NCBI GenBank assembly: GCA_002726535.1
Contig: PBTG01000079.1
Coordinates: 9,615 to 73,614, forward strand
Direction of reading: 5' to 3'
Length of the DNA: 64,000 nucleotides
Origin: Myxococcales bacterium
Lineage (GTDB): Bacteria > Myxococcota_A > UBA9042
Position 1 is the stretch's first letter; every line of letters starts with the position of its first letter. The notes below the pieces were generated by a model. That model ran no database searches. It had not been told where the DNA came from and saw nothing but the letters and a program-made list of their open reading frames with translations. Both the position numbers and the translations under genes were made by a program. This document shows positions 1 to 64,000 of this stretch, piece by piece.

Positions 1-1221
1 GGCATCGAAGTAGTCATCAAAGGTTTCTCCCATCCAGAGGATGGGATGTCTCGCGTCTGGCACATACATCTGCTCGGCCAGTCCGGGATGATGCTGGACC
101 TGGTCATTAGGGGCCTGCGCAAGGCGGGATTTGAGATGTCGGGCTCTGCCCCGCTGATCCGAGGGAGGCTCACTCAAATCCTCAACCGCGCTGAGGTTGC
201 TGGGATGCGCCAGGCGGTCAGGGATGCAGAGCGCAACAAGAAAGAGGTCCTACAGAAAGCAGAGATCCAAGCGGCGGCGACGGTTGCTAACGAGACAAAC
301 AGCGAACTCGAGCAGCTAAAGGGGGAGGTAGACCGCCTTAAGGAATTAATCGAGGACATGGCTCTTCTGCCTGCTGCTCGTGGAGCGCGGGGGCCACAAG
401 GTGCATCAGGAAAAGACGGCGTCAACGGGTCAGAGCTCGACCTTGACAACGCTTCTTTGAGCGATCTAGGGAACGTCTCGGATGAGAGGCCTCTCGAGAA
501 AATGGTCCTGACGTGGACCGACAACATGTGGCGCCCTTCCAAGGTGCCGATCAGTCGGATCAGCAATATCACGCCTGGAGGCGGCGGCGGCGGAGGTGGC
601 GGAGGTGGCGATGCAAGCCTGACCATCCAACAGCGAAGCCGTGACGACCTGAGCGCACCCCCAACGGGCACGATCGAAAACATCTCAACGCTGTCTTTCG
701 ATACAGAGTCCGGCTTCGAGGTTCAGGATCTAGGCAACGGCTCGCTCGAGGCGTTCATCAAGATGAACTCGACGTTCAACCCATGGCAGGTCGACGGCGA
801 GACGACGCTCCAAGCGACGGGCGAGGAGCCAGTCGAGTTCGTGGGCGGCCCTGGTGTGACGATCACGACCGATGCGACCACAGACCCGAAGCAAATTATC
901 TTCGAGGCCAGTGGCGGCGCGGGTGGCGGCATCCCAGAGGCTCCGCTCGACTCGCGCTACTACGTCAGATTCAACGGGACTTGGGTCGACCTGCAAGCAG
1001 CTCTAGCTCATCTGATGGTTGGCGACGGTGGCGCATTCAGGCCCGAAGGGGATGGCGGTGATTTCGCTGCGGGAACGTCCGTCACAACGACAGACCAAGT
1101 CTTCGACGGTGGCGATTTCACTGCCGGCACCTCTGAGGCCACAGATGACCAAATCATCGAAGGCACAGATGTATCCAGCCCCTACTTCGGGACAACTACT
1201 GGCCCTGAAAACTACGGCTAA
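1..1221 (+). CDS. Tail-fibre-like structural protein, 5'-truncated at the window edge (coiled-coil region, collagen-like G-X-Y triplets, poly-Gly tract)
   Basis: The frame of ORF 46..1221 stays open back to nt 1, so the gene starts upstream of the window. Translation shows a charged heptad-like segment, GARGPQGASGKDGVNG triplets and an 11-Gly run encoded by GGN codons at ~577-609. A GGAACC motif follows the stop at 1224. Confidence 0.5.
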   Translation, partial: GIEVVIKGFSHPEDGMSRVWHIHLLGQSGMMLDLVIRGLRKAGFEMSGSAPLIRGRLTQILNRAEVAGMRQAVRDAERNKKEVLQKAEIQAAATVANETNSELEQLKGEVDRLKELIEDMALLPAARGARGPQGASGKDGVNGSELDLDNASLSDLGNVSDERPLEKMVLTWTDNMWRPSKVPISRISNITPGGGGGGGGGGGDASLTIQQRSRDDLSAPPTGTIENISTLSFDTESGFEVQDLGNGSLEAFIKMNSTFNPWQVDGETTLQATGEEPVEFVGGPGVTITTDATTDPKQIIFEASGGAGGGIPEAPLDSRYYVRFNGTWVDLQAALAHLMVGDGGAFRPEGDGGDFAAGTSVTTTDQVFDGGDFTAGTSEATDDQIIEGTDVSSPYFGTTTGPENYG

Positions 1222-1256
1222 CGGAACCCTTACACGACGAGCAAGTCTCGAAAATT

Positions 1257-1541
1257 ATGCCAACCCCAACACCACGTAATCCGATCAGGCCGGCCCGCGG
1301 AAATTACGCGGACTTGCTGGCGAACATTCTCAGCCTTTATGAGGGCGAGCTTTGCTACGCGGTCGACCAGGACATCCTTTACGCAGTGGAGCAAGGCGCT
1401 TTACAGCCAGTCAATGAATTAGCAGTCCCAGGCTCTGACCCCTTGCTGACCAATATTCAAAACGCACAGCCAGGCGATTCCCTTAACTACAACGGCAGTC
1501 AGTGGGTCAGCGGGGGGCCTCAAGACGGCGGAAACTTTTAG
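1257..1541 (+). CDS. Small fibre-associated protein (C-terminal NGSQWV motif resembling fibre C-termini)
   Basis: ORF track. N-terminal NYADLLANILSLYEGELCYA resembles the N-terminal motif of neighbouring fibre ORFs. C-terminal GDSLNYNGSQWV resembles the ...WNG..WVP endings at 36960 and 38520. Confidence 0.35.
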   Translation: MPTPTPRNPIRPARGNYADLLANILSLYEGELCYAVDQDILYAVEQGALQPVNELAVPGSDPLLTNIQNAQPGDSLNYNGSQWVSGGPQDGGNF

Positions 1542-1595
1542 GAAGGCTTTGAGCTGGAAGCCTGAAGGGACCTGATCGATCGGTCTCTTTTTTTT

Positions 1596-3083
1596 ATGGC
1601 TAACCAAATCCGAATAAAGCGCAGGGCGAGCTCGGGCTCGGCAGGCGCCCCTGCATCACTCCTAAACGCAGAACTCGCTTACAACGAAGCTGACAACGTT
1701 CTGTATTACGGCTATGGCGACAACGGCTCAGGCGTTGCCACCTCCGTGGTCTCCGTTGCTGGCAACGGCAACAGCGTTTCACTGGGTACGACCCAGACGA
1801 TCACTGGAGACAAAACGTTCTCGGGCCTCCTAGACGCCACGGGCACCTTCAAAATCGACGGAGTAGAGGTCACCGCTTCTGCTGCTGAAATCAACTATCT
1901 GGTCGGCGTAACGTCAGGCGTCCAGGCCCAGATTGACGGCAACGAAACTCATATAGACAACTTGGCCACCCTTTCTGGCGTTGCCAAAGACGGGGTCGAC
2001 CTTGGCGCGTTTACTGGATCGACAATTGCTGATGACCTAACTATCAAGTCAGCCTTCCAGGCCCTGGAGACAGCCCTCGAGGACGGCTCAGGCCAGGTAA
2101 CCGCTGATAGCGGAACTGCTGAGTACGTCAGCGGCAACCTCAACATCAACGGCGGCACAGGCCTCAGCACGACCGGCGACAACTCGCAGACATTGTCGAT
2201 CGCTCTCGACAACACAGCCGTCACCGCTGCTGCCTATGGCACAGCCGATGCCGTCCCCTCCTACACAGTGGACGCACAGGGACGCTTAACCGCTGCCGCC
2301 GATGTCTCCATCGACATCGTCCACACACAGGTCTCCGACTTCGATGCAGGCGTACAGACCAACACCCTCGACAGCCTGGCTCAGCCTGTTGCTGCGGTTG
2401 TACTGAACGGACAGAAGATCACCGGCCTTGCCGACCCTGTGAACGCGCAGGACGCCGCAACGAAGGCCTACTGCGACGCCACTGCGAACGGCTTAGACGT
2501 CAAGGACTCCGTTCGTGCCGCTACGACCGCCAACGTCACTCTGAGCGGTACTCAGACCGTTGATGGCGTATCTCTGGCGTCTGGTGACCGCGTGCTGGTT
2601 AAAGACAACACAGACGCAAGCGAGAACGGTATCTATGACGTCGTTGACGGTGGCGCGTGGGTTCGTTCTGCGGACGCCGACAACAACCCCGGATCTGAGG
2701 TCACCTCAGGGATGTTCACCTTCGTTGAAGAAGGCACCAACTACGCCGACGCTGGCTTTGTCCTGCAGACGACCGGCGCAATCGTCCTCGACACCACCGA
2801 CCTGGCTTTTGTTCAGTTCTCCGGCGCTGGTCAGATCACCGCTGGGAACGGCCTCGCCAAGAGTGGCAACACACTCGATGTGGGCACTGCTGACGCAACT
2901 CGCATCGTCGTCAACGCTAATGACGTCGACCTGGCCACTCATGGCACCGCCGGCACCTACAACGGCCTGACCGTTGACGCCTACGGACGTGCGAGCAGCT
3001 TTGTTCAGCCAACGACCATCGCTGCTTACGGGATCACCGACGGCCTGACGACAAGCTCCATCGTCGACGGCGGCACGTTCTGA
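1596..3083 (+). CDS. Tail fibre protein (495 aa)
   Basis: ATG at 1596 follows a T-run. N-terminus IRIKRR..P.SLLNAELAYNE.DNVLYYG carries the shared fibre anchor motif. Composition is Ala/Gly/Thr/Val-rich. C-terminal GDRVLVKDNTDASENGIYDVVDGGAWVRSADAD is a classic phage fibre/tailspike tip motif. Confidence 0.6.
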   Translation: MANQIRIKRRASSGSAGAPASLLNAELAYNEADNVLYYGYGDNGSGVATSVVSVAGNGNSVSLGTTQTITGDKTFSGLLDATGTFKIDGVEVTASAAEINYLVGVTSGVQAQIDGNETHIDNLATLSGVAKDGVDLGAFTGSTIADDLTIKSAFQALETALEDGSGQVTADSGTAEYVSGNLNINGGTGLSTTGDNSQTLSIALDNTAVTAAAYGTADAVPSYTVDAQGRLTAAADVSIDIVHTQVSDFDAGVQTNTLDSLAQPVAAVVLNGQKITGLADPVNAQDAATKAYCDATANGLDVKDSVRAATTANVTLSGTQTVDGVSLASGDRVLVKDNTDASENGIYDVVDGGAWVRSADADNNPGSEVTSGMFTFVEEGTNYADAGFVLQTTGAIVLDTTDLAFVQFSGAGQITAGNGLAKSGNTLDVGTADATRIVVNANDVDLATHGTAGTYNGLTVDAYGRASSFVQPTTIAAYGITDGLTTSSIVDGGTF

Positions 3084-3209
3084 TAGATCCGTGAACCGAG
3101 GAACCCTAGTGCTCGGGATGGATCGGCCCTCGCCACTGCGGGGGCTTTTTCTTTGCAACGGGAATCCTAGTTCGAACAGGCCTAGATAGGCCGCAACACT
3201 GACGCCAAA

Positions 3210-3524
3210 ATGGCCAACACTGTCAAGCTAAAGCGCTCTGCAGTAGCGGGAAAAGTCCCGTCGACAGGGGATCTTGCCCTGGGCGAATTAGCTCTCAATA
3301 CGTTTGACGGCAAGGCATACATCAAAAAATCAGCCAACGGTACGGATGAGGTCATTGAGATCGGCTCAGCCAGTACGCCGATGGTGCTCACTACCAAGCG
3401 CGTGATCGACGAGAACGTGGTTGTGGCTAGCGGTGAAAATATTCTCAGCATCAACGACGTCACTGTCGCAAATGGATTCTCGGTTGAGGTCCCGACAGGT
3501 AGTACGTGGATCGTTGTGGGGTAG
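3210..3524 (+). CDS. Short fibre-like protein with the N-terminal anchor motif
   Basis: N-terminus VKLKRSAVAGKVPSTGDLALGELALNTFDGKAYIKK matches the motif of ORFs 1596, 33695 and 37472. Preceded by a GGAATCC..GTTCGAAC element. Confidence 0.4.
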   Translation: MANTVKLKRSAVAGKVPSTGDLALGELALNTFDGKAYIKKSANGTDEVIEIGSASTPMVLTTKRVIDENVVVASGENILSINDVTVANGFSVEVPTGSTWIVVG

Positions 3525-3692
3525 TCCGGGTTCTGAAAGGAACAGGTAGACTAAAAACGTCCTTTACACAGTTCTTGTCTCCAAAACGGACGGTTTAAGT
3601 AACCCCTAGGGCGGCCTGAGAACCCGCTCTTTTTTTATCGTCTTTCGGAAGCCTTGGGCGACCGGGCAGATGCCCACCGCGAAAATCGCCTT

Positions 3693-6617
3693 ATGGCATT
3701 CGGGAAGATTTACGTCGACGAGGTTATCGACTCAAATGGAGACACTCTCGACATTTCAGAACTCACCTCCAACGAGGCGACTAATGCAGCTAAGGGCTAC
3801 TTATCAGCAGCAGACAAGGCCAAGCTTGATGGTGTTGCTGCAGGTGCAGAGGTCAACGCAGTCACAAGCGTTAACGGCTCGACGGGTGCCGTCACTGTTC
3901 AGGGCTTCTCAGGCGATTATGCAGACTTAACTAATAAGCCAACAATTCCAACAATTGACCCAAATACTGTTATCGACAGCGGCTATGTAGCAACTGACGA
4001 GAACTTCACAACGTCAGACCACAGCAAGCTGGATGGCATTGAGACTGCAGCAACAGCAGACCAAACCAAAGCAGATATTGATGCACTAAATATTGACGCC
4101 GATACCCTTGATGGACAGCATGGTTCTTATTATACTGGTTATACAGACACGGCAGTTGCGGGTCTCGTATATTCTTCCCCAGCCACTTTAGATACATTAA
4201 ATGAATTAGCAGCAGCTTTAGGGGATGACCCTAATTTTGCCACTACAACTGCCAACAGTATTGGCACTAAGTTGTCAAAATCTGGCGGTCAGATGACGGG
4301 GAATATAACGTTCTCTGGGTCACAAACTGTTGATGGTAGAGATTTATCTGCTGATGGGGCCAAGCTGGATGGCGTTGCCGCAGGTGCCCAGGTCAACGCG
4401 GTCACATCGGTGAACGGCGCAACTGGCGCTGTCACGGTCCAGGGCTTCTCTGGCGCGTACGCCGACCTAACAGGCAAGCCAACGTTAGGCACTGCAGCAG
4501 CTACAGCATCCAGTGCCTACGCCACATCGACCCAGGGTGCTACGGCCGACAGTGCTCTACAGCCAGGGGACGCCAACCCTGTGATGGTTTCTGCTGTTGG
4601 AGATCTCCCCAGCGCATCATCGAATCATGGAGCAGTGATTCATGTCCACAATGAGGGCGCGATGTACTTCGCTCACTCAGGCTCATGGCACAAGCTGCAG
4701 AACGAGTCCTCGGCTTTCTCTGGGTCATACAGCAACCTGAGCAATAAGCCGACGATCATTGCGAACACCTTCAGCACGTCAGCACCCTCATCACCTAGTA
4801 CCGGTGATCTTTGGGTAGACACAACAGACACCCCTCCGGTCCTGAAGTCGTACAACGGCACAGCATGGGTTGCTGTTGGATCTGCAGGTTCCTCAACGAG
4901 CGCACCTGTGATCAATGGCGTGACGTTGTCAGAAGTTGACAGCTCAGGTGATCGCTTCACTAGCGAGTCCTTCACTGTCGCGGTCAATATGCTCGACGAT
5001 GGCTCTCCTATCAGTCAGAAGGGCGTCAAGGGCAAGGTCACCGCAACATTCGAGCAGTTCCCAGTAAGTAACGCTATTACGGCTGGGACGGTATCTACTT
5101 CCCAGACTAGTGAGGGCAATACGACTAAAGATAGTTCAACCAACCTGACACACAACGAGAGTACGGGGGCAGTCTGTTTCAACGTCGTAGACACAAGCAC
5201 TAATTCGGTTAGGTGCTTTATGTGGTATCCCGAGGGCAGCGGTAGTAGCTACGACGATATGTTAGAGAACAGCGGGAAAGATCTGTTAGCTTATACCAGC
5301 GTCGATAATGACTTTTACGGCACCGGTGAATACAAGCAGGGATTAGCCGGTGTGCAAAATAGATTGGGCACCTGGGTAAATATTATGGGCAGGCACAACA
5401 ATGTACAAGCGGCCTTCGAGGTGTCCGGGCTTCTGTCGGGCAACCCTGTAAGGTCAAACAAGAACGAAGTGTCGACAGATGCCTATATATATGTTTCTAA
5501 TGGAAGATCGTTTACTCGATATGATTTAAACCGACAAAATGGTATTAGTTTGTTTTTGGGAGGCGTTCCCTATAGCGGTGGTGGCGGCCCATACTTCATG
5601 GAAACCTTGAGCGATAGGATATTCATTGTCTCACAAAGTAGCACCAGCGGTTCTCTTTGGACTAAAGAGCTAACAGACGCTGCCAGTGCCAACTTGTCCA
5701 ACGGCAACTACATTTACCAAGATAATAATCAATCGGGCTTCAACCGGTACGACATAACGGGCTGCATTTTTCACAAAGGAAAAGTATTAATAAGTAAGGG
5801 CATTAACGGGGGCGGTATTTACGCATTTACCCCAGGCACCTCAAGTCCTACGATTTCAGGCATACCAGCGGCACCTTCTGGTTATCAAAATACTTACGGT
5901 GCGATCTGGGAAGATCCCCTTGGCAATTTAATACTTAGGACAACACACTTTAGCACCGATTGGTCGACTCAAGCTGCTTTCTACTATTCGAGTAACAACA
6001 ACGGCGCGACATGGGTTGCTAATCACTACCCATACGATTCAAACTTTAATTATGAGTATTGGACCCCAGACCTCTACCTATACGGACGGCGTCAAAAGTC
6101 CAAAAGAATAAAAGGCAGCGGCTTATCTGCCACTGTGACAAAGCAGGTCTACACAATACGCTCTCAGACGCTCACCGTCACAAATGGAGCAGATCTGAGT
6201 TCCCTGAACGTTGGAGACATCGTTAGACCGCCCGGCGAGACGGATCCACTTAAGTACTCAAAGATTGATTCAATCTCTTCGAATGGCAATGGGACGACAA
6301 ACGTTGTAGTCAATGGCTTCAATGATTTCGCTGTAGGCGATGTAATTGAGTCCACCGCATCCACCGGATCTGCTACCTCGACGAGGTTCCTCGTGATCAA
6401 TGCTCAGGGCGCCATTACGACCCATCAAGTCAGCGACCCTGGCTTTGTAACTCAAGGCCCTGGAGCGTCACACACGATCACGTTCCCTGCGACGTTCCCT
6501 ACAGGTAACTCTCCAGATGATGAGCTACCTAGTGGAACAACAATCCAGGTCGACGTCCAGGCCGTCAACTCTGAGGCCTCTGACACCTACGCATCCAACA
6601 CCCTCACCCCTTCCTAA
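3693..6617 (+). CDS. Large tail fibre / receptor-binding protein, paralogue A (frame open from TTG 3654; first ATG 3693)
   Basis: Two copies of a ~50-aa KLDG(V/I)xAGAxVNAVTSVNG(S/A)TGAVTVQGFSG repeat. Central region has Asp-box-like SNNNGATW. The C-terminal 80 aa is nearly identical to paralogue B (..ITFPATFPTG..DDELPSGTTIQVD..NTLTPS). The conserved 5' UTR is shared with 6642-6700. Confidence 0.65.
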   Translation: MAFGKIYVDEVIDSNGDTLDISELTSNEATNAAKGYLSAADKAKLDGVAAGAEVNAVTSVNGSTGAVTVQGFSGDYADLTNKPTIPTIDPNTVIDSGYVATDENFTTSDHSKLDGIETAATADQTKADIDALNIDADTLDGQHGSYYTGYTDTAVAGLVYSSPATLDTLNELAAALGDDPNFATTTANSIGTKLSKSGGQMTGNITFSGSQTVDGRDLSADGAKLDGVAAGAQVNAVTSVNGATGAVTVQGFSGAYADLTGKPTLGTAAATASSAYATSTQGATADSALQPGDANPVMVSAVGDLPSASSNHGAVIHVHNEGAMYFAHSGSWHKLQNESSAFSGSYSNLSNKPTIIANTFSTSAPSSPSTGDLWVDTTDTPPVLKSYNGTAWVAVGSAGSSTSAPVINGVTLSEVDSSGDRFTSESFTVAVNMLDDGSPISQKGVKGKVTATFEQFPVSNAITAGTVSTSQTSEGNTTKDSSTNLTHNESTGAVCFNVVDTSTNSVRCFMWYPEGSGSSYDDMLENSGKDLLAYTSVDNDFYGTGEYKQGLAGVQNRLGTWVNIMGRHNNVQAAFEVSGLLSGNPVRSNKNEVSTDAYIYVSNGRSFTRYDLNRQNGISLFLGGVPYSGGGGPYFMETLSDRIFIVSQSSTSGSLWTKELTDAASANLSNGNYIYQDNNQSGFNRYDITGCIFHKGKVLISKGINGGGIYAFTPGTSSPTISGIPAAPSGYQNTYGAIWEDPLGNLILRTTHFSTDWSTQAAFYYSSNNNGATWVANHYPYDSNFNYEYWTPDLYLYGRRQKSKRIKGSGLSATVTKQVYTIRSQTLTVTNGADLSSLNVGDIVRPPGETDPLKYSKIDSISSNGNGTTNVVVNGFNDFAVGDVIESTASTGSATSTRFLVINAQGAITTHQVSDPGFVTQGPGASHTITFPATFPTGNSPDDELPSGTTIQVDVQAVNSEASDTYASNTLTPS

Positions 6618-6624
6618 GACATCA

Positions 6625-6644
6625 GGGGCTTCGGCCCCTTTTTT
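6625..6644 (+). terminator. Rho-independent terminator
   Basis: GGGGC-TTCG-GCCCC followed by TTTTTT, immediately after the stop of the fibre gene. Confidence 0.7.
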
Positions 6645-6699
6645 ATTGCTTATTCGGAAGCCTTTTGCGACCGGGCAGATGCCCACAGCTCACCCGCAA

Positions 6700-9570
6700 A
6701 TGTCGGATTCCTACGGAAAAATAAAAGTCGACGAGATCGAAAATTCAGACGGAACTCTGCTCGATCTAACGACAGCAGTGACGACAGAAGCGACGACCTC
6801 AACGAAGGGCTACTTATCCGCAGCAGACAAGGCCAAGCTCGACGGTATCGAGGCCGGCGCTGAAGTCAATGGGGTGACTTCTGTCAACGGCTCGACCGGG
6901 GCCGTGACCATTCAGGGCTTCTCTACAGCAAACAATGCCAAGCTCGACGGGATCGAAACAGGGGCTACGGCAGATCAAACTAAAGCAGATATTGATGCGC
7001 TGAACGTTGACGCAGATACCCTTGACGGTCAACACGGCTCTTATTACACAGGCTATGCGGATACAGCAGTTGCAAGCCTTGTAGATTCGTCTCCTAGCAC
7101 TCTTGATACGCTTAATGAGCTTGCCGCGGCACTTGGTGATGACCCTAACTTTGCGACTACGGTAACCAATAGTATTGGCACTAAGTTACCACTTGCTGGT
7201 GGTCAGATGACGGGAAACATAGCGTTTTCCGGGTCACAAACTGTTGATGGTAGAGATTTATCTGCTGATGGTTCTAAACTTGATGGAATCTCTGCAGGTG
7301 CAGAGGTCAACGCAGTCACAAGCGTTAATGGTGCGACGGGTGCCGTCACTGTTCAAGGATTTTCAGGCGATTACGACGACTTGACTAATAAGCCAGACGG
7401 CTCAGGTTCAGGATTAGATGCTGACAAGGTTGATGGTCTTGAAGCAACTAGTTTCTTAAGATCTGATGCTAATGCTACTTATAACGGTGGTATGCTGACC
7501 ATCAGGTCAAATAGTAACGTCGGAAATTACTGGGCAACAGGTATAGAATATGACAGTGGATGGAAGCATACAAACGCAAATAGTTGGGGATTTGCTTTTA
7601 GGAATAATGGAACCAATGGTTTGCAAATTAAAGTCGCTTCTGAAGCAGGAACAAACCAAAGTGCTGCAACTTACAGGGTGCTGGATATTGGTGGCGCTAC
7701 TCAGAGATTAAAATATGACAACTATGATGTTTGGCACGCAGGAAATTCGACCCCCATTGAGAATGCTTTTGGGTCTTCAGCGCCCTCATCACCTAGTACC
7801 GGCGACTTCTGGGTAGACACCACAGACGACCCCCCGGAGCTCAAGTCATACGATGGTACGGCCTGGGTCCCCATGGGCTCCTCAGCTCCAACCGTTAGCG
7901 CTCCAATCATCAACGGCGTCACGCTGGCAGAAGACAACACGTCCGGCGCTCGCTTCACGAGCAAAGGATTTACGGCAACGATCAACATGCTCAACGACGG
8001 CGCCCCTATTAGCCAAAAAGCTGTAAAGGGCAAGGTCACCGCAGCATTTGAAACGTTCCCAGCTATGCCCGCTGCGTCCTCCAACAGCAGCTCGAGTTAT
8101 GCGAACGGATCTTCTCTTACCGTTCTCAACCGCTGGCAGGTCGACGCCGACGGTGTTCGGATACCAGTCAACGAGCCAGGTCGCAGAGGCTTTCTGACCC
8201 TTTACAGATACGCAGCCAATAATTCGACGGCGCAATCTTTCTACTTCTCCGACGACATGGATATGGAATGGTATAACAGTGGCACCCTGCTTCTCAGTGA
8301 TTTCGGAAACCAAACCACGAAGCCGACATACACAAACATCGTACATCCGACTAACAATAACGCGATAACCCTATACAACGCCTACACTAAGGACAGGGCT
8401 TATGTGATGTACTGGGACGCGAATGGTGCCTTCCAGGTTGCCAATCAATTAGGCGGCCAGGTACTCACTGATCCAGACAATCCGAACAGCGAATATTTTC
8501 AATGGAGCAGCCAGACTAATGGGAGCATGAAAAGAATGGACAAGTATCCCAGCCCAACTACGACCACCACTTCTAACGGCGCCAAAAACTCACTCGGTTT
8601 GTATAACGTTGATGATACGTTTGCTGTAGGGAATGGCATCATTGTTGCCGCAGGACGCAGCTCGGGTGGTAACAATTATCGACCCACTATCTTCACCCGC
8701 CCCGTCAACTTCGGCCAAAACTCCGGCCCTACTAGCTACTTTTTCGGGGCATCGTCAAACAGGAACATTAACTTCATTAAGTACGTGAAGGGCTACTTCT
8801 GGCTTGTCGATAATTCAGAATTGTTCCGGTCATCCACGGGAGCACAGAGCAGTTGGACGTCTATTAATACTAGCTATAACGGAAATGGTCAAAAGCTTAA
8901 GGACATAACAGTCGACCAGAACGGGCACCTGGTCGGCGTGTTCGTCCAAAACAGCAACGGCTCCTCCCGGATGATGAAATCCAATAACTTTGGAGCTACC
9001 TGGGTCTTGTACGGCAGCCTGTCGAACCCTCCTACGAGCGAATATCAGTCCGTTTTCGTTGCAAACAACAGGATTTACGCCTCGGTTCACACCCATTCTG
9101 CGACGATAAACTGGGCCAAGGTAAACACTCAGACAGTCACAGTCTCATCGACTGGCGGTGATTACAACGAATTCAACGTGGGTGACCTTGTCAAGCCTCA
9201 AGGCTCAACCGACTCAGGCGACGTCGGCAAGATCGAGTCAATCTCCGGCACAAGTATTGGCCTCGACTCCCAGTATCTCTACCAAGTGGGAGATGTAATT
9301 GAGGCGACCAACTCAACAGGAACCGCCACCGCGACCCGGTATCTCGTGATTAGCGGGACCGGTGCTATCTCGACCCATCAGGCGAGCGACCCTGGATACG
9401 TGACTCTCAACGCTGGCACCTCCCAGACGATCACCTTCCCCGCAACATTCCCGACAGGCGAAACACCTGACGATGAACTGCCCAGCGGAACGACCATCCA
9501 GGTCGACATCCAGGCGACCAACTCCCAGGCCTCCGACACCTATCCATCCAACACCCTCACCCCTTCCTGA
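6700..9570 (+). CDS. Large tail fibre / receptor-binding protein, paralogue B (alternative ATG 6679; ORF track starts 6517 overlapping upstream gene)
   Basis: Its N-terminal KLDG/VNAVTSVNG repeats and C-terminal 80 aa match paralogue A. The central ~650 aa differ and contain Asp-box-like SNNFGATW. The stop overlaps the downstream chaperone start (TGATCATG). Confidence 0.65.
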   Translation: MSDSYGKIKVDEIENSDGTLLDLTTAVTTEATTSTKGYLSAADKAKLDGIEAGAEVNGVTSVNGSTGAVTIQGFSTANNAKLDGIETGATADQTKADIDALNVDADTLDGQHGSYYTGYADTAVASLVDSSPSTLDTLNELAAALGDDPNFATTVTNSIGTKLPLAGGQMTGNIAFSGSQTVDGRDLSADGSKLDGISAGAEVNAVTSVNGATGAVTVQGFSGDYDDLTNKPDGSGSGLDADKVDGLEATSFLRSDANATYNGGMLTIRSNSNVGNYWATGIEYDSGWKHTNANSWGFAFRNNGTNGLQIKVASEAGTNQSAATYRVLDIGGATQRLKYDNYDVWHAGNSTPIENAFGSSAPSSPSTGDFWVDTTDDPPELKSYDGTAWVPMGSSAPTVSAPIINGVTLAEDNTSGARFTSKGFTATINMLNDGAPISQKAVKGKVTAAFETFPAMPAASSNSSSSYANGSSLTVLNRWQVDADGVRIPVNEPGRRGFLTLYRYAANNSTAQSFYFSDDMDMEWYNSGTLLLSDFGNQTTKPTYTNIVHPTNNNAITLYNAYTKDRAYVMYWDANGAFQVANQLGGQVLTDPDNPNSEYFQWSSQTNGSMKRMDKYPSPTTTTTSNGAKNSLGLYNVDDTFAVGNGIIVAAGRSSGGNNYRPTIFTRPVNFGQNSGPTSYFFGASSNRNINFIKYVKGYFWLVDNSELFRSSTGAQSSWTSINTSYNGNGQKLKDITVDQNGHLVGVFVQNSNGSSRMMKSNNFGATWVLYGSLSNPPTSEYQSVFVANNRIYASVHTHSATINWAKVNTQTVTVSSTGGDYNEFNVGDLVKPQGSTDSGDVGKIESISGTSIGLDSQYLYQVGDVIEATNSTGTATATRYLVISGTGAISTHQASDPGYVTLNAGTSQTITFPATFPTGETPDDELPSGTTIQVDIQATNSQASDTYPSNTLTPS

Positions 9571-9572
9571 TC

Positions 9573-9854
9573 ATGAACGAACAACAGCAAAAAGCAGCGC
9601 AGGCTCTATTCGAGACCTACGACCAAAGAGTTCAAGACACGTCCTTAACTGTCGAGGCCGCATGGTCTAACAAGTTGGCAGGCGAGGCCGTGATCAAGAG
9701 ACAAGGCCTTCTCCAGGCCTCTGACTGGACACAACTACCAGACGTTCCGGTAGACAAGCCAGCGTGGGCCACCTACAGGCAGGCGCTAAGGGACATAACG
9801 GAACAACAGGACTATCCGTTGCTGATCGACTGGCCAGAGGCTCCCTCCGCCTAG
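9573..9854 (+). CDS. Tail fibre assembly chaperone (Caudovirales Tfa-like)
   Basis: C-terminal AWATYRQALRDITEQQDYPLLIDWPEAP matches the conserved W..YR..L..I....P..I.WP..P end of the lambda Tfa / tail fibre assembly family. It lies directly downstream of the fibre gene with 2-nt spacing. A terminator follows at 9862-9883. Confidence 0.6.
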   Translation: MNEQQQKAAQALFETYDQRVQDTSLTVEAAWSNKLAGEAVIKRQGLLQASDWTQLPDVPVDKPAWATYRQALRDITEQQDYPLLIDWPEAPSA

Positions 9855-9861
9855 TAATACC

Positions 9862-9883
9862 GGCCCCTTCGGGGGCTTTTTTG
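9862..9883 (+). terminator. Rho-independent terminator
   Basis: GGCCCC-TTC-GGGGGC followed by TTTTTTG, after the Tfa-like gene. Confidence 0.7.
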
Positions 9884-9921
9884 TTGCCCCTTCGGAACCC
9901 TGACGCAGCAGCGGTTCCCGA

Positions 9922-12900
9922 GTGTCTGAAGCAAAGAAACTCGACGCTCGGATGCTCCAGTGGCAGGACCAGTTAAGCGGCCTGACTGAGACAAACAGGG
10001 AGCAAGTAACACGCACATTGGCGCGTTCAATCAGCGGGACAGTGGCCGATCTGAAAGTTGCCTACAGCAAGTTCAACGCATCAGAAGGAACGAGCAACCG
10101 ATACACCATCGAAAGCCAGACGGTGAGATTCAGAGAGCTCACCAAAGCAGCCGAGGGGTTGATAGGCCCAGGAGCGCTAAAGAACATCAAGGCGATCTAT
10201 GAAAACGATCTAAACGACGCCTACTCGCTCGGGACGTCTGCAAGCAGAGATCTCACCAAGATCGTTGATGGCGCGGACACAAGCGCACAAGCAATGATCT
10301 CGAAGATGCCTGTAGCTGCGCAGGCAGCAGCAGGTCAGAACTTGATGCAGTTCTGGGACAAAGAAAAAGCAGCCTTAACCAACAAAGTCAGAGAAGCGAC
10401 CCTCTCCGCATTGCAGCGCGGCAAAGGATGGGCATCAGCTCAAAAAGACATCGCACAGGCCCTTCGCTCAAGTGGCCAGACAATCCTGAGGGGTAGAGAC
10501 GAGCTCAGCGTCACGGCCCGCGGCGGAATCGTGATGAACCTCGAGCAGCGGGCTGATCTGATCGCAAAGACGGAGATGGCTAACGCTTACATCCAGGGCC
10601 AGATATCGCAGTACAAACAAAACGGATACACACACGGCAGATGGTCGGCCACGGGTGAAAGAACTTGCCCGTTTTGTGTGAGTCGTGAGGGCAACATCTA
10701 TACCCTCGACGAGCTCGAAGGCGCGATCCCTGCGCATCCTCGCTGTCGTTGCACGATCGCCCCTGTCCTTGAGGAGAACGTCAAGAACGTCCAGAACGCA
10801 AGGGACCAGGGAGCGTCGGCGGCCCTGAACCTTGACGACGCTGGATGGACGGCAATACGTCAACAACGATTCAACGAATACCAGAAGTTCACCGGCAAGC
10901 CATTAGCTGATCCATCTAGGTGGATGAATGCGCCTACCAGTCGCCAAAAATTTCTAAACCCCAGGGCACAAGGAGACAAGCCCGCGTGGATGCCGTCGGG
11001 GAATGTTGTGCCAAACCTCGAGGGCGCACAGGCCGCCGCGATCAGAGCAAAGGATCTCGAGGCCGCTTCGAAAGAAGACCAGAAGGATCTGGATGCACAG
11101 AACAAAGAGATCGAAAAGCAGAAGCAAGCCGCGAAGCTGGTGAAAGAGCGCAAGGGCGAGGAGTTCACCTTTAAGCGCTTTAGCGACGCTACCGGCGACG
11201 AACCAGGTCCGGACACGAACTGGACTTCCGAGAGGCAGAAGCTGCACGACAAAATTGTTCAGAACTTCCTGAAGGACGGCAAGAAAAGCGCGACTCCAAC
11301 TTTCACCATGTCTGGCGGCGGCCCGGCTTCAGGGAAGGGCTTCATGCTGAAGAAGACCGGCCTAGATCAACCCGGCAAGGTAGTGATTGATGCCGATGAG
11401 ATCAAAAAGCTCATCCCTGAGTACGCCAAAGCCCAGAAGAAAGGCGGCGATGCACAGCAAGCTGCGGCGGGCGTTGTTCACGAGGAGTCGAGCTATCTCG
11501 CCAAGCGAATCATGGGCGAAGCTTCCAAGCGTGGTTTTGACATCGTTCTCGACGGCACTGGAGATAGCGGCATCAAGTCGCTAACCAAAAAGGTTCAGAA
11601 GATGCGCGATGAGGGGTATCGAGTTGAGGGGAAATATGTCAGCGCAGATACGGAGACCGCTGCACAGCGCAACTGGGATCGCTTCCTCAAAACTGGCCGG
11701 CTCCCACCCGAGTGGATGCTCCGCAATGTTCACGCCGACGTCTCGCGCACTTTGCCTAAGGCAATGCAGGACGGCCTGTTCGATGAGATCGAGCTTTATG
11801 ACACGAACAAGTCAGGGGAGCTGCGCAAGGTAGCCAGCCAGAAGGGCAAAAATAATCCAAAGATCCACGACAGCAAACTTTGGGACGACTTCAAGCGCAA
11901 GGGTGAGGCTGGACTTGTCACAAAAGAGCAGGGCGAGCGGCTAATCGAAGCCCGCAAACTGAAGGTGGACGTTAAAGCCAAGAGCAGCCACGGCAAGCAC
12001 AGCAATGCTCGCGCCGAAGGGGCCGAGCCTGGCCCCGATACCGTGTGGACCCTTGACCGCCAGAAGCTCCATAAGGAGATTGTCGACAAGTTCCTCGCCA
12101 ACGGTGCCAAGTCGGCTAACCCGACGTTCACCATGAGCGGAGGCGGCCCCGCTTCAGGTAAAGGCTTCATGCTGAAAGCCACTGGACTCGACAAGCCCGG
12201 AAAGGTCGTTATTGACGCAGACGAGATCAAAAAGCTGATTCCCGAGTATGCGGATGCCCAGAAGAAAGGTGGCAAAGCCCAACAGCAGGCAGCCGGATAT
12301 GTCCACGAAGAATCGAGCTACCTGGCCAAGCGGATCATGGCCGAAGCTGCGAAGCGCAGTTATGACGTCGTACTTGATGGCACAGGCGATAGCGGGATCA
12401 ATTCGCTATCCAAAAAAGTGCAAAAAATGCGTGACCAGGGCTATCGCGTTGAGGCGAAATACGTCAGTGCTGACACCGAGCTGGCTGCGCAAAGGAATTG
12501 GGATCGCTTCCTGAAAACAGGACGCCTACCGCCCGAGTGGATGCTTCGGAACGTTCATGCCGATGTGTCTCGGACACTTCCCGAGGCAATGAAGAAAGGC
12601 CTATTCGACGCGGTGGAGCTGTTTGACACCAATCTGAGCGGCCAACTGCGCAAGGTCGTCAGCCAGAAAGGCAAAAGCAAGCCCGAGATTCTCGACAAGC
12701 AGTTATGGAACGACTTCCAGAACAAGGGAAAAGCCAAGCAGGTCACGCCCGAGGAAGGCGAGGCAATGATCGCCAAGCGAAAGGCCGAGACCGAGGACCT
12801 CTCAAAGACAAGATCTGCAGGCACAGGCAAAACACCCGCAAAGACAAAGCCTTCCCCCACTAAGGCAAAGGAGAGCGACATGGTTGACCGGGCGACGCGA

Positions 12901-15126
12901 ATGAAGACCAGCGACGTCTTGGCTGATCCCTCCCGCTTCCAGTACAAGGTCAACTCGAACAGCAAGACAGGGGAGGTCGGCTCACTGTCCGGGGTCAAGA
13001 CTTGGAACGAGGATTTGGCAGGCGTTCTTTCGGTCTGGAAGGACCCGGCCAACGGGAAGACCTACGTCATCAACGGACACAACAGGCTTGCGCTAGCAAA
13101 GAAGCTCGGCGCCAAAGAGCTCCCCGTTGTTGTCATTAACGCCAAAGACGCCAAGGCGGCAAGGTCGATCGGCGCGAAACAAAACATCGCGAACGGTGAT
13201 GGAACCGCAATTGATGCGGCCAAGTTCATGCGCGACACCAACACAACAGCGCGAAGCCTGAAGGCCCAGGGCCTGAATTTGAAAGGATCTATCGCTTCAG
13301 ATGGCGCTGCCCTGGCGAACCTGCCCGACCATATTTTTAGGGCCGCTCTTGAGGGCCGGCTGTCGATCAGTCGAGCAGCCGCAATTGGTCGAAGTGGCCT
13401 GTCATCCGGGCAGATGAACAGCGCTTACAACGTGTTGAAGACAAAGCCTTCGATGTCTGTGGGCACTCTCGACGAGGTGCTTTCGAATGCCAGAGCTTCA
13501 GTAACACGCACCACAAGCGAAGAGACACTGTTCGGGACAACTACTACTCAGACTTCGACCCTGGTCGAGCGGGCCGATTTGGCCGCGAAGTTAAAGGCTG
13601 ATATGGGCAAAGAGGTGAGGATCCTCGACAAGGCTGCAGGCCGTGCCGATGTATTGAACAGCAAAGGAAACCGGATTGATGCGGGCAAGGCTCAGGTGAA
13701 GGCGGCTGAAGCGCAGGCACGCCTCGAGGTTTTTGAGCTGACAAAAAACAGTCAGGGTTCGAACCTGAACAAGACGCTGAACGAGGCCGCTTCTGCAATC
13801 CAGGATGCCGGTGGACGCTCGGCCAAGGCTCAGGCCACCAAGACCGGGAGAACAGCCGTCGATCAGGCCCTCGACGCAGAAATTGCAGCAATGAAGAAAA
13901 ACAGCAGCGGCTTACTTCGAAGCATCGCTGACCTCAAAGCCGTGGAGGCCGGCAAGGTCGCCCGCCCGCCCGAGCTCGCACTTGCTGCGGAAGCTCCAGA
14001 CTTGACTATCGACAAACGGCCCACGCGGTTGCTCGATCCGAAGACTGCGAAGGCAGGGTCAATCGGAGCTTTAAGGGTTAATCAAATCAAAGCCGACCCG
14101 AAGCGCTTCCAATACAAAGCCGCAACCGTCGCCGCCACTGGTGAGGTGGGTTCACTCGATGGAGTCCAGCGGTTCGACCCCAATCTCGCCGGAGTTATCA
14201 GCGTGTGGAAGGACCCAGCCAATGGGCAGACATACGTTATCAACGGCCACAACCGCCTAGCCGCGGCGAAGCGATTAGGGGCCGACGATATCGCTGTCAG
14301 ATATCTCAAAGCCGACAGGGCTGAGGATGCACGCTCTATCGGAGCACTGGCCAACATTGCCGAGGGCCACGGAACGGCGCTTGACGCCGCGAAGTTCATG
14401 AGAGCTAAGGGCTACTCCGGCACTGACATGAGGGCGCGGGGAATTGCCATGAAAAAAGATGTTGCCCGTGATGGCGCCGCTCTGGCCAACCTCCCCGAAG
14501 AAATCTTTGGGGATGTGGTGAACGAGAACATCTCAATAGAGAAAGCGTCTGCAATTGGATCCGGCGGACTGGACCGAAAGGGGATGGAGGCCGTCTACAG
14601 AAATCTGAGAACCCGGCCGGCGGCATCCGTGAAAACGGTGACCGAGCTTGTCGCGGCTGAAAAGATGTCGATGGAGATGGGGAGCACCGGCTCGCTATTT
14701 GCTGAATCCGCCGATGATCTGGCCTATCAGATGAACCGGGCCGACTTGACCGGCAAGGTTCGCGACGACTTGTTAAAAGAAAAATCACTCTTTAAGGCGG
14801 TAAGCACAAGCCGGGCGGCTCGTGATCTTGAGAAGGCAGGCTCGACTCTTGACCTGGCAGCCAACAGCAAGGCTGCGGCTCAGGCCGAGACGATCCTTTC
14901 CGTGTTTGATCAACTGAAAAACAGCAGCGGCCCTGTGGCCTCCGCCCTTAGCAGTGGCGCCCGAGATCTCGCTGTCGCCAAAACTGCTGCTGAGAAGAAT
15001 GTTGTCCGCCGCAGAGTGATGGATGACATCTCTAAGGCCGTCGATCAGGAACTTGGCGGAAACCTCGGCAGTGTGGAAGAACCACCTTCGGAGGCTCCCG
15101 GCCAGGAATCCCTGTTCGGGTTTTAA
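9922..15126 (+). CDS. Polyvalent virion protein: MuF/SPP1-gp7-like head-morphogenesis domain + 2x zeta-toxin-like P-loop kinase + 2x ParB-like nuclease domain
   Basis: GTG start. aa 240-280 CPFCVSREGNIYTLDELEGAIPAHPRCRCTIAP is the hallmark C-terminal motif of Mu F / SPP1 gp7 minor head proteins. aa ~425-660 and ~702-940 are two near-identical repeats (period 277 aa) with P-loop TFTMSGGGPASGKGF, VVIDADEIKKLIPEY and VLDGTGDSG (zeta-toxin-like). aa ~995-1190 and ~1385-1580 are two repeats with DP.RFQYK...TYVINGHNRLA(L/A)AK(K/R)LGA (ParB/Srx-like). Confidence 0.8.
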   Translation: MSEAKKLDARMLQWQDQLSGLTETNREQVTRTLARSISGTVADLKVAYSKFNASEGTSNRYTIESQTVRFRELTKAAEGLIGPGALKNIKAIYENDLNDAYSLGTSASRDLTKIVDGADTSAQAMISKMPVAAQAAAGQNLMQFWDKEKAALTNKVREATLSALQRGKGWASAQKDIAQALRSSGQTILRGRDELSVTARGGIVMNLEQRADLIAKTEMANAYIQGQISQYKQNGYTHGRWSATGERTCPFCVSREGNIYTLDELEGAIPAHPRCRCTIAPVLEENVKNVQNARDQGASAALNLDDAGWTAIRQQRFNEYQKFTGKPLADPSRWMNAPTSRQKFLNPRAQGDKPAWMPSGNVVPNLEGAQAAAIRAKDLEAASKEDQKDLDAQNKEIEKQKQAAKLVKERKGEEFTFKRFSDATGDEPGPDTNWTSERQKLHDKIVQNFLKDGKKSATPTFTMSGGGPASGKGFMLKKTGLDQPGKVVIDADEIKKLIPEYAKAQKKGGDAQQAAAGVVHEESSYLAKRIMGEASKRGFDIVLDGTGDSGIKSLTKKVQKMRDEGYRVEGKYVSADTETAAQRNWDRFLKTGRLPPEWMLRNVHADVSRTLPKAMQDGLFDEIELYDTNKSGELRKVASQKGKNNPKIHDSKLWDDFKRKGEAGLVTKEQGERLIEARKLKVDVKAKSSHGKHSNARAEGAEPGPDTVWTLDRQKLHKEIVDKFLANGAKSANPTFTMSGGGPASGKGFMLKATGLDKPGKVVIDADEIKKLIPEYADAQKKGGKAQQQAAGYVHEESSYLAKRIMAEAAKRSYDVVLDGTGDSGINSLSKKVQKMRDQGYRVEAKYVSADTELAAQRNWDRFLKTGRLPPEWMLRNVHADVSRTLPEAMKKGLFDAVELFDTNLSGQLRKVVSQKGKSKPEILDKQLWNDFQNKGKAKQVTPEEGEAMIAKRKAETEDLSKTRSAGTGKTPAKTKPSPTKAKESDMVDRATRMKTSDVLADPSRFQYKVNSNSKTGEVGSLSGVKTWNEDLAGVLSVWKDPANGKTYVINGHNRLALAKKLGAKELPVVVINAKDAKAARSIGAKQNIANGDGTAIDAAKFMRDTNTTARSLKAQGLNLKGSIASDGAALANLPDHIFRAALEGRLSISRAAAIGRSGLSSGQMNSAYNVLKTKPSMSVGTLDEVLSNARASVTRTTSEETLFGTTTTQTSTLVERADLAAKLKADMGKEVRILDKAAGRADVLNSKGNRIDAGKAQVKAAEAQARLEVFELTKNSQGSNLNKTLNEAASAIQDAGGRSAKAQATKTGRTAVDQALDAEIAAMKKNSSGLLRSIADLKAVEAGKVARPPELALAAEAPDLTIDKRPTRLLDPKTAKAGSIGALRVNQIKADPKRFQYKAATVAATGEVGSLDGVQRFDPNLAGVISVWKDPANGQTYVINGHNRLAAAKRLGADDIAVRYLKADRAEDARSIGALANIAEGHGTALDAAKFMRAKGYSGTDMRARGIAMKKDVARDGAALANLPEEIFGDVVNENISIEKASAIGSGGLDRKGMEAVYRNLRTRPAASVKTVTELVAAEKMSMEMGSTGSLFAESADDLAYQMNRADLTGKVRDDLLKEKSLFKAVSTSRAARDLEKAGSTLDLAANSKAAAQAETILSVFDQLKNSSGPVASALSSGARDLAVAKTAAEKNVVRRRVMDDISKAVDQELGGNLGSVEEPPSEAPGQESLFGF

Positions 15127-15141
15127 AAAGTAAACTGAACC

Positions 15142-15381
15142 ATGATCGATCTCAGTAATCAAGCGATTCGCGAAAGTTTCGATGCCATGCTCGAAGCCGT
15201 GTCAGAAGTGATTTCACCGGAGGAGCTAGTGATCTGGCATCACCGGATCGAAAACTGTGACAACCTCAGCCAGGCTGCAGAGGTGACCACCCAGATGATC
15301 GGCCGGCCGATGTCAGACGAGGAGCGACAGGAGGCTGACGAGGTCCGCCAGTCGCTAATCCTGTACGGAGAGGATCTTTGA
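15142..15381 (+). CDS. Hypothetical small acidic protein
   Basis: ORF track. The ATG lies 16 nt after the stop of the polyvalent gene. No recognised motif. Confidence 0.35.
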   Translation: MIDLSNQAIRESFDAMLEAVSEVISPEELVIWHHRIENCDNLSQAAEVTTQMIGRPMSDEERQEADEVRQSLILYGEDL

Positions 15382-15398
15382 TGAGGGCCGTTAGTACC

Positions 15399-15437
15399 GG
15401 TTCGAACCTTGACAGGTCCGGTCCGGAAAGGTAAGTT
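15399..15437 (+). promoter_or_regulatory. Sigma70-like promoter preceded by GGTTCGAACC palindrome
   Basis: GGTTCGAACC-TTGACA-N17-TAAGTT, then an AGGAGG RBS and ATG 15467. Confidence 0.45.
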
Positions 15438-15466
15438 ATGCACGACGCCCTCAGGAGGCAAAACCA

Positions 15467-15667
15467 ATGGCTCTCTATGCCGACGAGATGGAGAAGATTG
15501 TCACCCAAGTAGCTCGCGGTGAAGAGCCACAGGTCCGCGAATCGAAAGATGCGGCGGAATTCCGTGAGGGGGTCACCAACGAAATCGAAGAAGCCCGCAA
15601 GATCGCAGAAGAGCGCGGCCTCGACTTCATGGTCGAGATCATTAACGAGACTCCAGAGATGTGGTGA
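15467..15667 (+). CDS. Hypothetical small acidic protein
   Basis: ORF track. Strong RBS AGGAGG 8 nt upstream. Preceded by the TTGACA-N17-TAAGTT promoter at 15409-15437. Confidence 0.4.
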   Translation: MALYADEMEKIVTQVARGEEPQVRESKDAAEFREGVTNEIEEARKIAEERGLDFMVEIINETPEMW

Positions 15668-15738
15668 TTGGCCTGAGAAGTCAATGCCTGAGTGAGCTTT
15701 TCATCTGACGGAACACTCAGGCAGTACCAAACTGACCA

Positions 15739-15984
15739 GTGACTCAGTCCGTAAACATCCTGCGAATCGTTTTTAATTCCGGCCGAGTCGTCGAAGAGCG
15801 TGGCGGAGAGGACATGATCATTGCTCTGTTTGCGCGAGACATTGAGGGCTTGATCGATTACATCATGGCTATCGATATGAGTGATGGGAAAGTGAATATC
15901 TACTGCGACGAAGACGACCAGCGATTTAATAACACTGAGGTCTTGATGTCGACGGATGTCCTCAGGTGGAACCGCCGGAGCTGA
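15739..15984 (+). CDS. Hypothetical protein
   Basis: ORF track only. Confidence 0.3.
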   Translation: MTQSVNILRIVFNSGRVVEERGGEDMIIALFARDIEGLIDYIMAIDMSDGKVNIYCDEDDQRFNNTEVLMSTDVLRWNRRS

Positions 15985-16117
15985 TTGTTACGAAACGCGA
16001 CAAGCTGGGGTAGAATGAAGCGCAGATGGTCCTCTTCGGGCATAATGAGCGCAGATCAGTTGAGCATCTCTTCGAGCTCCTGGTCGAAATCAATTCGTCC
16101 ATCTACAGATTTTTCTC

Positions 16118-16309
16118 ATGGCTACAGCCACCTGCATTGCAGCGACCCTGCTCGCTGTCCTATCGGTCCCATTTGCTGTTGTTCTCTGGCTAACCGAGAG
16201 CAAGTATCAGAAGGCGCGTCGCTGGCACAAGGCCGGCGCGACCTACAAGTTGATCGGAGAGCGTCTCGGATGTCACGCAACGACTGCTAAGCGCTGGAGC
16301 CTTGCTTAA
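16118..16309 (+). CDS. Small protein with predicted N-terminal TM helix and C-terminal HTH-like segment
   Basis: N-terminal IAATLLAVLSVPFAVVLWL is hydrophobic. GATYKLIGERLGCHATTAKRW resembles an HTH. A different-frame ORF (15985..16290) overlaps it, so the assignment is uncertain. Confidence 0.3.
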   Translation: MATATCIAATLLAVLSVPFAVVLWLTESKYQKARRWHKAGATYKLIGERLGCHATTAKRWSLA

Positions 16310-16400
16310 CTGCTCTGAAGGGGCAACGGTTGCAAGCGATCCGGGTAGAATGACTTATCAGCATTAGAACCTTGATCATCTTCGTCTTGCAGAACTTGAT

Positions 16401-16793
16401 GTGAAAATCGAACCCTCCCTGCAGATCATTCCTGGAGGCTCTGCCTTCAAGTCTCACGGCGGTCGGTTTGGCTATCGCGTCATCGGCCCTGTCTGCAGGC
16501 TCTACGACCGAAACGAGCTGCCCTGGCCATCCTGCAGCCTGAGTTGGAGAGGCAAGCAGCCAAGCTGGAACCGGGTCGGAAAGCGCTTGATTCCAGACAT
16601 GGCGGCGGCGAGATGTCCCAGCTACCAGGTCGAGGGTGTCGACGCTTACGGCAACACCTGGACACAGTCAATGACCCTTTACGAGGAGAAGCTCGTCAGT
16701 GATCTCAAACATTGGTGGATCACAAGGAAGCCTCAGAGTCAGGGCTATCCCGAACTTCCGCCCCAATCGCTCGGAGACTCCGATCATGTTTGA
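16401..16793 (+). CDS. Hypothetical protein
   Basis: ORF track (GTG/TTG start). No motif. Confidence 0.25.
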   Translation: MKIEPSLQIIPGGSAFKSHGGRFGYRVIGPVCRLYDRNELPWPSCSLSWRGKQPSWNRVGKRLIPDMAAARCPSYQVEGVDAYGNTWTQSMTLYEEKLVSDLKHWWITRKPQSQGYPELPPQSLGDSDHV

Positions 16794-17058
16794 CGACTTG
16801 ACCGATCATGGTTCGAATAGTTATAAAGATTTCATCGAGGCAATTTTGCTCGATACAAGCCACGACCTGCCTGCCGGCTCAGAAGCAATGTCCCTCAAAG
16901 AACTCAACATTCAGATCGATTGCGAGCTTCTTGAGGAGGCCCTGAGCGACTTCCTTCAAATTCCACTAGCCCGCCGCTCTGCCGCTATTGCTGATTTCGC
17001 AGAAGCTGACCCAGCCCTCGCGAAGAAGCTACACCTCGAGCTTCTTTTTCAGTCTTGA
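16786..17058 (+). CDS. Hypothetical acidic protein (internal ATG of ORF 16699..17058)
   Basis: The ATG at 16786 overlaps the stop of the upstream ORF (ATGTTTGA), suggesting translational coupling. Confidence 0.3.
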   Translation: MFDDLTDHGSNSYKDFIEAILLDTSHDLPAGSEAMSLKELNIQIDCELLEEALSDFLQIPLARRSAAIADFAEADPALAKKLHLELLFQS

Positions 17059-17249
17059 CTGATCAGCATTCGAACAAGTACAGGGCCATGAGTCAAATCG
17101 CCAGCCGCAATCCAGTCGTCCATCTATTGAGCGAACAGCTCGATACAGCTCTTGACGCTTACGGCCAAGACCAAAGCGAGGTCAACCGGTATCAGGTAGC
17201 CGTCGCCTCACAGCGTCTCATGAGCGCTGCTCGTGAGCTGGGGGTTTGA
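17055..17249 (+). CDS. Hypothetical protein
   Basis: ORF track. Start/stop overlap with neighbours (ATGA). Confidence 0.3.
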   Translation: MTDQHSNKYRAMSQIASRNPVVHLLSEQLDTALDAYGQDQSEVNRYQVAVASQRLMSAARELGV

Positions 17250-17932
17250 TGTTCCGCTCCCTGGTCGGGGCCTCCGCCTGCTTTGCCTGCCTAGCCCCCC
17301 TGCCTCACAGTTCCCCGCCTGTCCAGCCGCCACCGCCAGGGGCAATCAGGACCATGTCATTTCAGCAGCTTACGGAGAGCGAACAAACAGCAATAGTGGC
17401 CCGCGCTCTCAGCCCACTCCTCGATGCAATCGCCGATGTAGAGGGTGGCTCTCAGAGTCTCAACGCTGCAAATAGGGGCCGCGCTGGCGACACCCCCGGC
17501 GGATGCCTCAGCGTCCTCGGGCGCAACTGCACCGACATGACCGTGGGCGAAGTGATCCAGGCTCAGCGCTGGTCAATCTTTGCCGTCGGCGCTTATCAAT
17601 TCGTCCCCTGCACGCTCAAATCGTTGATCGCTAAAAGCGGATTTAATTCTGCGCGTCGTTTTGACAAGGTCACTCAGCAAGAGCTAGCCGTTTTAAACAT
17701 TAAATACATGAGGCCGCAGGTCTGGGCCTATGTCCTGGGCGAGCCCGTAAGTGCTTACCGTGCGGCTCTCGAGATGGCCAAGGAGTGGGCATCGGTCGGA
17801 CACCCTTCCGACAATCGGTCTTATTACGCGGGTGGCCGCGGCGGCAACAAAGCCAAGATCTCGACCTCGTTTGTCAGCCAAACATTGAGGGACGTTCGCG
17901 GAACACTGTCTCGGCCTCAGGTGATCCGATGA
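17246..17932 (+). CDS. Hypothetical protein with weak lysozyme-like (GH108-type EGG..D.GG) motif
   Basis: Translation contains DVEGGSQSLNAANRGRAGDTPGGC, a weak resemblance to the EGG...DPGG signature of GH108-type phage muramidases. I did not see the catalytic residues. Confidence 0.3.
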   Translation: MMFRSLVGASACFACLAPLPHSSPPVQPPPPGAIRTMSFQQLTESEQTAIVARALSPLLDAIADVEGGSQSLNAANRGRAGDTPGGCLSVLGRNCTDMTVGEVIQAQRWSIFAVGAYQFVPCTLKSLIAKSGFNSARRFDKVTQQELAVLNIKYMRPQVWAYVLGEPVSAYRAALEMAKEWASVGHPSDNRSYYAGGRGGNKAKISTSFVSQTLRDVRGTLSRPQVIR

Positions 17933-18204
17933 GACTTGATGATGAGTTCGGGCGCTTCCTGGCCTTTGCCATCGCCATACGTCGCCGTGACGAGGTAGCG
18001 GTCAAACAGTTCGCGACCAAGATGGCCACAGAGTTGGTCGAAGATTTTGAGATACAAGAGGCTTTAAAGAACACCACAATCAGAAACGCTGAGGGGCGCC
18101 GCCGCCAGGAAGAGAAACTTGAAACCGAGATGACTCAATACATGAAGCAGCTCGGCTCGTTAGTTGATGAAGATGGAATGGACTGGCTGAGAGAGCAGAT
18201 CTGA
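17929..18204 (+). CDS. Hypothetical protein
   Basis: The ATG overlaps the upstream stop (CCGATGAGAC). Charged, probably helical. Confidence 0.3.
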   Translation: MRLDDEFGRFLAFAIAIRRRDEVAVKQFATKMATELVEDFEIQEALKNTTIRNAEGRRRQEEKLETEMTQYMKQLGSLVDEDGMDWLREQI

Positions 18205-18216
18205 TATTCGGAACCC

Positions 18217-18699
18217 TTGAGGGATTCCAGACGTGCTCCTGTGACCTACTACGAAACCAGCGCGGTCCCTGACATCTCAACGGTCTGGGGCGAAAATGCA
18301 GCTCCCCTAAGCCAGACCAGAGAAGAGACAAGAGAGGACCTGCGCCGCATCCTGAATATCCCAGTAAGTCTTGAGGGCCTAGGCAATCTGACCCGTCAAA
18401 TGAACGCAACCGCTGAGCTTTCTGGCTCCGCCGCTGCAGGCATCGAAGCAAATATCGGGGAGTACAAAACGCTCGAAACCAGCCGAACCGCGATCCAGAA
18501 CAAAGCTTCGTGGGATGGGAGCGCACCACTGAAAAAAGCAGACGTCGTGGAGTACGACACAAGCCTTCTCGCCAGACCTGACGCGATCATCGCCCAGACG
18601 CAGGGGATCAACGCCCGCATGGGCCAGCTCGAAATGGAGATTCGCGTCTCATTAGGTCTGACGCCTGGACATGGCACCGCTCGCCTGTATCGCAGCTAA
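18217..18699 (+). CDS. Hypothetical virion/morphogenesis protein
   Basis: ORF track. Preceded by GGAACCCTTGA at 18200. Its stop overlaps the next start (TAATGG). Confidence 0.35.
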   Translation: MRDSRRAPVTYYETSAVPDISTVWGENAAPLSQTREETREDLRRILNIPVSLEGLGNLTRQMNATAELSGSAAAGIEANIGEYKTLETSRTAIQNKASWDGSAPLKKADVVEYDTSLLARPDAIIAQTQGINARMGQLEMEIRVSLGLTPGHGTARLYRS

Positions 18700-19172
18700 T
18701 GGCATCCCCACTCGCACAATTCGCTAACGCTCGAATCCTCTTCAAAGCCTCAGGCGCTCGCACTAACGGCCGAGACGGATTCAAGGTTGCGGAGGGTCAG
18801 TCTTATTTGATCCAAGCCTTTTTGAAACGCAGGTCCACCCCAGGACTGCTCGACGACCGACTAGGCCTCCCGGCAGTCGATGGAATGCCACTGCAATGGC
18901 AGGGGTATGTCATCAACTTTGCGCCAGTCAGCAGCGCAGAGTCCGCCGTCTTTCACTCGATCGACTTGGCAGGCTTGGCCTTCGACGAGTCGATGGCTCT
19001 TCCCGCAGAAGTACGAAGAGACTCGAAGGGCACTCTGCATGTTCCGGGTCATGAGCTGATTGAGATCAGATTCACCGACAAGGCCGGAAAGTTTGGAAGC
19101 GAGGGCATTGGCGGGATCATCCGAGGCGTTCTTGGCGACTCGCTATTCCTCGAAGGGGGACAAATCGGATGA
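18699..19172 (+). CDS. Hypothetical virion/morphogenesis protein
   Basis: ORF track. Coupled to its neighbours. Confidence 0.35.
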   Translation: MASPLAQFANARILFKASGARTNGRDGFKVAEGQSYLIQAFLKRRSTPGLLDDRLGLPAVDGMPLQWQGYVINFAPVSSAESAVFHSIDLAGLAFDESMALPAEVRRDSKGTLHVPGHELIEIRFTDKAGKFGSEGIGGIIRGVLGDSLFLEGGQIG

Positions 19173-19714
19173 CCAATATTCGCGCAACAATTGGGTTCGA
19201 AGTCACGTCCGACATCGAGGGAAAGCTGCGCCTAGCAACAGAACAAGCGTTTGCTCAGGTTGCTGGTGAGCTGACTGGACGCCTTGATGCGGCCGTGTCA
19301 GGTGACCATTGGCCATGGCCTGACGCAACACCTCGCTTCGGCGGCTCCAGGGATCTTCAATCTGCTGCTGATAACTGGAACACGTACCTGACAGGCAATG
19401 GCATGGGTCAGCGGCCAAAATCCGTGGCGGGCTCTCCTCGTTCGATTGTCGACAGCGGCAACCTCAAGCAATCCAGAGACTTCAGCCTGAATCGCGCCAC
19501 CTTGCAAGCCGAATGGAACTGGAACGCCGACTATGCGGCTGCGGTTCATGAAGGCGCATATATCCACCCGTTTGGCAACCGAAATAAAATCGTGCAAATA
19601 CCAGCGAGGCCCTGGACTCAGGCCGTGATCGAAGGCAACACGGTCGCCACGGGTATTCCGGTTTATCCCATAGCTGCAAACCTCAGGAAGTACATCAAGC
19701 AAAGGGTCGGCTGA
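19169..19714 (+). CDS. Hypothetical virion/morphogenesis protein
   Basis: ORF track. ATGA overlap with the upstream gene. Confidence 0.35.
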   Translation: MTNIRATIGFEVTSDIEGKLRLATEQAFAQVAGELTGRLDAAVSGDHWPWPDATPRFGGSRDLQSAADNWNTYLTGNGMGQRPKSVAGSPRSIVDSGNLKQSRDFSLNRATLQAEWNWNADYAAAVHEGAYIHPFGNRNKIVQIPARPWTQAVIEGNTVATGIPVYPIAANLRKYIKQRVG

Positions 19715-19747
19715 CCTCGGAACACTGGGCCAGTTCCCGGCTAACCC

Positions 19748-20296
19748 ATGGCAAAGCTGCCCTTTAAGACTGAGCCCAAGACCGAAACTCGAGAGATTGG
19801 GAATGAGGATATCGGGATTCTCGAGTTCCCTGTCCTCAACGATCTGACGGTACGTGAGCAGGCTTTCATCACCGACAAACTGACGGCTAACTCCACATTT
19901 TTGGAGATTGCGCGAATCGCTAACAAGATTTCCAGGGCCACGAAGATGCAGCCCATTGCTGCTCATGCGTTCGTCACTAGGTGCGTCACCTTCCAGATGC
20001 TCGGCAAGGGGACTTTTGACGAGAGGGACGAGAACATGAGAATTAAATATGCTCGCGAATTGGAAGAGCTGGGCGCATACCTGCTTAAGTCGCAGTGGGA
20101 GCGTCAAGTGGTGACGGCAGCCGCTTTGATTCGATACCGCCTGAAGGGGATGGAGGAGTTCAGCGCTGAGGATGCACGGGACCTGAGCCAGACCTTGCTA
20201 ACTGAGATTTACGCTTTCTCGCTGATAGAGACCGGCCAAGCAAGCGACCCAGAAGAGGAGCTGGAATCAGACGTGGCAACTGCCCTGGGAAAGTAG
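19748..20296 (+). CDS. Hypothetical protein
   Basis: ORF track. Preceded by the CGGAACACT..GCTAACCCATGGCAA element also seen at 30543-30586. Confidence 0.35.
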   Translation: MAKLPFKTEPKTETREIGNEDIGILEFPVLNDLTVREQAFITDKLTANSTFLEIARIANKISRATKMQPIAAHAFVTRCVTFQMLGKGTFDERDENMRIKYARELEELGAYLLKSQWERQVVTAAALIRYRLKGMEEFSAEDARDLSQTLLTEIYAFSLIETGQASDPEEELESDVATALGK

Positions 20297-20466
20297 AAGA
20301 CGGCAGCTATACGGAGCCAGAGCCTCTGAGCTGGGGAGATCTATTCTGGAGGGCAAAGCGCCTCTGGCCAGGCGACCCTCAGTTCTCAACCGAGAATTTT
20401 GGTGAGCTTCCGTCGCAATACGTTCTCCGAGCAATTGAAAAAGGCCAAGAGCTTCGGCGGCGCGAG

Positions 20467-20928
20467 TTGCATGAGGCGGAAATTGGTGTGGCCAACCTCA
20501 CGGCCCTGACTGCCAACCTGAATCGCGACACAAAAAAGAGCAGGACCCCTTACAAGGCGGCTGACTTCTGCTTCTTTGCCAACAGTGCGGAGCGCAATGA
20601 TCCGGATGAGATCAACGCTGCGGCATATTTCGCATTACTTGAAAGCAAGCAGCTTCCGACCTGGGCTCTATTCATTTACTCAGAGATGAAAAAAATAAAT
20701 ACATCCATGGAGCCTCCGGAGCCTTTAGCGGCCATTGGAGATGGATTCCTGCTACTTGCACCTGAGCAGGTTAATGGTGGCATAGAGGGTCTTCTGATTG
20801 CGGAGAAGAGAGTCTCGGGTCAGGTTGTAGAGGTTAAAATAGGCCGCATAAAAGCTAAAATTACATGTCCAGAATTTGAGGAAATGCTGCTAGCTCGCGA
20901 GCACGTTTTTGTCAGTATTGATCGGTAG
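20467..20928 (+). CDS. Hypothetical protein
   Basis: ORF track only. Confidence 0.3.
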   Translation: MHEAEIGVANLTALTANLNRDTKKSRTPYKAADFCFFANSAERNDPDEINAAAYFALLESKQLPTWALFIYSEMKKINTSMEPPEPLAAIGDGFLLLAPEQVNGGIEGLLIAEKRVSGQVVEVKIGRIKAKITCPEFEEMLLAREHVFVSIDR

Positions 20929-21294
20929 CTGGCGTAATACTTGTCCAGTACTTAGCCAATGCCGGATCTCTATTTCGCGCCAATCTGAGTGAAAATCCTG
21001 TTCACGAAACCATGAAATCCAGTCCCGTGATCCCTTGTTAGCGTTGCAATGTCGACAGGCTGGGATGCAATTACTTGTCATGTCCTTGCCGCCGTGGGCC
21101 TTAGGTTTCACATGATCAATAGTGAGCGATTTATCATCGATAGGTGTGGCATTGCAGTAGGCGCAGCGGTCACCCCAAGCGGCTTTGATTGCACGTCGCC
21201 AGAGTCGACGCGCTTCGGCGGATGTCATGGCTTCTAAGTGGTAAAGGTGTTCAGACGGTGACTCCCTAAGCGGGAGATTTTGCTGTGCAATCAC
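20890..21294 (-). CDS. HNH endonuclease
   Basis: CAYCNATPIDDKSLTIDHVKPKAHGGKDMTSNCIPACRHCNANKG gives the full HNH motif (C..C...DH..P...GG....N....C..CN..K). It is the only minus-strand gene in the structural region. Confidence 0.8.
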   Translation of the reverse strand: MIAQQNLPLRESPSEHLYHLEAMTSAEARRLWRRAIKAAWGDRCAYCNATPIDDKSLTIDHVKPKAHGGKDMTSNCIPACRHCNANKGSRDWISWFREQDFHSDWREIEIRHWLSTGQVLRQLPINTDKNVLAS

Positions 21295-21382
21295 TTAGAA
21301 GTTCGAGCCTTAACCGTTGACAGATGCTTGAAAAACATGTGGACCCTCTGGGCTGTCTGCCCAAGGATTCCGGGCGTCATCA

Positions 21383-21856
21383 GTGATACAAAATCATTCA
21401 ATCGGAAGCCTGTTGAGACGTGATAAAAGACCCATGGCATTCGTTGAAATCGATTCCGCGGAAATCATTTATGACGTCCTGGCGTCTGATTCAGCCTTCT
21501 CGGCTTTGATCGGTTCGCTTGAATTCGAAGATGGGAATCAAGACGCTCTCTTAGTCGCTTTGGCCTCAAAACCTCTCGAAGGTATTGACGGCGCGTCTGG
21601 GCTGCTAGTTGTTATCGATAAAGATCCTCAAGTGACATCAAAGCGATTGCTTACTACTCAAGTAGTGATCGATCGAATGTTCACGATCCGTCTGATCCAG
21701 TTCCCGAGCGTCTCCCGCAACCTGCGGGCCGCTACTGAGCGACTCCTCCACATCTTCCCTGGCGCAACAGCGATTCCTCTTGCTGGCCCTGACCTGCTGT
21801 CTGGCGACGGCCAATCAGTCATAAAGCTGCCATCAAATCCTGTTGCACAGACCTAG
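21383..21856 (+). CDS. Hypothetical protein
   Basis: ORF track. Followed by a 20-bp imperfect palindrome at 21857-21876. Confidence 0.35.
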   Translation: MIQNHSIGSLLRRDKRPMAFVEIDSAEIIYDVLASDSAFSALIGSLEFEDGNQDALLVALASKPLEGIDGASGLLVVIDKDPQVTSKRLLTTQVVIDRMFTIRLIQFPSVSRNLRAATERLLHIFPGATAIPLAGPDLLSGDGQSVIKLPSNPVAQT

Positions 21857-21932
21857 TCACGGTTCGAACTGTGACTACTCCGGAACCCTGAAAGGACCGG
21901 GGAATTGATCACCCTTTTACTCACTCATTGCA

Positions 21933-22517
21933 ATGGCAAATTTTTCATCCGCGTTCGGCTTCAAGGTCTACTTAGTCCCTTGCCTGGCCACAGCGGTCAA
22001 CGTAAGCAGCGTGACTGGCGGTGTTGGCGCAACTGGATTCATCGCCCTGGGCGCATCAGAAGCCAACGTTGTGGCAACTGATGCCGTGGTCACCGAGGGC
22101 ACAGTGACCGAAATCAATGTCGGCGGTTCTGACATCGTTGCAGGCGCTGTGACCCCAGTCGAACTGCTCGGATTGACAGACGCTTCTCTGTCTACCGACA
22201 CCTCGTCCGAAGAAGTTGTGACCTACTCCGACGACTCCGGCTACGGCCAGAGCGTTGCGACTTCCAAGAGCTGGTCAATCAGCCTTTCTGGAGTGACCGA
22301 CTTCAATGATGCCGGCTATCAGGTCATGCGTCTCGCAGAGAAGAACAACGTGGCCGGCGGCATTCGCGTCAAGATCGGCCGAACGACTCCTGCAGGCGAG
22401 CAAATTTACGGCTACGCAACTCTTCAGAGCTTCTCCGAAAGTGTCGAGGCTGGCTCGATTGTGACCTACACAATCGAAGCCGCTGGTTACGGCGCACTGG
22501 GTCTCGGCCTTGCTTAG
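21933..22517 (+). CDS. Putative major tail protein
   Basis: 194 aa, Gly/Ala/Thr/Val-rich. KSWSISLSGVTDFNDAGYQVMRLA is reminiscent of siphovirus major tail proteins. It lies two genes upstream of the tape measure gene. Preceded by CCGGAACCCTG at 21872. Confidence 0.45.
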   Translation: MANFSSAFGFKVYLVPCLATAVNVSSVTGGVGATGFIALGASEANVVATDAVVTEGTVTEINVGGSDIVAGAVTPVELLGLTDASLSTDTSSEEVVTYSDDSGYGQSVATSKSWSISLSGVTDFNDAGYQVMRLAEKNNVAGGIRVKIGRTTPAGEQIYGYATLQSFSESVEAGSIVTYTIEAAGYGALGLGLA

Positions 22518-22676
22518 CTGACTGGAGGGGCTGAAGGTGCGCTGAGAACCCTCAACGGTTCAAGCGTCACCACCTCCACCGGTTTCGCCAATCAGGACAC
22601 CAATGGTGTTCTGGTTGACATCACCGGCCCTAACGGGGCTATCGGAACCGCTGACATCGTTACAGGCGGCGACCTC

Positions 22677-23081
22677 ATGACAAACCTTGAGGTCATTCGC
22701 ATCTCTAACGACAAATTCAGAGTTGGTGACACCATCACCTTCACTGAAAACGGCGGAACCGGTGTTGCAACTGCAATCGTCTCCGCTATTCATGAAGGTC
22801 AAAAAATTGGCGTCATCTCTGGCGCCGTGGCCTTCAACACCGACAACCCGTTCACCGCTGCTGACACCTCTGGTGTTGCTGTCACCTTCATTCCTTCGGC
22901 TGGCGTCAGCGGCCAGCTTGGAGCCGGCCTAGCCGGAACAGTTACAACCTCAGGCCCAACGCTGCTCGACAGCGTTCAGCTCACAGATGGCGGCTACGGA
23001 TTCATGATCGACGACATCATCGAGGTCAACGAAGTTGGCGGACAAGGTGAAGGCCACTTCCGCGTTACTTCTCTCGCTTAA
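22677..23081 (+). CDS. Hypothetical protein between major-tail and tape-measure genes (possible tail assembly chaperone or C-terminal extension)
   Basis: Its position matches that of tail chaperone genes. Its frame is also open upstream to the TAG stop of 21933..22517 in the same frame. Confidence 0.3.
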   Translation: MTNLEVIRISNDKFRVGDTITFTENGGTGVATAIVSAIHEGQKIGVISGAVAFNTDNPFTAADTSGVAVTFIPSAGVSGQLGAGLAGTVTTSGPTLLDSVQLTDGGYGFMIDDIIEVNEVGGQGEGHFRVTSLA

Positions 23082-23149
23082 ACTACCTAACCTCAGCCCT
23101 TAGGAAGAACTACGGCATACTCAAGGCTCGCCAATTGGCGGGCCATTTT

Positions 23150-23180
23150 TATTGGAACCCTAGTCGGAATCTAGGGGCCT
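23150..23180 (+). promoter_or_regulatory. GGAACCCTAG motif copy upstream of tape measure gene
   Basis: TTGGAACCCTAGTCGGAATCTAGGGGCC contains GGAACCCTAG plus an inverted CTAG..CTAGG pair. Lies 25 nt before GTG 23185. Confidence 0.3.
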
Positions 23181-23184
23181 ACGA

Positions 23185-27417
<4,233 letters not shown>

Positions 27418-27429
27418 TCGGAATGCTGA

Positions 27430-27449
27430 GGGGTCGAGAGGCCCCTTTT
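27430..27449 (+). terminator. Terminator-like hairpin
   Basis: GGGGTC-GAGA-GGCCCC followed by TTTT, after the tape measure gene. Confidence 0.4.
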
Positions 27450-27451
27450 CA

Positions 27452-27799
27452 ATGTTTGATTTCTCATCCCCTGAGTCCTCGCTGCAAATGCTGCAAGACG
27501 CAAGACGGGCGAGCCCTGGAGGTGGTCCTGGTATTAGCGAACTGCCGCTAGACGAGCAGTCGGAGTATGAGCTGAAGTGTTCGCTCGCCTACGCATATTC
27601 CGTTGCTCGGGTGGCCCTTAACGAATACGGGGAGGATGTGGCGATGTTGGCTAAGGCTGAGTTTGACCGGGTTTGGTTAGCGCTGATTGATGTCGATGAA
27701 GAGTTTAAAAAGAACGTGATATCGGGAACTGCGCGGCCTCCTATTGGAGCGGCCAAGCCTTACCAGGACTTCGCCAAGGGCAAAACTTCGGAACTCTAG
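27452..27799 (+). CDS. Hypothetical tail-module protein
   Basis: ORF track. Follows a terminator-like hairpin at 27430-27449. Confidence 0.35.
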   Translation: MFDFSSPESSLQMLQDARRASPGGGPGISELPLDEQSEYELKCSLAYAYSVARVALNEYGEDVAMLAKAEFDRVWLALIDVDEEFKKNVISGTARPPIGAAKPYQDFAKGKTSEL

Positions 27800-27818
27800 G
27801 GGCAGTAGTCAGCCCCTC

Positions 27819-28220
27819 ATGTCAGCGATCGGCGTAGCTTATGCCTCACAATCAGGCGGCGGGACTTACAACGTCGTCATAGATCTATTTAGCGGCGGAG
27901 AGGTAGCGAGGGCCTATGAATCCACCGCTCAGTTCTCTAGGGGCGTATCTGGGCAGCAAATAATCACAGGCCGCCCAGGTCGCCAAAAATTCATCTGGGC
28001 CATCTCTGGCCTTCTCGCGGAAGCCGACGCCAAAGAGCTCGACGACATGTTTAAGGCGTGGGATACAGACAGAAGCGCAGGCCTTGCGGCAGCCGTAGGC
28101 ATTACGGACGAAACCCTGTTCGACACGTTGACTTCGAGCGCAGTTTTCTCTACGCCTCCCTCGTTCATCAGAACAGGGCCAAACCACCTAACAGCCTCCT
28201 TTGGATTGGCGGAGGTTTGA
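27819..28220 (+). CDS. Hypothetical tail-module protein (internal ATG of ORF 27744..28220)
   Basis: The ATG at 27819 avoids overlap with the upstream gene. Confidence 0.35.
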   Translation: MSAIGVAYASQSGGGTYNVVIDLFSGGEVARAYESTAQFSRGVSGQQIITGRPGRQKFIWAISGLLAEADAKELDDMFKAWDTDRSAGLAAAVGITDETLFDTLTSSAVFSTPPSFIRTGPNHLTASFGLAEV

Positions 28221-28222
28221 CC

Positions 28223-30541
28223 ATGAGTTATTTAATTAATGCAACTCGCCCAGCATCACTAAAGCTAAACGACGCCGAATACATCGACCAGCTTGAATCT
28301 TTTCAAGTGTCTGATACGTCGTCATACAGAAACGGAATTGTGACCACGACAGGGACAATCCTTCTCGGCACCGTCGGAGGCTCAGACCTGCAGGATTATG
28401 AGCGGGATGATTTTCAACGTGGGTCCACTGTTCGATTTGAGGTGACATACCCAAGCGGCAACACTGCACTACATCCAAGGGGCCGGCTAAATGTCATCAG
28501 CTCTGCATACGATCCAGAGCTCGAACGGATCACCCTTGAGGTCGGTTGCGACTTGGTCGTGGCAAAAATGCTTGATAACGACTCTGTAGTGCTTCCATTC
28601 GAAGCGGTCCCCCTAGACGAAACATCGAAAACCTTTGAGGGCATTGCGTCAAGTCTTGCGGCTGTAGGCGGCCTGATATGGCAGGCAAACGATGGCTCTA
28701 TTCAACAGACAACGTTCTTTGACGGCGATTCCTATGGCAATTATCAGCAGGGATCGTTCGTCTCGGTTCGCGGCGTCACAGCTCTGACCGTTCAACCCTT
28801 AGCAGCGACTGAAGCAATACCGGATCAAATCGAGCTGAGCTACCAGTTCCCGACCGACGAAAGGGCAAAGAACAATCAAGGCAAAGTTGACACTGTGACA
28901 ACAGAGTCTGACTACTTCATCAAATATCCGGCCACGGTTTTCGAGCGGATTAAGGGCGCAACTGTAGATATCAAAGTCATCGTGGGAGGCGGGCCGGTCA
29001 CCATTCCTGCGATAACGACTCCGGAAATCCAGACGGGCTGCGGAAACGCTCCCATTCCTCCTCAGTTCAGACCTTCTGAAACGATCAATATTCCCGGCTC
29101 GGAGCAAACAAAACAGATTCCTGCTCCATGCAGCGTTGGCTATGAGACAAAGTCTGTTCCTCAGTACATCCCAGCGAAACGGAAAGAGGTTCGAACGACT
29201 ACCTACGACGGCCCGGCAGCTCAAACGTCGATGACAGAGAGCCAGATTGAAGGCCCTGTGATTGAGCTGAATTCTCAATATTTTGCTGACAAATTCGCTT
29301 ATTGCGGAGCAACTTACGCGAACAGATGTCTGCCATCTCCATGCGCTTTGTTCGGCACCTACACAGTCGTTCTGGGCAAGCAGCAGACCCAATACATCTA
29401 CGGCAAATCAGCAGAGGTAAGAAAGACAATCACCACAACTTGGAGGCCCAAGCTCGCGGCGGCGCAACCTGACGACTGGAGGTCGGGAGTTGTTAGAGGT
29501 GTCGCGCAAGACTTCAATCAAGGCCTGGCAATTACAGCCATCGGCCTTTACAGGCATCAGATCGTCATCAGAGAATTCCGAAAGGAGAAAAACGCCAATA
29601 TCCAGGAGACAACTACGTTTACCTCCGCAGTTTCTCGAGGGGGCGGCATTGGCGCAGCAATCGACGCCAAGAAAGGGATCAAGACATCTGAAATCAGGCG
29701 CTCAGTGACGTCGGTAGCGGCTGAGATTCGCCCTGACTCGCTCAATGCTGCAACCACTTCTGTCACAACAGAAAAGACGACCGTCGAGATGCACGGCCAG
29801 GTTGGCGGCTATGTCAATGGCGCAGGCCCCTACATCCTCAAAGAGGACATCCCCGTTCCTCTGCTTTACAACTCCTCAAATAGCGTTAAACACGCGGCGA
29901 ATTTTTACGGCGATTACTTGGCCAGATTTATTGAGGGTGATGCGCGAGGCCTGTCAATCGGAGAAGCCCTAAGTGAATCCTGGGCTGCGAGCTGGACGCC
30001 AAATATGCCCTTCAGGTATTACGACCCTAAAAGCCAAAAATTAATGGCGCTTAGGGCTGACGCCTGCTCGTGGGGCGCTGATTCAGGTGGTTGTGTGGTT
30101 GTCATGAATGGGATCTGGGTTGCCGACATGTCTGGAACTGTGACCATTCCTTCGAACCTTCGAGGCAACGCCACGCCTGACATGACCGCGGACGATCCGA
30201 TAGCTCCAACACCTCCGCCGGTTGATGAGCCGTCAGTTATCGGCGACGTCGTCATAAACAAGCGGTTCAACTTCCACGTCGACGTCTACATCACGTCAAA
30301 GATGCTTTGCAATCCTTCAGGGAATGATGGCGTCAGGGTCCCAACTCCTGGCCCCCAGAGCGTCACTCTCGGGATGACGTGGGTGGTTTTCTGCAGGGGT
30401 CGCATCGTTCGGCCTGGTGCTCTCATAGCGCTCGAAAACGATGGATCAATTCCGGTGACGCATCACTACAACGTGGTCGTTGATGAAGCGCTTGTCGTTA
30501 TCGATGACGACGTCCTGTTCCCGGACATTGTTCAGCCGTAG
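28223..30541 (+). CDS. Tail tip / distal tail structural protein (772 aa)
   Basis: ATG at 28223 with GGAGG 8 nt upstream. Large protein immediately after the TMP module, which is the position of distal-tail/tip proteins in siphoviruses. Confidence 0.45.
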   Translation: MSYLINATRPASLKLNDAEYIDQLESFQVSDTSSYRNGIVTTTGTILLGTVGGSDLQDYERDDFQRGSTVRFEVTYPSGNTALHPRGRLNVISSAYDPELERITLEVGCDLVVAKMLDNDSVVLPFEAVPLDETSKTFEGIASSLAAVGGLIWQANDGSIQQTTFFDGDSYGNYQQGSFVSVRGVTALTVQPLAATEAIPDQIELSYQFPTDERAKNNQGKVDTVTTESDYFIKYPATVFERIKGATVDIKVIVGGGPVTIPAITTPEIQTGCGNAPIPPQFRPSETINIPGSEQTKQIPAPCSVGYETKSVPQYIPAKRKEVRTTTYDGPAAQTSMTESQIEGPVIELNSQYFADKFAYCGATYANRCLPSPCALFGTYTVVLGKQQTQYIYGKSAEVRKTITTTWRPKLAAAQPDDWRSGVVRGVAQDFNQGLAITAIGLYRHQIVIREFRKEKNANIQETTTFTSAVSRGGGIGAAIDAKKGIKTSEIRRSVTSVAAEIRPDSLNAATTSVTTEKTTVEMHGQVGGYVNGAGPYILKEDIPVPLLYNSSNSVKHAANFYGDYLARFIEGDARGLSIGEALSESWAASWTPNMPFRYYDPKSQKLMALRADACSWGADSGGCVVVMNGIWVADMSGTVTIPSNLRGNATPDMTADDPIAPTPPPVDEPSVIGDVVINKRFNFHVDVYITSKMLCNPSGNDGVRVPTPGPQSVTLGMTWVVFCRGRIVRPGALIALENDGSIPVTHHYNVVVDEALVVIDDDVLFPDIVQP

Positions 30542-30577
30542 GCCGGAACACTACAGCGACAGAAAAGCTGCTAACCC

Positions 30578-31291
30578 ATGGCAATCACTGCAAAAATATC
30601 CGCAGCAGAGATCTCGGCACAAGTTGATCAGCGCTTCGTCAACAAGTACGTCGAGGGGATCCTTATCGACGCGAACGGGGTCACTTACAGCCCTGGGACG
30701 ACTGTCGACTCAACCTTTCTCGGCTTCGAGGTGGCGGAGGCCAACGGCTACGAAAGACAAGTGCTTGTCTTCCAAGGGCAGGATCAGACCGCTTACACAG
30801 ATGACGGCGTCGGCTTAGCCACTAAGGGCACGGTTTTCACTCATGACGGAAGTGCCAACGCAATCACTTTCACTCATGCCGCTCTGGTTTGGGGCACAGG
30901 AAATGTGGCCGCTCTTGACGCTGCTACTACTGACCCTGCTGTCGGAGTCGATGGGGTCTATACCGATCTTCCTACCGTCACGGATGGTTCGGGGACAGGC
31001 CTAACAGTTGACCTCACGGTCGCCAACAACGTGTTTGTTTTCTCGCCGTCCCGTTTTGGCCGGAACTACCAGACAGGCGACTCGGTCACCATTCTCGAAA
31101 CCACGATGGAGCAGGCGGGCGCTGTTGCGGCCGGAGCAGGGCTGGCTCAGATGTTGGTTGGCACTGTGAGCAGCAACACAGAGGCAGGGCAGTTAATCAC
31201 CGTTGCGCCTGTCGACACTCAGGTCACCTTGGACGCCGGCAATGAGGCGGCCTTCTATTGGGACTTCAAGCTTTTTGGATTCGCTGACTAA
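30578..31291 (+). CDS. Hypothetical structural protein
   Basis: ORF track. Start context GCTAACCCATGGCAA is shared with 19748. Confidence 0.4.
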   Translation: MAITAKISAAEISAQVDQRFVNKYVEGILIDANGVTYSPGTTVDSTFLGFEVAEANGYERQVLVFQGQDQTAYTDDGVGLATKGTVFTHDGSANAITFTHAALVWGTGNVAALDAATTDPAVGVDGVYTDLPTVTDGSGTGLTVDLTVANNVFVFSPSRFGRNYQTGDSVTILETTMEQAGAVAAGAGLAQMLVGTVSSNTEAGQLITVAPVDTQVTLDAGNEAAFYWDFKLFGFAD

Positions 31292-31554
31292 TGGATTTAC
31301 TTCAAAAAACAATTAAGACCGCCGAAACCGCTCGACTGATCGAGCTTGAAAGAAGGCTTGAGGGGTCAGCTCCTCGCGGAGACTTTGAAGGCAGCGTGAC
31401 CGGCTACTGGAACAAGCTCGATGATTTAGGGGTGGGGATTGTTGATTACAAGGGCAAGCAGTACAAAACCAGATCCATCGGCTTTATGTCGCTGCCTAAG
31501 GGGACAGAAGTCGAGCTCACTTACGCCCAAGGCGTCTATTACGCAAAGTTCTAG
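31291..31554 (+). CDS. Hypothetical protein
   Basis: ORF track. Coupled (TAATGG). Confidence 0.3.
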   Translation: MDLLQKTIKTAETARLIELERRLEGSAPRGDFEGSVTGYWNKLDDLGVGIVDYKGKQYKTRSIGFMSLPKGTEVELTYAQGVYYAKF

Positions 31555-31556
31555 CC

Positions 31557-31769
31557 ATGCCAATCAATTCAACGTCATTCGGCTCAGTTCCGATCCAGCA
31601 AACTGGCAGAGTTGTCCTGGCGCTGGTTTCTGCGCGGCCAGATCCGACAGAGGCACTTAATCCGCCGAGAACCCCTGGGGAGTTGATTGGTTACTACAAC
31701 CCTGGCACCGACAAAGTAGAGCTCTGGACGGCTTCTGCCGGGGGCACTTTCTGGCGAGAGGTCGGCTGA
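31557..31769 (+). CDS. Hypothetical protein
   Basis: ORF track. Confidence 0.3.
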   Translation: MPINSTSFGSVPIQQTGRVVLALVSARPDPTEALNPPRTPGELIGYYNPGTDKVELWTASAGGTFWREVG

Positions 31770-32095
31770 TGCCAGACCCTCGCGAGACACTCGCTCACGG
31801 CACGTTGACGCACGTCTATACCAAGCCTTTGAGCGAGGTGGTCGGTCTATACCCGCGCTCTACTAAGACCCCTTTAAATGAGAATCGACTGGTGAGAGTT
31901 GAGGGGCTATTTCAGCCGCAGAGCCAGGACCCGATCGCTGAGGGCGAGATGATCGTTTTATTTAGCGAAGAGTTTGGAGTCAAAATTGCTCAGATATTTG
32001 TCGCGGTCGATATCAGCGGGACTCTGGAGTGGAAAACAATTCAGCACAGAACTGGGATCAGCAACTCTCAGACCGGCGGACCCTGGAACCCATAA
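31769..32095 (+). CDS. Hypothetical protein
   Basis: ORF track. ATGA-type overlap. Confidence 0.3.
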   Translation: MPDPRETLAHGTLTHVYTKPLSEVVGLYPRSTKTPLNENRLVRVEGLFQPQSQDPIAEGEMIVLFSEEFGVKIAQIFVAVDISGTLEWKTIQHRTGISNSQTGGPWNP

Positions 32096-32134
32096 CCGTC
32101 GGCACCCTAGGCGGACCTGATCGCGTCTTAGGCA

Positions 32135-33658
32135 ATGGTGTGGGGGCAAAATGGAGGGTTAAGAGAATTCTTCGACAAGAACCAAAGGTTAGAAAGCGAC
32201 GCTCGCGATCGCCGCCTCAGCTACGAGAGGCTCACCGATTCGGGCAGCCTAGAAAGTACGGGATATGAGGGAAATTCTTTCGAGACCGAGACCGGCTCTT
32301 TCAACTGCCAGACGGCATCAGATTGCGGCGCTGATCACAGTTGTTCCGGCGGGCAATGCGTGCCCAACAATTCGACCAGCACTACGGCCGCAGGTGACGG
32401 CGCCTCTCCAGGCGGGTCGTCAAGCGGCGGCGGATCGCCAAGCGCGGGCTGCAGTGGTGACATCCCTGGAGACGACTGCATAGAAAAGGGGTGCGCCACT
32501 GGGCCTACATGTGGAGACGGAGGAGAGGAGCCCTTTGGCTGCTGCGGAACGCCTATCTACAGATGCCATGGCGCAGGCCAAACCGGAGAGCCGCAATGCG
32601 AGCCGTGCGAGTTCGAAGAAAAAGAGTGCAATGACTTCTGTGATTCGTGGTTTAAGTCACACGGTTCACTGGCCCCTAACTGCACAAGCGGAGCTACTGG
32701 CCGACCCCTGACGTGTGGCGATTGCAGTGAATGCTTTGCCAGCCTGTGCCGCGAGGCTGACGACGGCCCTTGCTGGTGCAAGCCAGGGAATACTGGCTGC
32801 CCTGACTGCGAAGAATGTCAAAGACCATCCGGCGACTGCAAGGCTGGTGTCGGGGTGTGCAATGACGAGTGCAACTGCTTCGTCACCTGCCCCTGCGGAA
32901 CTCAATACCAAGGCTTCCACACGCAGGAGCATTACGCCACCGGGCTTGCCTGCCCATCTGCGTGCCGCGCCGCCACTTATCAAAAATATTGCGTCGAGGG
33001 AAAAGATAAATCCTGCCCACCCCAGAAAGACTCCTGCAAGGCGGATCCCGGAAATAAGTGCGAGCTCGATTGTTACTGCACCTCTCAAAAGGTTTCATGC
33101 AACGGGACCCACACCTGCCCTGACGGCTACCGCTGCCAAGTCACGGGAACGCTGAACGCCTCACTTGGCGGTCAATGCGAGGACGGAACCGATCCCACAA
33201 ACCTTTGGGCGACAGGTGGCAAAACCATCTTCCTGAGGATCTGCAAGATGGCAGACGACCCCGACTGTCAGGAGTGTGATTGCAATTGTGAGAATGATTG
33301 CCCTGACTGCCACACCTGCGGGGCTGACGGAAGATGTGTTTATGACGAAGGCTGCGACACCCCTTGCGACAATCCCTGCAATGGCGCTTGTTGCGGGCCG
33401 GGCCAGAAATGCGTCCCCGCAGTTCTTTGGCAAGTCATCGACGCCTGCCACTTCCAGGGCGCGACTTTCGCGGCTCCTCAAGGTGTCACCCCTGCGCTAG
33501 TCCATACAACGGACGTCACAAAAGAAGATGCCGTCTGCGATCGCTGGCACACTCACTGCGCTGTCACGGTTCAAGGGGGTCAGGTCGCTCAGCACTTGGA
33601 CTGCCAGAAAGGTCTCAAGCGCATTGGGCCGGCTGGATACAACATCTGCAGCGACTGA
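32135..33658 (+). CDS. Cysteine-rich modular protein (507 aa, ~63 Cys)
   Basis: The N-terminal ~56 aa are Cys-free. The rest is packed with C-x(2-6)-C units (CQTASDCGADHSCSGGQCVP.., CPDCEECQRPSGDCKAGVGVCNDECNCFVTCPCG, CQECDCNCENDCPDCHTCGADGRCVYDEGCDTPCDNPCNGACCGPGQKCVP). GGAACC at 32086 upstream. Confidence 0.55.
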   Translation: MVWGQNGGLREFFDKNQRLESDARDRRLSYERLTDSGSLESTGYEGNSFETETGSFNCQTASDCGADHSCSGGQCVPNNSTSTTAAGDGASPGGSSSGGGSPSAGCSGDIPGDDCIEKGCATGPTCGDGGEEPFGCCGTPIYRCHGAGQTGEPQCEPCEFEEKECNDFCDSWFKSHGSLAPNCTSGATGRPLTCGDCSECFASLCREADDGPCWCKPGNTGCPDCEECQRPSGDCKAGVGVCNDECNCFVTCPCGTQYQGFHTQEHYATGLACPSACRAATYQKYCVEGKDKSCPPQKDSCKADPGNKCELDCYCTSQKVSCNGTHTCPDGYRCQVTGTLNASLGGQCEDGTDPTNLWATGGKTIFLRICKMADDPDCQECDCNCENDCPDCHTCGADGRCVYDEGCDTPCDNPCNGACCGPGQKCVPAVLWQVIDACHFQGATFAAPQGVTPALVHTTDVTKEDAVCDRWHTHCAVTVQGGQVAQHLDCQKGLKRIGPAGYNICSD

Positions 33659-33694
33659 AGATCGGAAAGATAAGGCAGCTTGTGAATAGTTTCT

Positions 33695-36600
33695 GTGGCT
33701 GTTTTTCCTGATCGTATTGTCCAGAAAAACAGCACAGATCCTGCCGGTTCGGTAAGAACTGCTGTCGATCCCGTGATCGGTTCAGACCCAATCATCGGCG
33801 GTGAACTTGTAGTTCAAAGATCTATTGGCAGCGCTCAACTACTCACTCTTGATGCTAATAATACTCCAGTAGTTGTAGGCGTTTCGGCAAATGTTGGAGC
33901 GACCACTCCATCGATCAAGCTGAATTTTGAGGAAGATGGCACCGATACGCCGTATGAATATGTTGTCGGCGGATATCCTTTCGACCCCAGCGGCAAGTTT
34001 GGCAACTGTTATAAACACATTGCCGGCAGCACTTCCCCACGAATCAATCCCCTGAGAATCCAGGCCGAGAATGTGCCTGTCCTAGGGAGCGAAACTTGGA
34101 CATTTAACTTCTGGTTTAAAAGCGATTTTACTTTTGACTTTTACAGCCACTTCGACCCCGCCCCAAACAGCCTGCTAGTTGTTTCGGCGAGAGACTATGT
34201 CCATGGACCTGGAGCTTTCACTGTCACGATTGATGGTGGCACAACTGACACGGGCGGGATCGGCACGGACACAAGTCGCACGGCGGACCTGGCTAAGGGC
34301 GCGATCGTGTTTGGCCTGGGTGGCATGTACGGCGCGACAGAAAGCACCATCCCTCAGATCCCCTCCACAGGCGAGATCGTCACTTCTGCTGCGACTGGTG
34401 TCTGTGACAACAACTGGCACTACATCACCTTCATGCACGAGGGCAGCGGGGTTTACTCCTGTTTCATTGACGGCGAACTGAAAGAAAGAAACATCCTCGA
34501 CAGCCCCGTCAATTACGGCGACTCAGGAACTTCAGGGATCTTGATGCCCTCGGGTCTCGAGTTCGGTGGAGCTCTTCAGATCAATGACAACGACGTATTT
34601 CCTGGATCAGAGTTTTTCGGATTCAACGGCAGGCTTGATGGTGTCACGTTGTATGCCGGCAACGCCATTTTTCGGGGATTGCGTCAGTTCACAGTCCCCA
34701 CCTCTGCTCCAAACGACGACCCAGTACAGCAACCCCTAGACACGCTCAGGACACTCCTCGACACGGGCATCGACGCAATCCCAGGTAATGGCGAAACGCT
34801 TGTCTATAACGCCACGGAGGGCGCCTGGGAGAACTCACCAGCTCCAGCATTCAGCCTCACTGGCAACAACCTTGGAGATATTGGAGACGTCACCATCGCG
34901 GCAGTCGCCTCGCTGACTCAAGGCGAAACGATTACGTGGGATGTCGCGACCTCTAATTGGATCAACAGCCCGATCCTGATCGAAAACACCGACGTCGATA
35001 CGACCCTTACGGGCACGGGATATGTGATCCGCCACGACGGTTTGACCGGCTGGAAATCAGAGCGCCTCGATTACGCCGATCTGAGCAATGCCCCTGCAGC
35101 TCTGAGCGACCTGACACAAGACCTGGATTTAAGTCTCTACAACGTCGTTGACCTGGCCGATGTTGTTGTTACCTCGATTCAACAGGGCGACGTCCTCGCA
35201 TGGAACGACGCTAATAGTCAGTTCGAAAACATTGCTCAGCCACCGGCAAATATCAGCGGAAGCAATCTCGACGAACTTCTCAATGTCAAAACGTTCGCCG
35301 ACGTAAGTCAAAGCGTTTTAAACACTTACACCTGGTTGGCATGGAATGCGATCGACGCCAAGTGGGAGCCGAGAACTCTTGAATACACTGAGGTGTTTGA
35401 TGCACCTGCAGACCTAAGCGATTTCAACAACGACCTAACTCTAAATAGTTTCACCAATGACGCTGGTTATCTTTCAGCGGCAAACCTGTCGACGTTCTCT
35501 CTCAACTCTTTCGGCGATGTAACTATAACCAGCCCTGTCGAATCTCATGTCCTGGTTTACAGGTCCGGTCAGTGGCGCAATGAGGTTGGCCCACCGGCAA
35601 ACATCACGAGCAACTCAATCGGTGACCTTGCGGACGTCACTAAAACTCAGGCAGCCAATACCTTGCCGGCGGTGGTGACCATGGAGGACATGGGCCACCT
35701 GGTCTTTGACAGCCCTCTGCTCGCGTCAAATATCACTTATCAGGTGATGTACGACCACGACCGATTAGGTCTTGGCCTTTCGGCTATTCGTGACTCTGAC
35801 GACACGGGATCCGAGATCTTCGTTAGCCGTGGTGGTGGTGTTGACCTTCGCTCAGACGTCAACTTCTTCCGCCTACGCGGCAAGCCTGATGTAACAACCA
35901 ACAGACCCGAACTCCGTTTCGAGACTGGTGATTCTTTCGCTACCCCTGCGACAGGTCACTACATCTCACTCAAGATGCCCTCCACGGTCCTTGAAGATCA
36001 GACCTATTACTTGCCCCAAGAAGATGGCGACGTCGGCGACGTGCTCGCTACTAACGGAACAGGTGAGCTGTCTTGGATTGCTCGCGCCTCGAACAATGAT
36101 CTGGGCCAACTGAGCGACGTCGATCTGAGCACTCAGTTACCAGTCGACGGCAGCGCGTTAATTTACAACTCAGCGGCCTCGATGTGGGTTCCTGGAGCCA
36201 GCGTCACAGACCTGAGCACGTCAGTTTTGAATGACATCTCGGACGTCTCTTATGGAGGCACACCGGGGACAGGTCAGGCATTGCTATGGAACGGCAGCGC
36301 CTGGGTGCCGAATGACATTGCGGTCTCGCTCGACGACCTGGCTGATGTCACCTTCTCAAACGGGGCGTTCACTGCCACTGGACTGCAGGCGATTGTCCTC
36401 GAGGACACGGCAGGCACTGGGTTCATTGGGTTCACCTCACCCGCGAACTACAACGCGACCGTTCTTTATACGCTCCCCGTTGACGACGGGGCAACAGGTG
36501 AGGTGCTCACCACTAACGGATCAGGGGTCCTCTCCTGGATCGAGCCCGGAGTTGATGAAGCATCCCCTGCGATTGTTTGGGACGTAACAAACGTTGGGGT

Positions 36601-37441
36601 CATTGCTTACGGGTTTACCGGCTCAGGCTTTTCGACTACGACAAGCAACCCGGCCCTTTACGTGGTGCGCGGTCAAAAGTACACGTTTAATAAGACAATC
36701 TCTGGCCATCCGTTCGAATTGGTCGAGGCCGATGGTGTTACCCAGTACACCGCCGGAGCTGTAGAGAGTCAGCCCCTGGCCCTGGGCGAATTGAACTGGA
36801 CGGTGCCGATGGATGCACCCTCAACCCTTGGCTACCGATGCACGGCTCACCCGTTGATGAAGGGGATCATCTATGTCTTAAACGCTGGCGTCGACCTGGC
36901 CTCGTCGAACATCGAAGAGCTCGCCAATGTCTCGTCAACCGCCCCAACCGCGGGCCAGGCTCTTGTGTGGAACGGCACGGAGTGGGTCCCTGGGTCCGTC
37001 CTCAGCTCTGGCAGCGCTACCGGATCAGCGATCAGCCAGTCCGTAACTGAGACACAGGTATCCGATGCGAATGGTTTCTTGACCTTCATCGACCTGGGCA
37101 CCTCTGGAACGTTGATCGATATACAGGCAGGCGCTGAAGCGTGGGTGACTATCTATTCATCAGTAGCGACAAGGGCCGCGGACGCCGCAAGAAGCCTCGA
37201 GGAAGATCCTGCACAAGGGTCGGGAGTCCTTGCGGAGTTCGTTATCCCCGCATCGACAACAGTGCTGACAACGCCGAGCACCAACTACTTCAATTCGGAG
37301 GGACTCATCTCCGAGTCGATCTATGCAGTGGTTCGCAACCCCTCGACAGCAGCCGCGCTCAATAACGTCTCAGTGACTGTCAGGGCGTTCGCGATCAGCG
37401 GTTACACCGCAGTCTCTGGAGGCACTTTCGGCAGCGGTTGA
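33695..37441 (+). CDS. Tail fibre / host-specificity protein (1248 aa) with LamG-like domain, LSDL-type short repeats, an embedded cupredoxin-like domain and a C-terminal shared module
   Basis: GTG start. N-terminal motif DRIVQKNSTDPAGSVRTAVDPVIGSDP..GGELVV. aa ~130-260 WTFNFWFK..WHYITFMHEGSGVYSCFIDGELK fits a LamG/ConA-like jelly roll. Repeated ..LSDLTQDL / ..ADLSDFNNDL units. aa ~958-1062 carries cupredoxin ligand motifs. C-terminal ~110 aa is homologous to two modules in 37472..38635. Confidence 0.7.
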   Translation: MAVFPDRIVQKNSTDPAGSVRTAVDPVIGSDPIIGGELVVQRSIGSAQLLTLDANNTPVVVGVSANVGATTPSIKLNFEEDGTDTPYEYVVGGYPFDPSGKFGNCYKHIAGSTSPRINPLRIQAENVPVLGSETWTFNFWFKSDFTFDFYSHFDPAPNSLLVVSARDYVHGPGAFTVTIDGGTTDTGGIGTDTSRTADLAKGAIVFGLGGMYGATESTIPQIPSTGEIVTSAATGVCDNNWHYITFMHEGSGVYSCFIDGELKERNILDSPVNYGDSGTSGILMPSGLEFGGALQINDNDVFPGSEFFGFNGRLDGVTLYAGNAIFRGLRQFTVPTSAPNDDPVQQPLDTLRTLLDTGIDAIPGNGETLVYNATEGAWENSPAPAFSLTGNNLGDIGDVTIAAVASLTQGETITWDVATSNWINSPILIENTDVDTTLTGTGYVIRHDGLTGWKSERLDYADLSNAPAALSDLTQDLDLSLYNVVDLADVVVTSIQQGDVLAWNDANSQFENIAQPPANISGSNLDELLNVKTFADVSQSVLNTYTWLAWNAIDAKWEPRTLEYTEVFDAPADLSDFNNDLTLNSFTNDAGYLSAANLSTFSLNSFGDVTITSPVESHVLVYRSGQWRNEVGPPANITSNSIGDLADVTKTQAANTLPAVVTMEDMGHLVFDSPLLASNITYQVMYDHDRLGLGLSAIRDSDDTGSEIFVSRGGGVDLRSDVNFFRLRGKPDVTTNRPELRFETGDSFATPATGHYISLKMPSTVLEDQTYYLPQEDGDVGDVLATNGTGELSWIARASNNDLGQLSDVDLSTQLPVDGSALIYNSAASMWVPGASVTDLSTSVLNDISDVSYGGTPGTGQALLWNGSAWVPNDIAVSLDDLADVTFSNGAFTATGLQAIVLEDTAGTGFIGFTSPANYNATVLYTLPVDDGATGEVLTTNGSGVLSWIEPGVDEASPAIVWDVTNVGVIAYGFTGSGFSTTTSNPALYVVRGQKYTFNKTISGHPFELVEADGVTQYTAGAVESQPLALGELNWTVPMDAPSTLGYRCTAHPLMKGIIYVLNAGVDLASSNIEELANVSSTAPTAGQALVWNGTEWVPGSVLSSGSATGSAISQSVTETQVSDANGFLTFIDLGTSGTLIDIQAGAEAWVTIYSSVATRAADAARSLEEDPAQGSGVLAEFVIPASTTVLTTPSTNYFNSEGLISESIYAVVRNPSTAAALNNVSVTVRAFAISGYTAVSGGTFGSG

Positions 37442-37453
37442 CCGGAACCCTAG
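37442..37453 (+). promoter_or_regulatory. Representative copy of recurrent cGGAACCcTAG motif (candidate late promoter -35-like element)
   Basis: CCGGAACCCTAG lies immediately after the stop of 33695..37441 and 20 nt before ATG 37472. Related copies at 1224, 9894, 18200, 21872, 23154, 32086, 38638, 39489, 40342 and 44939. Confidence 0.35.
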
Positions 37454-37471
37454 CCCGAGATTGACGGGCTT

Positions 37472-38635
37472 ATGGCGGACTTCATCGCACGGATCAAACC
37501 AAAAAAGAGCTCCGTATCAGGTGAAGTCCCCACGGCCTCAGACCTCGAAGTCTCCGAGATTTCAGTTAACACCGCCGACGGCAAGCTGTTCGTCAAGCAC
37601 ACCGACGGCAGCATCAAAGAGATCAGTGGATCGAGTGGCGCCAGTGACGGATCAGTCAGAACAAGTGATCCACAAATCACCACAGCAGCGCTCGCTCAGT
37701 ACGCATCAGAAGACGCCACCTTTGGTCAGACCGGCAGGGCTGGGCAGTTCCTGAAAATCGAGGCAAGCTGCGCCTCATGGGTCGTCTTCTATTCGAGCAG
37801 GGCTGCGCGCACTGCTGACGCAGCAAGAGCATCAGACGAGAACCCAGCCCAGGGCGTCGGCGTACTGATGGAGGTTTTCACCGATCAGGCTGAGACCGTT
37901 CTGATCACGCCGTCTGTTCTCTACTTCAACGACGACGTCAACGAAGGCGCCGAGGTCTACGCAAAAGTCGTCAACCAAGACGCGACAACTCAAGCGGTCA
38001 CCGTCACGGCCACCGTGGTCCCTATCGAAGGACGCTCCCTATACGAAGCAGAGGGGACAGCTCGGATCAAGGGCCTAAGTGTCGAGTCGGCATCGCTGGC
38101 CACGAACGCATCAGAGTTTTTAACGCTTAAGCAGACCGCACGATCTGGCCAGTTCACAAAGATCTCGACCTCAGCAGCGGCCCGCGTAATTTTTTACAGC
38201 ACGACAGCAGCGAGAACAGCCGACTCGTCAAGGCAGCAAGGTTCGACTCCCTTGGCTAGCTCCGGCGTGTTGATGGAGGTGGTCACCGCAGGCGCTGAGA
38301 CGTTAGAGATCACTCCAGCAATTCTCTATCAAAACTCTGAGCCAGGCGCAGCCGGCGAGCTCTACGTGAGCGTGACGAACCTGGAGACAATTGCAACCGC
38401 AATCACTGTCACCGTTGACGTCGTACCCATCGAGGGACGCGGTGCATATCTGAGTGAGCTGAATGAACTACTCGATGTCGACACTACGGGCGTAGCTAAT
38501 GGTGACGCGATCGTCTACGACGCAGCAGCATCGAAGTGGGTTCCTGATCAGCTCATCAGCCTGAGCAGCTTGAAAACTGAGGTGGCGGCTGCTTCTGATT
38601 TCGCCGACTTTCAGTCGAGGATCGCGGCGCTCTGA
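37472..38635 (+). CDS. Tail fibre protein with two tandem ~105-aa shared modules
   Basis: N-terminal anchor motif IARIKPKKSSVSGEVPTASDLEVSEISVNTADGKLFVKHTDGS. Two internal repeats (..GQF.KI..S.A..V.FYS..AARTAD..R......GVLMEV.T..AET..ITP..LY.N.....E.Y..V.N.......TVT..VVPIEGR). C-terminal GDAIVYDAAASKWVP. Confidence 0.6.
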   Translation: MADFIARIKPKKSSVSGEVPTASDLEVSEISVNTADGKLFVKHTDGSIKEISGSSGASDGSVRTSDPQITTAALAQYASEDATFGQTGRAGQFLKIEASCASWVVFYSSRAARTADAARASDENPAQGVGVLMEVFTDQAETVLITPSVLYFNDDVNEGAEVYAKVVNQDATTQAVTVTATVVPIEGRSLYEAEGTARIKGLSVESASLATNASEFLTLKQTARSGQFTKISTSAAARVIFYSTTAARTADSSRQQGSTPLASSGVLMEVVTAGAETLEITPAILYQNSEPGAAGELYVSVTNLETIATAITVTVDVVPIEGRGAYLSELNELLDVDTTGVANGDAIVYDAAASKWVPDQLISLSSLKTEVAAASDFADFQSRIAAL

Positions 38636-38669
38636 TCGGAACCATAGGCCGACAGATCAAGCCGGCTTA

Positions 38670-39038
38670 ATGATCAACTCCGTCGAGGACCTGAGAAGCG
38701 CTGGCGTGTTGCCTACTGGTCCTGTTTCTGCTTGGCCGAAACAGCGCAATGTGGCCGGGCCAGGGATGAGGGGCGCCAAGGAACACAAGGCCGATCCCAA
38801 GATCAAGGCAACGGTGGCAGGCCTGGCGAGAGGTCTGGGTAAGACCGCGCTGCAGGGAATCCTCAACGGCAAGGTCAGCCGTGAGGTCAGAGAGGAGCGG
38901 TATGACATTTGTAAGGCTTGCTCGGCATTTCGCAAGCAAGACAAGCGCTGTAGTGAGTGCGGTTGCTTTATGGAGGCCAAGACGTTTATTGCTGGCGACC
39001 CCGACATGCTCTGTCCCCTCAAAAAATGGAGCCGCTGA
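38670..39038 (+). CDS. Zinc-ribbon-like CxxC..CxxC protein
   Basis: CKACSAFRKQDKRCSECGC....LCP cysteine pairs. Preceded by GGAACCATAGG at 38638. Confidence 0.4.
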   Translation: MINSVEDLRSAGVLPTGPVSAWPKQRNVAGPGMRGAKEHKADPKIKATVAGLARGLGKTALQGILNGKVSREVREERYDICKACSAFRKQDKRCSECGCFMEAKTFIAGDPDMLCPLKKWSR

Positions 39039-39041
39039 TCG

Positions 39042-39464
39042 ATGGCTATCAACCCCGCGCCAATGGATCAATGTCTGGTCAAGGCTCGCTGCCTGACTGG
39101 ACCTAATGAGGGGCTGGCATACGACCTCAAGCAGCCCTGCCCGACCGGTCAGCAGTTCGTGCCGGAAGTGTGCGACTGCTTCCCTATAGATACGCCTTGC
39201 CCTGCCGGCATTGGCGGGACCTTGACGTCACGCCTCAGCAGTCGGCTAGGGAACGCAACGGTAACGACTTTCTACCCCACAATTCAAGGCGGAGTGGCTG
39301 GCGGCGGCTCTCGCGTCATCGATGATCAGATACAGGTATTTGATGGGACGGCCTTTGTCGCGGCAGGCGTTACCCCTTACAGCGTTGGCGACGAATACGG
39401 CGGCCAGATCTTGACCAGTGTCGTTCACTCGTTCGCTTTGGCTAGTACGTGTGATCCGACTTGA
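39042..39464 (+). CDS. Hypothetical Cys-containing protein
   Basis: ORF track. CLTGP..CPTGQQFVPEVCDCFPIDTPCPAG. Confidence 0.35.
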   Translation: MAINPAPMDQCLVKARCLTGPNEGLAYDLKQPCPTGQQFVPEVCDCFPIDTPCPAGIGGTLTSRLSSRLGNATVTTFYPTIQGGVAGGGSRVIDDQIQVFDGTAFVAAGVTPYSVGDEYGGQILTSVVHSFALASTCDPT

Positions 39465-39518
39465 TCAGGGTTCGCACTCTAACTGGCCGGAACCATAGGG
39501 GGCAACTTTCTGCCGGGG

Positions 39519-40277
39519 GTGATCCCCGTCTGCACCATGCCCGAAGAGAATCTCAATCTCGACGTCAACGCTGGCGTTGAAACCGCCGAAACAGTCGACG
39601 CATCCCCCTCCACTGAACAAGACAGCTATTCAAAGGAGGAGGTCTCGAAACTGCTAAAGGCTTTACATACCGAGCGCGACGCTCGCAAAGCACAAGAGAA
39701 AGCCCTCAAGGAATCAGCCACCAAGCTGCAATCCCTGGAAGGCATCGATAAGGCCACTTACGACAGGCTTCAGGAAGAATCTGCACGCCGTGCGGAGGCT
39801 GAGGCCACTTTCGAAGCTCGTGAGCTCGATCGCCAAAAGGCCTTCGAGTCGATGCGTCAAGAGGCGGCCGTCCGTGAGCGCAAGCTCGAAGGGCAGATCA
39901 GCCACATGAATCGCCACCGGGCGTTCGAGGGACTCTTCTCCGCTGCAGGCGGTAAGGGCGGAAGATTCCTAGATACAGCGTTCGACGCTGTCGGCAAAAG
40001 CCTACGCCTAGAAGACAACGGCTCATTTACGGTCATCGACCCCAACGGCGACCCCTTGCTCGACGATGAGTCAGGCAAGCGCATCGACCCAAAAGAGTGG
40101 GTTAGCCAGTGGAAAAGCGATGACTTTCTCGGCTTCTGCTTTGAGCCCGAACAGGGCTACGGCACCGGGGCAACCAATCACCCCTCACAGCGTCGCGACA
40201 CAGGGACTATGGGTGATTTCAAAGGTCTAAGCACTAGCGAAATCTTCGCCCGTTCGTTCGGCAACAAGAAGGGCTAA
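39519..40277 (+). CDS. Putative capsid scaffolding protein
   Basis: Acidic N-terminus followed by a long charged coiled-coil-like stretch (KAQEKALKESATKLQSLEG..EESARRAEAEATFEARELDRQKAFESMRQEAAVRERKLEGQ). Lies immediately upstream of the candidate capsid gene. GGAACCATAGG at 39489. Confidence 0.4.
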   Translation: MIPVCTMPEENLNLDVNAGVETAETVDASPSTEQDSYSKEEVSKLLKALHTERDARKAQEKALKESATKLQSLEGIDKATYDRLQEESARRAEAEATFEARELDRQKAFESMRQEAAVRERKLEGQISHMNRHRAFEGLFSAAGGKGGRFLDTAFDAVGKSLRLEDNGSFTVIDPNGDPLLDDESGKRIDPKEWVSQWKSDDFLGFCFEPEQGYGTGATNHPSQRRDTGTMGDFKGLSTSEIFARSFGNKKG

Positions 40278-40493
40278 GCCCAAAAAACGAGTGAGTTCGG
40301 GAGTTGACGTGGGCCACTTGCGCCAACTTCGGCACTCTCTCGGAACCCTAATCACGAGATGGAAGATGCCCTGGTTCTGATTCGGTGCGACGCCGATTCG
40401 GTGGCCTGGGCAGAACGGACCCCTTGAGGTGTGACGCCTCTGTTCCGAACTTCCCAGATCACCAACTCAATGTCACTCTGACAACTCAGAACA

Positions 40494-41417
40494 ATGTCTT
40501 TAACCCTGCTACAGCAAGGCCAGTTCGCCACAACAGGCGAGCAGCTTGCAATCATCTCCGAGCTCGCCGCTGGCGACCTCCTTTCAGTTCTTCCCTTCCG
40601 TTCAATCGAAGGGAACAGCATCCGCTTCCGGCGCGAAGAGGCTCTGCCTGACGTCGGCTTTCGCCACGTCAACGGAACTCTCACCGAGAGCTACGGCGAG
40701 ATCTCGATGCAAAGCGAGGCTCTCCACCTGTATGGCGGCGACCTGCGCGTTGACAAGGCCATCCTGACCCTCGAAGGTCCTGAGGCCCGTGCATGGAACA
40801 TCCAGGCCCGCGTGAGAGCAATGCGCCACAACTTCGAGAAAGTCTTTATCAAAGGATCCGAAGCTGCCTCTAACGGCCTCGAGTTCGATGGACTGCAGGC
40901 CCGTATCGCTGCAACCTCCAGCCAGTACATCGCCAATCAGTCCGGCAACTCCGGCGCCCTCAGCTTCGCAGCTTTGGACGAGGCCCTCGACGCAGTCGAC
41001 GCCACTGGCGGCCAAAAATACTTGGTCATGTCGAAGCAGATGCGTCGTGCCCTGACCGCCGGCTCCCGCGATTCTGGCGTCAACGGTGGCATACATATCA
41101 GTACCGACGAGCTTGGGAGACAGCGCACTATGTACGCTGATACCCCGGTGTTGATCGTGGACCGCGACGAGAAGAACGTTGACATCCTGGGCGCTACTGA
41201 AGCAAACAGCACTTCTTCCGTCTACATCGCGTCATTCGGCGACACCGCTCTGACCGGCATCCAGAACGGCGGCATCGAGGTCCGCGACCTCGGAGAAGCC
41301 ACCGACCGCCCTCAGATGGTCACAAGAATGGAGTGGTATTGCGGACTAGCTCTGCTTCGTGGAAATGCTGTCGCACGCCTCGCCAAGGTTGACCCAACTC
41401 TGGCCGCTGTCGCCTGA
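40494..41417 (+). CDS. Putative major capsid protein
   Basis: 307 aa. Sits after a scaffold-like gene and before a ~107-aa gene. Sequence (GLQARIAATSSQYI..ALSFAALDEALDAVDATGG..KYLVMSKQMRRAL) is reminiscent of lambda-E-like capsid proteins. Assignment is by position and composition only. Confidence 0.4.
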   Translation: MSLTLLQQGQFATTGEQLAIISELAAGDLLSVLPFRSIEGNSIRFRREEALPDVGFRHVNGTLTESYGEISMQSEALHLYGGDLRVDKAILTLEGPEARAWNIQARVRAMRHNFEKVFIKGSEAASNGLEFDGLQARIAATSSQYIANQSGNSGALSFAALDEALDAVDATGGQKYLVMSKQMRRALTAGSRDSGVNGGIHISTDELGRQRTMYADTPVLIVDRDEKNVDILGATEANSTSSVYIASFGDTALTGIQNGGIEVRDLGEATDRPQMVTRMEWYCGLALLRGNAVARLAKVDPTLAAVA

Positions 41418-41485
41418 TCACCTTCCTGATCCGTCCGGGGTAGACGTCACTACCCCATCCCTACATTCTTTCGCTAACCAAAAAA

Positions 41486-41809
41486 ATGGCAGCACAATCT
41501 ACCGGCATGATGAAGCGGCAAGGCTTCCTTGTCGACGAGGCCACAATTCTCGCTAACGGAGTGGCCAAGTCTTTGACCGGCGGCGCTAAGGCACAAGGCC
41601 TGAACATCGGCGCTTATTTCTCCTCCGACGCTGCGGGATCCGTTTCCGTAGCCGATCAGGTCGGCACCGTTCTCGCCACGATCGCCGCACCTTCAGGCGG
41701 CGGCAAAGTGATCGTTGAGCGTGGACGCTTTGAGGTCTACGACGCAACCTCTGTCGTCCTCGACACGACCAGTTTGAGCGCAGGTTCTGTGCAAGTTTCC
41801 TTGTACTGA
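41486..41809 (+). CDS. Hypothetical protein (possible head decoration/accessory)
   Basis: ORF track. Followed by a strong terminator at 41829-41854. Confidence 0.3.
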   Translation: MAAQSTGMMKRQGFLVDEATILANGVAKSLTGGAKAQGLNIGAYFSSDAAGSVSVADQVGTVLATIAAPSGGGKVIVERGRFEVYDATSVVLDTTSLSAGSVQVSLY

Positions 41810-41828
41810 TCCGAACAACAACAACAAA

Positions 41829-41854
41829 AAGGCGCCTCTTCGGGGGCGCTTTTT
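41829..41854 (+). terminator. Rho-independent terminator
   Basis: GGCGCCTC-TTCG-GGGGCGC followed by TTTTTT, at the end of the structural block. Confidence 0.7.
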
Positions 41855-41889
41855 TATTGGGAATACTTCCCTGACTCCGTAGTTACCCG

Positions 41890-42129
41890 ATGGACTGTCA
41901 GAAGTGTAATAAGTGCGGGGCGACTTTTTTCCCAAACGGTGAGGGTGGCTACCACCTCAGGTGGGCAACCGGCAAAGTCGGGAGAGCTGAGGGCCTGGCC
42001 GGGTTGGTTTGCATTCCGTATGGGAACGACGAGTGCATCAACCCAATGCGCCACGTCGCGACGGGCGACACCTGGGCGAAGAGGCTGGCTGAACTCGAGC
42101 GCCTTGAGAAACGAAACGGTTTGAGTTGA
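41890..42129 (+). CDS. Small zinc-ribbon-like protein
   Basis: CQKCNKCG...CIPYGNDEC. Confidence 0.35.
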   Translation: MDCQKCNKCGATFFPNGEGGYHLRWATGKVGRAEGLAGLVCIPYGNDECINPMRHVATGDTWAKRLAELERLEKRNGLS

Positions 42130-42155
42130 CACTTTGGGGTAGGAACGTTTATAAC
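42126..42155 (+). promoter_or_regulatory. Sigma70-like promoter (TTGACA-N17/18-TATAAC), copy 1 of a repeated early promoter family
   Basis: TGAGTTGACA...TTATAACT, with AGGGGGA and then ATG 42182 downstream. Confidence 0.5.
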
Positions 42156-42181
42156 TGAAACGTGTTCAGGGGGACAGCCCG

Positions 42182-42484
42182 ATGTTTATGCTCTCGACAG
42201 ATACAGCCGACACTCGCATCTTGGGCTACACGCTGAACTGTTCGGTGGGTATGGAGGTGTTCAGCACCATGGAGGAGGTTCTCCTGAGAGTCCACGGCGT
42301 CCCTGCTGACCAGCTTTGCTGGGCCTCGCTGGCTGACGCTCTAATCGATCTGACCTGGAGACAGGAGCAGTGGGGGGAGGGCACCATCAGCCAGACCCTC
42401 GGATATTGGGGCGGCGACGGCGTCAAGCGGATCACCATCAACAATCCGATGGGTGTTCGCCTCGAATGGGATGACGTGCTTTGA
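42182..42484 (+). CDS. Hypothetical early protein
   Basis: Preceded by the TTGACA-N17/18-TATAAC promoter at 42126-42155 and an AGGGGGA RBS. Its TGA stop begins the next promoter copy. Confidence 0.4.
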   Translation: MFMLSTDTADTRILGYTLNCSVGMEVFSTMEEVLLRVHGVPADQLCWASLADALIDLTWRQEQWGEGTISQTLGYWGGDGVKRITINNPMGVRLEWDDVL

Positions 42485-42523
42485 GTTGCACGAGTTGACA
42501 AACGGGGCAACATGCCCCATACT
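42483..42523 (+). promoter_or_regulatory. Sigma70-like promoter with palindromic operator in spacer (copy 2)
   Basis: TGAGTTGCACGAG-TTGACA-aacGGGGCAacaTGCCCC-CATACT. The 6-bp arms GGGGCA/TGCCCC lie between -35 and -10. The leading TGA is the stop of gene 42182..42484. Confidence 0.55.
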
Positions 42524-42548
42524 TAAAAAGTCGAGATCAAGCGAACCA

Positions 42549-42734
42549 ATGGCCCAAACCATCACCAACAACAACGAAGCCCTAACGGAGGCCCTGACCC
42601 TAGCCATCAACGCCCCTACAGAGGAATTGAAAAATGAGCTAATTGGGATTGCTGAGGGGATAGCTCAGCAGCTCACGGAAGACGAAATCGAGGCTTGCAA
42701 GGCAGCAGCAAAAGCCAACAAAACCAACTTTTGA
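42549..42734 (+). CDS. Small early protein (61 aa; internal ATG of ORF 42453..42734)
   Basis: The ATG at 42549 lies ~26 nt downstream of the -10 of the 42495-42523 promoter. The upstream part of the ORF track entry covers the promoter itself. Confidence 0.4.
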   Translation: MAQTITNNNEALTEALTLAINAPTEELKNELIGIAEGIAQQLTEDEIEACKAAAKANKTNF

Positions 42735-42753
42735 TCTGGACGGACACAGACCG

Positions 42754-42942
42754 ATGCTTGACCTCTCCCAGATCGAACAAAGCTCCACCCGCTTCCGTTA
42801 CGAGTCCAAGGCCAAAGCCGAGGCATTGCTAGCCATGGCAATCGAGACCGCTCTCGAGTCCGAAAGCTTCGACCTGTTCGACGACGGCTACGGCTTCCGT
42901 GTCCGCATGTTCGAAGATGGCGAGTTCTGCTGTTGCCTGTGA
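42754..42942 (+). CDS. Hypothetical protein
   Basis: ORF track. Confidence 0.3.
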   Translation: MLDLSQIEQSSTRFRYESKAKAEALLAMAIETALESESFDLFDDGYGFRVRMFEDGEFCCCL

Positions 42943-43392
42943 GCTAAGGCTCGAAGGTTTCGCCGAACTCGGTAAGGATCGACATCTGATCCTCTCGGGG
43001 TTTTGGCTCCAGCTCTTTCGGTATATCAACGACAACATCCTCGAAGCGGGTTCGGCAGAAGTAGGGGACATCTCGACCTGAGCCAGAGGTCTCAAACCAC
43101 AGTCGCCCCTTGAGTTCGCCCCTACTCAAATTTTTCACCTGCCCAGAAGTTCTGCACCTTACTCACTTTTAGCGTGAGTGAAAAGCTGAAGCCTATGGGC
43201 CGAACCCACCAACACAAGCCGTCAGATTCGACGCAGGTGGTGAGAATCGGCTCGGGAATATCCGCCCTCCTGCCCTGCTCATTCCGCTCTAGGCGGCCCA
43301 GGTCTGTGCAAATTATATCGTAACCGGCCAAACACTTGGGCGATATTCTTCGGGTCATGGCCTGGCCAAGTTCTTCAGAGTGTTCCGACGGG

Positions 43393-44085
43393 TCAGCGGG
43401 CGATGATGCTCCACCCCGTCCCAGGTCCCTCGACCTGCCAGCGCCTTCCCCAGTTTTTCTCGCTGTATCGAACTGCTTGGCCTGCCGTGATCCAGGTATC
43501 GACGTAGCCACCCTCCACGAGGTTGGCTTCACCGAAGGGATCGTTCACAACCGCTGACTCGCCCTCAAGGCCAATCACACAGGACCAGTGACCGCCGCCC
43601 GAAGGGGAGGAGACATGGCCTTTATGCAGCCAGCCACAGGGAACGGGGAAGCCCTGACGGATCTGATCCTCGAGCGTTTCCCAGCTTGCATCGGTGACGA
43701 ATTCGACGTCTAATCCGTAAGAGCGGAGCGCTGAGATCTGAGCGCTCGAATCCGTTGTATCTCCGTAATGCTCGACGGTCTCCAGATATTCGAGATCGCC
43801 GTTAGGGCCGCTGAGAGTCCCTGGGCGCAGGTACTCGAGCAGCATCGCGCAAGTAGTTGTGAAGCATTGCCTATATCCATGAGGCCCGTTGTCGAGCTGG
43901 ATCATGTGGCGCACTTTCAGGACGCGATCGGATGACTCGAGACCGTTCCTATAGATACGTGCGAACTCATCCAACTCCTCGAGCGTTAGCAGGTCCTCGA
44001 GGTATTCGAAGGCCTGGACCTGATGGGGCTCACCCTTGTAATAGGTGGCCGCATTAACCAGAGAGATCGAGTTGTCGGCTGCCAT
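43393..44085 (-). CDS. Papain-like cysteine peptidase (C39-like/CHAP-like), candidate endolysin
   Basis: Catalytic-type Cys context QCFTTTCAMLLEYL and His context GGGHWSCVIGLEGESAVVNDPFG match the C39-like peptidase pattern (Q..C...M; GH.VV..G.....V.DP). Confidence 0.45.
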   Translation of the reverse strand: MAADNSISLVNAATYYKGEPHQVQAFEYLEDLLTLEELDEFARIYRNGLESSDRVLKVRHMIQLDNGPHGYRQCFTTTCAMLLEYLRPGTLSGPNGDLEYLETVEHYGDTTDSSAQISALRSYGLDVEFVTDASWETLEDQIRQGFPVPCGWLHKGHVSSPSGGGHWSCVIGLEGESAVVNDPFGEANLVEGGYVDTWITAGQAVRYSEKNWGRRWQVEGPGTGWSIIAR

Positions 44086-44131
44086 GGTCGTCTCCGAATC
44101 ACGCCAGGGTTCCGATCAGATCGTCAGCCGC

Positions 44132-44482
44132 TTAACGCCACCTGCGGTCCTGCTGCTCTCGAAGTCTTCTCAGTTCGACCGCTTGATCGTTTACGTGAAA
44201 ATCCATCCGCTCTGATAAATATTTAACGTCTTTTTTAATCTCCGACATGCTGTCGAAGAGGCGATTCATTGCACCTTCAAAATCGTGCTTCGTGATGTAA
44301 TCCTCAGCTACCTTAAGCTCAACAGAATCAATTTTTTGTAAGGCCGTTTCTGCGACCGCTCTGGCCTCCTCCGTTCTCTTAAATGTAAAAGCGCCCCAAC
44401 CGAGAACACTAGAACAAACAGCAGCAATGACGAATTCAGGTAACACGGACTGAAGACAGTTAACCAAGGTTTCCGGCTTCAA
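44132..44482 (-). CDS. N-terminal TM + coiled-coil protein (i-spanin-like / lysis-associated)
   Basis: LPEFVIAAVCSSVLGWGAFTF hydrophobic helix, then a charged helical region. Adjacent to the peptidase gene. Confidence 0.35.
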   Translation of the reverse strand: MKPETLVNCLQSVLPEFVIAAVCSSVLGWGAFTFKRTEEARAVAETALQKIDSVELKVAEDYITKHDFEGAMNRLFDSMSEIKKDVKYLSERMDFHVNDQAVELRRLREQQDRRWR

Positions 44483-44651
44483 TTAATGAAAAAGGGGACT
44501 TAGCCCCCAATTTCTCGAATGAGTCTTTGCGCCTGTTTTTTGTCGATACCTTCGGGCGCATTTCGCAAGCATCGAATCATTACTTCCTGATCGCTAATGG
44601 GCAGCCGCTTGACTCGCCCATTGCTGCCAATAGGGCTCTCTACTTTCTCCA

Positions 44652-44900
44652 CTACTCAGAAAAGCGACGGCGCGGGGCCTTCTTCTTGGGCGCCTCTTCG
44701 ACCTGCTCAGCAGCAGGAGTTTCCTTCACTTCCTCGACGACTGGCTCTTCTTTCTTGGGGGCCTCATCGACGCCGTTTTTCTTGGTCGTGATAGCGCCGA
44801 GCTCTAAAGCCTCGAGGGCATCGGCTGGGTGGTAAAACTCGACGACGTTGCCGGCTAAGTCGTAGTAGGTGGGCTGGGCCATGGTGGGCTGTGAAATCAC
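44652..44900 (-). CDS. Hypothetical protein with Lys/Pro/Glu-rich tail
   Basis: ORF track. C-terminal EAPKKEEPVVEEVKETPAAEQVEEAPKKKAPRRR. Confidence 0.3.
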   Translation of the reverse strand: MISQPTMAQPTYYDLAGNVVEFYHPADALEALELGAITTKKNGVDEAPKKEEPVVEEVKETPAAEQVEEAPKKKAPRRRFSE

Positions 44901-45059
44901 TTCGACTCAGTGTTCCGAGCCTCTCCGTTTTGACCTGGGAACCCTGTTATGTGAAGTCCTGTTGAGATGGGGAGGGGGATAGTGTGTTGAGACTTATGGG
45001 GAGACTTTTAAAACTACCCCTAGTCTATGACTGGGATCTAAGCGAATCAAAGCCCTCTT

Positions 45060-45098
45060 TTAACCGGCTGGTCCTGAGTTCGAATCTCAGGCGACCCA
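45060..45098 (+). other. Partial tRNA 3' end (T-arm + acceptor 3' strand); putative attP core
   Basis: CTGAG-TTCGAAT-CTCAG is a perfect T-stem/T-loop (45074-45090). It is followed by a 7-nt acceptor strand GCGACCC and discriminator A. No complementary 5' acceptor strand or anticodon arm exists upstream, so only the 3' part of a tRNA is present. It lies ~200 nt upstream of the integrase. Confidence 0.5.
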
Positions 45099-45107
45099 TT
45101 CACCATG

Positions 45108-45132
45108 ACCCCCTGGAAATAGGGGGTTTTTT
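45108..45132 (+). terminator. Rho-independent terminator directly after the tRNA-like segment
   Basis: CCCCCT-GGAAAT-AGGGGG followed by TTTTTT. Confidence 0.65.
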
Positions 45133-45295
45133 AATGCCTGACTGGCGGGTTCGGAAACGAATAGGGCCTCGCCTGCCTGTTCGAAGCCGTACAGATATGG
45201 CCTCGAAAACCCTGTTCCGGACAGTTTGGGGTGAACGAGTCACACCATTCTTCTCCCCACATCTCCGGTAAACTGAAAAAGCTGAAAGGCCACAG

Positions 45296-46789
45296 ATGGC
45301 AGCCTCAAAGAGACCGCTCGACCAAGCCAATGGGCAGCTTGCGGCCGTGGGATGCAGGTGGCGGATCCGAGAAGAGAGACGAGTAAATCATTACTACGTC
45401 CGAGGCACGCGAGGCGATGACCGAGGTAAGTCTCGACCAGCTCGCAGTTTTCGCGTTGATGAGCCTGGCGACCTCGAGCGACTGACCACCGCCTTGCTGG
45501 GCTGGGAGAAACAAGCCCAAAAGAGACACAGCACTCTTCACCTGGCCAGCCTTGAGCTCGATCCCGATATTGCTCCCAAGGGAAGTCAGCAGACCTGGGG
45601 GTGGATCCTTGAGCTCTACAGGCCGCTCCTCGCCCCAGGCGGCAAGCTCTCGAAGCAACTTGGAGCGTTCGGCGTCATGGGAGAGGGCGGCTATTTCTCG
45701 AAGCGTTTCACTCCACAGACGGTGGTGCGGACAGAGCACCTCGAGCAATTTGGTCTTTACACGGTCGAGTCGCTAAAGCTGAACTACCTAAATCCGGCCG
45801 TACCGAAACAGGCGAGGGAGTACAGCCGATCGGGTTTCGCCGACGCCAAGCAAATTGTCTACGACATGAGCAAGCGGGGCATCGCCGCCGCGACGCCAGC
45901 GCTCAAAGCTCAGTTAAAACTGTTGCGCAGCGAGGCGGGGGTAGCTCCGGCAGCGCCTCGATTCATGCCTACCGATGAAGAGGCTGTCGATTGGATTGAT
46001 CAGCTAATGGAACTCGATCCTTTTCGGGGAAAGTTTTTTGCTTTCGTCTACACCTTCGGCCTTCGCCCTCACGAGGTTTGGCACATTAATTCCTTCCCCG
46101 GCGAGGTGAATGTCGAAAACATTTGCACTCCCAATGTCATCGAAGTGGGGACATTTGAGGGAGATGAAGAGACGAAAACAGGCTTTCGCTTCGCAGTCGC
46201 TTGTCCTGCTGAATTGATCGACCGATGGAAGTTAAGCGACCTGGAGGTGATCAAGGGGTGGCACGAAGAGCTTCTTGATCGCCACAAGATTAAGACGATC
46301 GAGCTATCAGATGGCCAAACTATCTATGCGAACAATCGCGCCCTAGGTAGCAAAGTTGCTCACTGGCTAAATAATAAAACCAAACCTGATATGGAGGTGC
46401 CCGTGAAACTGTTCGGACGGATCGACTTCACGATGAAGCGGGGCCAGACGCAGAAGGCTCCAAAAAAAGGACGGGTTCAGGCGTACACGATTCGTCACAT
46501 GTGGGCGCTACGCGCTAAGCGGTTGACAGCTTGGAGTACCGCAGCGAAAGCCGAGGCGATGGGTCACAGCGAATCCGTTCATTCCAAGCGCTATCTCGTC
46601 GAGGAACGTAAAGCGGACAAACTGCGGTCTTTAATCGATGCAACCGCGCCACCTGTCGAAGTAATTCCTCAAGCACCGGCAGAAGACGACGGCATTGCCA
46701 AGCTCCGCAAAGCGAAGGGCCTGCTCGATCAAGGTTTGATCACTCAAGAAAAATTTGATCTGCTACAGGACAAAGTGCTTGGCCTTTAG
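45296..46789 (+). CDS. int: Tyrosine integrase
   Basis: C-terminal IRHMWALRAKRL...AKAEAMGHSESVHSKRYL gives the R...H..R....Y catalytic signature. LRPHEVWHINSF supplies the first Arg. Adjacent to the att-like tRNA fragment. Confidence 0.85.
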   Translation: MAASKRPLDQANGQLAAVGCRWRIREERRVNHYYVRGTRGDDRGKSRPARSFRVDEPGDLERLTTALLGWEKQAQKRHSTLHLASLELDPDIAPKGSQQTWGWILELYRPLLAPGGKLSKQLGAFGVMGEGGYFSKRFTPQTVVRTEHLEQFGLYTVESLKLNYLNPAVPKQAREYSRSGFADAKQIVYDMSKRGIAAATPALKAQLKLLRSEAGVAPAAPRFMPTDEEAVDWIDQLMELDPFRGKFFAFVYTFGLRPHEVWHINSFPGEVNVENICTPNVIEVGTFEGDEETKTGFRFAVACPAELIDRWKLSDLEVIKGWHEELLDRHKIKTIELSDGQTIYANNRALGSKVAHWLNNKTKPDMEVPVKLFGRIDFTMKRGQTQKAPKKGRVQAYTIRHMWALRAKRLTAWSTAAKAEAMGHSESVHSKRYLVEERKADKLRSLIDATAPPVEVIPQAPAEDDGIAKLRKAKGLLDQGLITQEKFDLLQDKVLGL

Positions 46790-46980
46790 ATCAGGCCGAG
46801 ACGTAATTCGACTCGCTGGATATGCCAAAGAAAGACGCCCCGGCTGCTGAAGGGGTTCTTCTTCCTGTAGTGAATGCCTTCGTCAAACATCCCGCTTGTC
46901 TTCATCCGGCGCAGAGTTTTTTCGTGGACTCCGAGCATTTCGGCCATCTGATTGGTCGAGATCCACATGGTTGCAGCCAT
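46786..46980 (-). CDS. xis: Excisionase-like HTH DNA-binding protein
   Basis: ISTNQMAEMLGVHEKTLRRMKTSGMF resembles AlpA/Xis-family HTH. Convergent with and overlapping the integrase end by 4 nt. Confidence 0.5.
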   Translation of the reverse strand: MAATMWISTNQMAEMLGVHEKTLRRMKTSGMFDEGIHYRKKNPFSSRGVFLWHIQRVELRLGLI

Positions 46981-46982
46981 GC

Positions 46983-47507
46983 TCAGTCCCCCAGGCTGCG
47001 ATCTTTATTCCCCTGAACGCCCATGTCGCCCTGATATCGACCTGTCTGCGAATAGTTCGAATCAGGTGCCGAGTCCAGGGCACGAACGCGCAACTGGCAG
47101 AGCTCGAGACCTGGATAGATCGGGAGCACCTGGAACCTCCTGACGTTTTGGAACTCGAGGGTGATGCGGCCTGACCAGCCCGGATCGATGTAGCCGGCCA
47201 GCGCGTGCTGCCAGCCGGCGCGAGCTGCAGAACTCCGGAGACAGACTTCGGCCTCCATCCTGTCGGTCAGCATGACGACTTCCTGGGTATGGGTCAGGAT
47301 CCACTCGCCTGGGTCGACCAGGAAAGGGTTGCCGACGTGAAGGCCTGAAATATCCACCTCGTAGGTGCCGCCGCCTGGCGATTCGACGACCAGGGCTGTT
47401 CCGATACGAAGGTTTACAGAAGCAGGGTTAACGAGCGCATAGTCAGCAGGGCTCAGCCCACCATTGCGCATCCATTCCCTGAGCTGGCGGTCTACGAGGG
47501 TTGCCAT
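46983..47507 (-). CDS. dcd: dCTP deaminase family protein
   Basis: PASVNLRIG near the N-terminus and AGYIDPGWSGRITLEFQNV (G.IDPG..G..TLE..N) are the dCTP deaminase/dUTPase-superfamily signatures. Confidence 0.8.
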   Translation of the reverse strand: MATLVDRQLREWMRNGGLSPADYALVNPASVNLRIGTALVVESPGGGTYEVDISGLHVGNPFLVDPGEWILTHTQEVVMLTDRMEAEVCLRSSAARAGWQHALAGYIDPGWSGRITLEFQNVRRFQVLPIYPGLELCQLRVRALDSAPDSNYSQTGRYQGDMGVQGNKDRSLGD

Positions 47508-47601
47508 GGTGAACTCTTGATGGGCTCAGTATATCTCGGTTCGTATCAGCATCACGCAAGGGTTCGAACCCGCATAACCTAATCCTAGCTTTTCTCTGGC
47601 C

Positions 47602-47763
47602 ATGATTTACGACGTCTGCGTCACCTGTGACGGCCAAAGGTATGAAACCGTAATCGAAGCCAGGGACATGGATCAGGCCATTGCAAGCGTTTGCAGCGCC
47701 TACGGGGAGTGCGAGATTTCGAGCATCGCCACCCATCTCCACTACGGATCCAAGCCCTCGTGA
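47602..47763 (+). CDS. Small Cys-containing ORF (53 aa; below ORF-track size cutoff)
   Basis: ATG at 47602. Translation MIYDVCVTCDGQRYETVIEARDMDQAIASVCSAYGECEISSIATHLHYGSKPS. Its TGA stop (47761-47763) is the first triplet of the TGAGTTGCAC promoter element, the same arrangement as the other cassettes. Confidence 0.25.
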   Translation: MIYDVCVTCDGQRYETVIEARDMDQAIASVCSAYGECEISSIATHLHYGSKPS

Positions 47764-47802
47764 GTTGCACCTGTTGACAGCCTAGGGTATTCACTGCATA
47801 AT
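47761..47802 (+). promoter_or_regulatory. Sigma70-like promoter (copy 3, divergent spacer)
   Basis: TGAGTTGCACCTG-TTGACA-N17-CATAAT. It has the upstream TGAGTTGCAC box but lacks the GGGGCA palindrome. Confidence 0.5.
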
Positions 47803-47825
47803 TAAATCGACAGCGAACGAGACCA

Positions 47826-48647
47826 ATGACCGCTTTCACCACCCCCGCCGAAATCGTCTCCGCCCTCACTAATCGGATCCGCACCTGCCTGTTAGGTCAG
47901 GGCTACCGCCAGGCCGAGGCCGCTCAGCAGTACGTCGGGCTGAAGGAATATGAAGCCCGCCGGAAGCTTGGCCCCCTGGTTGCCGCCAGGATTGAGAACT
48001 ACTTCGGCCACACGCTTAAATCTGCCGACATTGATTTCCGCACCATCCAGAAGATCACCGAGGCCACCGTCAAGAACGCCACCGTGCTCCTCGAAGATCG
48101 CGTCTGCCGCAACATCGGCGAAGGCGAGACCCTTACCGAGATCAGCCTCGAGCTAGGCCAGGAGAACCTGATCGAGGGCGTTGTCTGCGGAGAGACCGCC
48201 CAGGGCGAACGCTTTCACATCGATGTCCACATGCTGTGGAACTACCGCTACGGAGAGAACAGCGCTAACGGCGTTTTGACCATCTATCCGCAGTTCAGAG
48301 GCACCCGCCAAGGCGTGCCCATGGCCGGGAAGCCTCAGCAGTCCATCGCAACCGCTGCAAAGGAAGCTGCCAAGGCCGAGCGCGAGGCTGCCAAGGCTGC
48401 GCGCCGCGCAGAGCTCCGGGCAAAATTCGCCAAGGCTCCCGAGCGCCTGGCTCGTGAAATGGAGAAGGACCTCAGAGACTGGTCAGACACCCACCCCACC
48501 GCGCCGCAGTGGGCGTTCATCCGCGACGCCGCCCGCGCCCTGACCGCAGAGCAGCTCAGCGAATGGTTCGCCGCTGGTGCCCGAACCTCCGGCGACATTG
48601 AGTCGAAGCTCAAACGCCAGTTCCGAGACCGTGTTTTGATTGCCTGA
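47826..48647 (+). CDS. Hypothetical early protein (273 aa)
   Basis: Downstream of the promoter at 47774-47802. C-terminal Ala/Lys/Glu-rich helix. No recognised domain. Confidence 0.45.
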   Translation: MTAFTTPAEIVSALTNRIRTCLLGQGYRQAEAAQQYVGLKEYEARRKLGPLVAARIENYFGHTLKSADIDFRTIQKITEATVKNATVLLEDRVCRNIGEGETLTEISLELGQENLIEGVVCGETAQGERFHIDVHMLWNYRYGENSANGVLTIYPQFRGTRQGVPMAGKPQQSIATAAKEAAKAEREAAKAARRAELRAKFAKAPERLAREMEKDLRDWSDTHPTAPQWAFIRDAARALTAEQLSEWFAAGARTSGDIESKLKRQFRDRVLIA

Positions 48648-48687
48648 GTTGCACGACTTGACAGATGGGGCACCTTGCCCCCATACT
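48645..48687 (+). promoter_or_regulatory. Sigma70-like promoter with palindromic operator (copy 4)
   Basis: TGAGTTGCACGAC-TTGACA-gatGGGGCAccttGCCCCC-ATACTT. The leading TGA is the stop of 47826..48647. Confidence 0.55.
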
Positions 48688-48711
48688 TAAGGAGTCCCCG
48701 AGAGAAGCCAA

Positions 48712-49041
48712 GTGAACACCACTAACACCACCACCATCGAGCAACTGACCAACGGCCAAGGCGTCAACGCCCTTTGTGCTCTTACCGGTGCGCAGATCGT
48801 TTACGACGACAACGCCAACAAAGTCACGATGGTTTTCAAAAAGCAGGCCGGCCCACGCGGTGCAAAGCTCACCCACCTACAGATCGCCTACAACACAGGC
48901 ACTGATCTTTACGACATCACCGCTTACAAGCTGAACAAAAAGACCTTCCAAATGCCCACCGTCAAAGAACTGGACGGTTGCTACGGCGACATGCTCAATG
49001 AGGTCTGCGAGCGCATCACTGACCTCTGCCTGCGCTTCTGA
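48712..49041 (+). CDS. Hypothetical early protein
   Basis: Downstream of the promoter/operator at 48658-48687, with a GGAG RBS. Confidence 0.4.
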   Translation: MNTTNTTTIEQLTNGQGVNALCALTGAQIVYDDNANKVTMVFKKQAGPRGAKLTHLQIAYNTGTDLYDITAYKLNKKTFQMPTVKELDGCYGDMLNEVCERITDLCLRF

Positions 49042-49093
49042 TCAAACGGGTCCTTCTGGACCCCTCTCTTATCACTATTCGAACCCTGATCTA

Positions 49094-49258
49094 ATGGCTC
49101 TCATTTTTTACACCGCTGTTCACGTCTGCAAGGGCCAGCAAATTGTCCAGGCCGAGACCACATTGCAGGCAGCGCAGAAGGCGGCCGCGTATTGGCGCCT
49201 GAAGACCACGGCTGGCATTGACGTCTACCGCCACGACACCGAAATCGTTCTCACCTGA
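49094..49258 (+). CDS. Hypothetical small protein (internal ATG of ORF 48998..49258)
   Basis: The ATG is preceded by TTCGAACC 16 nt upstream. Confidence 0.3.
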   Translation: MALIFYTAVHVCKGQQIVQAETTLQAAQKAAAYWRLKTTAGIDVYRHDTEIVLT

Positions 49259-49262
49259 TGCA

Positions 49263-49430
49263 ATGGCCAATTACAGCACCTACGTCGCCCGCCTGCGCAC
49301 CGAGAACTTGATCAAGCTGATCGAGGCCACGACCCGCCACCAGGCAGGTCTCAAGCTTCCCCTGACGCAGGCCCGCAATATCGAGCAGCTACAGGAACTG
49401 CAGGCCGAGCTCTTCCGCCGGATTGCTTGA
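49263..49430 (+). CDS. Hypothetical small protein (internal ATG of ORF 49218..49430)
   Basis: Its stop TGA is the first triplet of the next promoter copy. Confidence 0.3.
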   Translation: MANYSTYVARLRTENLIKLIEATTRHQAGLKLPLTQARNIEQLQELQAELFRRIA

Positions 49431-49471
49431 GTTACACCTCTTGACAGATGGGGCACCTTGCCCCCACAATT
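49428..49471 (+). promoter_or_regulatory. Sigma70-like promoter with palindromic operator (copy 5)
   Basis: TGAGTTACACCTC-TTGACA-gatGGGGCAccttGCCCCC-ACAATT. Confidence 0.5.
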
Positions 49472-49492
49472 GATTCAACAGCAACCAACCCG

Positions 49493-49780
49493 ATGACACG
49501 CTCAACCCAACGCACCCCCGAAGAGCTCGCAGCATTCAAGGCCGCCAACCTCGCCAACTCAACCTGCAAGGGTGGCCCGGTCATCGTCGAACCTCGCAAG
49601 GCCCCGAAAAAGTTTACGGTCACTTGGACGACACCTGAAGGCCAGTTCGGTTGGATCACAGTTCATGCCGTCAAGACTGCCGAAGCTGCGGCCGAGACAT
49701 TCTTCGCAGCCCGCAACCGTGGCCAGGTCCCGACCAACGCAGATATCGAGCTGATCAAGAGGGGAGGTCAGGAGATCTGA
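49493..49780 (+). CDS. Hypothetical early protein (internal ATG of ORF 49448..49780)
   Basis: Downstream of the promoter/operator at 49441-49471. Its stop TGA begins the next promoter copy. Confidence 0.4.
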   Translation: MTRSTQRTPEELAAFKAANLANSTCKGGPVIVEPRKAPKKFTVTWTTPEGQFGWITVHAVKTAEAAAETFFAARNRGQVPTNADIELIKRGGQEI

Positions 49781-49819
49781 GTTGCACGAGTTGACAAATG
49801 GGGCAACATGCCCCATAAT
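49778..49819 (+). promoter_or_regulatory. Sigma70-like promoter with palindromic operator (copy 6)
   Basis: TGAGTTGCACGAG-TTGACA-aatGGGGCAacaTGCCCC-ATAATT. Near-identical to copy 2. Confidence 0.55.
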
Positions 49820-49841
49820 TAATTCATACGCAACCAATCCG

Positions 49842-50030
49842 ATGACCTACGTCACTCAGCGCCAGTTCCACTCAGTCACCAAGAACGGTGTTTCGATGGG
49901 CATGGTTTTCATCGACCGCGAGGCGGCTGACAAGAACGCCGAGAGCATGAACAAGATCTGGAAGGGACAGCACACCTGGGGCGTCATCTCCTGGAACGCC
50001 GACGACTGCTTCACCAACGAGAACGCTTGA
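49842..50030 (+). CDS. Hypothetical early protein (internal ATG of ORF 49782..50030)
   Basis: Downstream of the promoter/operator at 49791-49819. Followed by the terminator at 50049-50075. Confidence 0.4.
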   Translation: MTYVTQRQFHSVTKNGVSMGMVFIDREAADKNAESMNKIWKGQHTWGVISWNADDCFTNENA

Positions 50031-50048
50031 AACCTGACACACGCCCAG

Positions 50049-50075
50049 GAGGTCCTAGAAGGGGCCTCTTTTTTA
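50049..50075 (+). terminator. Rho-independent terminator ending the early plus-strand cassette array
   Basis: GAGGTCC-TAGAAG-GGGCCTC followed by TTTTTT. Confidence 0.55.
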
Positions 50076-50105
50076 TGGGTGCTTGTTCTTACACGAACAA
50101 CCCTC

Positions 50106-50426
50106 CTAAGGCTCTTCTCGGTCCATGTAGGGGGCTCTCAGCCTCATCTCTCCGCCAAGCAGGGTCGCGCCCTCTTTTTTCTCCGTGAATTTGAAGTCGG
50201 CCGATGTGTCATCAGCGTCCCATTGCATTCGAAGCTGTTCGGTCTGGTGATCCACGCCGCGCATGACTAGATCGGTGCGCCAATCGGCCCAAACGTCGAG
50301 CCAATTGCTGACGATCATTTTGAGCCATCTGTTGTTTTTGTATTTACCTGAATTCCACAGGCGCCAGATCGTTTCGACCGTCAGCGCCTGAAGCAGCTCC
50401 TGCCAGGTGAAGACCCGCGAGCTCAT
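50106..50426 (-). CDS. Hypothetical Trp-rich protein
   Basis: ORF track. Confidence 0.35.
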   Translation of the reverse strand: MSSRVFTWQELLQALTVETIWRLWNSGKYKNNRWLKMIVSNWLDVWADWRTDLVMRGVDHQTEQLRMQWDADDTSADFKFTEKKEGATLLGGEMRLRAPYMDREEP

Positions 50427-50603
50427 TTGTCGGTGTGGGATTTATGGGGGAATACCTCGCGAGCCATGGCCAAAACCTGCTCGACGATCCCGTTCCCTTT
50501 GAGCGGGGTATAGGGGAGGACCTCGCTCACGACGAGGAGGAGCAGTCCCAGAATTGCAGCGGTTTCCATGAAAAATGGAGCGATATTCGCGTCAGGGTTC
50601 CGA

Positions 50604-50891
50604 TCACTTGATCAGTCGGACGTCGTACACCCGAAAAACCTCGGCGACGATTCGATCGACGTCTTGAGGGCTGAGTCCCTCAGGTTCCAGATCGAGATAA
50701 TCCCGAACAACCATCTCAGGGCTGAATGCGATTCCGGCGCCCAAAAACATCTGGTCAAGACGCTTGCAACAGGGGGCCACGTAAAGGCTTAGCAAGTTTT
50801 GCCCGATCTTCCGGGCGACAGGTTCGACGATCGACTTGTTAATGACCAACGCCCCGAAGCCACCGAGGAGGCTGTAGACAAAGCTCTTCAC
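50604..50891 (-). CDS. Hypothetical protein
   Basis: ORF track. Its start overlaps the upstream gene end. Confidence 0.3.
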   Translation of the reverse strand: MKSFVYSLLGGFGALVINKSIVEPVARKIGQNLLSLYVAPCCKRLDQMFLGAGIAFSPEMVVRDYLDLEPEGLSPQDVDRIVAEVFRVYDVRLIK

Positions 50892-51283
50892 TCCTCTTCC
50901 TCGTCCTCGAAAGTCACATCAACGGAGACACCAGCGCCTAGGACGAGGCTCCCGAACCACTCAGCAATATCGTCATTTTCCCAGCCGTGGTCCTCATAGA
51001 GCGCGTTTGCCGCGACCTCGAGAGCTGGCCCATGTGACTCATCGAATCCGCCGGTCTGCTCGGCTTCCGCCTTGACAGAAAGAGTTGACCTCAGCAGCTC
51101 GAGCTCCACGAGGTCATCCCACTGATCCCCAAGCGCAACATCAAAACGCAGCCTCTCAGGGTCGATCCTGGAGAGGATTGCACGCATCAACGATGAGAAT
51201 TGTTCGGTGAATTTTTCAATATCTGCCAAGCCTTTTTCTGAGATCCAGATGGCCACCTGATAGGCCCTGCTCGGTTCGCTCAT
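50888..51283 (-). CDS. Hypothetical acidic protein
   Basis: ORF track. C-terminal EDEEEE. Translationally coupled to the primase (ATGA overlap). Confidence 0.35.
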   Translation of the reverse strand: MSEPSRAYQVAIWISEKGLADIEKFTEQFSSLMRAILSRIDPERLRFDVALGDQWDDLVELELLRSTLSVKAEAEQTGGFDESHGPALEVAANALYEDHGWENDDIAEWFGSLVLGAGVSVDVTFEDEEEE

Positions 51284-52821
51284 GGTGTAGCTCCTGCTGT
51301 TGGAGTCTTCCGAGAGAGCCGCTCAATGCTCTCGACGGTGTCGGATATTTCGCGCTCGGCATTGTTCCTGATATGAGACAGCACCTCAGGCACTGGCGAC
51401 AGCAAGGACCGCAGCTCATGGAACTCGTCCTCGGGTAGCGAACGAATAGCGGAGCCGAATACGGCCGAGACAAGGCCAGGCTCAACAGATGCCTCGAGGT
51501 AGAGGATCAGATTCCACGCCAGGTAGTACGGAGGAACCTCAAAAGTCATTCCACGCAGGCTGTCCCGCGACTGGGGCAACAGCAGGTAACAACGAACCGC
51601 CCTCCTCTCAACCCACTTGCGGGCGTCACGCTCCTGCTTAGTGACCACGGGAGCGGCGGGCCTGACCTTGGGAGCTTGGCCCAGGATTTCAGCCGCTCGG
51701 CGCTCGACGTAGGCGCGTTGACCGCCGACAGGCAGGACTGAGAGAATGCGCTTAACGCCACGCTCCGCGACCTGGACCGACTCGATGTCCTCGAGATTGA
51801 CTTTGCCTAGCTCACGACCCAACCACCACTTCACCCAGTTAGGAGCCGAGGCGATCATCTCCTTCATGACGTCGACACCCTTCTCCTGGGTCACGCTGTC
51901 GGGGTCTTCACCCGCAGGCATGGACAAAATGCGAAGGGTGATCGTCTCCGATAAGACCATCTCCCTGAGTTTCTCGAGGGCCTTGTAGGCAGCCTTCTCT
52001 CCAGCAGCGTCACCGTCGAAACACAGGGTGACGACCTTTGCTCCACAACGCCGAACCAGGCTGTTGATCTGGTCATGGCTTAGTGCTGTGCCAGAACATG
52101 CGACCACGTTGGTCAGGCCTTCTTGATGCAGCTTGATGACGTCGAACTGGCCCTCTGTGATGACCACCTCGCGAGACTTGCGGATCGACTCAGCGGCATG
52201 ATCAAGGCCAAAGATGAGCCTGGATTTGTCGTACAAAAGGTCGCTAGGAGAATTCTTGTATTTGGGCATCTGGCCAGCCAGGGCACGGCCGGTGAATGCG
52301 ACGGTTCGGCCCTGGACATCACGCAGGGGCACCATCAACCGATCACCCGTGAAGCCGAGACCCCAAGCTTCCGCGGTTGCTTTGCTGATGCCACGCTCCT
52401 TCAGGTAAACGCAGGCGTCCCGATTGGCGAATAACTGATCAGCGAAGAGCTTCTCCTGCTGCTCACGCTTCACGTACAAGAGATGGCGCTGCTTCTGCTC
52501 TTCCTTGAATCGCTCAGAATTCTCGTCGTTCTCGTGCTCGATCTGGATGTTGTGCCGCGAAGCGATGCGCTCGATGGCCTCCTGAAAAGTCAGGCCCCGA
52601 TCCTGCAGCCAGCCCAGGGCATCGACACCGTGCTGGCAGACGTGGCAGTAGGCGAAGTTTTTTTGTGGGCTGATCGATAGAGAGGGTTTGCGGTCCTCGT
52701 GCCAGGGGCAGTGGGTCACATACTCGCGGCCCATGCGAGTTAGCTCGACGCCCTCCATCGCGTCGACGATCGAGGCCTTTTCTTTGACGTGATCGATTGT
52801 TCGCTGGCTGATGCGTGGCAT
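51280..52821 (-). CDS. dnaG: DNA primase (DnaG-like: zinc-binding domain + TOPRIM)
   Basis: N-terminal CPWHEDRKPSLSISPQKNFAYCHVCQHGVDALGWL is the DnaG CHC2 zinc finger. VVITEGQFDVIKL (E-G-x-x-D) and CFDGDAAGEKAA (DxD) are TOPRIM motifs. Confidence 0.85.
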   Translation of the reverse strand: MPRISQRTIDHVKEKASIVDAMEGVELTRMGREYVTHCPWHEDRKPSLSISPQKNFAYCHVCQHGVDALGWLQDRGLTFQEAIERIASRHNIQIEHENDENSERFKEEQKQRHLLYVKREQQEKLFADQLFANRDACVYLKERGISKATAEAWGLGFTGDRLMVPLRDVQGRTVAFTGRALAGQMPKYKNSPSDLLYDKSRLIFGLDHAAESIRKSREVVITEGQFDVIKLHQEGLTNVVACSGTALSHDQINSLVRRCGAKVVTLCFDGDAAGEKAAYKALEKLREMVLSETITLRILSMPAGEDPDSVTQEKGVDVMKEMIASAPNWVKWWLGRELGKVNLEDIESVQVAERGVKRILSVLPVGGQRAYVERRAAEILGQAPKVRPAAPVVTKQERDARKWVERRAVRCYLLLPQSRDSLRGMTFEVPPYYLAWNLILYLEASVEPGLVSAVFGSAIRSLPEDEFHELRSLLSPVPEVLSHIRNNAEREISDTVESIERLSRKTPTAGATP

Positions 52822-52869
52822 TGAGGGGCCGGGTTGTTTGAATTAGAATGCTGATCAACTAAGCTATGA

Positions 52870-54522
52870 CTACAAACAGACCGGGCGATCGCTATCGATA
52901 TAGCAGTGGTCACGGTTAAAGCTGAGGATCGATTCATTGACTGTGATCTGCTTGTCCTGGACTCGCTGACCGTTTCGAACCTTCCCGTGGATCAGGTTCA
53001 CCAGGCCCCGGTCGAACTTCTCGCCGGCTTCCAGGTCTGGCTTTTTGAACTCCATCAGCCACACAGCGGAGGCCAATTGGGCCAGGGCGTCGGTGCCGTT
53101 GATGTGGATGGCTTGAGGGCCTTTGGGATCGTCAGCAGCTCCACGGTTTAACTGGCAGAGCAGGAATAGATCGACCTCGCATTCCTTAGCGGCGCCGTGG
53201 AGGATCTGAGCCCTGACTTCCATCTCCTGACTGCGGTCGCGTGGCCCCTTGGCCGTAGGACGCAGGGCATGAAAATGGTCCAGAAAGACTGCGGAGATGG
53301 AGGGGTCTTTTGCTTTTGCGGCGCGGAGCACCTCGACGAAATCGTCAGCCTCAGCAAGAAATTGGCAGTAGCTCTGAAAGTTCCCGCCGCCGAGCAGTTT
53401 GTCCTCTTGCAGGCAGTTCATCAGATGTAGATAAGCGGCGCTGATCGTCTCTGTCATGCCGATTTTTCCGCGACCCTCGAGGCGCCACTGAGGCAGAAGG
53501 CGGACCATCTCCTCAGGCATCCGGCCGACGCTCTGCAGGTGGCGGGCGTAGTGAGCCAAGAACCTGGCCCCAATCTCTTTCTGATTCAGCTCGCAAGATA
53601 GAAATAAAACATCCGCGCCATTAGCGACCAGGCCGGCAGCGGCTGCAATCGCGAGCGTGGACTTACCCACGCCGGTCCTTGCTCCTATGAGGTGGAGCTT
53701 GCCCGCGTCGTTTTGCTTAACGCCTCCCTGAATGTCCATGTCGAGGGACATGATCCCGGTGCTAACTGGCTCGCAGTGCTCCTTGGTCATCTCCTGCTCG
53801 ACTTGAAACCACGCATCCTCAGCCGAGGCGAATGCGTAGCTATTGCCGATCCGACCGGAGAAAATATCGCGGGCTTCTTGCAGCTCAGCGGTGCATTGTT
53901 CGAGAACCTCGGTCACGTCGACCTCACGCTTGACGCTGCGAATCAACGCCTCGCCTAAGCGGCTGACCTTTTGGCGACCCCAACGAGTGCGGAGAATCTC
54001 GGCAGAAATCCTGAAGTCAGAAGCCGGGACGCCATCGACCTCGAGCTCGATGCCCTGGACCGCACGGGCGAAGTCTTGAAGGGAGGCCGTTGAGATCTTG
54101 CTTTCGATCTGCTCTCGCAGGGATTCGATCAATGCGGCGCCATTGATCAGTTGAACGGAACGGCGGTTCCGGTAGGTGGCGTCGATCTCCTGAGCGACCC
54201 ACTTCGCGTCCTTGTCAGTCCACAGGCTCGAAGGCAGTTCGTCGCTGTACTGCAGACCTAGGAGAGTTCTGAATTCACCCCACTGGTCTCTGTGGTCATG
54301 CTTGCCAGCGAGACAGAAACCTAGGACTAGACGTTCTTGATCTCCGGTACTAGATGCACCGGACTCCTCGCGGCGCTGTTGGCGGTCCTGTTCGAGATTG
54401 GCCTGGACCTCTGCGAGGTTCGCGACTGGCAGCCCTTGCTCGTTGAGTTCGAGGTTCCCCTCGGCGACCGCCTTGTCGATCAGGTTGGCGGCCCAGTCGA
54501 ACTGTTGTGGATTGAGTGTCAT
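52870..54522 (-). CDS. dnaB: DnaB-family replicative helicase
   Basis: Walker A LIGARTGVGKSTLAIAAAAG in a RecA-like C-terminal domain. Total length ~550 aa. Adjacent to the primase. Confidence 0.7.
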   Translation of the reverse strand: MTLNPQQFDWAANLIDKAVAEGNLELNEQGLPVANLAEVQANLEQDRQQRREESGASSTGDQERLVLGFCLAGKHDHRDQWGEFRTLLGLQYSDELPSSLWTDKDAKWVAQEIDATYRNRRSVQLINGAALIESLREQIESKISTASLQDFARAVQGIELEVDGVPASDFRISAEILRTRWGRQKVSRLGEALIRSVKREVDVTEVLEQCTAELQEARDIFSGRIGNSYAFASAEDAWFQVEQEMTKEHCEPVSTGIMSLDMDIQGGVKQNDAGKLHLIGARTGVGKSTLAIAAAAGLVANGADVLFLSCELNQKEIGARFLAHYARHLQSVGRMPEEMVRLLPQWRLEGRGKIGMTETISAAYLHLMNCLQEDKLLGGGNFQSYCQFLAEADDFVEVLRAAKAKDPSISAVFLDHFHALRPTAKGPRDRSQEMEVRAQILHGAAKECEVDLFLLCQLNRGAADDPKGPQAIHINGTDALAQLASAVWLMEFKKPDLEAGEKFDRGLVNLIHGKVRNGQRVQDKQITVNESILSFNRDHCYIDSDRPVCL

Positions 54523-54557
54523 GGAATGAGAAAATGCTGTCGAGATTCGAACAGTGA

Positions 54558-55424
54558 TCAGCTATTGACAGGCCCTAAGCCGGCGGCGATCAGACTGGCC
54601 TTGTGTTCGTCGAGGACCTCATCGGAGAGGTCCGGACGCTTATAGCTCCAACGTGTCCCCGTCCAGTGGAGAAATTCCTCGGAGGGATGCTGAATGCCGG
54701 GCGCCATCACCTCGGAGGCGTCCAGAAAGTCGGCCCACTCGAACATCCTCCAGCCGCTGACGCCGAGCTCCTTGTGACGTTTGTCGGCGGAGATTAGGCA
54801 GAGAATGCAGTCACTGACGGGACGCAGACCCGCACCCTGTCGCGGGTACTGGTTCCGGTAGAACTCGGGGACTTTGCTGAGCGCTGACGCAAATGTTCCG
54901 AGGAACTCATCAGGACCGCCCGCGTAGTTAATGCCCTCTTGGAGTCGCGTCCCCATTTTGGCGAGGTTCGAACGCCGGACCAATTGGGGCCAGGTTTTAG
55001 GGGCACTCTGCTGATAGATGTCCTGCAGTTGAGACCAGATGCCGGCGAGGTCTGTGCTCTCAGGCTCCTCGATTACGGGCTGAGCGGTCCCCGTTTTTGT
55101 AGTGGGGTCTATAGCAGCGGGCTCGGCTTCCTCGACGGGACTGCACTGAGTGGCCACATAGGTCAGAAACTCAAAATATCGCTTGTTTGGTAGTTCCGTT
55201 CGACCAATGCGAGGGCCGCCAGGCTTGCGCACTCCCCTCAGGAAGCTCTGGATGCTCCCAGCCTTTTCAGTCTGGCCGCGCACATAAACCCCATGCGCTT
55301 GGGCCATCAGGAGGACATCTTTGATGTCTGGCTTCTTAGCCTTGCCCTCAGCCTCGTAGATGGCGCTAACGAGCGCTTCCATCTCCGCGAGATACCCATC
55401 AGGGAAAAACCAACTCTCACTCAA
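54558..55424 (-). CDS. Hypothetical replication-associated protein (possible initiator/helicase loader; TTG start, alt ATG at 55382)
   Basis: Sits between the iteron cluster and the helicase gene. No recognised motif. Confidence 0.3.
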   Translation of the reverse strand: MSESWFFPDGYLAEMEALVSAIYEAEGKAKKPDIKDVLLMAQAHGVYVRGQTEKAGSIQSFLRGVRKPGGPRIGRTELPNKRYFEFLTYVATQCSPVEEAEPAAIDPTTKTGTAQPVIEEPESTDLAGIWSQLQDIYQQSAPKTWPQLVRRSNLAKMGTRLQEGINYAGGPDEFLGTFASALSKVPEFYRNQYPRQGAGLRPVSDCILCLISADKRHKELGVSGWRMFEWADFLDASEVMAPGIQHPSEEFLHWTGTRWSYKRPDLSDEVLDEHKASLIAAGLGPVNS

Positions 55425-55525
55425 AGTTTCTGTTCGAATGCTTATAACCTACCCACGTTGTCCCTTTAGTTAATTGCTCTTTCTCTTCTATTCTCTCTTC
55501 TATTCTCTATACATATAAGTGTAAA

Positions 55526-55603
55526 TGGACATTTCATCCACAATCGATGGATAAAACGTCCAAAACTTTGGACAAAACGGCCATGACTATGGACAAAATG
55601 TCC
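55526..55603. repeat. Iteron cluster: 3 x 14-bp direct repeats TGGAYAAAAYGKCC at 21-bp spacing plus a degenerate fourth copy
   Basis: TGGATAAAACGTCC 55548-55561, TGGACAAAACGGCC 55569-55582, TGGACAAAATGTCC 55590-55603, and degenerate TGGACATTTCATCC 55526-55539. Flanked by an AT-rich stretch CTCTATACATATAAGTGTAAATGG and pyrimidine direct repeats TCTCTTCTATTC x2 (55470-55505). Confidence 0.6.
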
Positions 55604-55625
55604 ACGATTTATTGAGCAGAACAGC

Positions 55626-55787
55626 CTAGAGCCTGCCTTCCTTTTCCCATTTCTGAGCCAGTCGATAGAACGTTGATCGACTGATCAATGGCGCGAGCTG
55701 TTTCGATATTTCGAGCAGGGTCGCACCCTCGGCCAGGGCCTCCCTGGTAACCCCGATAATTCGCTGTTCGTACCGCTCCCAGTCCAT
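55626..55787 (-). CDS. Small HTH DNA-binding protein (53 aa; below ORF-track cutoff)
   Basis: Minus-strand translation MDWERYEQRIIGVTREALAEGATLLEISKQLAPLISRSTFYRLAQKWEKEGRL has a canonical HTH (ATLLEISKQL..ISRSTFYRL). The overlapping listed ORF 55609..55956 is an alternative frame with a less protein-like translation. Confidence 0.4.
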   Translation of the reverse strand: MDWERYEQRIIGVTREALAEGATLLEISKQLAPLISRSTFYRLAQKWEKEGRL

Positions 55788-55888
55788 GCCTGTCTGTTTC
55801 GATCACAACCCCCATACCCTTCCTGTTCGAACGTTGACAATTGAGGAGCGCAGGGCTACGGTCAAAACAAGCTTTTGTGGATCCCCCT

Positions 55889-56617
55889 ATGACAAACCAC
55901 ACAAATAACAACAGCATCGGCGACCAGCGCAGAGAGGTCGGCCGTAGCCATTTCACTCAAGTTTTGGGATTCATGCTGAAAGACGTCAGCCACCCTGAAA
56001 TGGCGTTGCTGGCCGATTGGGCGACGAACGAGCCTGGCTGTCTCCACACATCACAGCTCTCACATTTGAGGAACGCCCGCATGAAAATGCTCGGGGTGAA
56101 AAGTCTGGACAGTTTGGGGCGAATCAATACGTCGATTCATGCACTGAAGACTGATCGGAAAGGCTCATTTCGAGCAATGGATACCGCAACCACCACGGCA
56201 CGCATAGAAGAAATCGTCGAGCGTTTCGACCCGGTTCTGCACCCTCAGACAGGACTGCCTCTCGATGCTGGCGATTTGATGATGGTTTATCTCGGCTATC
56301 TCGAGCTTCCTGAGTTGGTGCCGGCTGCTGCTGTCGGCGACCAGGCCATGGCGGAAGCTGCCTCAAAAATCGGTAGTTGGGTTGAAGAGCTGCTCAGCGA
56401 GCGCGGTCTCAAGTTCCGAGACGGCTTGCAGCTCATCAAAGACAAGTGGACAGGATCTGACGCGGGAAGGGATTTGTTTTGTCAGGTGGTGGCCGGGATG
56501 GCTGAATACACCACCGAACAGCTCAGGGTAGATCTAGAACCCATCGCAGCAACGATCTCGAGCCTCATCGATGAGGACATTGTTGCGGCAGACATTGTGG
56601 AAATGGTTAACGCCTGA
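55889..56617 (+). CDS. Hypothetical protein (first ATG of ORF 55841..56617)
   Basis: Divergent from the HTH gene. No motif. Confidence 0.35.
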   Translation: MTNHTNNNSIGDQRREVGRSHFTQVLGFMLKDVSHPEMALLADWATNEPGCLHTSQLSHLRNARMKMLGVKSLDSLGRINTSIHALKTDRKGSFRAMDTATTTARIEEIVERFDPVLHPQTGLPLDAGDLMMVYLGYLELPELVPAAAVGDQAMAEAASKIGSWVEELLSERGLKFRDGLQLIKDKWTGSDAGRDLFCQVVAGMAEYTTEQLRVDLEPIAATISSLIDEDIVAADIVEMVNA

Positions 56618-56659
56618 ACCGATGGGGTAGACTATGGGGAATCAAAACCGATTGCCCCT

Positions 56660-57586
56660 ATGACTGATTCCTGGTCAGACAAGCAAAAAAAGCTGGTCTT
56701 CAACACGGTCGCCATTGGCCTCTCACCGGCTGATCAAGCTCTGTTCGAAGCCGTATGTCTCTCCTCCGGTTTAGACCCTCTCCGCAAAGAGGTCTACGCG
56801 GTAGTGAGGGGCGGCAAGATGTCCATCCAGACCGGAATCGACGGTTACCTGAAGTTGGCTAACCAGACGAAAGAGTTGAACGGAATGGAGGTCTTGTTCT
56901 TCGATGAGAACGGCAGCGAGTCAGAGGTATGGGTCAAGAAGACTCCCCCTGCTGCTTGCTTGGTCCGTGTTTACCGCAAGGGCGCCGCCTATCCGTTCAC
57001 CGCCTCGTGTCGGTTCGAGGCTTACAGCCAGAACAACAACATGTGGAGGAAGTTCCCCGAGACGATGCTGGCCAAGGCCACGACGACGCTGGCCCTTCGC
57101 AGGGGGTTCGCTGATGTCATCTCAGGAATCGCTTCCTCAGACGAGCTCTCGCAGGCTGGTTTAGCGGCTCCTGAACTGTTAACCCAGGGCACACCTGAAG
57201 AGCGCCCCCTCGCACCAACGATCACAGCCCCAAAGCCTGGGACTCCATCGAAGCGCCCGCCTATAGCAAAGAAGGTCCCTGCTGCGGCGGCTGCCAAGGC
57301 GTCTGAGCCAAACATCGACGCAGCAGCAGAGAGCCTGGCCAAAAGCACGGGCGGCACCGTTGTCAATGCTTCAATCAATGAGAAGCCAAAGACTCCAGGC
57401 AGGGACGACCTTCAAGCCGTCGCAGAAGAGTGCGGACTAACTGCATCAGCAATCGAAGGGATTCTCGGCCTGATCAGAAATGACTTCGCTTCAGGGATTG
57501 CAACGATCCAGCAAAAATCCGTCGACGAGATCGCCGCGTTGAACAAAAGGTTCGCTCCTGCATCGGCCAGCCTTGAGAATTGGTAA
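56660..57586 (+). CDS. recT: RecT-family single-strand annealing protein
   Basis: SIQTGIDGYLKLANQ...MWRKFPETMLAKATTTLALRRGFADVISG is the conserved RecT core (cf. ..MLAKKAES.ALRRAFPD..SG). Confidence 0.8.
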   Translation: MTDSWSDKQKKLVFNTVAIGLSPADQALFEAVCLSSGLDPLRKEVYAVVRGGKMSIQTGIDGYLKLANQTKELNGMEVLFFDENGSESEVWVKKTPPAACLVRVYRKGAAYPFTASCRFEAYSQNNNMWRKFPETMLAKATTTLALRRGFADVISGIASSDELSQAGLAAPELLTQGTPEERPLAPTITAPKPGTPSKRPPIAKKVPAAAAAKASEPNIDAAAESLAKSTGGTVVNASINEKPKTPGRDDLQAVAEECGLTASAIEGILGLIRNDFASGIATIQQKSVDEIAALNKRFAPASASLENW

Positions 57587-57612
57587 CGCCTGTCGAGTTA
57601 CGAACACACACT

Positions 57613-57638
57613 GCCCAGGACTTGCCTGGGCTTTTTTG
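57613..57638 (+). terminator. Rho-independent terminator after recT
   Basis: GCCCAGG-ACTTG-CCTGGGC followed by TTTTTTG. Confidence 0.7.
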
Positions 57639-57770
57639 TTGCTATGAGTGTGTTTTGGGCGACTTAAGTACACCGCTGGGAATAAAAGATACACCCCCCT
57701 TGCACGCCTTGACTGCAGGGGGCATCATCAGCGAGTTGAGGAATTATCTATCACCTCACCAGCAACCTCG

Positions 57771-57989
57771 ATGAACCATGCCGACCTGTTGTTTTTCCTT
57801 GTCGGGAATTTGCCCTCTGGGCTCGACCCCGTCACGGCTCAATCAATCAGCAGCAGCAACGTCTTTGACGCTGATGATGCGCTAGGCATTAGCTGGGAGA
57901 TGCTGCACTACAGCACTCAGGAGGAGATCGCCAGCGATGTCTCTCACCTCCTAAACGGGATGGATGAGCTGCTTGGTTTTTTGGCTTAG
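57771..57989 (+). CDS. Hypothetical protein (internal ATG of ORF 57648..57989)
   Basis: ATG at 57771 lies downstream of the terminator at 57613-57638. Confidence 0.3.
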   Translation: MNHADLLFFLVGNLPSGLDPVTAQSISSSNVFDADDALGISWEMLHYSTQEEIASDVSHLLNGMDELLGFLA

Positions 57990-58027
57990 TCCAATTACGA
58001 TTCGAACAATTACTACCCAGAAATCAA

Positions 58028-58924
58028 ATGACTAAAACTAAGCTTCATGTCCCAAGTTCGGTCGATCAATTTTTCAACTCGATGGGCCGCTATAAAGTCC
58101 TGGAGCCTGCTCTGGTTATCGAGCTTGCCCGGAAGGTCCAGGCTTGGAGGCAGCACCCGGACGGCCCTGACGATTGTCCGCTAGTCGTTAAACGTCTGGG
58201 CTTGGCAGCGCGAAATAAGTTGGTCGCCCACAACCTTCGTTTAGTCGTAAGGATTTGGCGGGACTGTTACGCCATGCGCGTGACAGCAAAAGATCCCGGT
58301 CTCGCTGATATGTTTCAGCTCTCTGCACAGCAGTTGGTTCGGGCCGCTGAGTTATTCGATCCACTTAAGGGGCGCACTTTTTCAACTTATGCCTCAACGT
58401 GGATCCATAAAGGAATGAAAGAATTTATAGGTGGGCAGCGCCGAACGGTTCGAATCCCGTTGAGTCATTATTTCATTATCAAGGCGGCTCTACTTATCCA
58501 GAGCAATCGCTCTGCGGCCGGCTTGCCTAAATTGTCCATGACAGAGCTAGTGGATGAGATGTCGCAAACTCGGCAGGTTATGCCGACGCCAGAGCAGCTC
58601 GGCGATTGGATTCGGTGCCACGATCTCACTGATCTCAGGTCGTTTTCCGAACGCATCGGGGATGAGAAAACTGAGCTAGGTGATTTGATTGCCAGCCGTC
58701 AGACCGAGGGCGATGACGCCAACGACGCGGTCCAGCGTGCTCGTGATGCCATGGCCGATCTCACGACCATTGAGCGTCGCGTTGTCGAGAAGATGCACCT
58801 GCGGGGCCGTGGTTCGATCGGGTATCGAAGCTGCGCCAAAGTGCTAAAGATCTCTGAGCTTCAGGTCCGCGCTGCAGAGGCCAGGGCTTTCGATCAGATC
58901 AAACTCTCAATCTCGGTAGACTGA
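58028..58924 (+). CDS. Sigma-70 family RNA polymerase sigma factor
   Basis: Region-2-like VAHNLRLVVRIWRD..AELFDPLKGRTFSTYASTWIHKGMKEFI (cf. DLIQEG..GL..A..KFD...G..FSTYA.WWIR) and region-4-like IERRVVEKMHLRGRGSIGYRSCAKVLKISELQVRAAEARAF. Confidence 0.8.
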   Translation: MTKTKLHVPSSVDQFFNSMGRYKVLEPALVIELARKVQAWRQHPDGPDDCPLVVKRLGLAARNKLVAHNLRLVVRIWRDCYAMRVTAKDPGLADMFQLSAQQLVRAAELFDPLKGRTFSTYASTWIHKGMKEFIGGQRRTVRIPLSHYFIIKAALLIQSNRSAAGLPKLSMTELVDEMSQTRQVMPTPEQLGDWIRCHDLTDLRSFSERIGDEKTELGDLIASRQTEGDDANDAVQRARDAMADLTTIERRVVEKMHLRGRGSIGYRSCAKVLKISELQVRAAEARAFDQIKLSISVD

Positions 58925-58974
58925 TGCTGTCCGGATTCGAACCGGCATAAATTAACACCCGATTCAAAAACAGC

Positions 58975-59328
58975 ATGGCCAACATCTCAATAACTGGGAA
59001 CATCGGTCGCGATCCTGAACTGCGTCAAGCAGGCACTAGCCAGGTCCTCAAATTCTCTGTCGCCGACTCCGAGTACATCTACAGCAAGGGGGAGGACGCT
59101 CCAGGCCAATGGTATTCGGCAGAGGTCTGGGGAAAACAGGCCGAGCGCCTCGCCGGAATGCTTGCCAAAGGAACCAAGGTCACTGTCTACGGGCAGCTCG
59201 TTCAGCGCCCCTACACCAGCAAGGCAGGGAAAGAAGGCATCTCGATGGACATCAAAGACGGGCGCGTTTCGATCGTGAGCCCCAAGGGCTCACCCGCGGC
59301 TTCTTTTTCTGACTCTGCCCCCTTCTGA
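58975..59328 (+). CDS. ssb: Single-stranded DNA-binding protein
   Basis: ISITGNIGRDPELRQAGTSQVLKFSVA....W....VWGKQAERLAGMLAKGTKVTVYGQL is the SSB OB-fold pattern (cf. L.GNLGRDPE.R...G..V..FS.A......W..V..FGKLAE.....L.KGS.V.V.G.L). Confidence 0.7.
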   Translation: MANISITGNIGRDPELRQAGTSQVLKFSVADSEYIYSKGEDAPGQWYSAEVWGKQAERLAGMLAKGTKVTVYGQLVQRPYTSKAGKEGISMDIKDGRVSIVSPKGSPAASFSDSAPF

Positions 59329-59355
59329 TCTGCCTGCCCTGTCTGCATTCGAACC

Positions 59356-59787
59356 ATGACTATCGAGCTGATCGATGAGAGCGACGACCTCAACGCCATT
59401 GGCGGAATGATTGGCTCTCTCACGTTGTTCGAAGTCACGCCCCGGATCAATGCGGCCAGGGTTCGCCCTTTCGTTTGGTCCGTTCTGCTCCTCCGCAGCG
59501 CCGTTCGCATTGAGGAAATTGTTTCCTCGATCTCCCCTCATGCTCACCCTGACGACCTGCGGAGCTGGGAGCAGGAAGAGGCGACGCTGAACCACACAGT
59601 CAGGGCAACGCTTGACGAGATGGTTCAGCAAAACATTTTAAGAGTCGGCCGAGAAGGGCTTTACGTCCTGAGCAACACGCCGGAAGCCTCGCGCAGGGCG
59701 ATCTCTGTGACGTCAACCGTTAATGGTCAGCTCCCTGATCACATGCTGGCCGAGATGGGCCGCACTCACTTCGAATTGAACTCATGA
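59356..59787 (+). CDS. Hypothetical protein
   Basis: ORF track. TTCGAACC 8 nt upstream of the ATG. Confidence 0.35.
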   Translation: MTIELIDESDDLNAIGGMIGSLTLFEVTPRINAARVRPFVWSVLLLRSAVRIEEIVSSISPHAHPDDLRSWEQEEATLNHTVRATLDEMVQQNILRVGREGLYVLSNTPEASRRAISVTSTVNGQLPDHMLAEMGRTHFELNS

Positions 59788-60347
59788 CTTACGACCACAT
59801 CAACCCGAATCACTACAAAGGCGGGCGGCGTTTCGAGCCGATCGACGTGATCGAGGACTGGGGTCTCAACTACCACCTGGGGAATGCCTTGAAATACATC
59901 TCGAGGAACGGCAGGAAGCCCGGCGAGGACCCGCGAGAGGGATTGAGCAAAGCAATTTGGTATCTCGAGCGCCTGCAGGATCAACTCGACTGCTGCGACT
60001 GCAACCCCTGCGAGGAGTCGTGCCCGTGCGATCCCTGCGACGAGTGCCCGTCATCTACTCAGGAAGAGGCCGAGTTCAAGGCCCTGGGCGATATCCCTAA
60101 TTCAGTTTTATTTGGGGCTGACGATGACATTCTTACCTCGACAATTCCCCAAAAAAACTGGGGGAAGGATTTATCTAAATTCTCCGACGATTCCGAAATT
60201 ATTTATCAGTCCTATGAGGGCGGCTATGTGTTTGGCCATTTAAAAAATGGAGACGTTCGGATCGTGGGAAAGCGTGGCGCACCCGTCACGACGTTTGACG
60301 GGGACAATGCTCCATCAGAGCATGAACCACTGCTGCATGATTGTTGA
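59784..60347 (+). CDS. DUF3310-family phage protein with C-terminal Cys-rich segment
   Basis: HYKGGRRFEPIDVIEDWGLNYHLGNALKYISRNGRKPGEDPREGLSKAIWYL matches the DUF3310 pattern (HY....IE.IDVI......F..GN..KYI.R...K.....DL.KA..YL). It is followed by CCDCNPCEESCPCDPCDECP. Confidence 0.6.
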   Translation: MTYDHINPNHYKGGRRFEPIDVIEDWGLNYHLGNALKYISRNGRKPGEDPREGLSKAIWYLERLQDQLDCCDCNPCEESCPCDPCDECPSSTQEEAEFKALGDIPNSVLFGADDDILTSTIPQKNWGKDLSKFSDDSEIIYQSYEGGYVFGHLKNGDVRIVGKRGAPVTTFDGDNAPSEHEPLLHDC

Positions 60348-60398
60348 TTGTGGTTAGAATGAGAACCGGAACCCTCGGCCGCAACGCCGGGGTTTTTC

Positions 60399-60779
60399 AT
60401 GCGCGAGATCAGATTCAGGCTGGATCTTCCGTTGATGTCAAAAGCCCGCCCAAGGTTCGGCAAGGGGCGCAGCTACTTGCCGGCCCCGTATCGGGAATGG
60501 AAGGACAAGGCACGCCGTCTGTTGAGATATTTCTGGGAAACAAACGAGCTCGAGACCTTGACTCAGTTCGAGCTCCATGTCGAGGCCCATGGCCCTGGGC
60601 GCTGCGATCCCGATAACCTAATCGGCAGTCTCTTGGACGCGGGCATACCACACAAGCAGACTGCTTGGTCCGGAGCTTGGAAGGACGACCGAGTGACGGT
60701 CGTCCCGTACATCTCCTTTAGATGGGTCAGAGATAAAAAACAATTCTGGGATATTTGCATCCAGATCAAAGAAGAATAA
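60399..60779 (+). CDS. rusA: RusA-family Holliday junction resolvase
   Basis: Size (126 aa), an N-terminal RPRF.KGRSY segment and CDPDNLIGSLLDAGIP...AW.KDDRVT fit the RusA endodeoxyribonuclease pattern (D.DN..K...D.L......DD..V). Confidence 0.55.
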   Translation: MREIRFRLDLPLMSKARPRFGKGRSYLPAPYREWKDKARRLLRYFWETNELETLTQFELHVEAHGPGRCDPDNLIGSLLDAGIPHKQTAWSGAWKDDRVTVVPYISFRWVRDKKQFWDICIQIKEE

Positions 60780-60822
60780 ACAGCATGGGGTAGACTCCTC
60801 AAAGTCCGTCAAACTCCCCCGC

Positions 60823-61770
60823 ATGATCGAAACAGCAAGCGGAACAGAGATCAGGTTCAATCAGCCTGACTCCGCCTATCGAAAGGCTGAGGGCATTAGC
60901 CAGTCAGAGCTCAAGGAGGTCCTGAGATCACCTGCTCACTGGGCCGCCCGCTACGGCCCCGATGCTTCGCCTACATTCCCGTCGATCGCCATGATTATCG
61001 GGATTGCCCTGCATTGTAAACTCCTCGAGCCTGAGATCTTCGACTCTCAGTTTGTCGATCGAAGTTCTTTGGATAAAGAGCTCAATGTCGCAGAGTTGAA
61101 GGCGGCCCTGGATGACGAAGGCATCGAGTACAAAAAGAGCTCCAAAAAGCCAGAGCTCGAAGCCCTGCTCTACCCAGAGGGCAAGCCCATCGACAAGCGC
61201 ACGAGCCTCAGTGGTGACGATTTCGCAATCGTCCAGGGCATGGCAGAAGCCACCCGCGCCCATCCCATCGCCGGCAACTGGTTTGACCCAGGCCGTAAAA
61301 ATTTTCGCAGAGGGAATGAGCTCTCGATGTATGTCGAGCCATCGGCTGACACCTATGGCCTACCAATCAAGGGCCGCCTCGATCGCCTGGAGAAGACGGC
61401 CGACGGTTGGATGATCTTGGATCTAAAAACGACCGACGACGCCAGCCCCAGCGTTTTTCAGAAGAAGTCCTTCTCTATGGGCTACCACATACAGGCTGCG
61501 TTCTATACGGACCTGGTCAAGAAGGTTCTCGACGCCGACAACGTTGAATTTATTTTTTGTGCCATGGAGCGCCGCAGGCCTCACGGCATCGCGCTTTACA
61601 AAGCCAGCGAGGACATGATCGAAATCGGTCGGACTCAATATAAAAAAGCTCTAAAAGAACTGGCTTTTTGCAAGTCCAGGGACTTGTTCCCCGGCTACGA
61701 TTCGAATATCATCGACCTGTCTCTTCCCGGCTGGGCTAGCAATCTTGCGCATGAATCGCCGCTCTTTTAA
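60823..61770 (+). CDS. PD-(D/E)XK-superfamily exonuclease (RecE/YqaJ-like recombination nuclease)
   Basis: GRLDRLEKTADGWMILDLKTT...YHIQAAFY carries the D..(x)n..D/E-L-K motif of PD-(D/E)XK nucleases. Lies downstream of RecT, SSB and RusA. Confidence 0.55.
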   Translation: MIETASGTEIRFNQPDSAYRKAEGISQSELKEVLRSPAHWAARYGPDASPTFPSIAMIIGIALHCKLLEPEIFDSQFVDRSSLDKELNVAELKAALDDEGIEYKKSSKKPELEALLYPEGKPIDKRTSLSGDDFAIVQGMAEATRAHPIAGNWFDPGRKNFRRGNELSMYVEPSADTYGLPIKGRLDRLEKTADGWMILDLKTTDDASPSVFQKKSFSMGYHIQAAFYTDLVKKVLDADNVEFIFCAMERRRPHGIALYKASEDMIEIGRTQYKKALKELAFCKSRDLFPGYDSNIIDLSLPGWASNLAHESPLF

Positions 61771-62303
61771 TGCCCACTAGCGCTGCTGAGAGAATGGCCA
61801 AAACCCGAGCTCGGCGTCGAGGCGAGCTCGAGGCGGTTCGGAAATGCACTGTTTGCGGAAAAGTCCTGAAGCCCACCTCTATAGGAAGGGCGTACGAGCA
61901 AGGCCTCTGTTTCCAACACTGGGCAGAGACTGAGGAGGGTAAAAATTATTTAAAGCAACGCCGCAGTCAGCGGAGATTGGCAAAAACAGGGCCTCAGCCG
62001 TTTCGATATTTTGGATGTCCTCATGGCGAAGAAGGATGGCCCGAGGGTCCGTTCAACCGGATGCGCCTCGCCGTATCCAGTACATACGCAGGCAAGGGCA
62101 AGGCCCGCGGGACTTTGTTTATAGTTTGGTCAGATGACACTGTCACTGCTCACCATGGGATCAGGCAGTCGGATGTAGGGACGATCGAAAGGCGTGCCGG
62201 CGACGAGGTGGATCGTTCAGACCTTGCTTATTTGGCTAGATCCAGCGAGGCATTAACCGAACGGGTCAGGCATTACGGTCACACTGATGTCTATCTGGTT
62301 TGA
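61770..62303 (+). CDS. Hypothetical Cys/His-containing protein
   Basis: CTVCGKVLKP..CFQHW. ATGA overlap with the upstream gene. Confidence 0.35.
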   Translation: MPTSAAERMAKTRARRRGELEAVRKCTVCGKVLKPTSIGRAYEQGLCFQHWAETEEGKNYLKQRRSQRRLAKTGPQPFRYFGCPHGEEGWPEGPFNRMRLAVSSTYAGKGKARGTLFIVWSDDTVTAHHGIRQSDVGTIERRAGDEVDRSDLAYLARSSEALTERVRHYGHTDVYLV

Positions 62304-62371
62304 GTTCGAACAACTTAGGTAGACTGGGCAATAAGCGCTAAATTTACTCAAAAAATTTAATCACCATTCTA

Positions 62372-63004
62372 ATGCACACAGCCCGCCTGGTCTCAGTCAC
62401 TCCTGACGCTGAGAAGCTCATCGCCTACTGCGCCCGAGTCTCCTCCAAAAATCAGGAGAACGAATCGATTGCCGGCCTGCTGCGCTTTTGTATGCGCGAG
62501 GGCCACTTCTCGATCTTCGAGCAGGCCCACATGACCGTCGAGGTCCTGACCACGCCCGAGATCTCGAGGCAGCTCCTCCGGCACCATGACATGCGGTTTC
62601 AGGAGTTTTCCCAGCGCTACCAGGACACCACTGAGCTCGGAAGCTGGGTGATCCCAAACCTTCGCCGGCAGGACCCGAAGAACCGGCAGTCGAGCCACGA
62701 CACCCTCGACCCTGAGTTCAAAGACCTATTGGAGAAGAAGATCGACACCCTGTTCGCGCAGACTTTCGATCTCTACGAGTACATGCTTAGCCAGGGCGTG
62801 GCCAAGGAAACGGCACGGTCGATCCTCCCCATAGGTGGGACACGAACCAAGATTTACGCCACGACCAGCCTCAGGACCTGGATTTTTTACCTGAAGAACA
62901 GGACCGACAAGGCAACGCAGCTCGAGCATCGCCTGGTCGCCGAGTCGATTAAGGGAATCTTCGAGGAACAGTTCCCCGTCATCTATGAAGCTGCGTTCAC
63001 CTGA
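62372..63004 (+). CDS. thyX: Flavin-dependent thymidylate synthase ThyX
   Basis: N-terminal ARLVSVTPDAEKLIAYCARVSSKN together with LRHHDMRFQEFSQRY (ThyX RHR-x7-S motif with RHH variant). Length 210 aa. Confidence 0.8.
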   Translation: MHTARLVSVTPDAEKLIAYCARVSSKNQENESIAGLLRFCMREGHFSIFEQAHMTVEVLTTPEISRQLLRHHDMRFQEFSQRYQDTTELGSWVIPNLRRQDPKNRQSSHDTLDPEFKDLLEKKIDTLFAQTFDLYEYMLSQGVAKETARSILPIGGTRTKIYATTSLRTWIFYLKNRTDKATQLEHRLVAESIKGIFEEQFPVIYEAAFT

Positions 63005-63018
63005 TCACGATTCTTATC

Positions 63019-63228
63019 ATGACTAGCGACCCACTCACGAGCCTGCCCATTCGGGTGATCGAGCACGAAAACAGCGATGAGATCACGATCGAGTGGGATG
63101 AAACCCATCCGCTTTCGGCCGAGCTCCGCCTAGACGAATGGACCTCTGATGAATGGCTGAAAGCCCTGGGGGGTGCTTTAGAGGAGGCGATTCGATTGGC
63201 CGACGAAGCAGAATCAAATGGGGATTAG
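63019..63228 (+). CDS. Hypothetical small acidic protein
   Basis: ORF track. Confidence 0.3.
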   Translation: MTSDPLTSLPIRVIEHENSDEITIEWDETHPLSAELRLDEWTSDEWLKALGGALEEAIRLADEAESNGD

Positions 63229-63439
63229 GCGAGGCCAGGACTGGTCGGCGCTGCTTCAGGCTGCAGAGCTGGAGGCTCCGGGCTATGACGAAGCCGTCGC
63301 CAATACGAATGAGCTAGTGGCCAATAAACAACTGATCGAGCGAAACATCCAAGACGCCAAGTCGAAAGGAGGGCGGAAAAGGTAGAGGTTGCGCTCCTGA
63401 GCGTCGTGGGGTACGATTAATTCGACGGCAGGAAACCCG

Positions 63440-63748
63440 ATGATCACCACCACCAACGTCCAGGCCAACATCGCTGACTTCGTCGAGCGACTGAACGACA
63501 AGTTTCCCGAGCGCCGCTACGGCGTGATGGTTGGCAAAAAGAATGCCCGCATCTTCTGGCAGAACGTCTACAACGGCCAGGTTCGCGAGGGAGCGTCGGC
63601 CTTCTGTTTCGTCCGGCTGGAGGATGGCGCCATCCTTAAGTGTGATAGCTGGAAGGCCCCTGCTAAGGGCGTCCGCGCCTGGCTCGATCAGGTATTGGCC
63701 AACGACCTGCAGGAGGTCGACCAGTACACCGGCTGGCTCTACCGCTGA
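63440..63748 (+). CDS. Hypothetical protein
   Basis: ORF track. Confidence 0.35.
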   Translation: MITTTNVQANIADFVERLNDKFPERRYGVMVGKKNARIFWQNVYNGQVREGASAFCFVRLEDGAILKCDSWKAPAKGVRAWLDQVLANDLQEVDQYTGWLYR

Positions 63749-63803
63749 CCGGCCGGCCTGTCATCCTTCTAACCAACACTGACCTTTGTCGCAAGAAACG
63801 TCC

Positions 63804-64000
63804 ATGGCAAACGCAACTTTTGAGATCGGAACTGAATACGTCATGCTTTGGCCTGGCAATGCCGACGCCCGTACCGCCTGCAAGGTTCTAAAGCGAACAG
63901 CTAAATTCGTAGTCCTGAATATTGATGGATTCGGCCTCAAGCGTTGCACCGTTAGGGCTGCAGCGGATGGCGAATACGCCACCCCTCTTGGCACTGCTTA
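63804..64000 (+). CDS. Hypothetical protein, 3'-truncated at window end
   Basis: ATG at 63804. The frame stays open to the end of the window. Confidence 0.25.
   Translation, partial: MANATFEIGTEYVMLWPGNADARTACKVLKRTAKFVVLNIDGFGLKRCTVRAAADGEYATPLGTA

Follow-up and report, generated by a model that had tools for sequence, protein, structure and literature searches.

This locus raises the question of what a short word, repeated in the small gaps ahead of the structural and lysis genes of a cyanobacterial virus, does there and, if it is a promoter, which sigma factor reads it. The window, i.e. the whole 64,000-nt stretch of DNA that was analyzed (contig PBTG01000079.1, positions 9,615 to 73,614), had been the subject of a preliminary description in which GGAACC was proposed as a late-promoter element for a phage-encoded sigma factor.

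Recurrence and placement of the motif

The repeated cGGAAnnCTa motif in front of these genes is real. The octamer GGAACCCT occurs 12 times in the window against 1.85 expected, a count reached in none of 100 shuffles, and an unbiased k-mer test of gaps read in gene orientation ranks it first; every one of the copies is non-coding (p = 7e-14, the non-coding share of the window being 8.0%) and oriented with the downstream gene. The enrichment holds for the octamer but not for the bare hexamer GGAACC, which shows none overall (37 copies against 33.3 expected, with 29 of 100 shuffles reaching 37); its placement is nevertheless non-random, 16 of the 37 copies being non-coding (binomial p = 7e-9). 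Around 30 sites in the window fit the consensus t-C-GGAA-N-N-C-T-a, and a matrix built from other phages only gives 21 matches of at least 11 bits, 19 of them non-coding, as compared with about 7.7 in shuffles. The sites and their contexts are as follows:

1223..1231 (+), GGAACCCTT, 34 nt 5' of the ATG of 1257..1541
1556..1564 (+), GGAAGCCTG, 40 nt 5' of the ATG of 1596..3083 (virion structural/head decoration-like)
3100..3108 (+), GGAACCCTA, adjoining the stop of 1596..3083 and 5' of the terminator 3125-3146; orphan or uncertain
3161..3169 (+), GGAATCCTA, 15 nt past the terminator stem 3125-3146, 49 nt 5' of ATG 3210
3647..3655 (+), GGAAGCCTT, behind a T-run, 46 nt 5' of ATG 3693 (tail-fibre-like, 974 aa)
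6656..6664 (+), GGAAGCCTT, 17 nt past the terminator stem 6624-6639, 44 nt 5' of ATG 6700 (tail-fibre-like paralogue)
9894..9902 (+), GGAACCCTG, 17 nt past the terminator stem 9862-9877, 28 nt 5' of GTG 9922 (1734-aa minor head/MuF-type fusion)
15710..15718 (+), GGAACACTC, 29 nt 5' of GTG 15739
18210..18218 (+), GGAACCCTT, 31 nt 5' of GTG 18241
19719..19727 (+), GGAACACTG, 29 nt 5' of ATG 19748
21363..21371 (-), GGAATCCTT, 5' of the lone minus-strand gene 20890..21294, paired back-to-back with 21404(+)
21404..21412 (+), GGAAGCCTG, 30 nt 5' of ATG 21434 (probably the true start of ORF 21383..21856); kept in relative L006
21882..21890 (+), GGAACCCTG, 51 nt 5' of ATG 21933 (major tail protein)
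23154..23162 (+), GGAACCCTA, behind a hairpin and T-run, 31 nt 5' of GTG 23185 (tape measure protein)
27420..27428 (+), GGAATGCTG, 32 nt 5' of ATG 27452
27790..27798 (+), GGAACTCTA, overlapping the final codons of 27452..27799, 29 nt 5' of ATG 27819
30545..30553 (+), GGAACACTA, 33 nt 5' of ATG 30578; site kept at the orthologous junction in five phages
32101..32109 (+), degenerate GGCACCCTA, 34 nt 5' of ATG 32135
33664..33672 (+), GGAAAGATA, 31 nt 5' of GTG 33695 (1248-aa tail fibre/baseplate-like); detected only by the matrix trained on other phages
37444..37452 (+), GGAACCCTA, 28 nt 5' of ATG 37472 (tail-fibre-like); site kept at the orthologous junction in five phages
38638..38646 (+), GGAACCATA, 32 nt 5' of ATG 38670
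39489..39497 (+), GGAACCATA, 30 nt 5' of GTG 39519 (head scaffolding protein)
40342..40350 (+), GGAACCCTA, 152 nt (a long leader) 5' of ATG 40494 (major capsid protein, sharing 56% identity with that of S-CBS2); kept in relatives L006 and L008
41860..41868 (+), GGAATACTT, immediately behind a hairpin and T-run, 30 nt 5' of ATG 41890
43378..43386 (-), GGAACACTC, adjoining the endolysin stop, without a convincing downstream ORF (orphan)
44105..44113 (-), GGAACCCTG, 28 nt 5' of ATG 44085 (endolysin, 43393..44085, minus strand)
44908..44916 (-), GGAACACTG, 34 nt 5' of ATG 44882 (gene 44652..44882, minus strand), back-to-back with 44938(+)
44938..44946 (+), GGAACCCTG, 46 nt 5' of GTG 44984, inside a 501-nt divergent region
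50593..50601 (-), GGAACCCTG, past the stop of 50604..50891(-), 32 nt 5' of a short ORF and upstream of 50106..50426(-)
60368..60376 (+), GGAACCCTC, 31 nt 5' of ATG 60399, overlapping the 5' arm of a terminator-like hairpin with T-run; kept in relative L084

All of the sites named in the preliminary description exist, exactly where they had been placed at 9894, 23154, 37444, 38638, 39489, 40342, 30545, 3161, and 6656, one nucleotide away at 1224, 32086, 44939, 19718, and 3646, and ten away at 18200 and 21872 (correctly 18210 and 21882). The one at 32085 (GGAACCCAT) is doubtful and lacks the conserved T8. New to the list are the plus-strand sites at 1556, 3100, 15710, 21404, 27420, 27790, 33664, 41860, and 60368 and the minus-strand sites at 21371, 43386, 44113, 44916, and 50601, of which all but 43386 (4/5) lie upstream of minus-strand genes. 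Two local features are of note: the site at 3100, if a promoter, would fire directly into a complete terminator, and the palindrome GTTCGAAC at 3170, directly after the late element 3161..3169, is clearly operator-like in this genome.

Sites are found in 24 of 30 late-region (structural/lysis) gaps versus 2 of 17 replication-region gaps (Fisher p = 8e-6), and the genes downstream include those for the major tail protein, tape measure, scaffold, capsid, tail fibres, and endolysin. Motif orientation matches gene direction on both strands, with back-to-back pairs at three divergent junctions (21371-/21404+ and 44916-/44938+ in the window, 2879-/2885+ in relative L013). Sites also lie about 15 nt (15-17) downstream of the strong intrinsic terminators ending at 3146, 6639, and 9877, and sigma70-type promoter matches in the 1-20 kb region are below chance (5 versus 9.1). 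When the sites of the window and its relatives are pooled (64 sites), the first G (G1) stands 28-35 nt ahead of the start codon in 49 and the distances break off sharply below 28 nt, in keeping with the earlier observation that the motif follows a stop codon and precedes the next start by 20-50 nt. This module-specific, gene-oriented placement after terminators and in pairs at divergent junctions bears out the proposal of a late-gene transcription signal in a sigma-encoding phage.

Profile of the element and its likeness to known promoters

Orthologous junctions of S-CBS2, S-CRES3, P-SS2, and metagenomic relatives retain the element, which shows a strong strand bias in the three named phages (14/0, 11/1, and 12/1, respectively), and across the orthologous gaps of five phages nothing but GGAA..CTA and the ATG is unvarying. 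In the 64-site profile, A4 and T8 are fixed and positions 5-6 are free, the invariance of positions 1-4 and 8 being partly imposed by the search pattern; the first position of the motif is C in 40 of the 64 sites, a purine signal appears at positions 14-15, and there is no information at the -35 location or at the location of a downstream -10 (positions 22-30). Among relatives C5 varies (GGAAT/GGAAG/GGAAA) and C7, T8, and A9 are kept; the central pair of bases reads CC in the window and TA in S-CBS2 and S-CRES3, and is mixed in P-SS2.

Taken with its likeness to the J-Box, this pattern leads us to propose, with a probability of roughly 0.55, that the motif is the core of phage late promoters, a J-Box-type single-element extended -10 most likely read by a second phage sigma. 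In the predicted register, C-15 G-14 G-13 A-12 A-11 N-10 N-9 C-8 T-7 A-6, sigma region 2 would capture A-11 and T-7 as flipped bases, the two Gs would form the upstream extension contacted by region 3, and a -35 element would be unnecessary. Transcription would start about 14-16 nt past the first G, giving 13-20-nt leaders before most structural and lysis genes. If the motif is itself the -10, this would also explain why the preliminary description could identify no -10 partner.

The J-Box (GGGaAtacT) is the extended -10 of the cyanobacterial group 3 sigma SigJ, accompanied by a weak -35 (Gonzalez et al. 2019, mSphere; PMC6495340), and is nearly the same sequence as cGGAAnnCT; the phage variant GGAATACT of S-CBS2 and S-CRES3 agrees with it at 8 of 9 bases. 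As single-element promoters, both combine a nearly constant A and T, with three bases between them, Gs directly 5' of these, and a weak or absent -35. The gvpA start site lies 10 bp past the center of aAtacT (PMC6495340), and the same rule applied to the phage element would place +1 at positions 15-16, the same distance. On the other hand, the phage element mostly has C-G-G where the J-Box has G-G-G, its middle two bases are free and lineage-dependent, it serves viral structural and lysis genes, its presumed sigma is shorter than usual for group 3 and scores under the family cut-offs, and its +1 is a predicted one.

The sigma70 extended -10 (TGnTATAAT) shares with the late element the G at -14, A at -11, T at -7, and -35 independence, but position -12 of the late element is A in place of T, with G at -13 and C at -8, and poor reading by a primary sigma is therefore likely. 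The window also holds a second promoter class that fits the sigma70 type, with register (G-14 G-13 T-12 A-11 ... T-7) and spacing common to the late element:

56626..56633 (+), GGTAGACT, second promoter class, 34 nt 5' of RecT

Late promoters read by phage-encoded sigmas are known from T4 (gp55, with TATAAATA) and SPO1 (gp33/34). As here, a short word stands in tiny gaps before many late genes; the phage supplies the specificity factor, as is predicted here, and the T4 late promoter likewise consists of a -10 without a -35. However, the sequences are unrelated to the cyanophage element, and the T4 late system requires gp33 and the sliding clamp. The sigmas of these cyanophages belong to the ordinary sigma70 family and contain regions 2 and 3.

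Two phage sigma factors as candidate readers

The preliminary description had assigned the motif to the only sigma factor encoded within the window:

58028..58924 (+), group 1/2-like sigma factor

This protein finds its best matches in cyanobacterial SigA/RpoD across regions 2-4 and is not ECF-like. The likelier reader is a SigF-like sigma encoded after terL. All relatives with readable terL context, including the collinear L084, carry such a second sigma directly after that gene, and the window stops short of its own terL by about 640 nt. In the genome of the window, the gene for this reader, a short group 3 protein of SigF/SigJ type, would lie some 2 kb past the right end. The post-terL sigmas best match cyanobacterial SigF (NF005644, E 1e-18 to 1e-23), scoring against each NCBIfam model under its curated cut-off; their alignment covers regions 2-3.2 and their C-terminal domain is short, the presumed late sigma being about 205-245 aa and thus much shorter than typical group 3 sigmas, and they belong to a large phage-borne family of at least 729 proteins. 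At the residue aligned with sigma70 E458, which reads the extended -10, all of them have Glu; the 58028 protein has Phe. Ahead of the relatives' post-terL sigma gene itself stands another kind of promoter, the sigma70-like extended -10 (T)GGTAGACT, which suggests a cascade in which early and middle promoters would yield the group 3 sigma and this in turn the late genes.

An extended -10 late promoter read instead by the 58028 sigma is, in our estimation, unlikely. Besides being the one sigma actually within the window, the protein retains the FSTYA segment of the A-11 pocket, its region 2.4 (WIHKGMKE, against host-type WIRQAITR) could fit A over T at -12, and a gene of this type occurs in all motif-bearing genomes where examinable (also PMC2784084). 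However, in S-CBS2 and S-CRES3 the orthologous protein carries a host-like region 2.4 (WVRQALGK) and the motif is present there all the same, whereas S-CBS3 and KBS-S-2A, phages with a group 2-like sigma only, lack the motif, a contrast of four genomes against two that is confounded with lineage. Moreover, the motif fits the group 3 promoter type, not that of group 2 (PMC6495340). The 58028 sigma is thus probably not the cognate reader.

Readings without a phage sigma, and the -35 model

An RNA-level signal, either a site of processing or cleavage or an element in the 5' leader of polycistronic late transcripts (for instance leaders that start with a stabilizing hairpin or help translation start), appears improbable. 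The tight spacing to the start codon, the strand-specific position, and the location of some sites, such as 3100, upstream of terminators would suit it, as would the hairpins between motif and start codon, which exceed the shuffle level (19 of 64 sites with z below -1.5) and whose stems differ in sequence between phages at one orthologous junction. The late-promoter reading leaves these hairpins, after about 30% of sites, unexplained because a +1 at 14-16 would remove their 5' arm. Yet about 70% of sites have no hairpin, the motif or leader element matches no Rfam family, sites stand directly behind strong terminators, and no upstream transcript exists at divergent back-to-back copies or isolated opposite-strand genes; the fixed A and T three bases apart with upstream Gs also have the shape of a -10 in a mapped promoter class (PMC6495340).

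Even less probable is that a SigF/SigJ-like group 3 sigma of the host reads this same extended -10. J-Boxes are widespread 5' of pilB in cyanobacteria with SigJ or SigF (PMC6495340), but group 3 sigmas are reported to be uncommon in marine Prochlorococcus (PMC2784084), the phages bring their own SigF-like gene, and dependence on the host would provide no temporal switch. There is only a slim chance that the motif is bound by a late activator or some other regulatory DNA-binding protein and that the actual promoter elements stand at another place in the gap: a brief conserved word of DNA, set at constant spacing from the genes, would agree with this, as would the operator-like behavior of GTTCGAAC in the same genome, but the motif is asymmetric and strictly oriented, the gaps hold no other conserved element, and those of 30-36 nt are too small for separate promoter elements.

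The original model, which makes GGAAC the -35 box of an ECF-type promoter recognized by the phage sigma, is scarcely tenable: GGAAC does resemble ECF -35 cores and C5 is common in the window itself, but the likeness to ECF promoters (GGAAC with a CGT-type -10) is confined to these letters in the window's commonest variant, no conserved -10 follows at 16-19 nt, C5 varies among relatives that keep C7-T8-A9, no ECF-type sigma was identified (the 58028 protein resembles RpoD/SigA, and the post-terL protein, which has regions 2 and 3, resembles SigF), and the start codon lies at most 31 nt from G1 in 34 of 64 sites, so that a -35 box would place +1 inside the gene. Further copies of the GGTAGACT class are found at 3545, 58915, 60789, and 62318.

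Distribution and shape of the late element

The window covers 64 kb of a siphovirus genome, has a G+C content of 55%, and carries its genes mainly on the + strand, among them structural genes (tail-fibre-like, a minor-head fusion of 1734 aa, major tail protein, a tape measure of 1410 aa, and scaffold) and, after the lysis cassette, a replication/recombination module with primase, DnaB, RecT, a sigma factor, SSB, a PDDEXK nuclease, and ThyX. The major capsid protein is 56% identical to its counterpart in Synechococcus phage S-CBS2; the closest published relatives are S-CBS2 and S-CRES3, with P-SS2 further off. The preliminary description had reported GGAACC as a motif recurring upstream of the structural genes, an observation that holds with corrections. 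The bare hexamer occurs at chance level (37 observed vs 33 expected), and the enrichment resides in the extended word GGAACCCT, with 12 copies vs 1.85 expected, all 12 located in the non-coding 8% of the window (p=7e-14). The + strand has ten copies and the - strand two, both of the latter before or between minus-strand genes, and the word ranked first among all 6- to 8-mers in an unbiased count over gene-oriented gaps. The coordinates first proposed were exact or 1 off, apart from two sites that were 10 off; the site at 32086 is degenerate. When gaps of at least 25 nt were compared between modules, the late element, an oriented cGGAAnnCTa word, was present in 24 of 30 structural or lysis gaps vs 2 of 17 replication-region gaps (p=8e-6). 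A weight matrix trained solely on other phages and then run on the window returned 21 hits vs ~7.7 in shuffles, 19 of them non-coding, and added sites at 33664, 44916 (-), and 43386 (-). The lysis cassette, on the minus strand at 43393-44916, is embedded between plus-strand modules.

Genes of the lysis cassette
44652..44882, - strand, acidic protein of 76 aa, with a late element at 44916
44132..44482, - strand, 116-aa protein with an N-terminal hydrophobic segment
43393..44085, - strand, endolysin, with a late element at 44113

Sixty-four sites were pooled from the window, its flanking contigs, S-CBS2, S-CRES3, and two metagenomic relatives, and positions were counted from G1, the first conserved G. 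The consensus reads t-C-G-G-A-A-n-n-C-T-a-g, followed by a weaker purine enrichment at positions 14-15, GGAA and T having been preset in the search pattern; these fixed letters are independently confirmed by two orthologous-junction alignments made without reference to the motif, since GGAA..CTA and the ATG alone are invariant in the gap. C7 is found in 59/64 sites, the base before the two conserved Gs is C in 40 and G in 7, and beyond the consensus and the purine signal no further conservation was detected between -35 and +55. Relatives carry the element at the same junctions with other letters at positions 5-6 (GGAATACTA, GGAAGCCTA, GGAACACTA, GGAAAGCTA). The distance from G1 to the start codon is 28-35 nt in 49/64 sites, with a mode of 28 nt (12 sites) and no site at 24-27. 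Hairpins between motif and start codon are commoner than in shuffles, yet occur at ~30% of sites, some being terminators; a hairpin as an obligatory part of the element was rejected, as z lies below -1.5 in only 19/64 sites, several of them terminators.

Candidate extended -10 promoters

The preliminary description had read GGAACC as the -35 box of ECF-type late promoters. In ECF promoters the -10 lies 16-17 nt downstream of GGAAC, and the transcription start falls ~32-36 nt from G1, upstream of the start codon. Across the 64 sites, however, information is ~0 at positions 22-30, where the -10 would fall, with no conserved element at a spacing of 16-19 nt, and in 34 of them the start codon is no more than 31 nt from G1, a distance at which a -35 box would place +1 within the gene. 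The C of GGAAC is moreover variable among relatives, and C7-T8-A9 is constant. ECF (group 4) sigma factors comprise regions 2 and 4 only, whereas the protein encoded at 58028..58924 (+) aligns to SigA regions 2-4 and the short sigma encoded directly after terL in related phages (post-terL sigma) has regions 2 and 3. A -35 box serving leaderless mRNAs was likewise discarded, as no -10-like signal appeared on alignment to either the start codon or the motif and the spacing is too short.

An A and a T three bases apart, preceded by Gs and lacking a -35, are instead the signature of an extended -10, and it is plausible that the motif is a late promoter associated with a phage sigma factor; this much of the original interpretation stands, without its ECF -35 box and probably without the sigma it named. 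The late element shares G-14, A-11, and T-7 with the sigma70 extended -10 (TGnTAnnnT) but carries A-12 and C-15 in place of T-12 and the TG at -15/-14. A closer comparison is provided by the J-Box, GGGaAtacT, described as an extended -10 class of SigJ, a group 3 sigma of cyanobacteria (Gonzalez et al. 2019, PMC6495340). The A and T were proposed there to be flipped bases, with the Gs as an extension recognized by domain 3; the -35 is weak, the start site of gvpA is 10 bp beyond the centre of aAtacT, and SigF was suggested as a possible further reader (PMC6495340). The aAtacT core has a near-invariant A and T three bases apart, as do A4 and T8 of the phage element, which are invariant at orthologous junctions, and the weak or dispensable -35 is matched by phage information of ~0 at -21 to -16 from G1 and everywhere upstream of -6. 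The GGAATACT of S-CBS2 and S-CRES3 agrees with the J-Box at 8/9 bases. On the other hand, the J-Box has an absolutely conserved trio of Gs, whereas the phage element conserves only two. By the J-Box rule, +1 would fall at positions 15-16, coinciding with the purine signal and giving leaders of 13-20 nt. In the searchable literature, which lacked most subscription journals and with them the S-CBS2 genome paper, we found neither a paper that connects cyanophages with the J-Box nor start-site data for this phage lineage; the late element would be a promoter of a known kind, useful and directly testable, and not surprising in principle.

The genomic setting is promoter-like. Strong intrinsic terminators at 3146, 6639, and 9877 are each followed ~15 nt later by a late element, and the elements at 3647, 23154, and 41860 come after other hairpin plus T-run structures. 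Isolated opposite-strand genes have a late element upstream, and at three divergent junctions late elements stand back to back where there is no upstream transcript to process. Matches to sigma70-type promoters in the structural region are fewer than chance, and searches for Rfam families and tRNAs in the window gave none. At some sites a strong hairpin and T-run, then the ATG, come right after the late element (window 60368-60398, S-CBS2 32942 and 33353, S-CRES3 60675). A promoter-in-terminator arrangement may explain these awkward sites: with +1 at 14-16, inside the 5' arm, a new transcript could not form the terminator, and upstream read-through would stop there. A translation signal complementary to the 16S rRNA 3' end was set aside: GGAACC has the sequence of a part of E. 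coli helix 45 itself and not of its complement, and cyanobacteria have another sequence at that place. A phage single-subunit RNA polymerase has no candidate among the large ORFs, which encode tail, head, or unknown proteins.

Phage sigma factors as possible readers

P-SS2, S-CBS2, and S-CRES3 each carry two sigma genes, a group 2-like one before ssb and a short one directly after terL. The 58028 protein is of the former type (32% identity); it can be aligned with cyanobacterial SigA over regions 2-4, and its best match is the cyanobacterial RpoD/SigA model. The post-terL sigma of P-SS2 was termed group 3 by the authors of that genome (PMC2784084). SigF-like genes are present in S-CBS2, S-CRES3, P-SS2, and the relative L084. 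The best family match of the post-terL sigmas is cyanobacterial SigF NF005644, at 67-83 bits, which does not reach the curated cut-off of 261, and TIGR02980 gives 40-66 bits (cut-off 234); going by these scores, NF005644 is the nearest family, with no membership by curated threshold. The post-terL sigmas form a large, well-conserved, phage-borne family with members of 203-244 aa, represented by 64 viral-contig loci and by at least 729 proteins. In the 64 loci the motif was counted 52 times on the + strand and 7 times on the - strand, figures not taken as enrichment because the loci are mainly non-structural and the + count is close to expectation.

Post-terL sigma genes in relatives (proteins P0005-P0124)
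L003, 6832-7452
L002, 12572-13306
L016, 2091-2732
L084, 11569-12180

Regions 2, 3.0, 3.1, and 3.2 of the post-terL sigma align to solved sigmas, and its structural model has confident sigma2 and sigma3 domains followed by only ~48 residues in three short helices. No region 4 Pfam match was found in it, and Foldseek matched it to whole sigma factors and did not discriminate the C-terminal domain, which is unusually short. A CSGPPLEL segment is invariant in the family at the place of the region 3.2 finger. E458 of sigma70 contacts the extended -10; the Glu aligned with it is invariant in the post-terL family, and the 58028 protein has Phe at this place. In S-CBS3 and KBS-S-2A, which have a group 2-like sigma only (no SigF-like one annotated), the motif is not enriched. 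Given its RpoD/SigA-like character, this Phe, and these two phages, the 58028 protein, named in the preliminary description as the factor for the motif, is probably not its reader. Family, motif type, and this small phyletic contrast point instead to a second phage sigma ~2 kb outside the window, and we infer its presence from L084, which is collinear with the window (68-70% DNA identity over 54-63 kb) and has a SigF-like sigma of 203 aa right after terL. The case for late expression dependent on a group 3 SigJ/SigF-type sigma is circumstantial.

The window is a partial genome, and marine metagenome contigs with identical proteins continue beyond both of its ends.

Genes flanking the window
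terS and terL, starting ~100 and ~640 nt past the right window end (metagenomic contig L009, 11719-12707), preceded by a terminator and GGAAGGCTA
DUF4055 portal gene and ~8 kb of small genes, left of the window start (metagenomic contig L013, 1-8500)

Within L013 1-8500, each of three minus-strand genes is preceded by a late element. An exact-match scan of viral contigs with both window ends gave no match, and none of the 64 loci with a SigF-like sigma matched the window flanks at the DNA level. The metagenome contigs all end inside terL; the four retrieved contigs reaching this gene all break at almost one point within it, suggestive of a repeat, terminus, or variable insertion at this position.

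A probable second promoter class and a possible temporal cascade

A second word, GGTAGACT, occurs five times in the window vs 0.99 expected, always on the + strand.

Copies of GGTAGACT and its variants in the window
3545, 56626, 58915, 60789, and 62318, + strand, exact copies
16009 and 16344, variant GGTAGAAT
45267, variant GGTAAACT

It lies upstream of RecT and the PDDEXK nuclease at a distance of ~34 nt and upstream of ThyX and SSB at 54-60 nt, and in most loci (L020-L084) (T)GGTAGACT stands ~34 nt before the ATG of the post-terL sigma gene. It fits a sigma70-type extended -10, including T at -12 and TG at -15/-14, and probably represents the promoters of middle genes. Register and spacing are common to GGTAGACT and the late element, the main difference being T vs A at -12, which supports the -10 reading of the late element and suggests a temporal cascade. 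Taken together, these features would describe, for cyanosiphoviruses of the P-SS2/S-CBS2 lineage, a sigma cascade with a shared GG-extended -10 frame, a truncated late sigma, and terminator-nested late promoters, a joint reading to which we assign a probability of roughly 0.3. A single base at -12 would essentially distinguish middle from late promoters (GGTAGACT vs GGAAnnCT); the reader of the late class would be a truncated phage sigma that needs no -35 and has no normal region 4.2; and late promoters would often lie in or beside terminators that halt read-through and let transcripts begun inside the 5' arm escape. From an ecological point of view, P-SS2, S-CBS2, and their many uncultured relatives infect marine Synechococcus and Prochlorococcus and are abundant, and a candidate motif with ~30 sites per genome in a defined register makes the timing of gene expression experimentally addressable in culturable systems. 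The motif may also supply a rule for annotating late operons and true start codons across hundreds of cyanophage contigs from metagenomes and, if confirmed, would represent a virus that has taken over the J-Box, an alternative-sigma promoter class of host type, as an insulated switch for late expression.

Nine copies of an 8-bp palindrome, GTTCGAAC, are present in the window vs 1.17 expected.

Copies of GTTCGAAC in the window
3170, 13757, 15400, 21862, 29189, 47562, 54966, 55825, and 62304

Six of the nine adjoin promoter-like elements, all three classes being represented: TTGACA is directly preceded by the palindrome at both 15409 and 55834, GGTAGACT at 62318 and GGAACCCT at 21882 also have it upstream, and the copy at 3170 immediately follows GGAATCCTA at 3161. 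The palindrome resembles an operator bound by a dimeric regulator. A looser form, TTCGAAC, was found in many replication-region gaps; as a -35 partner of GGTAGACT or GGAAnnCT it was rejected, its spacings of 9-15 nt being inconsistent, and it has the appearance of a separate operator. Canonical TTGACA-N17-TAnnnT promoters mark the start of the rightward early region (47774-47803, 48658-48687, and 49441-49470), with further ones at 15409 and 55834; those at 48658 and 49441 share an identical stretch of 26 nt, TTGACAGATGGGGCACCTTGCCCCCA, and thus represent a duplicated promoter. Duplication is also seen among the structural genes, where 3693..6617 and 6700..9570 are tandem tail-fibre-like paralogues whose upstream regions (3525-3692 and 6618-6699) repeat the order of a terminator, GGAAGCCTT, and a GCGACCGGGCAGATGCCCAC stretch that is almost identical in the two. 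The 1734-aa protein at 9922..15126 has matches to MuF-like minor head, Zeta-toxin/AAA_33, and ParB-like nuclease families and to a portal-annotated PHROG, and is comparable to a 1500-aa 'head morphogenesis' gene product of P-SS2. At 216 nt, the region upstream of the major capsid gene (40278-40493) is unusually long, and its late element precedes the ATG by 152 nt; the capsid genes of S-CBS2, S-CRES3, and P-SS2 have no obvious element near the ATG and also follow long gaps, of ~180-195 nt.

Follow-up and report, generated by a model that had tools for sequence, protein, structure and literature searches.

In phages Mu, P2 and lambda (Tfa), and in T4 (gp37-gp38), a tail fibre is accompanied by a downstream assembly-chaperone module. 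Propeller-based host recognition is known from other receptor-binding proteins. The endoNF protein of the K1-specific coliphage K1F is a trimeric endosialidase tailspike that recognises its host with a beta-propeller containing Asp-box motifs, and it combines this six-bladed catalytic sialidase propeller with a C-terminal intramolecular chaperone (Peptidase_S74). Gp45 of the staphylococcal siphoviruses phi11 and 80alpha is a receptor-binding trimer, integrated in the baseplate, in which the five-bladed propeller 'platform' of each chain binds cell-wall glycopolymer. Phage K1-5 carries two different spikes for two hosts. In DT57C, the adjacent siphovirus fibre genes ltfA and ltfB encode LtfA and LtfB with different receptor-recognition domains (PMC4728585). 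For gp24/gp25 of cyanophage Pam3, chaperones were found to embrace the distal fibre (PMC9608196), and modules of fibre plus chaperone have moved between unrelated marine phages, as in the Alteromonas phages A5 and V22 (PMC10579305).

The host range of marine cyanophages is hard to predict from sequence, and the locus described here gives leads in this respect. The window, as we call the whole 64-kb stretch of DNA that was analysed, belongs to a novel siphovirus that is a distant relative of cyanophage P-SS2 (NC_013021). This is the closest cultured relative, with a head-morphogenesis protein 55% identical to that of the window over ~930 aa. Both have a phage sigma factor and large siphovirus-type genomes, and gp072 of P-SS2 has a generic fibre motif in common with the fibres of the window. 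However, P-SS2 has no counterpart of the fibre locus at the corresponding position, its gene order is different, and the two show no nucleotide-level similarity. Compared by megablast with 50,697 phage records, neither the locus nor 39-64 kb gave a match, and IMG/VR scans with gene A (for close relatives) and with the leader motif described below were both empty. A scan of GTDB genomes found no relatives, so that no prophage or host assignment is made.

The locus consists of two adjacent paralogous fibre genes on the + strand, as the initial annotation had proposed: gene A (3693-6617; 974 aa, starting MAFGKIYVDE...) and gene B (6700-9570; 956 aa, starting MSDSYGKIKVDE...), both intact and complete in translation. 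With ~970 aa the proteins can hardly be called 'giant', the term used in that annotation. Their N-modules match PHROG tail-fibre families (phrog_1197 at 6e-18 and 2e-20; also 2631, 7032 and others; aa 12-270 in A) and the PDB fibre chains 9d93 and 6v8i. These PHROG and PDB matches cover only aa ~5-270, and the PDB sequence search returned nothing for A or B beyond this generic N-terminal fibre motif. The Pfam and NCBIfam profile libraries gave no matches to A or B, and in the Pfam search PF13884 (Peptidase_S74) was found in neither. A Peptidase_S74 domain does occur elsewhere, in proteins with which A and B have parts of the N-module in common.

Judged from BLASTP and a MAFFT map, A and B are five-part mosaics, with three conserved and two variable segments. 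In gene A the N-module (3693-4487, ~265 aa) is followed by the variable segment V1A (4488-4742), the middle module M (4743-5063), the propeller segment PA (5064-5990), the Asp-box-like motif SNNNGATW (5991-6014) and the C-module (6168-6614). Gene B has the N-module at 6700-7395 (232 aa), V1B at 7396-7734, M at 7735-8061, the propeller segment PB at 8062-8979, SNNFGATW at 8980-9003 and the C-module at 9133-9567, all of these features being on the + strand. The alignable blocks are A2-457 with B4-454 and A767-974 with B761-956. Homology reaches further than first described. It is discontinuous: two unrelated segments, A266-350 (85 aa) against B233-345 (113 aa) and A458-766 (309 aa) against B455-760 (306 aa), lie between shared modules, and identity drops sharply at the borders, from 70-90% to 13-25%. 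A further stretch, A780-825, is poorly conserved between the two proteins in the MAFFT map. The central ~600 aa had been described as unrelated, which holds for ~400 aa in total but not for a single block, the conserved middle module of 107 aa (67-69% identity, depending on the method) splitting it in two. Likewise, the C-terminal 80 aa reported as near-identical are indeed similar (67-100% identity over the last 95 aa), but the shared C-module is longer, ~150 aa, with an overall identity of 64%. The repeat KLDGxxAGAxVNAVTSVNGxTGAVTVQGFSG does occur in both proteins, twice in each (four DNA copies of 137 nt), while the motif SNN[NF]GATW, thought to be present several times, is found once per protein, at A767 and B761, on the edge of a shared region. 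Synonymous sites in the shared modules are saturated between A and B (dS 1.2-2.2) and dN/dS is 0.06-0.20, indicating that the paralogues are old and that both are under purifying selection.

As a whole, the locus is best explained, in our view, by old and intact modular fibre paralogues with exchangeable propeller heads, one chaperone and a shared leader, and we consider this explanation likely to be correct. According to this model, the N-module would serve as a lineage-specific attachment and shaft, docking both fibres at the same kind of virion site, and the middle module would be a conserved linker. The propeller cassette (~300-400 aa, ~7 blades, one Asp-box-like hairpin) would bind a host surface structure and set specificity, and the C-terminal tip would be the recognition site of the one Phage_tail_APC chaperone encoded downstream, by whose action both fibres would fold and form trimers. 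New specificities would arise when homologous recombination within two of the conserved modules, middle and tip, swaps propeller cassettes between phages. The phage would therefore carry two different receptor-binding heads, broadening or hedging its host range.

One may tentatively go further and suggest that the combination of middle module, propeller, C-module and Phage_tail_APC is a plug-in system for host recognition that is widespread among marine (cyano)phages, and that it is doubled here under a dedicated, strongly conserved leader of a fibre regulon dependent on the phage sigma factor, although we hold this to be rather doubtful. If so, the middle and tip modules would offer landing pads for recombination, with cassettes circulating between unrelated phages on short time scales, and the 34-nt leader could be a promoter or operator of the regulon.

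The locus is another case of known tail-fibre mosaicism and dual receptor-binding proteins, and involves no new principle. The lateral tail fibres LtfA and LtfB of the T5-like phages DT57C and DT571/2 are likewise products of two adjacent siphovirus fibre genes, each with its own receptor-recognition domain, whose locus is variable among close relatives and in which recombination inside the fibre gene shifts the host range (PMC4728585). In DT57C, however, LtfB is attached to LtfA, giving a branched fibre, and there is no N-terminal paralogy (PMC4728585); A and B have their N-terminal 230-265 aa in common, and so presumably dock independently of each other. The Ltf proteins also have no sequence similarity to A and B, whose receptor-binding domains are predicted propellers. 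Gene B resembles the fibre-chaperone modules of Mu/P2/lambda, T4, Pam3 and A5/V22 in having a small chaperone gene immediately 3' of it. In those modules the chaperone acts on the distal fibre, and tip and chaperone move horizontally between unrelated phages, whereas here one PF16778 gene apparently serves two fibre genes and the exchanged unit is the propeller and includes neither the extreme tip nor the chaperone. Compared with endoNF, A and B lack S74, have one Asp-box-like motif and probably seven blades, and give no evidence of catalysis. Gp45 has no sequence relationship to them and no separate chaperone gene.

From their sequences, A and B are plausibly two alternative long fibres, whether of the tail, the collar or another virion site. 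Directly downstream of the locus is a 1734-aa head-morphogenesis (MuF-like) gene, the tape-measure gene lies ~13 kb downstream of A and B, and more fibre-like genes are found close to the baseplate region of the window; A and B can therefore be called 'tail' fibres only provisionally. This position, next to a head gene and far from the tape-measure and baseplate genes, would suit head, neck or collar fibres, whisker-like or decorative, that make a reversible first contact or sense the environment rather than bind in a committed manner. In line with such a role, the neighbouring gene at 1596-3083 matches head-decoration and virion-structural PHROGs, and among PDB sequences A and B come closest to a 'tail collar fibers gp4' chain, though only across a generic ~70-aa motif. 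Nevertheless, we think this role unlikely, as tail-fibre families make up the great majority of the PHROG matches, a Phage_tail_APC chaperone goes with the fibres, and distal domains that are hypervariable and exchanged horizontally typify host-recognition proteins. Moreover, gene position is weak evidence where phage modules are scattered.

Both large variable segments are predicted to be beta-propellers. AF2 models of A (aa 355-974, pLDDT 80) and B (aa 345-956, pLDDT 70) contain this fold, and Foldseek matched the models to propellers in PDB and BFVD (E 1e-5 to 1e-7). The propellers are probably seven-bladed, a number that is taken from strand counts (~7 four-strand groups per propeller) and from the best fold matches, mostly seven-bladed, rather than from coordinates. 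The Asp-box-like motif, which is fully or almost fully conserved within the family and has N at the place of the D in the sialidase Asp-box SxDxGxTW, comes after strand three of the sixth four-strand group in both models.

The initial annotation had foreseen a propeller or a sialidase-like fold, and it is the first of these that the models bear out. The propellers could in principle be enzymes (sialidase-like, or other glycoside hydrolases or lyases), in which case A and B would be depolymerase-type tailspikes that degrade surface polysaccharide. This would agree with the presence of the Asp-box-like motif and with fold matches that include a pseudaminidase (2w38/3h6j), a rhamnose-glucuronate lyase (7esl), the glycoside hydrolase BT3686 and a marine viral 'sialidase domain-containing protein'. 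However, the fold matches are generic, with TM 0.2-0.55 (0.3-0.55 for the best of them) and ~10% identity, and WD40 proteins and sortilin rank equal or higher. Each protein has a single Asp-box, no Pfam BNR or sialidase profile matches A or B even at E<=1, and the strand count suggests seven blades while sialidases have six. An enzymatic function thus appears quite improbable to us.

Homology between PA and PB is not detectable with clean family profiles (hhalign E 0.11). A first hhalign of the central segments had linked them at E 1.8e-12, but this proved to be an artefact of the composition of alignment A1. That alignment had included the sequences P0015-P0019, which match A only in the C-terminal ~40% and, we infer, carry B-like centres; once they were removed and B was limited to full-coverage homologues, the signal was gone. 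A comparison of full-length A and B profiles aligned end to end, but was driven by the shared flanks and not by propeller homology. Weak similarity (E 0.003, probability 10%) does appear over the final ~110 residues of the two propeller segments when the profile on the B side is broadened, and a very ancient common ancestry of the two propellers is conceivable on this basis.

Both proteins belong to a family that we term M-propeller-C, as each contains all three parts: a conserved middle, a variable centre of ~300-360 aa, and a C-module ending ...TFPATFPTG..PD.ELP.GTT..V...ATNS. A search with the family profile yields 89 representative clusters at E<=1e-30, a number that rises to 505 at E<=1e-10. 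The members come from marine phage metagenomes and have no Pfam or NCBIfam model, and in the literature on cyanophage fibre propellers or P-SS2 fibres we found no description of the family. Together with the APC chaperone it represents a cleanly delimited, unannotated receptor-binding architecture spanning dozens to hundreds of metagenomic clusters, which may be of use in annotating receptor-binding domains in viromes and in guiding fibre engineering. Most family members have neither a PA-type nor a PB-type propeller, and the two types occur separately in other phage backgrounds; from the sequences, PA and PB are suggested to be nested in different clades.

The cassette exchange postulated in the initial annotation finds direct support in gene A. 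The metagenomic contig L010 is 97-100% identical to gene A at the nucleotide level only across ~5039-6300 and 72-88% identical in the flanks, with a dS of 0.048 in the propeller cassette and of 0.69-0.79 in the flanks. This contrast in dS directly supports a recent exchange of the cassette (5039..6300, + strand), which comprises the propeller and the first ~45 aa of the C-module; its breakpoints are mapped and the synonymous divergence quantifies the exchange. Larger replacements are seen in the related loci L036-L039. These are 96.5-98% identical to the window from the upstream genes through leader A to nt 157 of A, and following slot A they have leader B and then a B-like start at 93% identity. 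Slot A itself, by contrast, holds a 326-aa N-only protein, a 952-aa DUF7483 protein and an 86-aa protein, all sequence distal to the N-module and the first variable segment having been replaced. A swap of the cassette itself is thus documented for A, and larger replacements of the distal fibre for relatives.

Could the pair instead be the product of an in-situ tandem duplication, followed by fast, host-driven divergence of exposed segments without any exchange, so that the propellers are homologous beyond recognition? The variable segments are equal in length and have the same predicted fold, and both carry the conserved Asp-box-like hairpin at an identical place among the blades. The middle modules of A and B, at 67% identity, are closer to each other than to those of any locus except L010, and the weak profile similarity of PA and PB would also be expected, as would leaders duplicated along with their genes. 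Against this stand the sharp identity borders, the dS contrast with L010, the replaced distal part of slot A in L036-L039, and the occurrence of the PA and PB types in separate backbones, with C-modules nearest to fibres of the same type: C-module A is slightly nearer to the C-modules of other PA-type fibres (66-68%) than to C-module B, which itself is closest to a PB-type fibre (66%). We therefore give an origin without exchange little chance. A duplication of the backbone and subsequent exchange are mutually compatible, and only the 'no exchange' part is rejected.

Returning to the model of exchangeable heads on paralogous fibres, the gene for the tail-fibre assembly chaperone (9573..9854, + strand, 93 aa) starts 2 nt past the gene B stop and matches Pfam PF16778, Phage_tail_APC (E 4.6e-17; 62 bits against a cutoff of 26.6), as well as PHROG tail fibre assembly families. 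It is the only chaperone gene at the locus, and none follows A, where an 82-nt gap contains a terminator and leader B. In related loci a fibre nearly always comes with a chaperone gene of its own: a homologue lies directly after the fibre in ~20 related loci, and in L010 it follows the A-type fibre and is 85% identical to that of the window. In locus L031 there are likewise two fibres, and it is the second alone that is followed by a recognisable chaperone. From this comparison, one Phage_tail_APC gene apparently serves two fibre genes, and the chaperone probably explains the conservation of the fibre tip. Across loci, in a small and non-independent sample, the divergence of the chaperone follows that of the middle module (r 0.91) more closely than that of the C-module as a whole (r 0.61). 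The link between tip and chaperone is therefore based on the last ~100 aa, which are co-inherited with the chaperone, and on precedent. We offer the hypothesis that one chaperone services two fibres via their conserved tip.

The two genes also share a 5' element, as had been noticed earlier. A 34-nt leader, TTCGGAAGCCTTnnGCGACCGGGCAGATGCCCAC, is found at 3644-3677 and 6653-6686 with 32/34 bases identical, and these are its only copies in 64 kb, where none is expected. Leader A (TTCGGAAGCCTTGGGCGACCGGGCAGATGCCCAC; 3644..3677, + strand) lies 15 nt before the ATG of gene A and leader B (TTCGGAAGCCTTTTGCGACCGGGCAGATGCCCAC; 6653..6686, + strand) 13 nt before that of gene B. This identity persists although synonymous sites in the shared modules are saturated, and extends to relatives: upstream of the homologous gene, leader A is identical in L035 and has 2 substitutions in L036-L039, and leader B is kept with one substitution before the B-like gene in L036. 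Each leader is preceded by a hairpin and T-run. Just 5' of leader A (3608..3636, + strand) there is a terminator-like hairpin of 7 bp with a 9-nt loop and a T7 run, its RNA fold having -9.1 kcal/mol and its loop being too long for the terminator scanner used. After gene A (6624..6645, + strand) the hairpin GGGGCTTCGGCCCC with its T-run resembles an intrinsic terminator (-11.8 kcal/mol, z -3.4), and a further terminator-like hairpin and T-run (9862..9883, + strand) closes the unit of B and chaperone. The locus would thus be organised in two separate terminator-bounded units, leader-A-terminator and leader-B-chaperone-terminator.

Inverted repeats in 3000-10200 are limited to two weak pairs (19-23 nt, 74-79% complementary), none of them flanking. 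An invertible alternative-fibre switch of the Mu Gin or P1 Cin type was rejected, since flanking inverted repeats are absent from this interval and both genes are complete and on the same strand. That one copy is a silent spare or decaying, for example a recombination donor cassette and not an expressed fibre, could be read from the missing chaperone gene of A and the terminator between A and B, but can hardly be correct given two intact ORFs, the low dN/dS of the shared modules, a conserved leader at both genes that is kept in relatives, and the lack of inverted repeats or invertase-type architecture in 3000-10200.

As to the function of the leader, a structured RNA was rejected, because the element folds no better than shuffled sequences and has no Rfam match. 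No sigma-70-like hexamers or promoter were found in the leaders, and the window carries its own sigma factor gene (58028-58924). With this in mind, the conserved leader may be a common promoter or regulatory signal that co-expresses A and B late in infection. Its 11-nt core, TTCGGAASCCT, occurs four times on the + strand (3644, 6653, 9891 and 18207) against 0.11 expected. The two copies outside leaders A and B each lie upstream of another gene, the third (TTCGGAACCCT; 9891..9901, + strand) being located upstream of the 1734-aa head-morphogenesis gene.

The two fibre genes form a real, well-delimited feature on the + strand, with gene A (3693-6617; 974 aa, starting MAFGKIYVDE) followed by its paralogue gene B (6700-9570; 956 aa, starting MSDSYGKIKVDE) after an 82-nt spacer. 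Comparison of the two proteins with BLASTP and MAFFT yielded a five-part map. The N-module (A 1-265, B 1-232) is 80-93% identical in blocks, with a 33-aa insertion in A at residues 74-106, and carries the repeat KLDG...VNAVTSVNG.TGAVTVQGFSG twice per protein, present as four 137-nt copies in the DNA. It is followed by an unrelated module, V1 (A 266-350, B 233-345; 13-25% identity), a shared middle module, M (A 351-457, B 346-454; 67-69% identity depending on the method, 57-80% per 30-column window), and an unrelated module, P (A 458-766, B 455-760). The last segment (A 767-974, B 761-956) is opened by an Asp-box-like SNN[NF]GATW motif and runs through a poorly conserved stretch into the C-module (A826-974, B812-956), where identity climbs from 45% to 100%. 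The initial annotation had described the central ~600 aa as unrelated and the C-terminal 80 aa as shared; the unrelated part is actually ~400 aa, split into two blocks, the shared end was drawn too short, and the reported Asp-box-like motifs come down to one per protein.

One related metagenomic contig, L010, gives direct evidence, in sequence, of cassette exchange. Its fibre gene is 97-100% identical in nucleotides to gene A over ~5039-6300 only, that is, the propeller (P) plus some 45 aa at the start of C, with 72-80% identity in M, 82-88% in the last 300 nt and an unrelated N-terminal half. The cassette has a dS of 0.048, its flanks 0.79 and 0.69. Past the fibre stop, L010 has TGATCATG and then a chaperone gene that shares 85% identity with that of the window, the same junction as is found at gene B.

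Other relatives document replacement in slot A, the position of gene A at the locus. Contig L036 is 98% identical to window positions 581-3849; within their coverage, L037 and L039 reach 95-96.5%. This region spans the upstream genes (94, 495 and 104 aa), the 34-nt leader of gene A and gene A itself as far as nt 157. L036-L039 next encode a 326-aa protein with N and V1A only, an overlapping DUF7483 protein of 952 aa and one of 86 aa; there follow leader B with one substitution and the start of a gene that is B-like (93% identity). L035 has a 415-aa N-only version. These arrangements show that a two-slot locus with two leaders is conserved in this lineage, that slot A can be replaced in its distal portion, and that gene A of the window is a fusion, its proximal N and V1A being joined to a receptor-binding half of the M-PA-C kind (PA and PB being the P types of A and B). 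In L036 (3112-7240; also L037 and L038) the 326-aa N-only protein ends HVHGEGAMYFAHSGAWVKLQ, the 952-aa protein has two DUF7483 stretches and the 86-aa protein belongs to no family; slot A of this type looks like a split fibre, with proximal and distal parts.

The M-P-C half belongs to an unannotated fibre family whose homologues were found in marine metagenomes only. Run over 1.84 billion representatives, its profile matched 89 representative clusters at E<=1e-30 and, with the threshold relaxed to E<=1e-10, 505. When the separate modules were compared by tblastn with 34 fetched loci, the recurrent unit was M, a variable centre, C and a gene for the tail-fibre assembly chaperone Phage_tail_APC (APC), the last lying directly 3' of the fibre in ~20 loci. 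A PA-type centre occurs in L010 (95%), L011 (48%), L002 (45%) and L014 (29%) and a PB-type centre in L001 (41%) and L026 (37%); most loci have neither, so the centre types number three or more. Except for a generic ~37-aa fibre motif, the N-module is lineage-specific, and parts of it are found in >5000 marine fibre proteins with other C-termini, such as Peptidase_S74 or Mtd_N. Tandem fibre pairs of the M-P-C kind also occur in L002, L021 and L031. Two TARA contigs (L012 and L016; 44-65 kb) have large fibre-like genes in arrays of several (1636, 685, 869, 574 and >1881 aa), with DUF7483 and two separate Phage_tail_APC genes, and appear to be multi-fibre loci of other marine phages.

AlphaFold2 models of A355-974 and B345-956, built from family alignments (pLDDT 80 and 70, respectively), are both all-beta, with a small beta domain (M), ~7 four-strand groups and one or two small beta domains (C). 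Foldseek matched them to beta-propellers only. The PDB matches (E 1e-5 to 1e-7, TM 0.3-0.55) include sortilin Vps10, WD40 proteins, rhamnose-glucuronate lyase, 6-phosphogluconolactonases and pseudaminidase; BFVD contributed, among others, a minor tail protein of a mycobacteriophage, gp424/427 of Bacillus phage G and a marine viral 'sialidase domain-containing protein'. The models thus bear out the beta-propeller fold suggested initially, and strand counts and best matches point to probably seven blades. The Asp-box-like motif, invariant or nearly so throughout the family alignments, falls behind strand three of group six in either model, where an Asp-box canonically sits. A specifically sialidase-like assignment is not supported, given the single motif, the probable seven blades and the lack of any Pfam BNR or sialidase match for A or B, and the propellers are not demonstrably sialidases. 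An S74-type endosialidase spike was rejected for both proteins.

A first profile comparison of the two centres gave E 1.8e-12. This link was contamination: the alignment used included five proteins (P0015-P0019) that match A in the C-terminal ~40% only and probably carry B-like centres. With clean sets, propeller against propeller gave E 0.11, no detectable sequence homology, and a broad B-side set gave E 0.003 (10% probability) over the last ~110 residues. A very old common ancestry of PA and PB is conceivable.

In the modules that A and B share, dS is 1.2-2.2 (saturated) and dN/dS 0.06-0.20, indicating that the paralogues are old and that purifying selection acts on both; neither of them is decaying. 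Long exact matches hint at small gene-conversion tracts between them. One of 41 nt is in register (4317-4357 and 7231-7271), and one of 37 nt is out of register, pairing the first repeat of A with the second of B (3838-3874 and 7292-7328), both in modules otherwise ~75% identical; a third, of 24 nt, lies at the 3' ends.

The 34-nt leader precedes gene A (3644-3677, + strand) and gene B (6653-6686, + strand; TTCGGAAGCCTTnnGCGACCGGGCAGATGCCCAC), these being its only copies in 64 kb, with 0 expected by chance. A neutral duplication remnant can be dismissed, as the copies are identical at 32 of 34 positions despite saturated synonymous sites, so that the leader itself must be under selection. It showed no significant RNA structure, Rfam match or sigma-70-like hexamers. 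The + strand has four copies of its first 11 nt, TTCGGAASCCT (3644, 6653, 9891 and 18207), against 0.11 expected. Each is directly upstream of a gene start, and three of the four lie 8-13 nt past a terminator-like hairpin and T-run; such hairpins are found directly before leader A (3608-3636), between A and B (6624-6645, a strong one) and after the APC gene (9862-9883). The second half, GCGACCGGGCAGATGCCCAC, includes the palindrome GGGCA..TGCCC and is found at the two fibre genes only. Since the phage encodes its own sigma factor (58028-58924; the cyanobacterial RpoD family matches best but stays below the model cutoff), the element is most likely a phage-specific promoter or operator.

Two nt past the gene B stop lies the APC gene (9573-9854; 93 aa; PF16778, E 4.6e-17, above the gathering score). 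Related fibres nearly always have their own APC gene and gene A has none; in the tandem pair of L031, too, a recognisable chaperone gene lies behind the second fibre only. The window APC is closest to those behind PA-type fibres (L010, 85%; L011, 62%), and between window and L010 the APC has diverged to the same, backbone-level extent as the fibre's final ~100 aa, which the propeller has not. In Pam3, gp25 embraces the distal part of gp24 (PMC9608196), and unrelated Alteromonas phages share fibre and chaperone modules (PMC10579305). With these precedents in mind, we infer that the chaperone may have the conserved tip as its substrate and that a single chaperone appears to serve the two fibres. 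As a caveat, APC identity across loci correlates with M (r 0.91) more than with the whole C-module (r 0.61), over few and non-independent pairs.

Dual or mosaic receptor-binding systems are known, including the dual spikes of K1-5 and propeller-bearing receptor-binding proteins. The locus works like such systems, resembling fibre-Tfa modules and LtfA/LtfB of DT57C (PMC4728585); an invertible switch was rejected. It offers a useful annotation and a dated recombination event, but no new principle.

The window is phage DNA, with a tape-measure protein (23185-27417), a major capsid protein (40494-41417), baseplate-like and fibre-like proteins, primase, DnaB helicase, RecT and ThyX. Its closest cultured relative is the Prochlorococcus siphovirus P-SS2, from which it differs in gene order, and the host is probably a marine picocyanobacterium. 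There was no nucleotide-level match among 50,697 phage records and no relative in GTDB genomes. A 1734-aa head-morphogenesis protein (MuF/SPP1 gp7-like; 9922-15126) is 55% identical to P-SS2 gp030 over aa 32-964 (~930 aa); it has additional ParB-like-nuclease-type matches near aa 1040-1100, and in its C-terminal part it matches both proteins of the Prochlorococcus podovirus P-SCSP1 and the final stretch of a long 'portal protein' PHROG. The ~2 kb past this gene (15142-17246) hold short ORFs only (79-130 aa). Among the distal tail genes lies an extremely cysteine-rich 507-aa ORF (32135-33658) with many CxxC/CxC patterns, such as CEPCEFEEKECNDFCDSW; for a protein of a virion module this is unusual. 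Three more proteins (1596-3083, 3210-3524 and 37472-38635) open with MA..I.(I/L)KR(S/R)...G.P....L..GELA.N, an N-terminal motif widespread among fibres, indicating that the phage encodes several other fibre-like proteins with an anchor unlike that of A and B. A 391-aa ORF (46-1221) has a collagen-like stretch (GARGPQGASGKDGVNG) and a 13-glycine run, and is 98% conserved at the nucleotide level in L036.

Follow-up and report, generated by a model that had tools for sequence, protein, structure and literature searches.

A MuF-anchored polyvalent protein with paired zeta-type kinases and paired ParB/Noc-like modules in a P-SS2-like cyanobacterial siphovirus

We report a gene of a P-SS2-like cyanobacterial siphovirus (cyanosiphovirus), contained in the 64,000-nt stretch of DNA that we analysed (the window), whose 1734-aa product comprises five domains of three kinds: one MuF domain, two zeta-type kinases and two ParB-like modules. 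We propose, with a probability of roughly 60%, that it is a virion-internal polyvalent cargo protein, in which a MuF anchor would carry the kinases and the ParB-like pair as cargo for delivery into the host. By analogy with its P-SS2 homologue, packaging in the virion is well supported; ejection, the kinase substrate and the activity of the ParB-like modules are inferred. Polyvalent proteins and MuF fusions are believed to act before any other phage protein once a cell is infected. Hardly any have been investigated, and for the marine cyanophages, which control Synechococcus and Prochlorococcus, no such study exists. The window gene belongs with its relatives to a small natural series in which one anchor carries one to three kinases, an ADP-ribosyltransferase, peptidases or a ParB-like pair; the series adjoins a cultured phage, P-SS2, that serves as a reference and has a homologue documented in virions.

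Results

An intact gene with a MuF anchor

The earlier requirement that the ORF not be split by a frameshift or stop holds, as it runs uninterrupted on the forward strand without an internal stop (the longest overlapping ORF has 165 aa), and an independent Logan contig (SRR20403670) yields the same call, with an identical 1734-aa product and the same gene boundaries. The GTG start agrees with the N-termini of homologues (MSEAK.LDARMLQWQ), and phrog_16619, annotated 'minor head protein', matches the whole product (E=0). A megablast search with the gene against 50,697 phage records gave no match. Every motif quoted in the first-pass annotation was located in the protein, in which VVIDADEIK, LDGTGD and TGRLPPE each occur twice.

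9922..15126, + strand: MuF-anchored polyvalent protein, whole gene (one ORF, 1734 aa, GTG start, stop codon included)
9922..11121, + strand: conserved N-terminal anchor region, aa 1-400, common to all clade members with any cargo
10381..10758, + strand: Phage_Mu_F / SPP1 gp7 domain, aa 154-279 (PF04233, E=6.6e-12)
10666-10677, + strand: CPFC, aa 249-252 (motif position)
10732-10752, + strand: AHPRCRC, aa 271-277 (motif position)

The MuF/SPP1 gp7 signature seen at first pass was borne out by PF04233 (46.6 bits on aa 154-279, cutoff 29.6) and TIGR01641 (60.4 bits, cutoff 39.65, E=1.8e-16), both above their cutoffs. Its description as the N-terminal third of the protein was too generous: the Pfam domain covers aa 154-279 only, and the clade-conserved N-terminus of about 400 aa makes up 23% of the chain. 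This anchor region is 60-93% identical to that of relatives with different C-terminal cargo (P0013-P0031) and 47% identical to P-SS2 gp030. What relatives attach to this anchor varies: an ART, a peptidase of the HExxH type, zeta kinases in one to three copies, or a ParB-like pair. With at least two distinct effector domains, a structural-gene neighbourhood and mosaic relatives, the protein has the defining features of polyvalent proteins.

Virus and gene neighbourhood

The major capsid proteins of the window virus and P-SS2 are 59% identical, and the gene sits within the structural genes of a siphovirus that looks complete, preceded by tail-fibre-like ORFs and a tail assembly chaperone. The small ORF downstream of it matches P-SS2 ORF033, which adjoins the P-SS2 MuF gene, and the ORF is thus conserved beside the MuF gene in both phages; ORF033 is itself listed as a virion protein (2.5 peptides in virion mass spectrometry). 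For the P-SS2 homologue of the window protein, ORF030, 96.5 peptides were recorded in purified virions, the highest value among the Table 2 entries considered, and the earlier reading of a packaged multi-effector protein agrees both with this abundance and with the polyvalent-protein literature.

9862..9887, + strand: terminator-like GC hairpin and T-run between the tail-chaperone gene and the MuF gene (consensus match only)
15467..15667, + strand: small downstream ORF, 66 aa (tblastn, 61% identity over 66 aa to P-SS2 ORF033)

A gene of the MuF family would be expected to adjoin a portal gene in the head/packaging module, an arrangement that the window does not show: neither PHROGs, Pfam nor tblastn with the P-SS2 portal detected a portal gene in the 64 kb. 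The absence of a recognisable portal gene and the position of the gene behind tail genes count against our preferred explanation.

Two conserved zeta-type kinases

11188..11970, + strand: zeta-type kinase module A, aa 423-683 (PF06414, two stretches in the protein)
11314-11343, + strand: module A Walker A GGGPASGKGF, aa 465-474
11380-11406, 11548-11565 and 11692-11712, + strand: module A IDAD, LDGTGD and TGRLPPE
12013..12795, + strand: zeta-type kinase module B, aa 698-958 (best PF06414 stretch aa 731-901)
12139-12168, + strand: module B Walker A GGGPASGKGF, aa 740-749
12205-12231, 12373-12390 and 12517-12537, + strand: module B IDAD, LDGTGD and TGRLPPE
12796..12891, + strand: Lys/Pro/Thr-rich flexible linker, aa 959-990 (read from sequence)

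The Pfam zeta-toxin model (PF06414, Zeta_toxin) detects both copies, in two stretches (E=1.4e-49, 168.7 bits, cutoff 22.3), confirming the two zeta-toxin-like kinases proposed earlier. Alignment of module B to zeta toxin (1GVN) and PezT (2P5T) places K46, D67, E116 (as Asp) and T118 in register and retains the Walker Lys, the catalytic Asp67 equivalent, the GTG segment and the GR..P arginine, with IDAD corresponding to IDND, LDGTG to IEGTG (E116 replaced by Asp) and TGRLPP to the R171 region; the equivalent of zeta R158 falls one position off in the pairwise alignment. The catalytic motifs are identical in 14/14 kinase copies of the cyanophage clade.

The two modules share 77% amino acid identity over 261 aa without a gap and 70% nucleotide identity. 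Because synonymous sites are saturated (pS=0.75) while pN is 0.165, both copies have been kept by purifying selection, with all catalytic motifs retained. Module A is 88% identical to copy 1 of P0006, in which both modules have copy-for-copy orthologues; together with the nucleotide divergence and the saturated synonymous sites, this ruled out a recent tandem duplication or assembly artefact.

The glycine after the Walker lysine, flagged as unusual at first pass, is real: instead of G-x4-G-K-[ST] both copies carry GGGPASGKGF, as do 14/14 copies throughout the cyanophage clade, and more distant relatives have GKS or GKT. With GKG in place of GK[ST] the usual Mg-coordinating hydroxyl is absent, and judging from the motif the kinase chemistry could be altered. 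Adenylate kinases likewise use GKG. Since zeta E116 and R120 are both Asp here, specificity for UDP-GlcNAc should not be assumed. The best NCBIfam match of the kinases is AvrRxo1/XopAJ (E=5.8e-6), followed by PezT (1.3e-4), both far below the family cutoffs, and a ranking of two such profile matches does not settle the substrate. An epsilon/PezA antitoxin gene does not adjoin the gene, the flanking small ORFs having no Pfam family, and by its gene context the kinase pair is not a TA module.

Two ParB/Noc-like modules

12892..13941, + strand: ParB/Noc-like module 1, aa 991-1340 (phmmer against PDB; TIGR00180 below cutoff)
12925-12948 and 13072-13092, + strand: module 1 DPSRFQYK (from aa 1002) and NGHNRLA (from aa 1051)
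13183-13197, 13315-13338 and 13525-13536, + strand: module 1 NIANG, ANLPDHIF and TLFG loop motif
13942..14046, + strand: linker between the ParB-like modules, aa 1341-1375, predicted disordered (pLDDT 30-49, for residues 355-379 of the tandem AF2 model)
14047..15123, + strand: ParB/Noc-like module 2, aa 1376-1734
14095-14118 and 14242-14262, + strand: module 2 DPKRFQYK (from aa 1392) and NGHNRLA (from aa 1441)
14353-14367, 14692-14703 and 15109-15120, + strand: module 2 NIAEG, SLFA loop motif and C-terminal QESLFGF

The ParB-like modules are 44% identical to each other over 288 aa and have the same secondary structure, each of about 350 aa with an N-domain, an HTH-like helical domain and long C-terminal helices. 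An AF2 model of the module (pLDDT 87) was compared with BFVD by Foldseek, where large polyvalent phage proteins ranked first, followed by phage ParB/Spo0J. The N-domain is alpha+beta with a conserved Arg in a G-x-x-R pocket motif, as in the ParB/Srx fold. In phmmer searches of PDB, module 1 matched Noc (7NG0, E=0.001) and ParB (6T1F, E=0.0057) over 115 aa, and these matches (E~1e-3) span box II, box III and the HTH region. The best matches by sequence and structure are the DNA-clamping proteins ParB, Noc, KorB and PadC, HTH domain included, and in overall architecture the module is closer to a complete ParB/Noc-type protein than to an isolated nuclease domain. The AF2 model of the tandem pair, built from only 8 sequences, has a pTM of 0.48 and a disordered linker, and is not taken here as evidence of an intramolecular pseudo-dimer.

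PF02195 (ParBc) gave no match at E<=1, whether the full-length protein or each module alone was searched, and in 24 family members it gave none at E<=0.01; TIGR00180 stayed below its cutoff (20.5 and 14.9 bits against 58.45; E=3e-4 for module 1); PHROGs gave short matches to 'ParB-like partition nuclease' families; and a family profile found no ParB match among PDB sequences, while the single-sequence N-terminal query did. The earlier assignment of two ParB/Srx-like domains therefore stands on the fold and the Noc/ParB matches, but the ParBc check proposed with it was silent, and none of the tests made here pointed specifically to the nuclease activity suggested there. In the pocket, GHNR and (Q/A)NIA(N/E)G replace the CTP-clamp motifs GERRxR (box II) and ENxQR (box III), and with the canonical GERR and ENLQR boxes missing, CTP binding by this pocket is unproven. 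The DdrB-like ParB model (PF18763) was tried and rejected as an identity for the module: it detected the P1 DdrB control (2.1e-39) and neither the window modules nor 24 relatives, and hhalign of A1 against DdrB gave a probability of 0.1%.

The module has no model of its own in Pfam, PHROGs or NCBIfam, and yet its family comprises 3814 clusters at 50% identity, with relatives on 340 IMG/VR contigs. Some members are fused to MuF. Among 79 IMG/VR loci examined, about 10 carry the module at the C-terminus of a lambda-type portal (as in L024, PF05136, E=3e-113), and about 17 further loci encode it in a gene downstream of a separate MuF gene. In P-SCSP1 podoviruses, which are cyanopodoviruses, it lies within a protein of 2563 aa, a putative internal virion protein by its place in the genome, which the P-SCSP1 authors assign to such proteins. 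We regard this widespread module, repeatedly attached to portal, MuF or a putative internal virion protein, as the most interesting part of the protein.

Discussion

A model for packaging and delivery

The portal of SPP1 directs a few copies of gp7 to the procapsid interior, where gp7 binds DNA and supports the initiation of infection. By analogy, the constant N-terminal 400 aa around the MuF domain would dock the window protein to the portal and bring a few copies into the procapsid. Behind flexible Lys/Pro/Glu-rich linkers they would carry an exchangeable cargo of two zeta-type kinases with intact catalytic motifs and two ParB/Noc-like modules. Packaged as its P-SS2 homologue is according to virion mass spectrometry, the protein would most likely leave the capsid with the DNA at infection. 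In the cell, the kinases may phosphorylate a nucleotide-type small molecule, for which UDP-GlcNAc (zeta/PezT) and NAD (AvrRxo1) are precedents, and so disable the host's cell-wall synthesis or its NAD-dependent metabolism or defence; two copies would double the enzyme dose from a low-copy protein. The ParB-like pair is predicted to bind nucleic acid in a nucleotide-dependent manner. Its target would most likely be the phage genome, bound at the portal or at the leading end, which the pair would hold, protect or position rather than partition.

Alternative explanations

The protein might instead be a head resident that is not injected, its ParB-like modules gripping the genome at the portal for DNA-end retention or control of ejection onset, as proposed for SPP1 gp7, and its kinases acting only in the producing cell or capsid. 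The portal fusions at about 10 of 79 loci fit this reading, as portals stay in the particle, and such fused copies would remain in the virion unless cleaved off, which counts against ejection; portal-bound SPP1 gp7 binds DNA and affects infectivity, and the module sits at the extreme C-terminus in 83 of 138 family members. However, the same anchor bears ART toxins or metallopeptidases in some relatives, and for these no intracapsid role is plausible; zeta-type kinases require ATP and small-molecule substrates that a packed capsid lacks, and MuF and portal fusions are read as delivery devices in the literature. We therefore consider permanent residence in the head possible, though unlikely.

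Somewhat less credible still is that the ParB-like modules act as non-specific, NTP-regulated DNases, nicking or degrading host or competitor DNA once injected, as proposed for DdrB-like ParB domains. The ParB/Srx fold, the nuclease and NTPase activities of Osa, ParB-methylase and GmrS (summarised in PMC5512222) and the short PHROGs matches to partition nucleases would agree with it, but the modules are not DdrB-like, as PF18763 detects P1 DdrB only and hhalign finds no match, their closest matches are DNA-clamping proteins with an HTH DNA-binding domain, and a nuclease at the portal would endanger the packaged genome of the phage itself.

An extension of the preferred reading of an ejected cargo protein, which we put forward as a long shot, is that the ~350-aa module represents an undescribed branch of ParB/Noc proteins, employed by tailed phages within the capsid, and acts as a nucleotide-gated DNA clamp. 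Such a clamp would grip the genome's leading end at the portal and accompany it into the cell; as MuF proteins are present in few copies, the tandem modules would allow one chain to supply both clamp halves, and dimers in trans would be formed by the portal-fused and free forms. The complex would be docked to a partner from host or phage, for example the beta sliding clamp, through the disordered and almost invariant [DS]LFG peptide, and the recurrent pairing with zeta kinases would reflect a functional link of nucleotide chemistry with the clamp. If the module does bind NTP and DNA like ParB/Noc, ParB-type nucleotide switches would extend from chromosome segregation to viral genome delivery.

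We think it improbable that the protein is a MuF polymorphic toxin, released by a lysogen with or as phage particles to kill neighbours that are not immune, its own immunity gene lying close by. A MuF N-terminus with a toxic-type C-terminal domain is indeed the layout of that family (PMC5576092), and a relative, P0020, is encoded in the chromosome of Synechococcus sp. SYN20. Yet neither zeta, kinase or ParB cargo nor a cyanobacterial member is mentioned in PMC5576092 (Jamet et al. 2017), the small ORFs in the flanks have no family matches that would mark an epsilon/PezA-like or other recognisable immunity or antitoxin gene, and the gene's neighbours are the structural genes of what looks like a complete siphovirus. 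That the extra domains are decayed pseudo-enzymes serving only as bulk or spacers in the head, as the lost Walker A Ser/Thr (GKG) and the non-conserved ParB GERR box might suggest, is hardly tenable given identical catalytic motifs in all 14 clade kinase copies, dN far below dS between the copies, and 25 columns without variation, clustered in the pocket motifs, among 24 diverse ParB-like members.

Comparison with known systems

SPP1 gp7 and phage Mu gpF share the Pfam and TIGR domain of the window protein, and a few copies of it would likewise be expected to be directed by the portal to the inside of the capsid; SPP1 gp7 has about 300 aa and no enzymatic cargo, whereas the window protein is nearly six times longer. 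Zeta/PezT (1GVN, 2P5T) and AvrRxo1/XopAJ have in common with the window kinases the P-loop kinase fold, the Walker Lys, the Asp after strand 2, the GTG segment and the GR..P arginine. Identity is only about 25%, with GKG for GKT/S and Asp at E116 and R120, and the window kinases differ further in lacking an epsilon/PezA partner and in being tandem duplicates inside a virion protein. Compared with the clamps ParB, Noc, KorB and PadC, the window modules do not conserve GERR and ENLQR, are passed over by Pfam ParBc, have no ParA/parS context, and occur in capsid-internal proteins, in tandem in a single chain.

Polyvalent proteins of phages and conjugative elements, with MuF-zeta fusions, a DdrB-like ParB domain and several copies of one domain in a protein, were described in 2017 (Iyer et al., PMC5512222). 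Like the window protein, these polypeptides combine many effector domains and are encoded among virion genes; MuF is treated there as a head-targeting module, with the zeta-toxin-like kinase-MuF fusion explicitly listed, and ParB-superfamily domains as hubs. The ParB domain of that account is the DdrB-like family (PF18763), which the window module does not match, and it mentions no cyanophage example and no MuF-zeta-ParB combination. The suggestion that the MuF-2xZeta-2xParB arrangement may not have been described holds for the exact order, for which we found no paper, but not for its components and their multiplication, known since 2017; one other database protein, P0004 (52% identity), has the same order, and close variants exist.

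The closest characterised homologue is P-SS2 ORF030 (gp030, YP_003084174, 1499-1500 aa), which has MuF and one zeta kinase. Its gene follows the portal gene at a distance of about 1 kb instead of standing behind tail-fibre genes, and its unrelated C-terminal half of ~830 aa contains no ParB-like module. It shares the MuF anchor and linker with the window protein (47% identity over aa 1-680), and its single kinase has an identical Walker A (GGGPASGKGF) and is 71% identical to copy B. The window protein is a new MuF-zeta-ParB variant of the known polyvalent phage proteins.

An intact reading frame with a constant MuF anchor

The gene under study occupies window positions 9922-15126 on the plus strand as one uninterrupted ORF that begins with GTG and runs for 1734 codons, so the split by an unrecognised frameshift or stop that the first-pass annotation had considered is not present; the longest ORF overlapping it encodes 165 aa. 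An independent Logan contig encodes a 1734-aa product that is identical at every residue and lies among the same neighbours, and the N-terminus has the same start sequence as in homologues, which together exclude a hidden frameshift or a misplaced start. All motifs quoted in the annotation were found where it had placed them, and the MuF/SPP1 gp7 head signature was recovered by two models above their cutoffs, PF04233 (Phage_Mu_F; aa 154-279, 46.6 bits versus 29.6) and TIGR01641 (SPP1 gp7; 60.4 versus 39.65). About twenty metagenomic proteins match the first ~400 aa at 60-93% identity yet differ wholly in their C-terminal parts, so aa 1-~400 are the constant part of the protein and the rest is swappable cargo.

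Genome setting

The window is a portion of a siphovirus genome, in which the following features were recognised:

3654-9570, tail-fibre-like ORFs
9573-9854, tail assembly chaperone (PF16778)
9862-9877, terminator-like GC-rich hairpin plus T-run (to 9887), a consensus match between the tail chaperone and the MuF gene
9922-15126 (+), MuF gene
21933, tail tube
23185-27417, tape measure, followed in the gene list by baseplate and fibre proteins
39519-40277, scaffold
40494-41417, major capsid protein, followed in the gene list by endolysin, primase/helicase, RecT and exonuclease
58028-58924, Sigma70_r2 ORF of 298 aa (E=8e-8), which may encode a sigma factor of the phage's own

Identity of the capsid protein to its counterpart is 59% in the Prochlorococcus siphovirus P-SS2 and 55-57% in Synechococcus phages S-CBS2 and S-CRES1-3. 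Neither a portal nor a terminase gene was recognisable within the 64-kb window, and the scaffold and major capsid genes come after the entire tail module, ~25 kb downstream of the MuF gene, making the gene order atypical for siphoviruses. The tail-fibre cassette (3654-9854) lies immediately upstream of the MuF gene, unusual surroundings for a head protein, and includes ORFs of 987 and 1017 aa that overlap by ~100 nt and match the same PHROG families. No sigma-70-like promoter was found in window 9400-15800. A 66-aa ORF just downstream of the MuF gene (15467-15667) has its counterpart at the same position in P-SS2, ORF033, with 61% identity.

Two old copies of a zeta-type kinase

PF06414 (Zeta_toxin) matches the protein twice (E 1.4e-49 for the whole protein), bearing out the two zeta-toxin-like kinases proposed initially, and the two modules (aa 423-683 and aa 698-958) align gap-free at 77% identity. 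The alignment with zeta toxin (1GVN) and PezT (2P5T) places the Walker lysine with K46, the second Asp of IDAD with the catalytic D67 and TGRLPP as the counterpart of the R171 region, while LDGTG stands opposite IEGTG, with E116 replaced by Asp. The Gly after the Walker lysine (GKG), already flagged as unusual, is present in both copies and in 14/14 copies of the cyanophage clade, with GKS or GKT in more distant kinase relatives. Adenylate kinases likewise use G-x-P-G-x-G-K-G, and GKG therefore need not mean inactivity here.

At the nucleotide level the two copies are 70% identical (pN=0.165; pS=0.75, synonymous sites being saturated), and each is closer to its orthologue in the database relative P0006 (88% for copy 1, 94% for copy 2) than to the other, so both are old and have been kept by selection. 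The number of kinase copies in other lineages ranges from one to three, and the copies of P0004 are nearer each other than to the window copies, so copy number has been altered more than once. Of the NCBIfam models, the AvrRxo1/XopAJ family, a NAD kinase precedent, scores best (E=5.8e-6), followed by PezT, a UDP-GlcNAc kinase precedent (1.3e-4), both far below family cutoff; the kinase substrate cannot be read from the sequence.

Relatives with similar architecture (Zeta, zeta-type kinase; Par, ParB-like module)

P0004, 1800 aa, 52% identity over full length: MuF-2xZeta-2xPar
P0002: MuF-3xZeta-2xPar
P0003, P0005: as P0002, plus an R-S-E ADP-ribosyltransferase-like segment ahead of the ParB-like pair
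P0006, P0007: MuF-2xZeta, with differing C-terminal ends
P0010, P0011, P0012: MuF-HExxH peptidases-2xPar
P0020, Synechococcus sp. SYN20 chromosome (2.73 Mb contig): MuF-Zeta-HExxH-ART

That P0020 is encoded by a Synechococcus in culture points to a prophage, or what is left of one, in its genome and to marine Synechococcus as a host group of this phage lineage. Modules 1 and 2 of the ParB-like pair are each orthologous across these MuF relatives, so the pair arose by one old duplication. Tandem pairs are seen in 11/12 MuF-fused proteins versus 0/~210 others, a bias that is not independent evidence of functional need because it goes back to one duplication.

ParB/Noc-like modules with a conserved LFG motif

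The modules at aa 991-1340 and 1376-1734, 44% identical over 288 aa, had been annotated as ParB-like nucleases. Sequence and model comparisons indicate that they belong to the ParB/Srx superfamily, nearest the ParB/Noc/KorB type including its DNA-binding domain, whereas the nuclease label found no specific support; we therefore refer to them, more cautiously, as ParB/Noc-like modules. Pfam ParBc and ddrB-ParB matched neither the whole protein nor the isolated modules nor any of 24 relatives (as a positive control, PF18763 detects P1 DdrB at 2e-39), the family profile matched neither DdrB by hhalign nor PDB sequences, and TIGR00180 gave only sub-threshold values (3e-4 and 0.017), so that membership in the ParBc, TIGR00180 or DdrB-like families was rejected. 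PHROGs returned short matches to ParB-like families (phrog_620 at 5.7e-8), the NCBIfam search also gave Noc (9e-4) and SerK (8.5e-3), and a phmmer query of 190 aa from the start of module 1 retrieved Noc 7NG0 (E=0.001) along with Caulobacter ParB 6T1F (E=0.0057), the 115-aa alignment taking in boxes II and III as well as the 'LP..v' helix in the DNA-binding domain.

A confident AlphaFold2 model of module 2 (24-sequence alignment; pLDDT 87.2, pTM 0.78) comprises a four-stranded alpha+beta N-domain (module aa 1-105) and an HTH-like domain made of helices (111-210), followed after a disordered loop by long helices (222-335). Searched with Foldseek against viral models, it retrieved large 'polyvalent protein' entries first, across the whole 360 aa, and then annotated phage ParB/Spo0J proteins. 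A prediction of a possible clamp formed by the tandem pair, modelled from 8 sequences only, reached a pTM of no more than 0.48. Unlike the ParB CTP boxes with their canonical GERR and ENLQR, the modules read GHNR and NIA[EN]G. In the family alignment invariant residues concentrate in DPxRFQYK, GSL, W.DP, NGHNR, R..G..NIAE and D..K, a pattern in keeping with a conserved pocket for a ligand. Ribosomal_L9_C matches, all weak (best E=2e-4), fall in the C-terminal helical part of 5/24 ParB-like members and at L024 aa 805-862; they probably reflect a shared long-helix feature, not homology.

The motif [T/Q/E]-x-[D/S/T]-L-F-G followed by acidic residues recurs in 189/194 modules, family-wide in relatives P0040-P0211, at a fixed distance of about 150-160 aa after NGHNR and on the loop that AlphaFold predicts to be disordered. 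Copies in the window protein are encoded at:

13525-13536, LFG motif
14692-14703, LFG motif
15109-15120, QESLFGF at the very C-terminus

In a fifth of the modules the sequence is Qx[SDT]LF, similar to the bacterial sliding-clamp (beta-clamp)-binding peptide; from its sequence, the motif might equally bind the clamp, be cut by a protease or serve in docking.

The module recurs with portal or MuF proteins and with zeta kinases

A profile search of 1.84 billion representatives yielded 3814 clusters at E<=1e-3 (2262 at E<=1e-30), and 340 IMG/VR contigs carry a relative; no Pfam domain covers the ParB-like region in the members examined. The commonest architecture by far is a single module in proteins of 400-4660 aa, at the extreme C-terminus in 83/138 cases. 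In locus L024 (6267-9008) the module (aa 579-911) is fused behind a lambda-type portal (PF05136, E=3e-113, aa 40-383). About ten of the IMG/VR loci examined have such a portal-module fusion (further L031, L032, L034, L037, L038, L042 and L043), as do three representatives; P0077 and P0082 are examples among the proteins. Such C-terminal fusions explain why phrog_21, 'portal protein', matches the C-terminal modules of the window protein. Two loci (L005, L006) encode MuF-Par-Par proteins of ~1170 aa each without kinases, and about 17 have a separate MuF gene upstream of the module gene.

In P-SCSP1 cyanopodoviruses the module lies within a 2563-aa protein encoded four genes downstream of the gp12-like nozzle/tail-tubular gene (in the MPP-C cyanopodovirus Prochlorococcus phage P-SCSP1g, PSCSP1g_00025, L002 5672-13363, module at ~aa 443-766). 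Size and position suggested internal virion proteins at that location to the authors of PMC9860041; Pfam gave no match to PSCSP1g_00025, and the module would be the first functional clue to this putative internal virion protein. Portal, MuF and internal-protein contexts together indicate that the module is recurrently fused to, or encoded beside, capsid-interior proteins at the portal. Zeta and ParB-like domains are also fused without MuF in either order (Par then Zeta in P0032 and P0033, Zeta then Par in P0173 and P0196) or encoded by adjacent separate genes (L008 4138-10055, L009 4919-9926, L033 3179-10154); this co-occurrence in unrelated arrangements suggests that the two are linked functionally and not only as fellow cargo.

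Packaging, proposed mechanism and comparison with known systems

The closest characterised homologue is P-SS2 ORF030 (MuF plus one zeta; L001 11908-16407), with 47% identity over aa 1-680 and a single kinase 71% identical to copy B. Among the Table 2 entries compared (PMC2784084, 2009), ORF030 gave the highest average number of peptides from purified P-SS2 particles (96.5); ORF033 is also given there as a virion protein. ORF030 was labelled 'major capsid protein' in that paper; the real P-SS2 capsid gene lies at 84331-85245, its product being 59% identical to that of window 40494-41417.

The mechanism with the most support starts with packaging through the portal by way of the MuF domain, as shown in SPP1 and, by mass spectrometry, for the homologue; the protein would then be released with the DNA, as the cargo type in relatives suggests. 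The kinases would then act on a nucleotide-type metabolite, following family precedents, at a dose that domain duplication may raise, and the ParB-like pair would bind DNA nucleotide-dependently at or near the genome end, a role to which the fold, the nearest relatives and the portal/MuF fusions point. The main rival to release, that the protein or at minimum its ParB-like part remains in the head, we consider unlikely. Nuclease activity of the modules, for which the DNase role proposed for DdrB-like ParB domains offers a parallel, is less likely still.

The initial observation is thus confirmed and its interpretation largely right. Its suggestion that the arrangement may be undescribed holds for the zeta and ParB/Noc-like combination on a MuF anchor, which, like the module family itself and the cyanophage examples, is absent from PMC5512222 and from the MuF-toxin paper PMC5576092; it does not hold for polyvalent MuF proteins and MuF-zeta fusions. 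Iyer et al. 2017 (PMC5512222) defined polyvalent proteins, in which MuF is the module that targets fused effectors to the head, explicitly list phage MuF fusions to zeta-toxin-like kinases, describe DdrB-like ParB domains as a hub with proposed NTP-regulated DNase or NTP-sensing roles, and note several copies of one domain in single proteins, so that the general kind of protein was already known.
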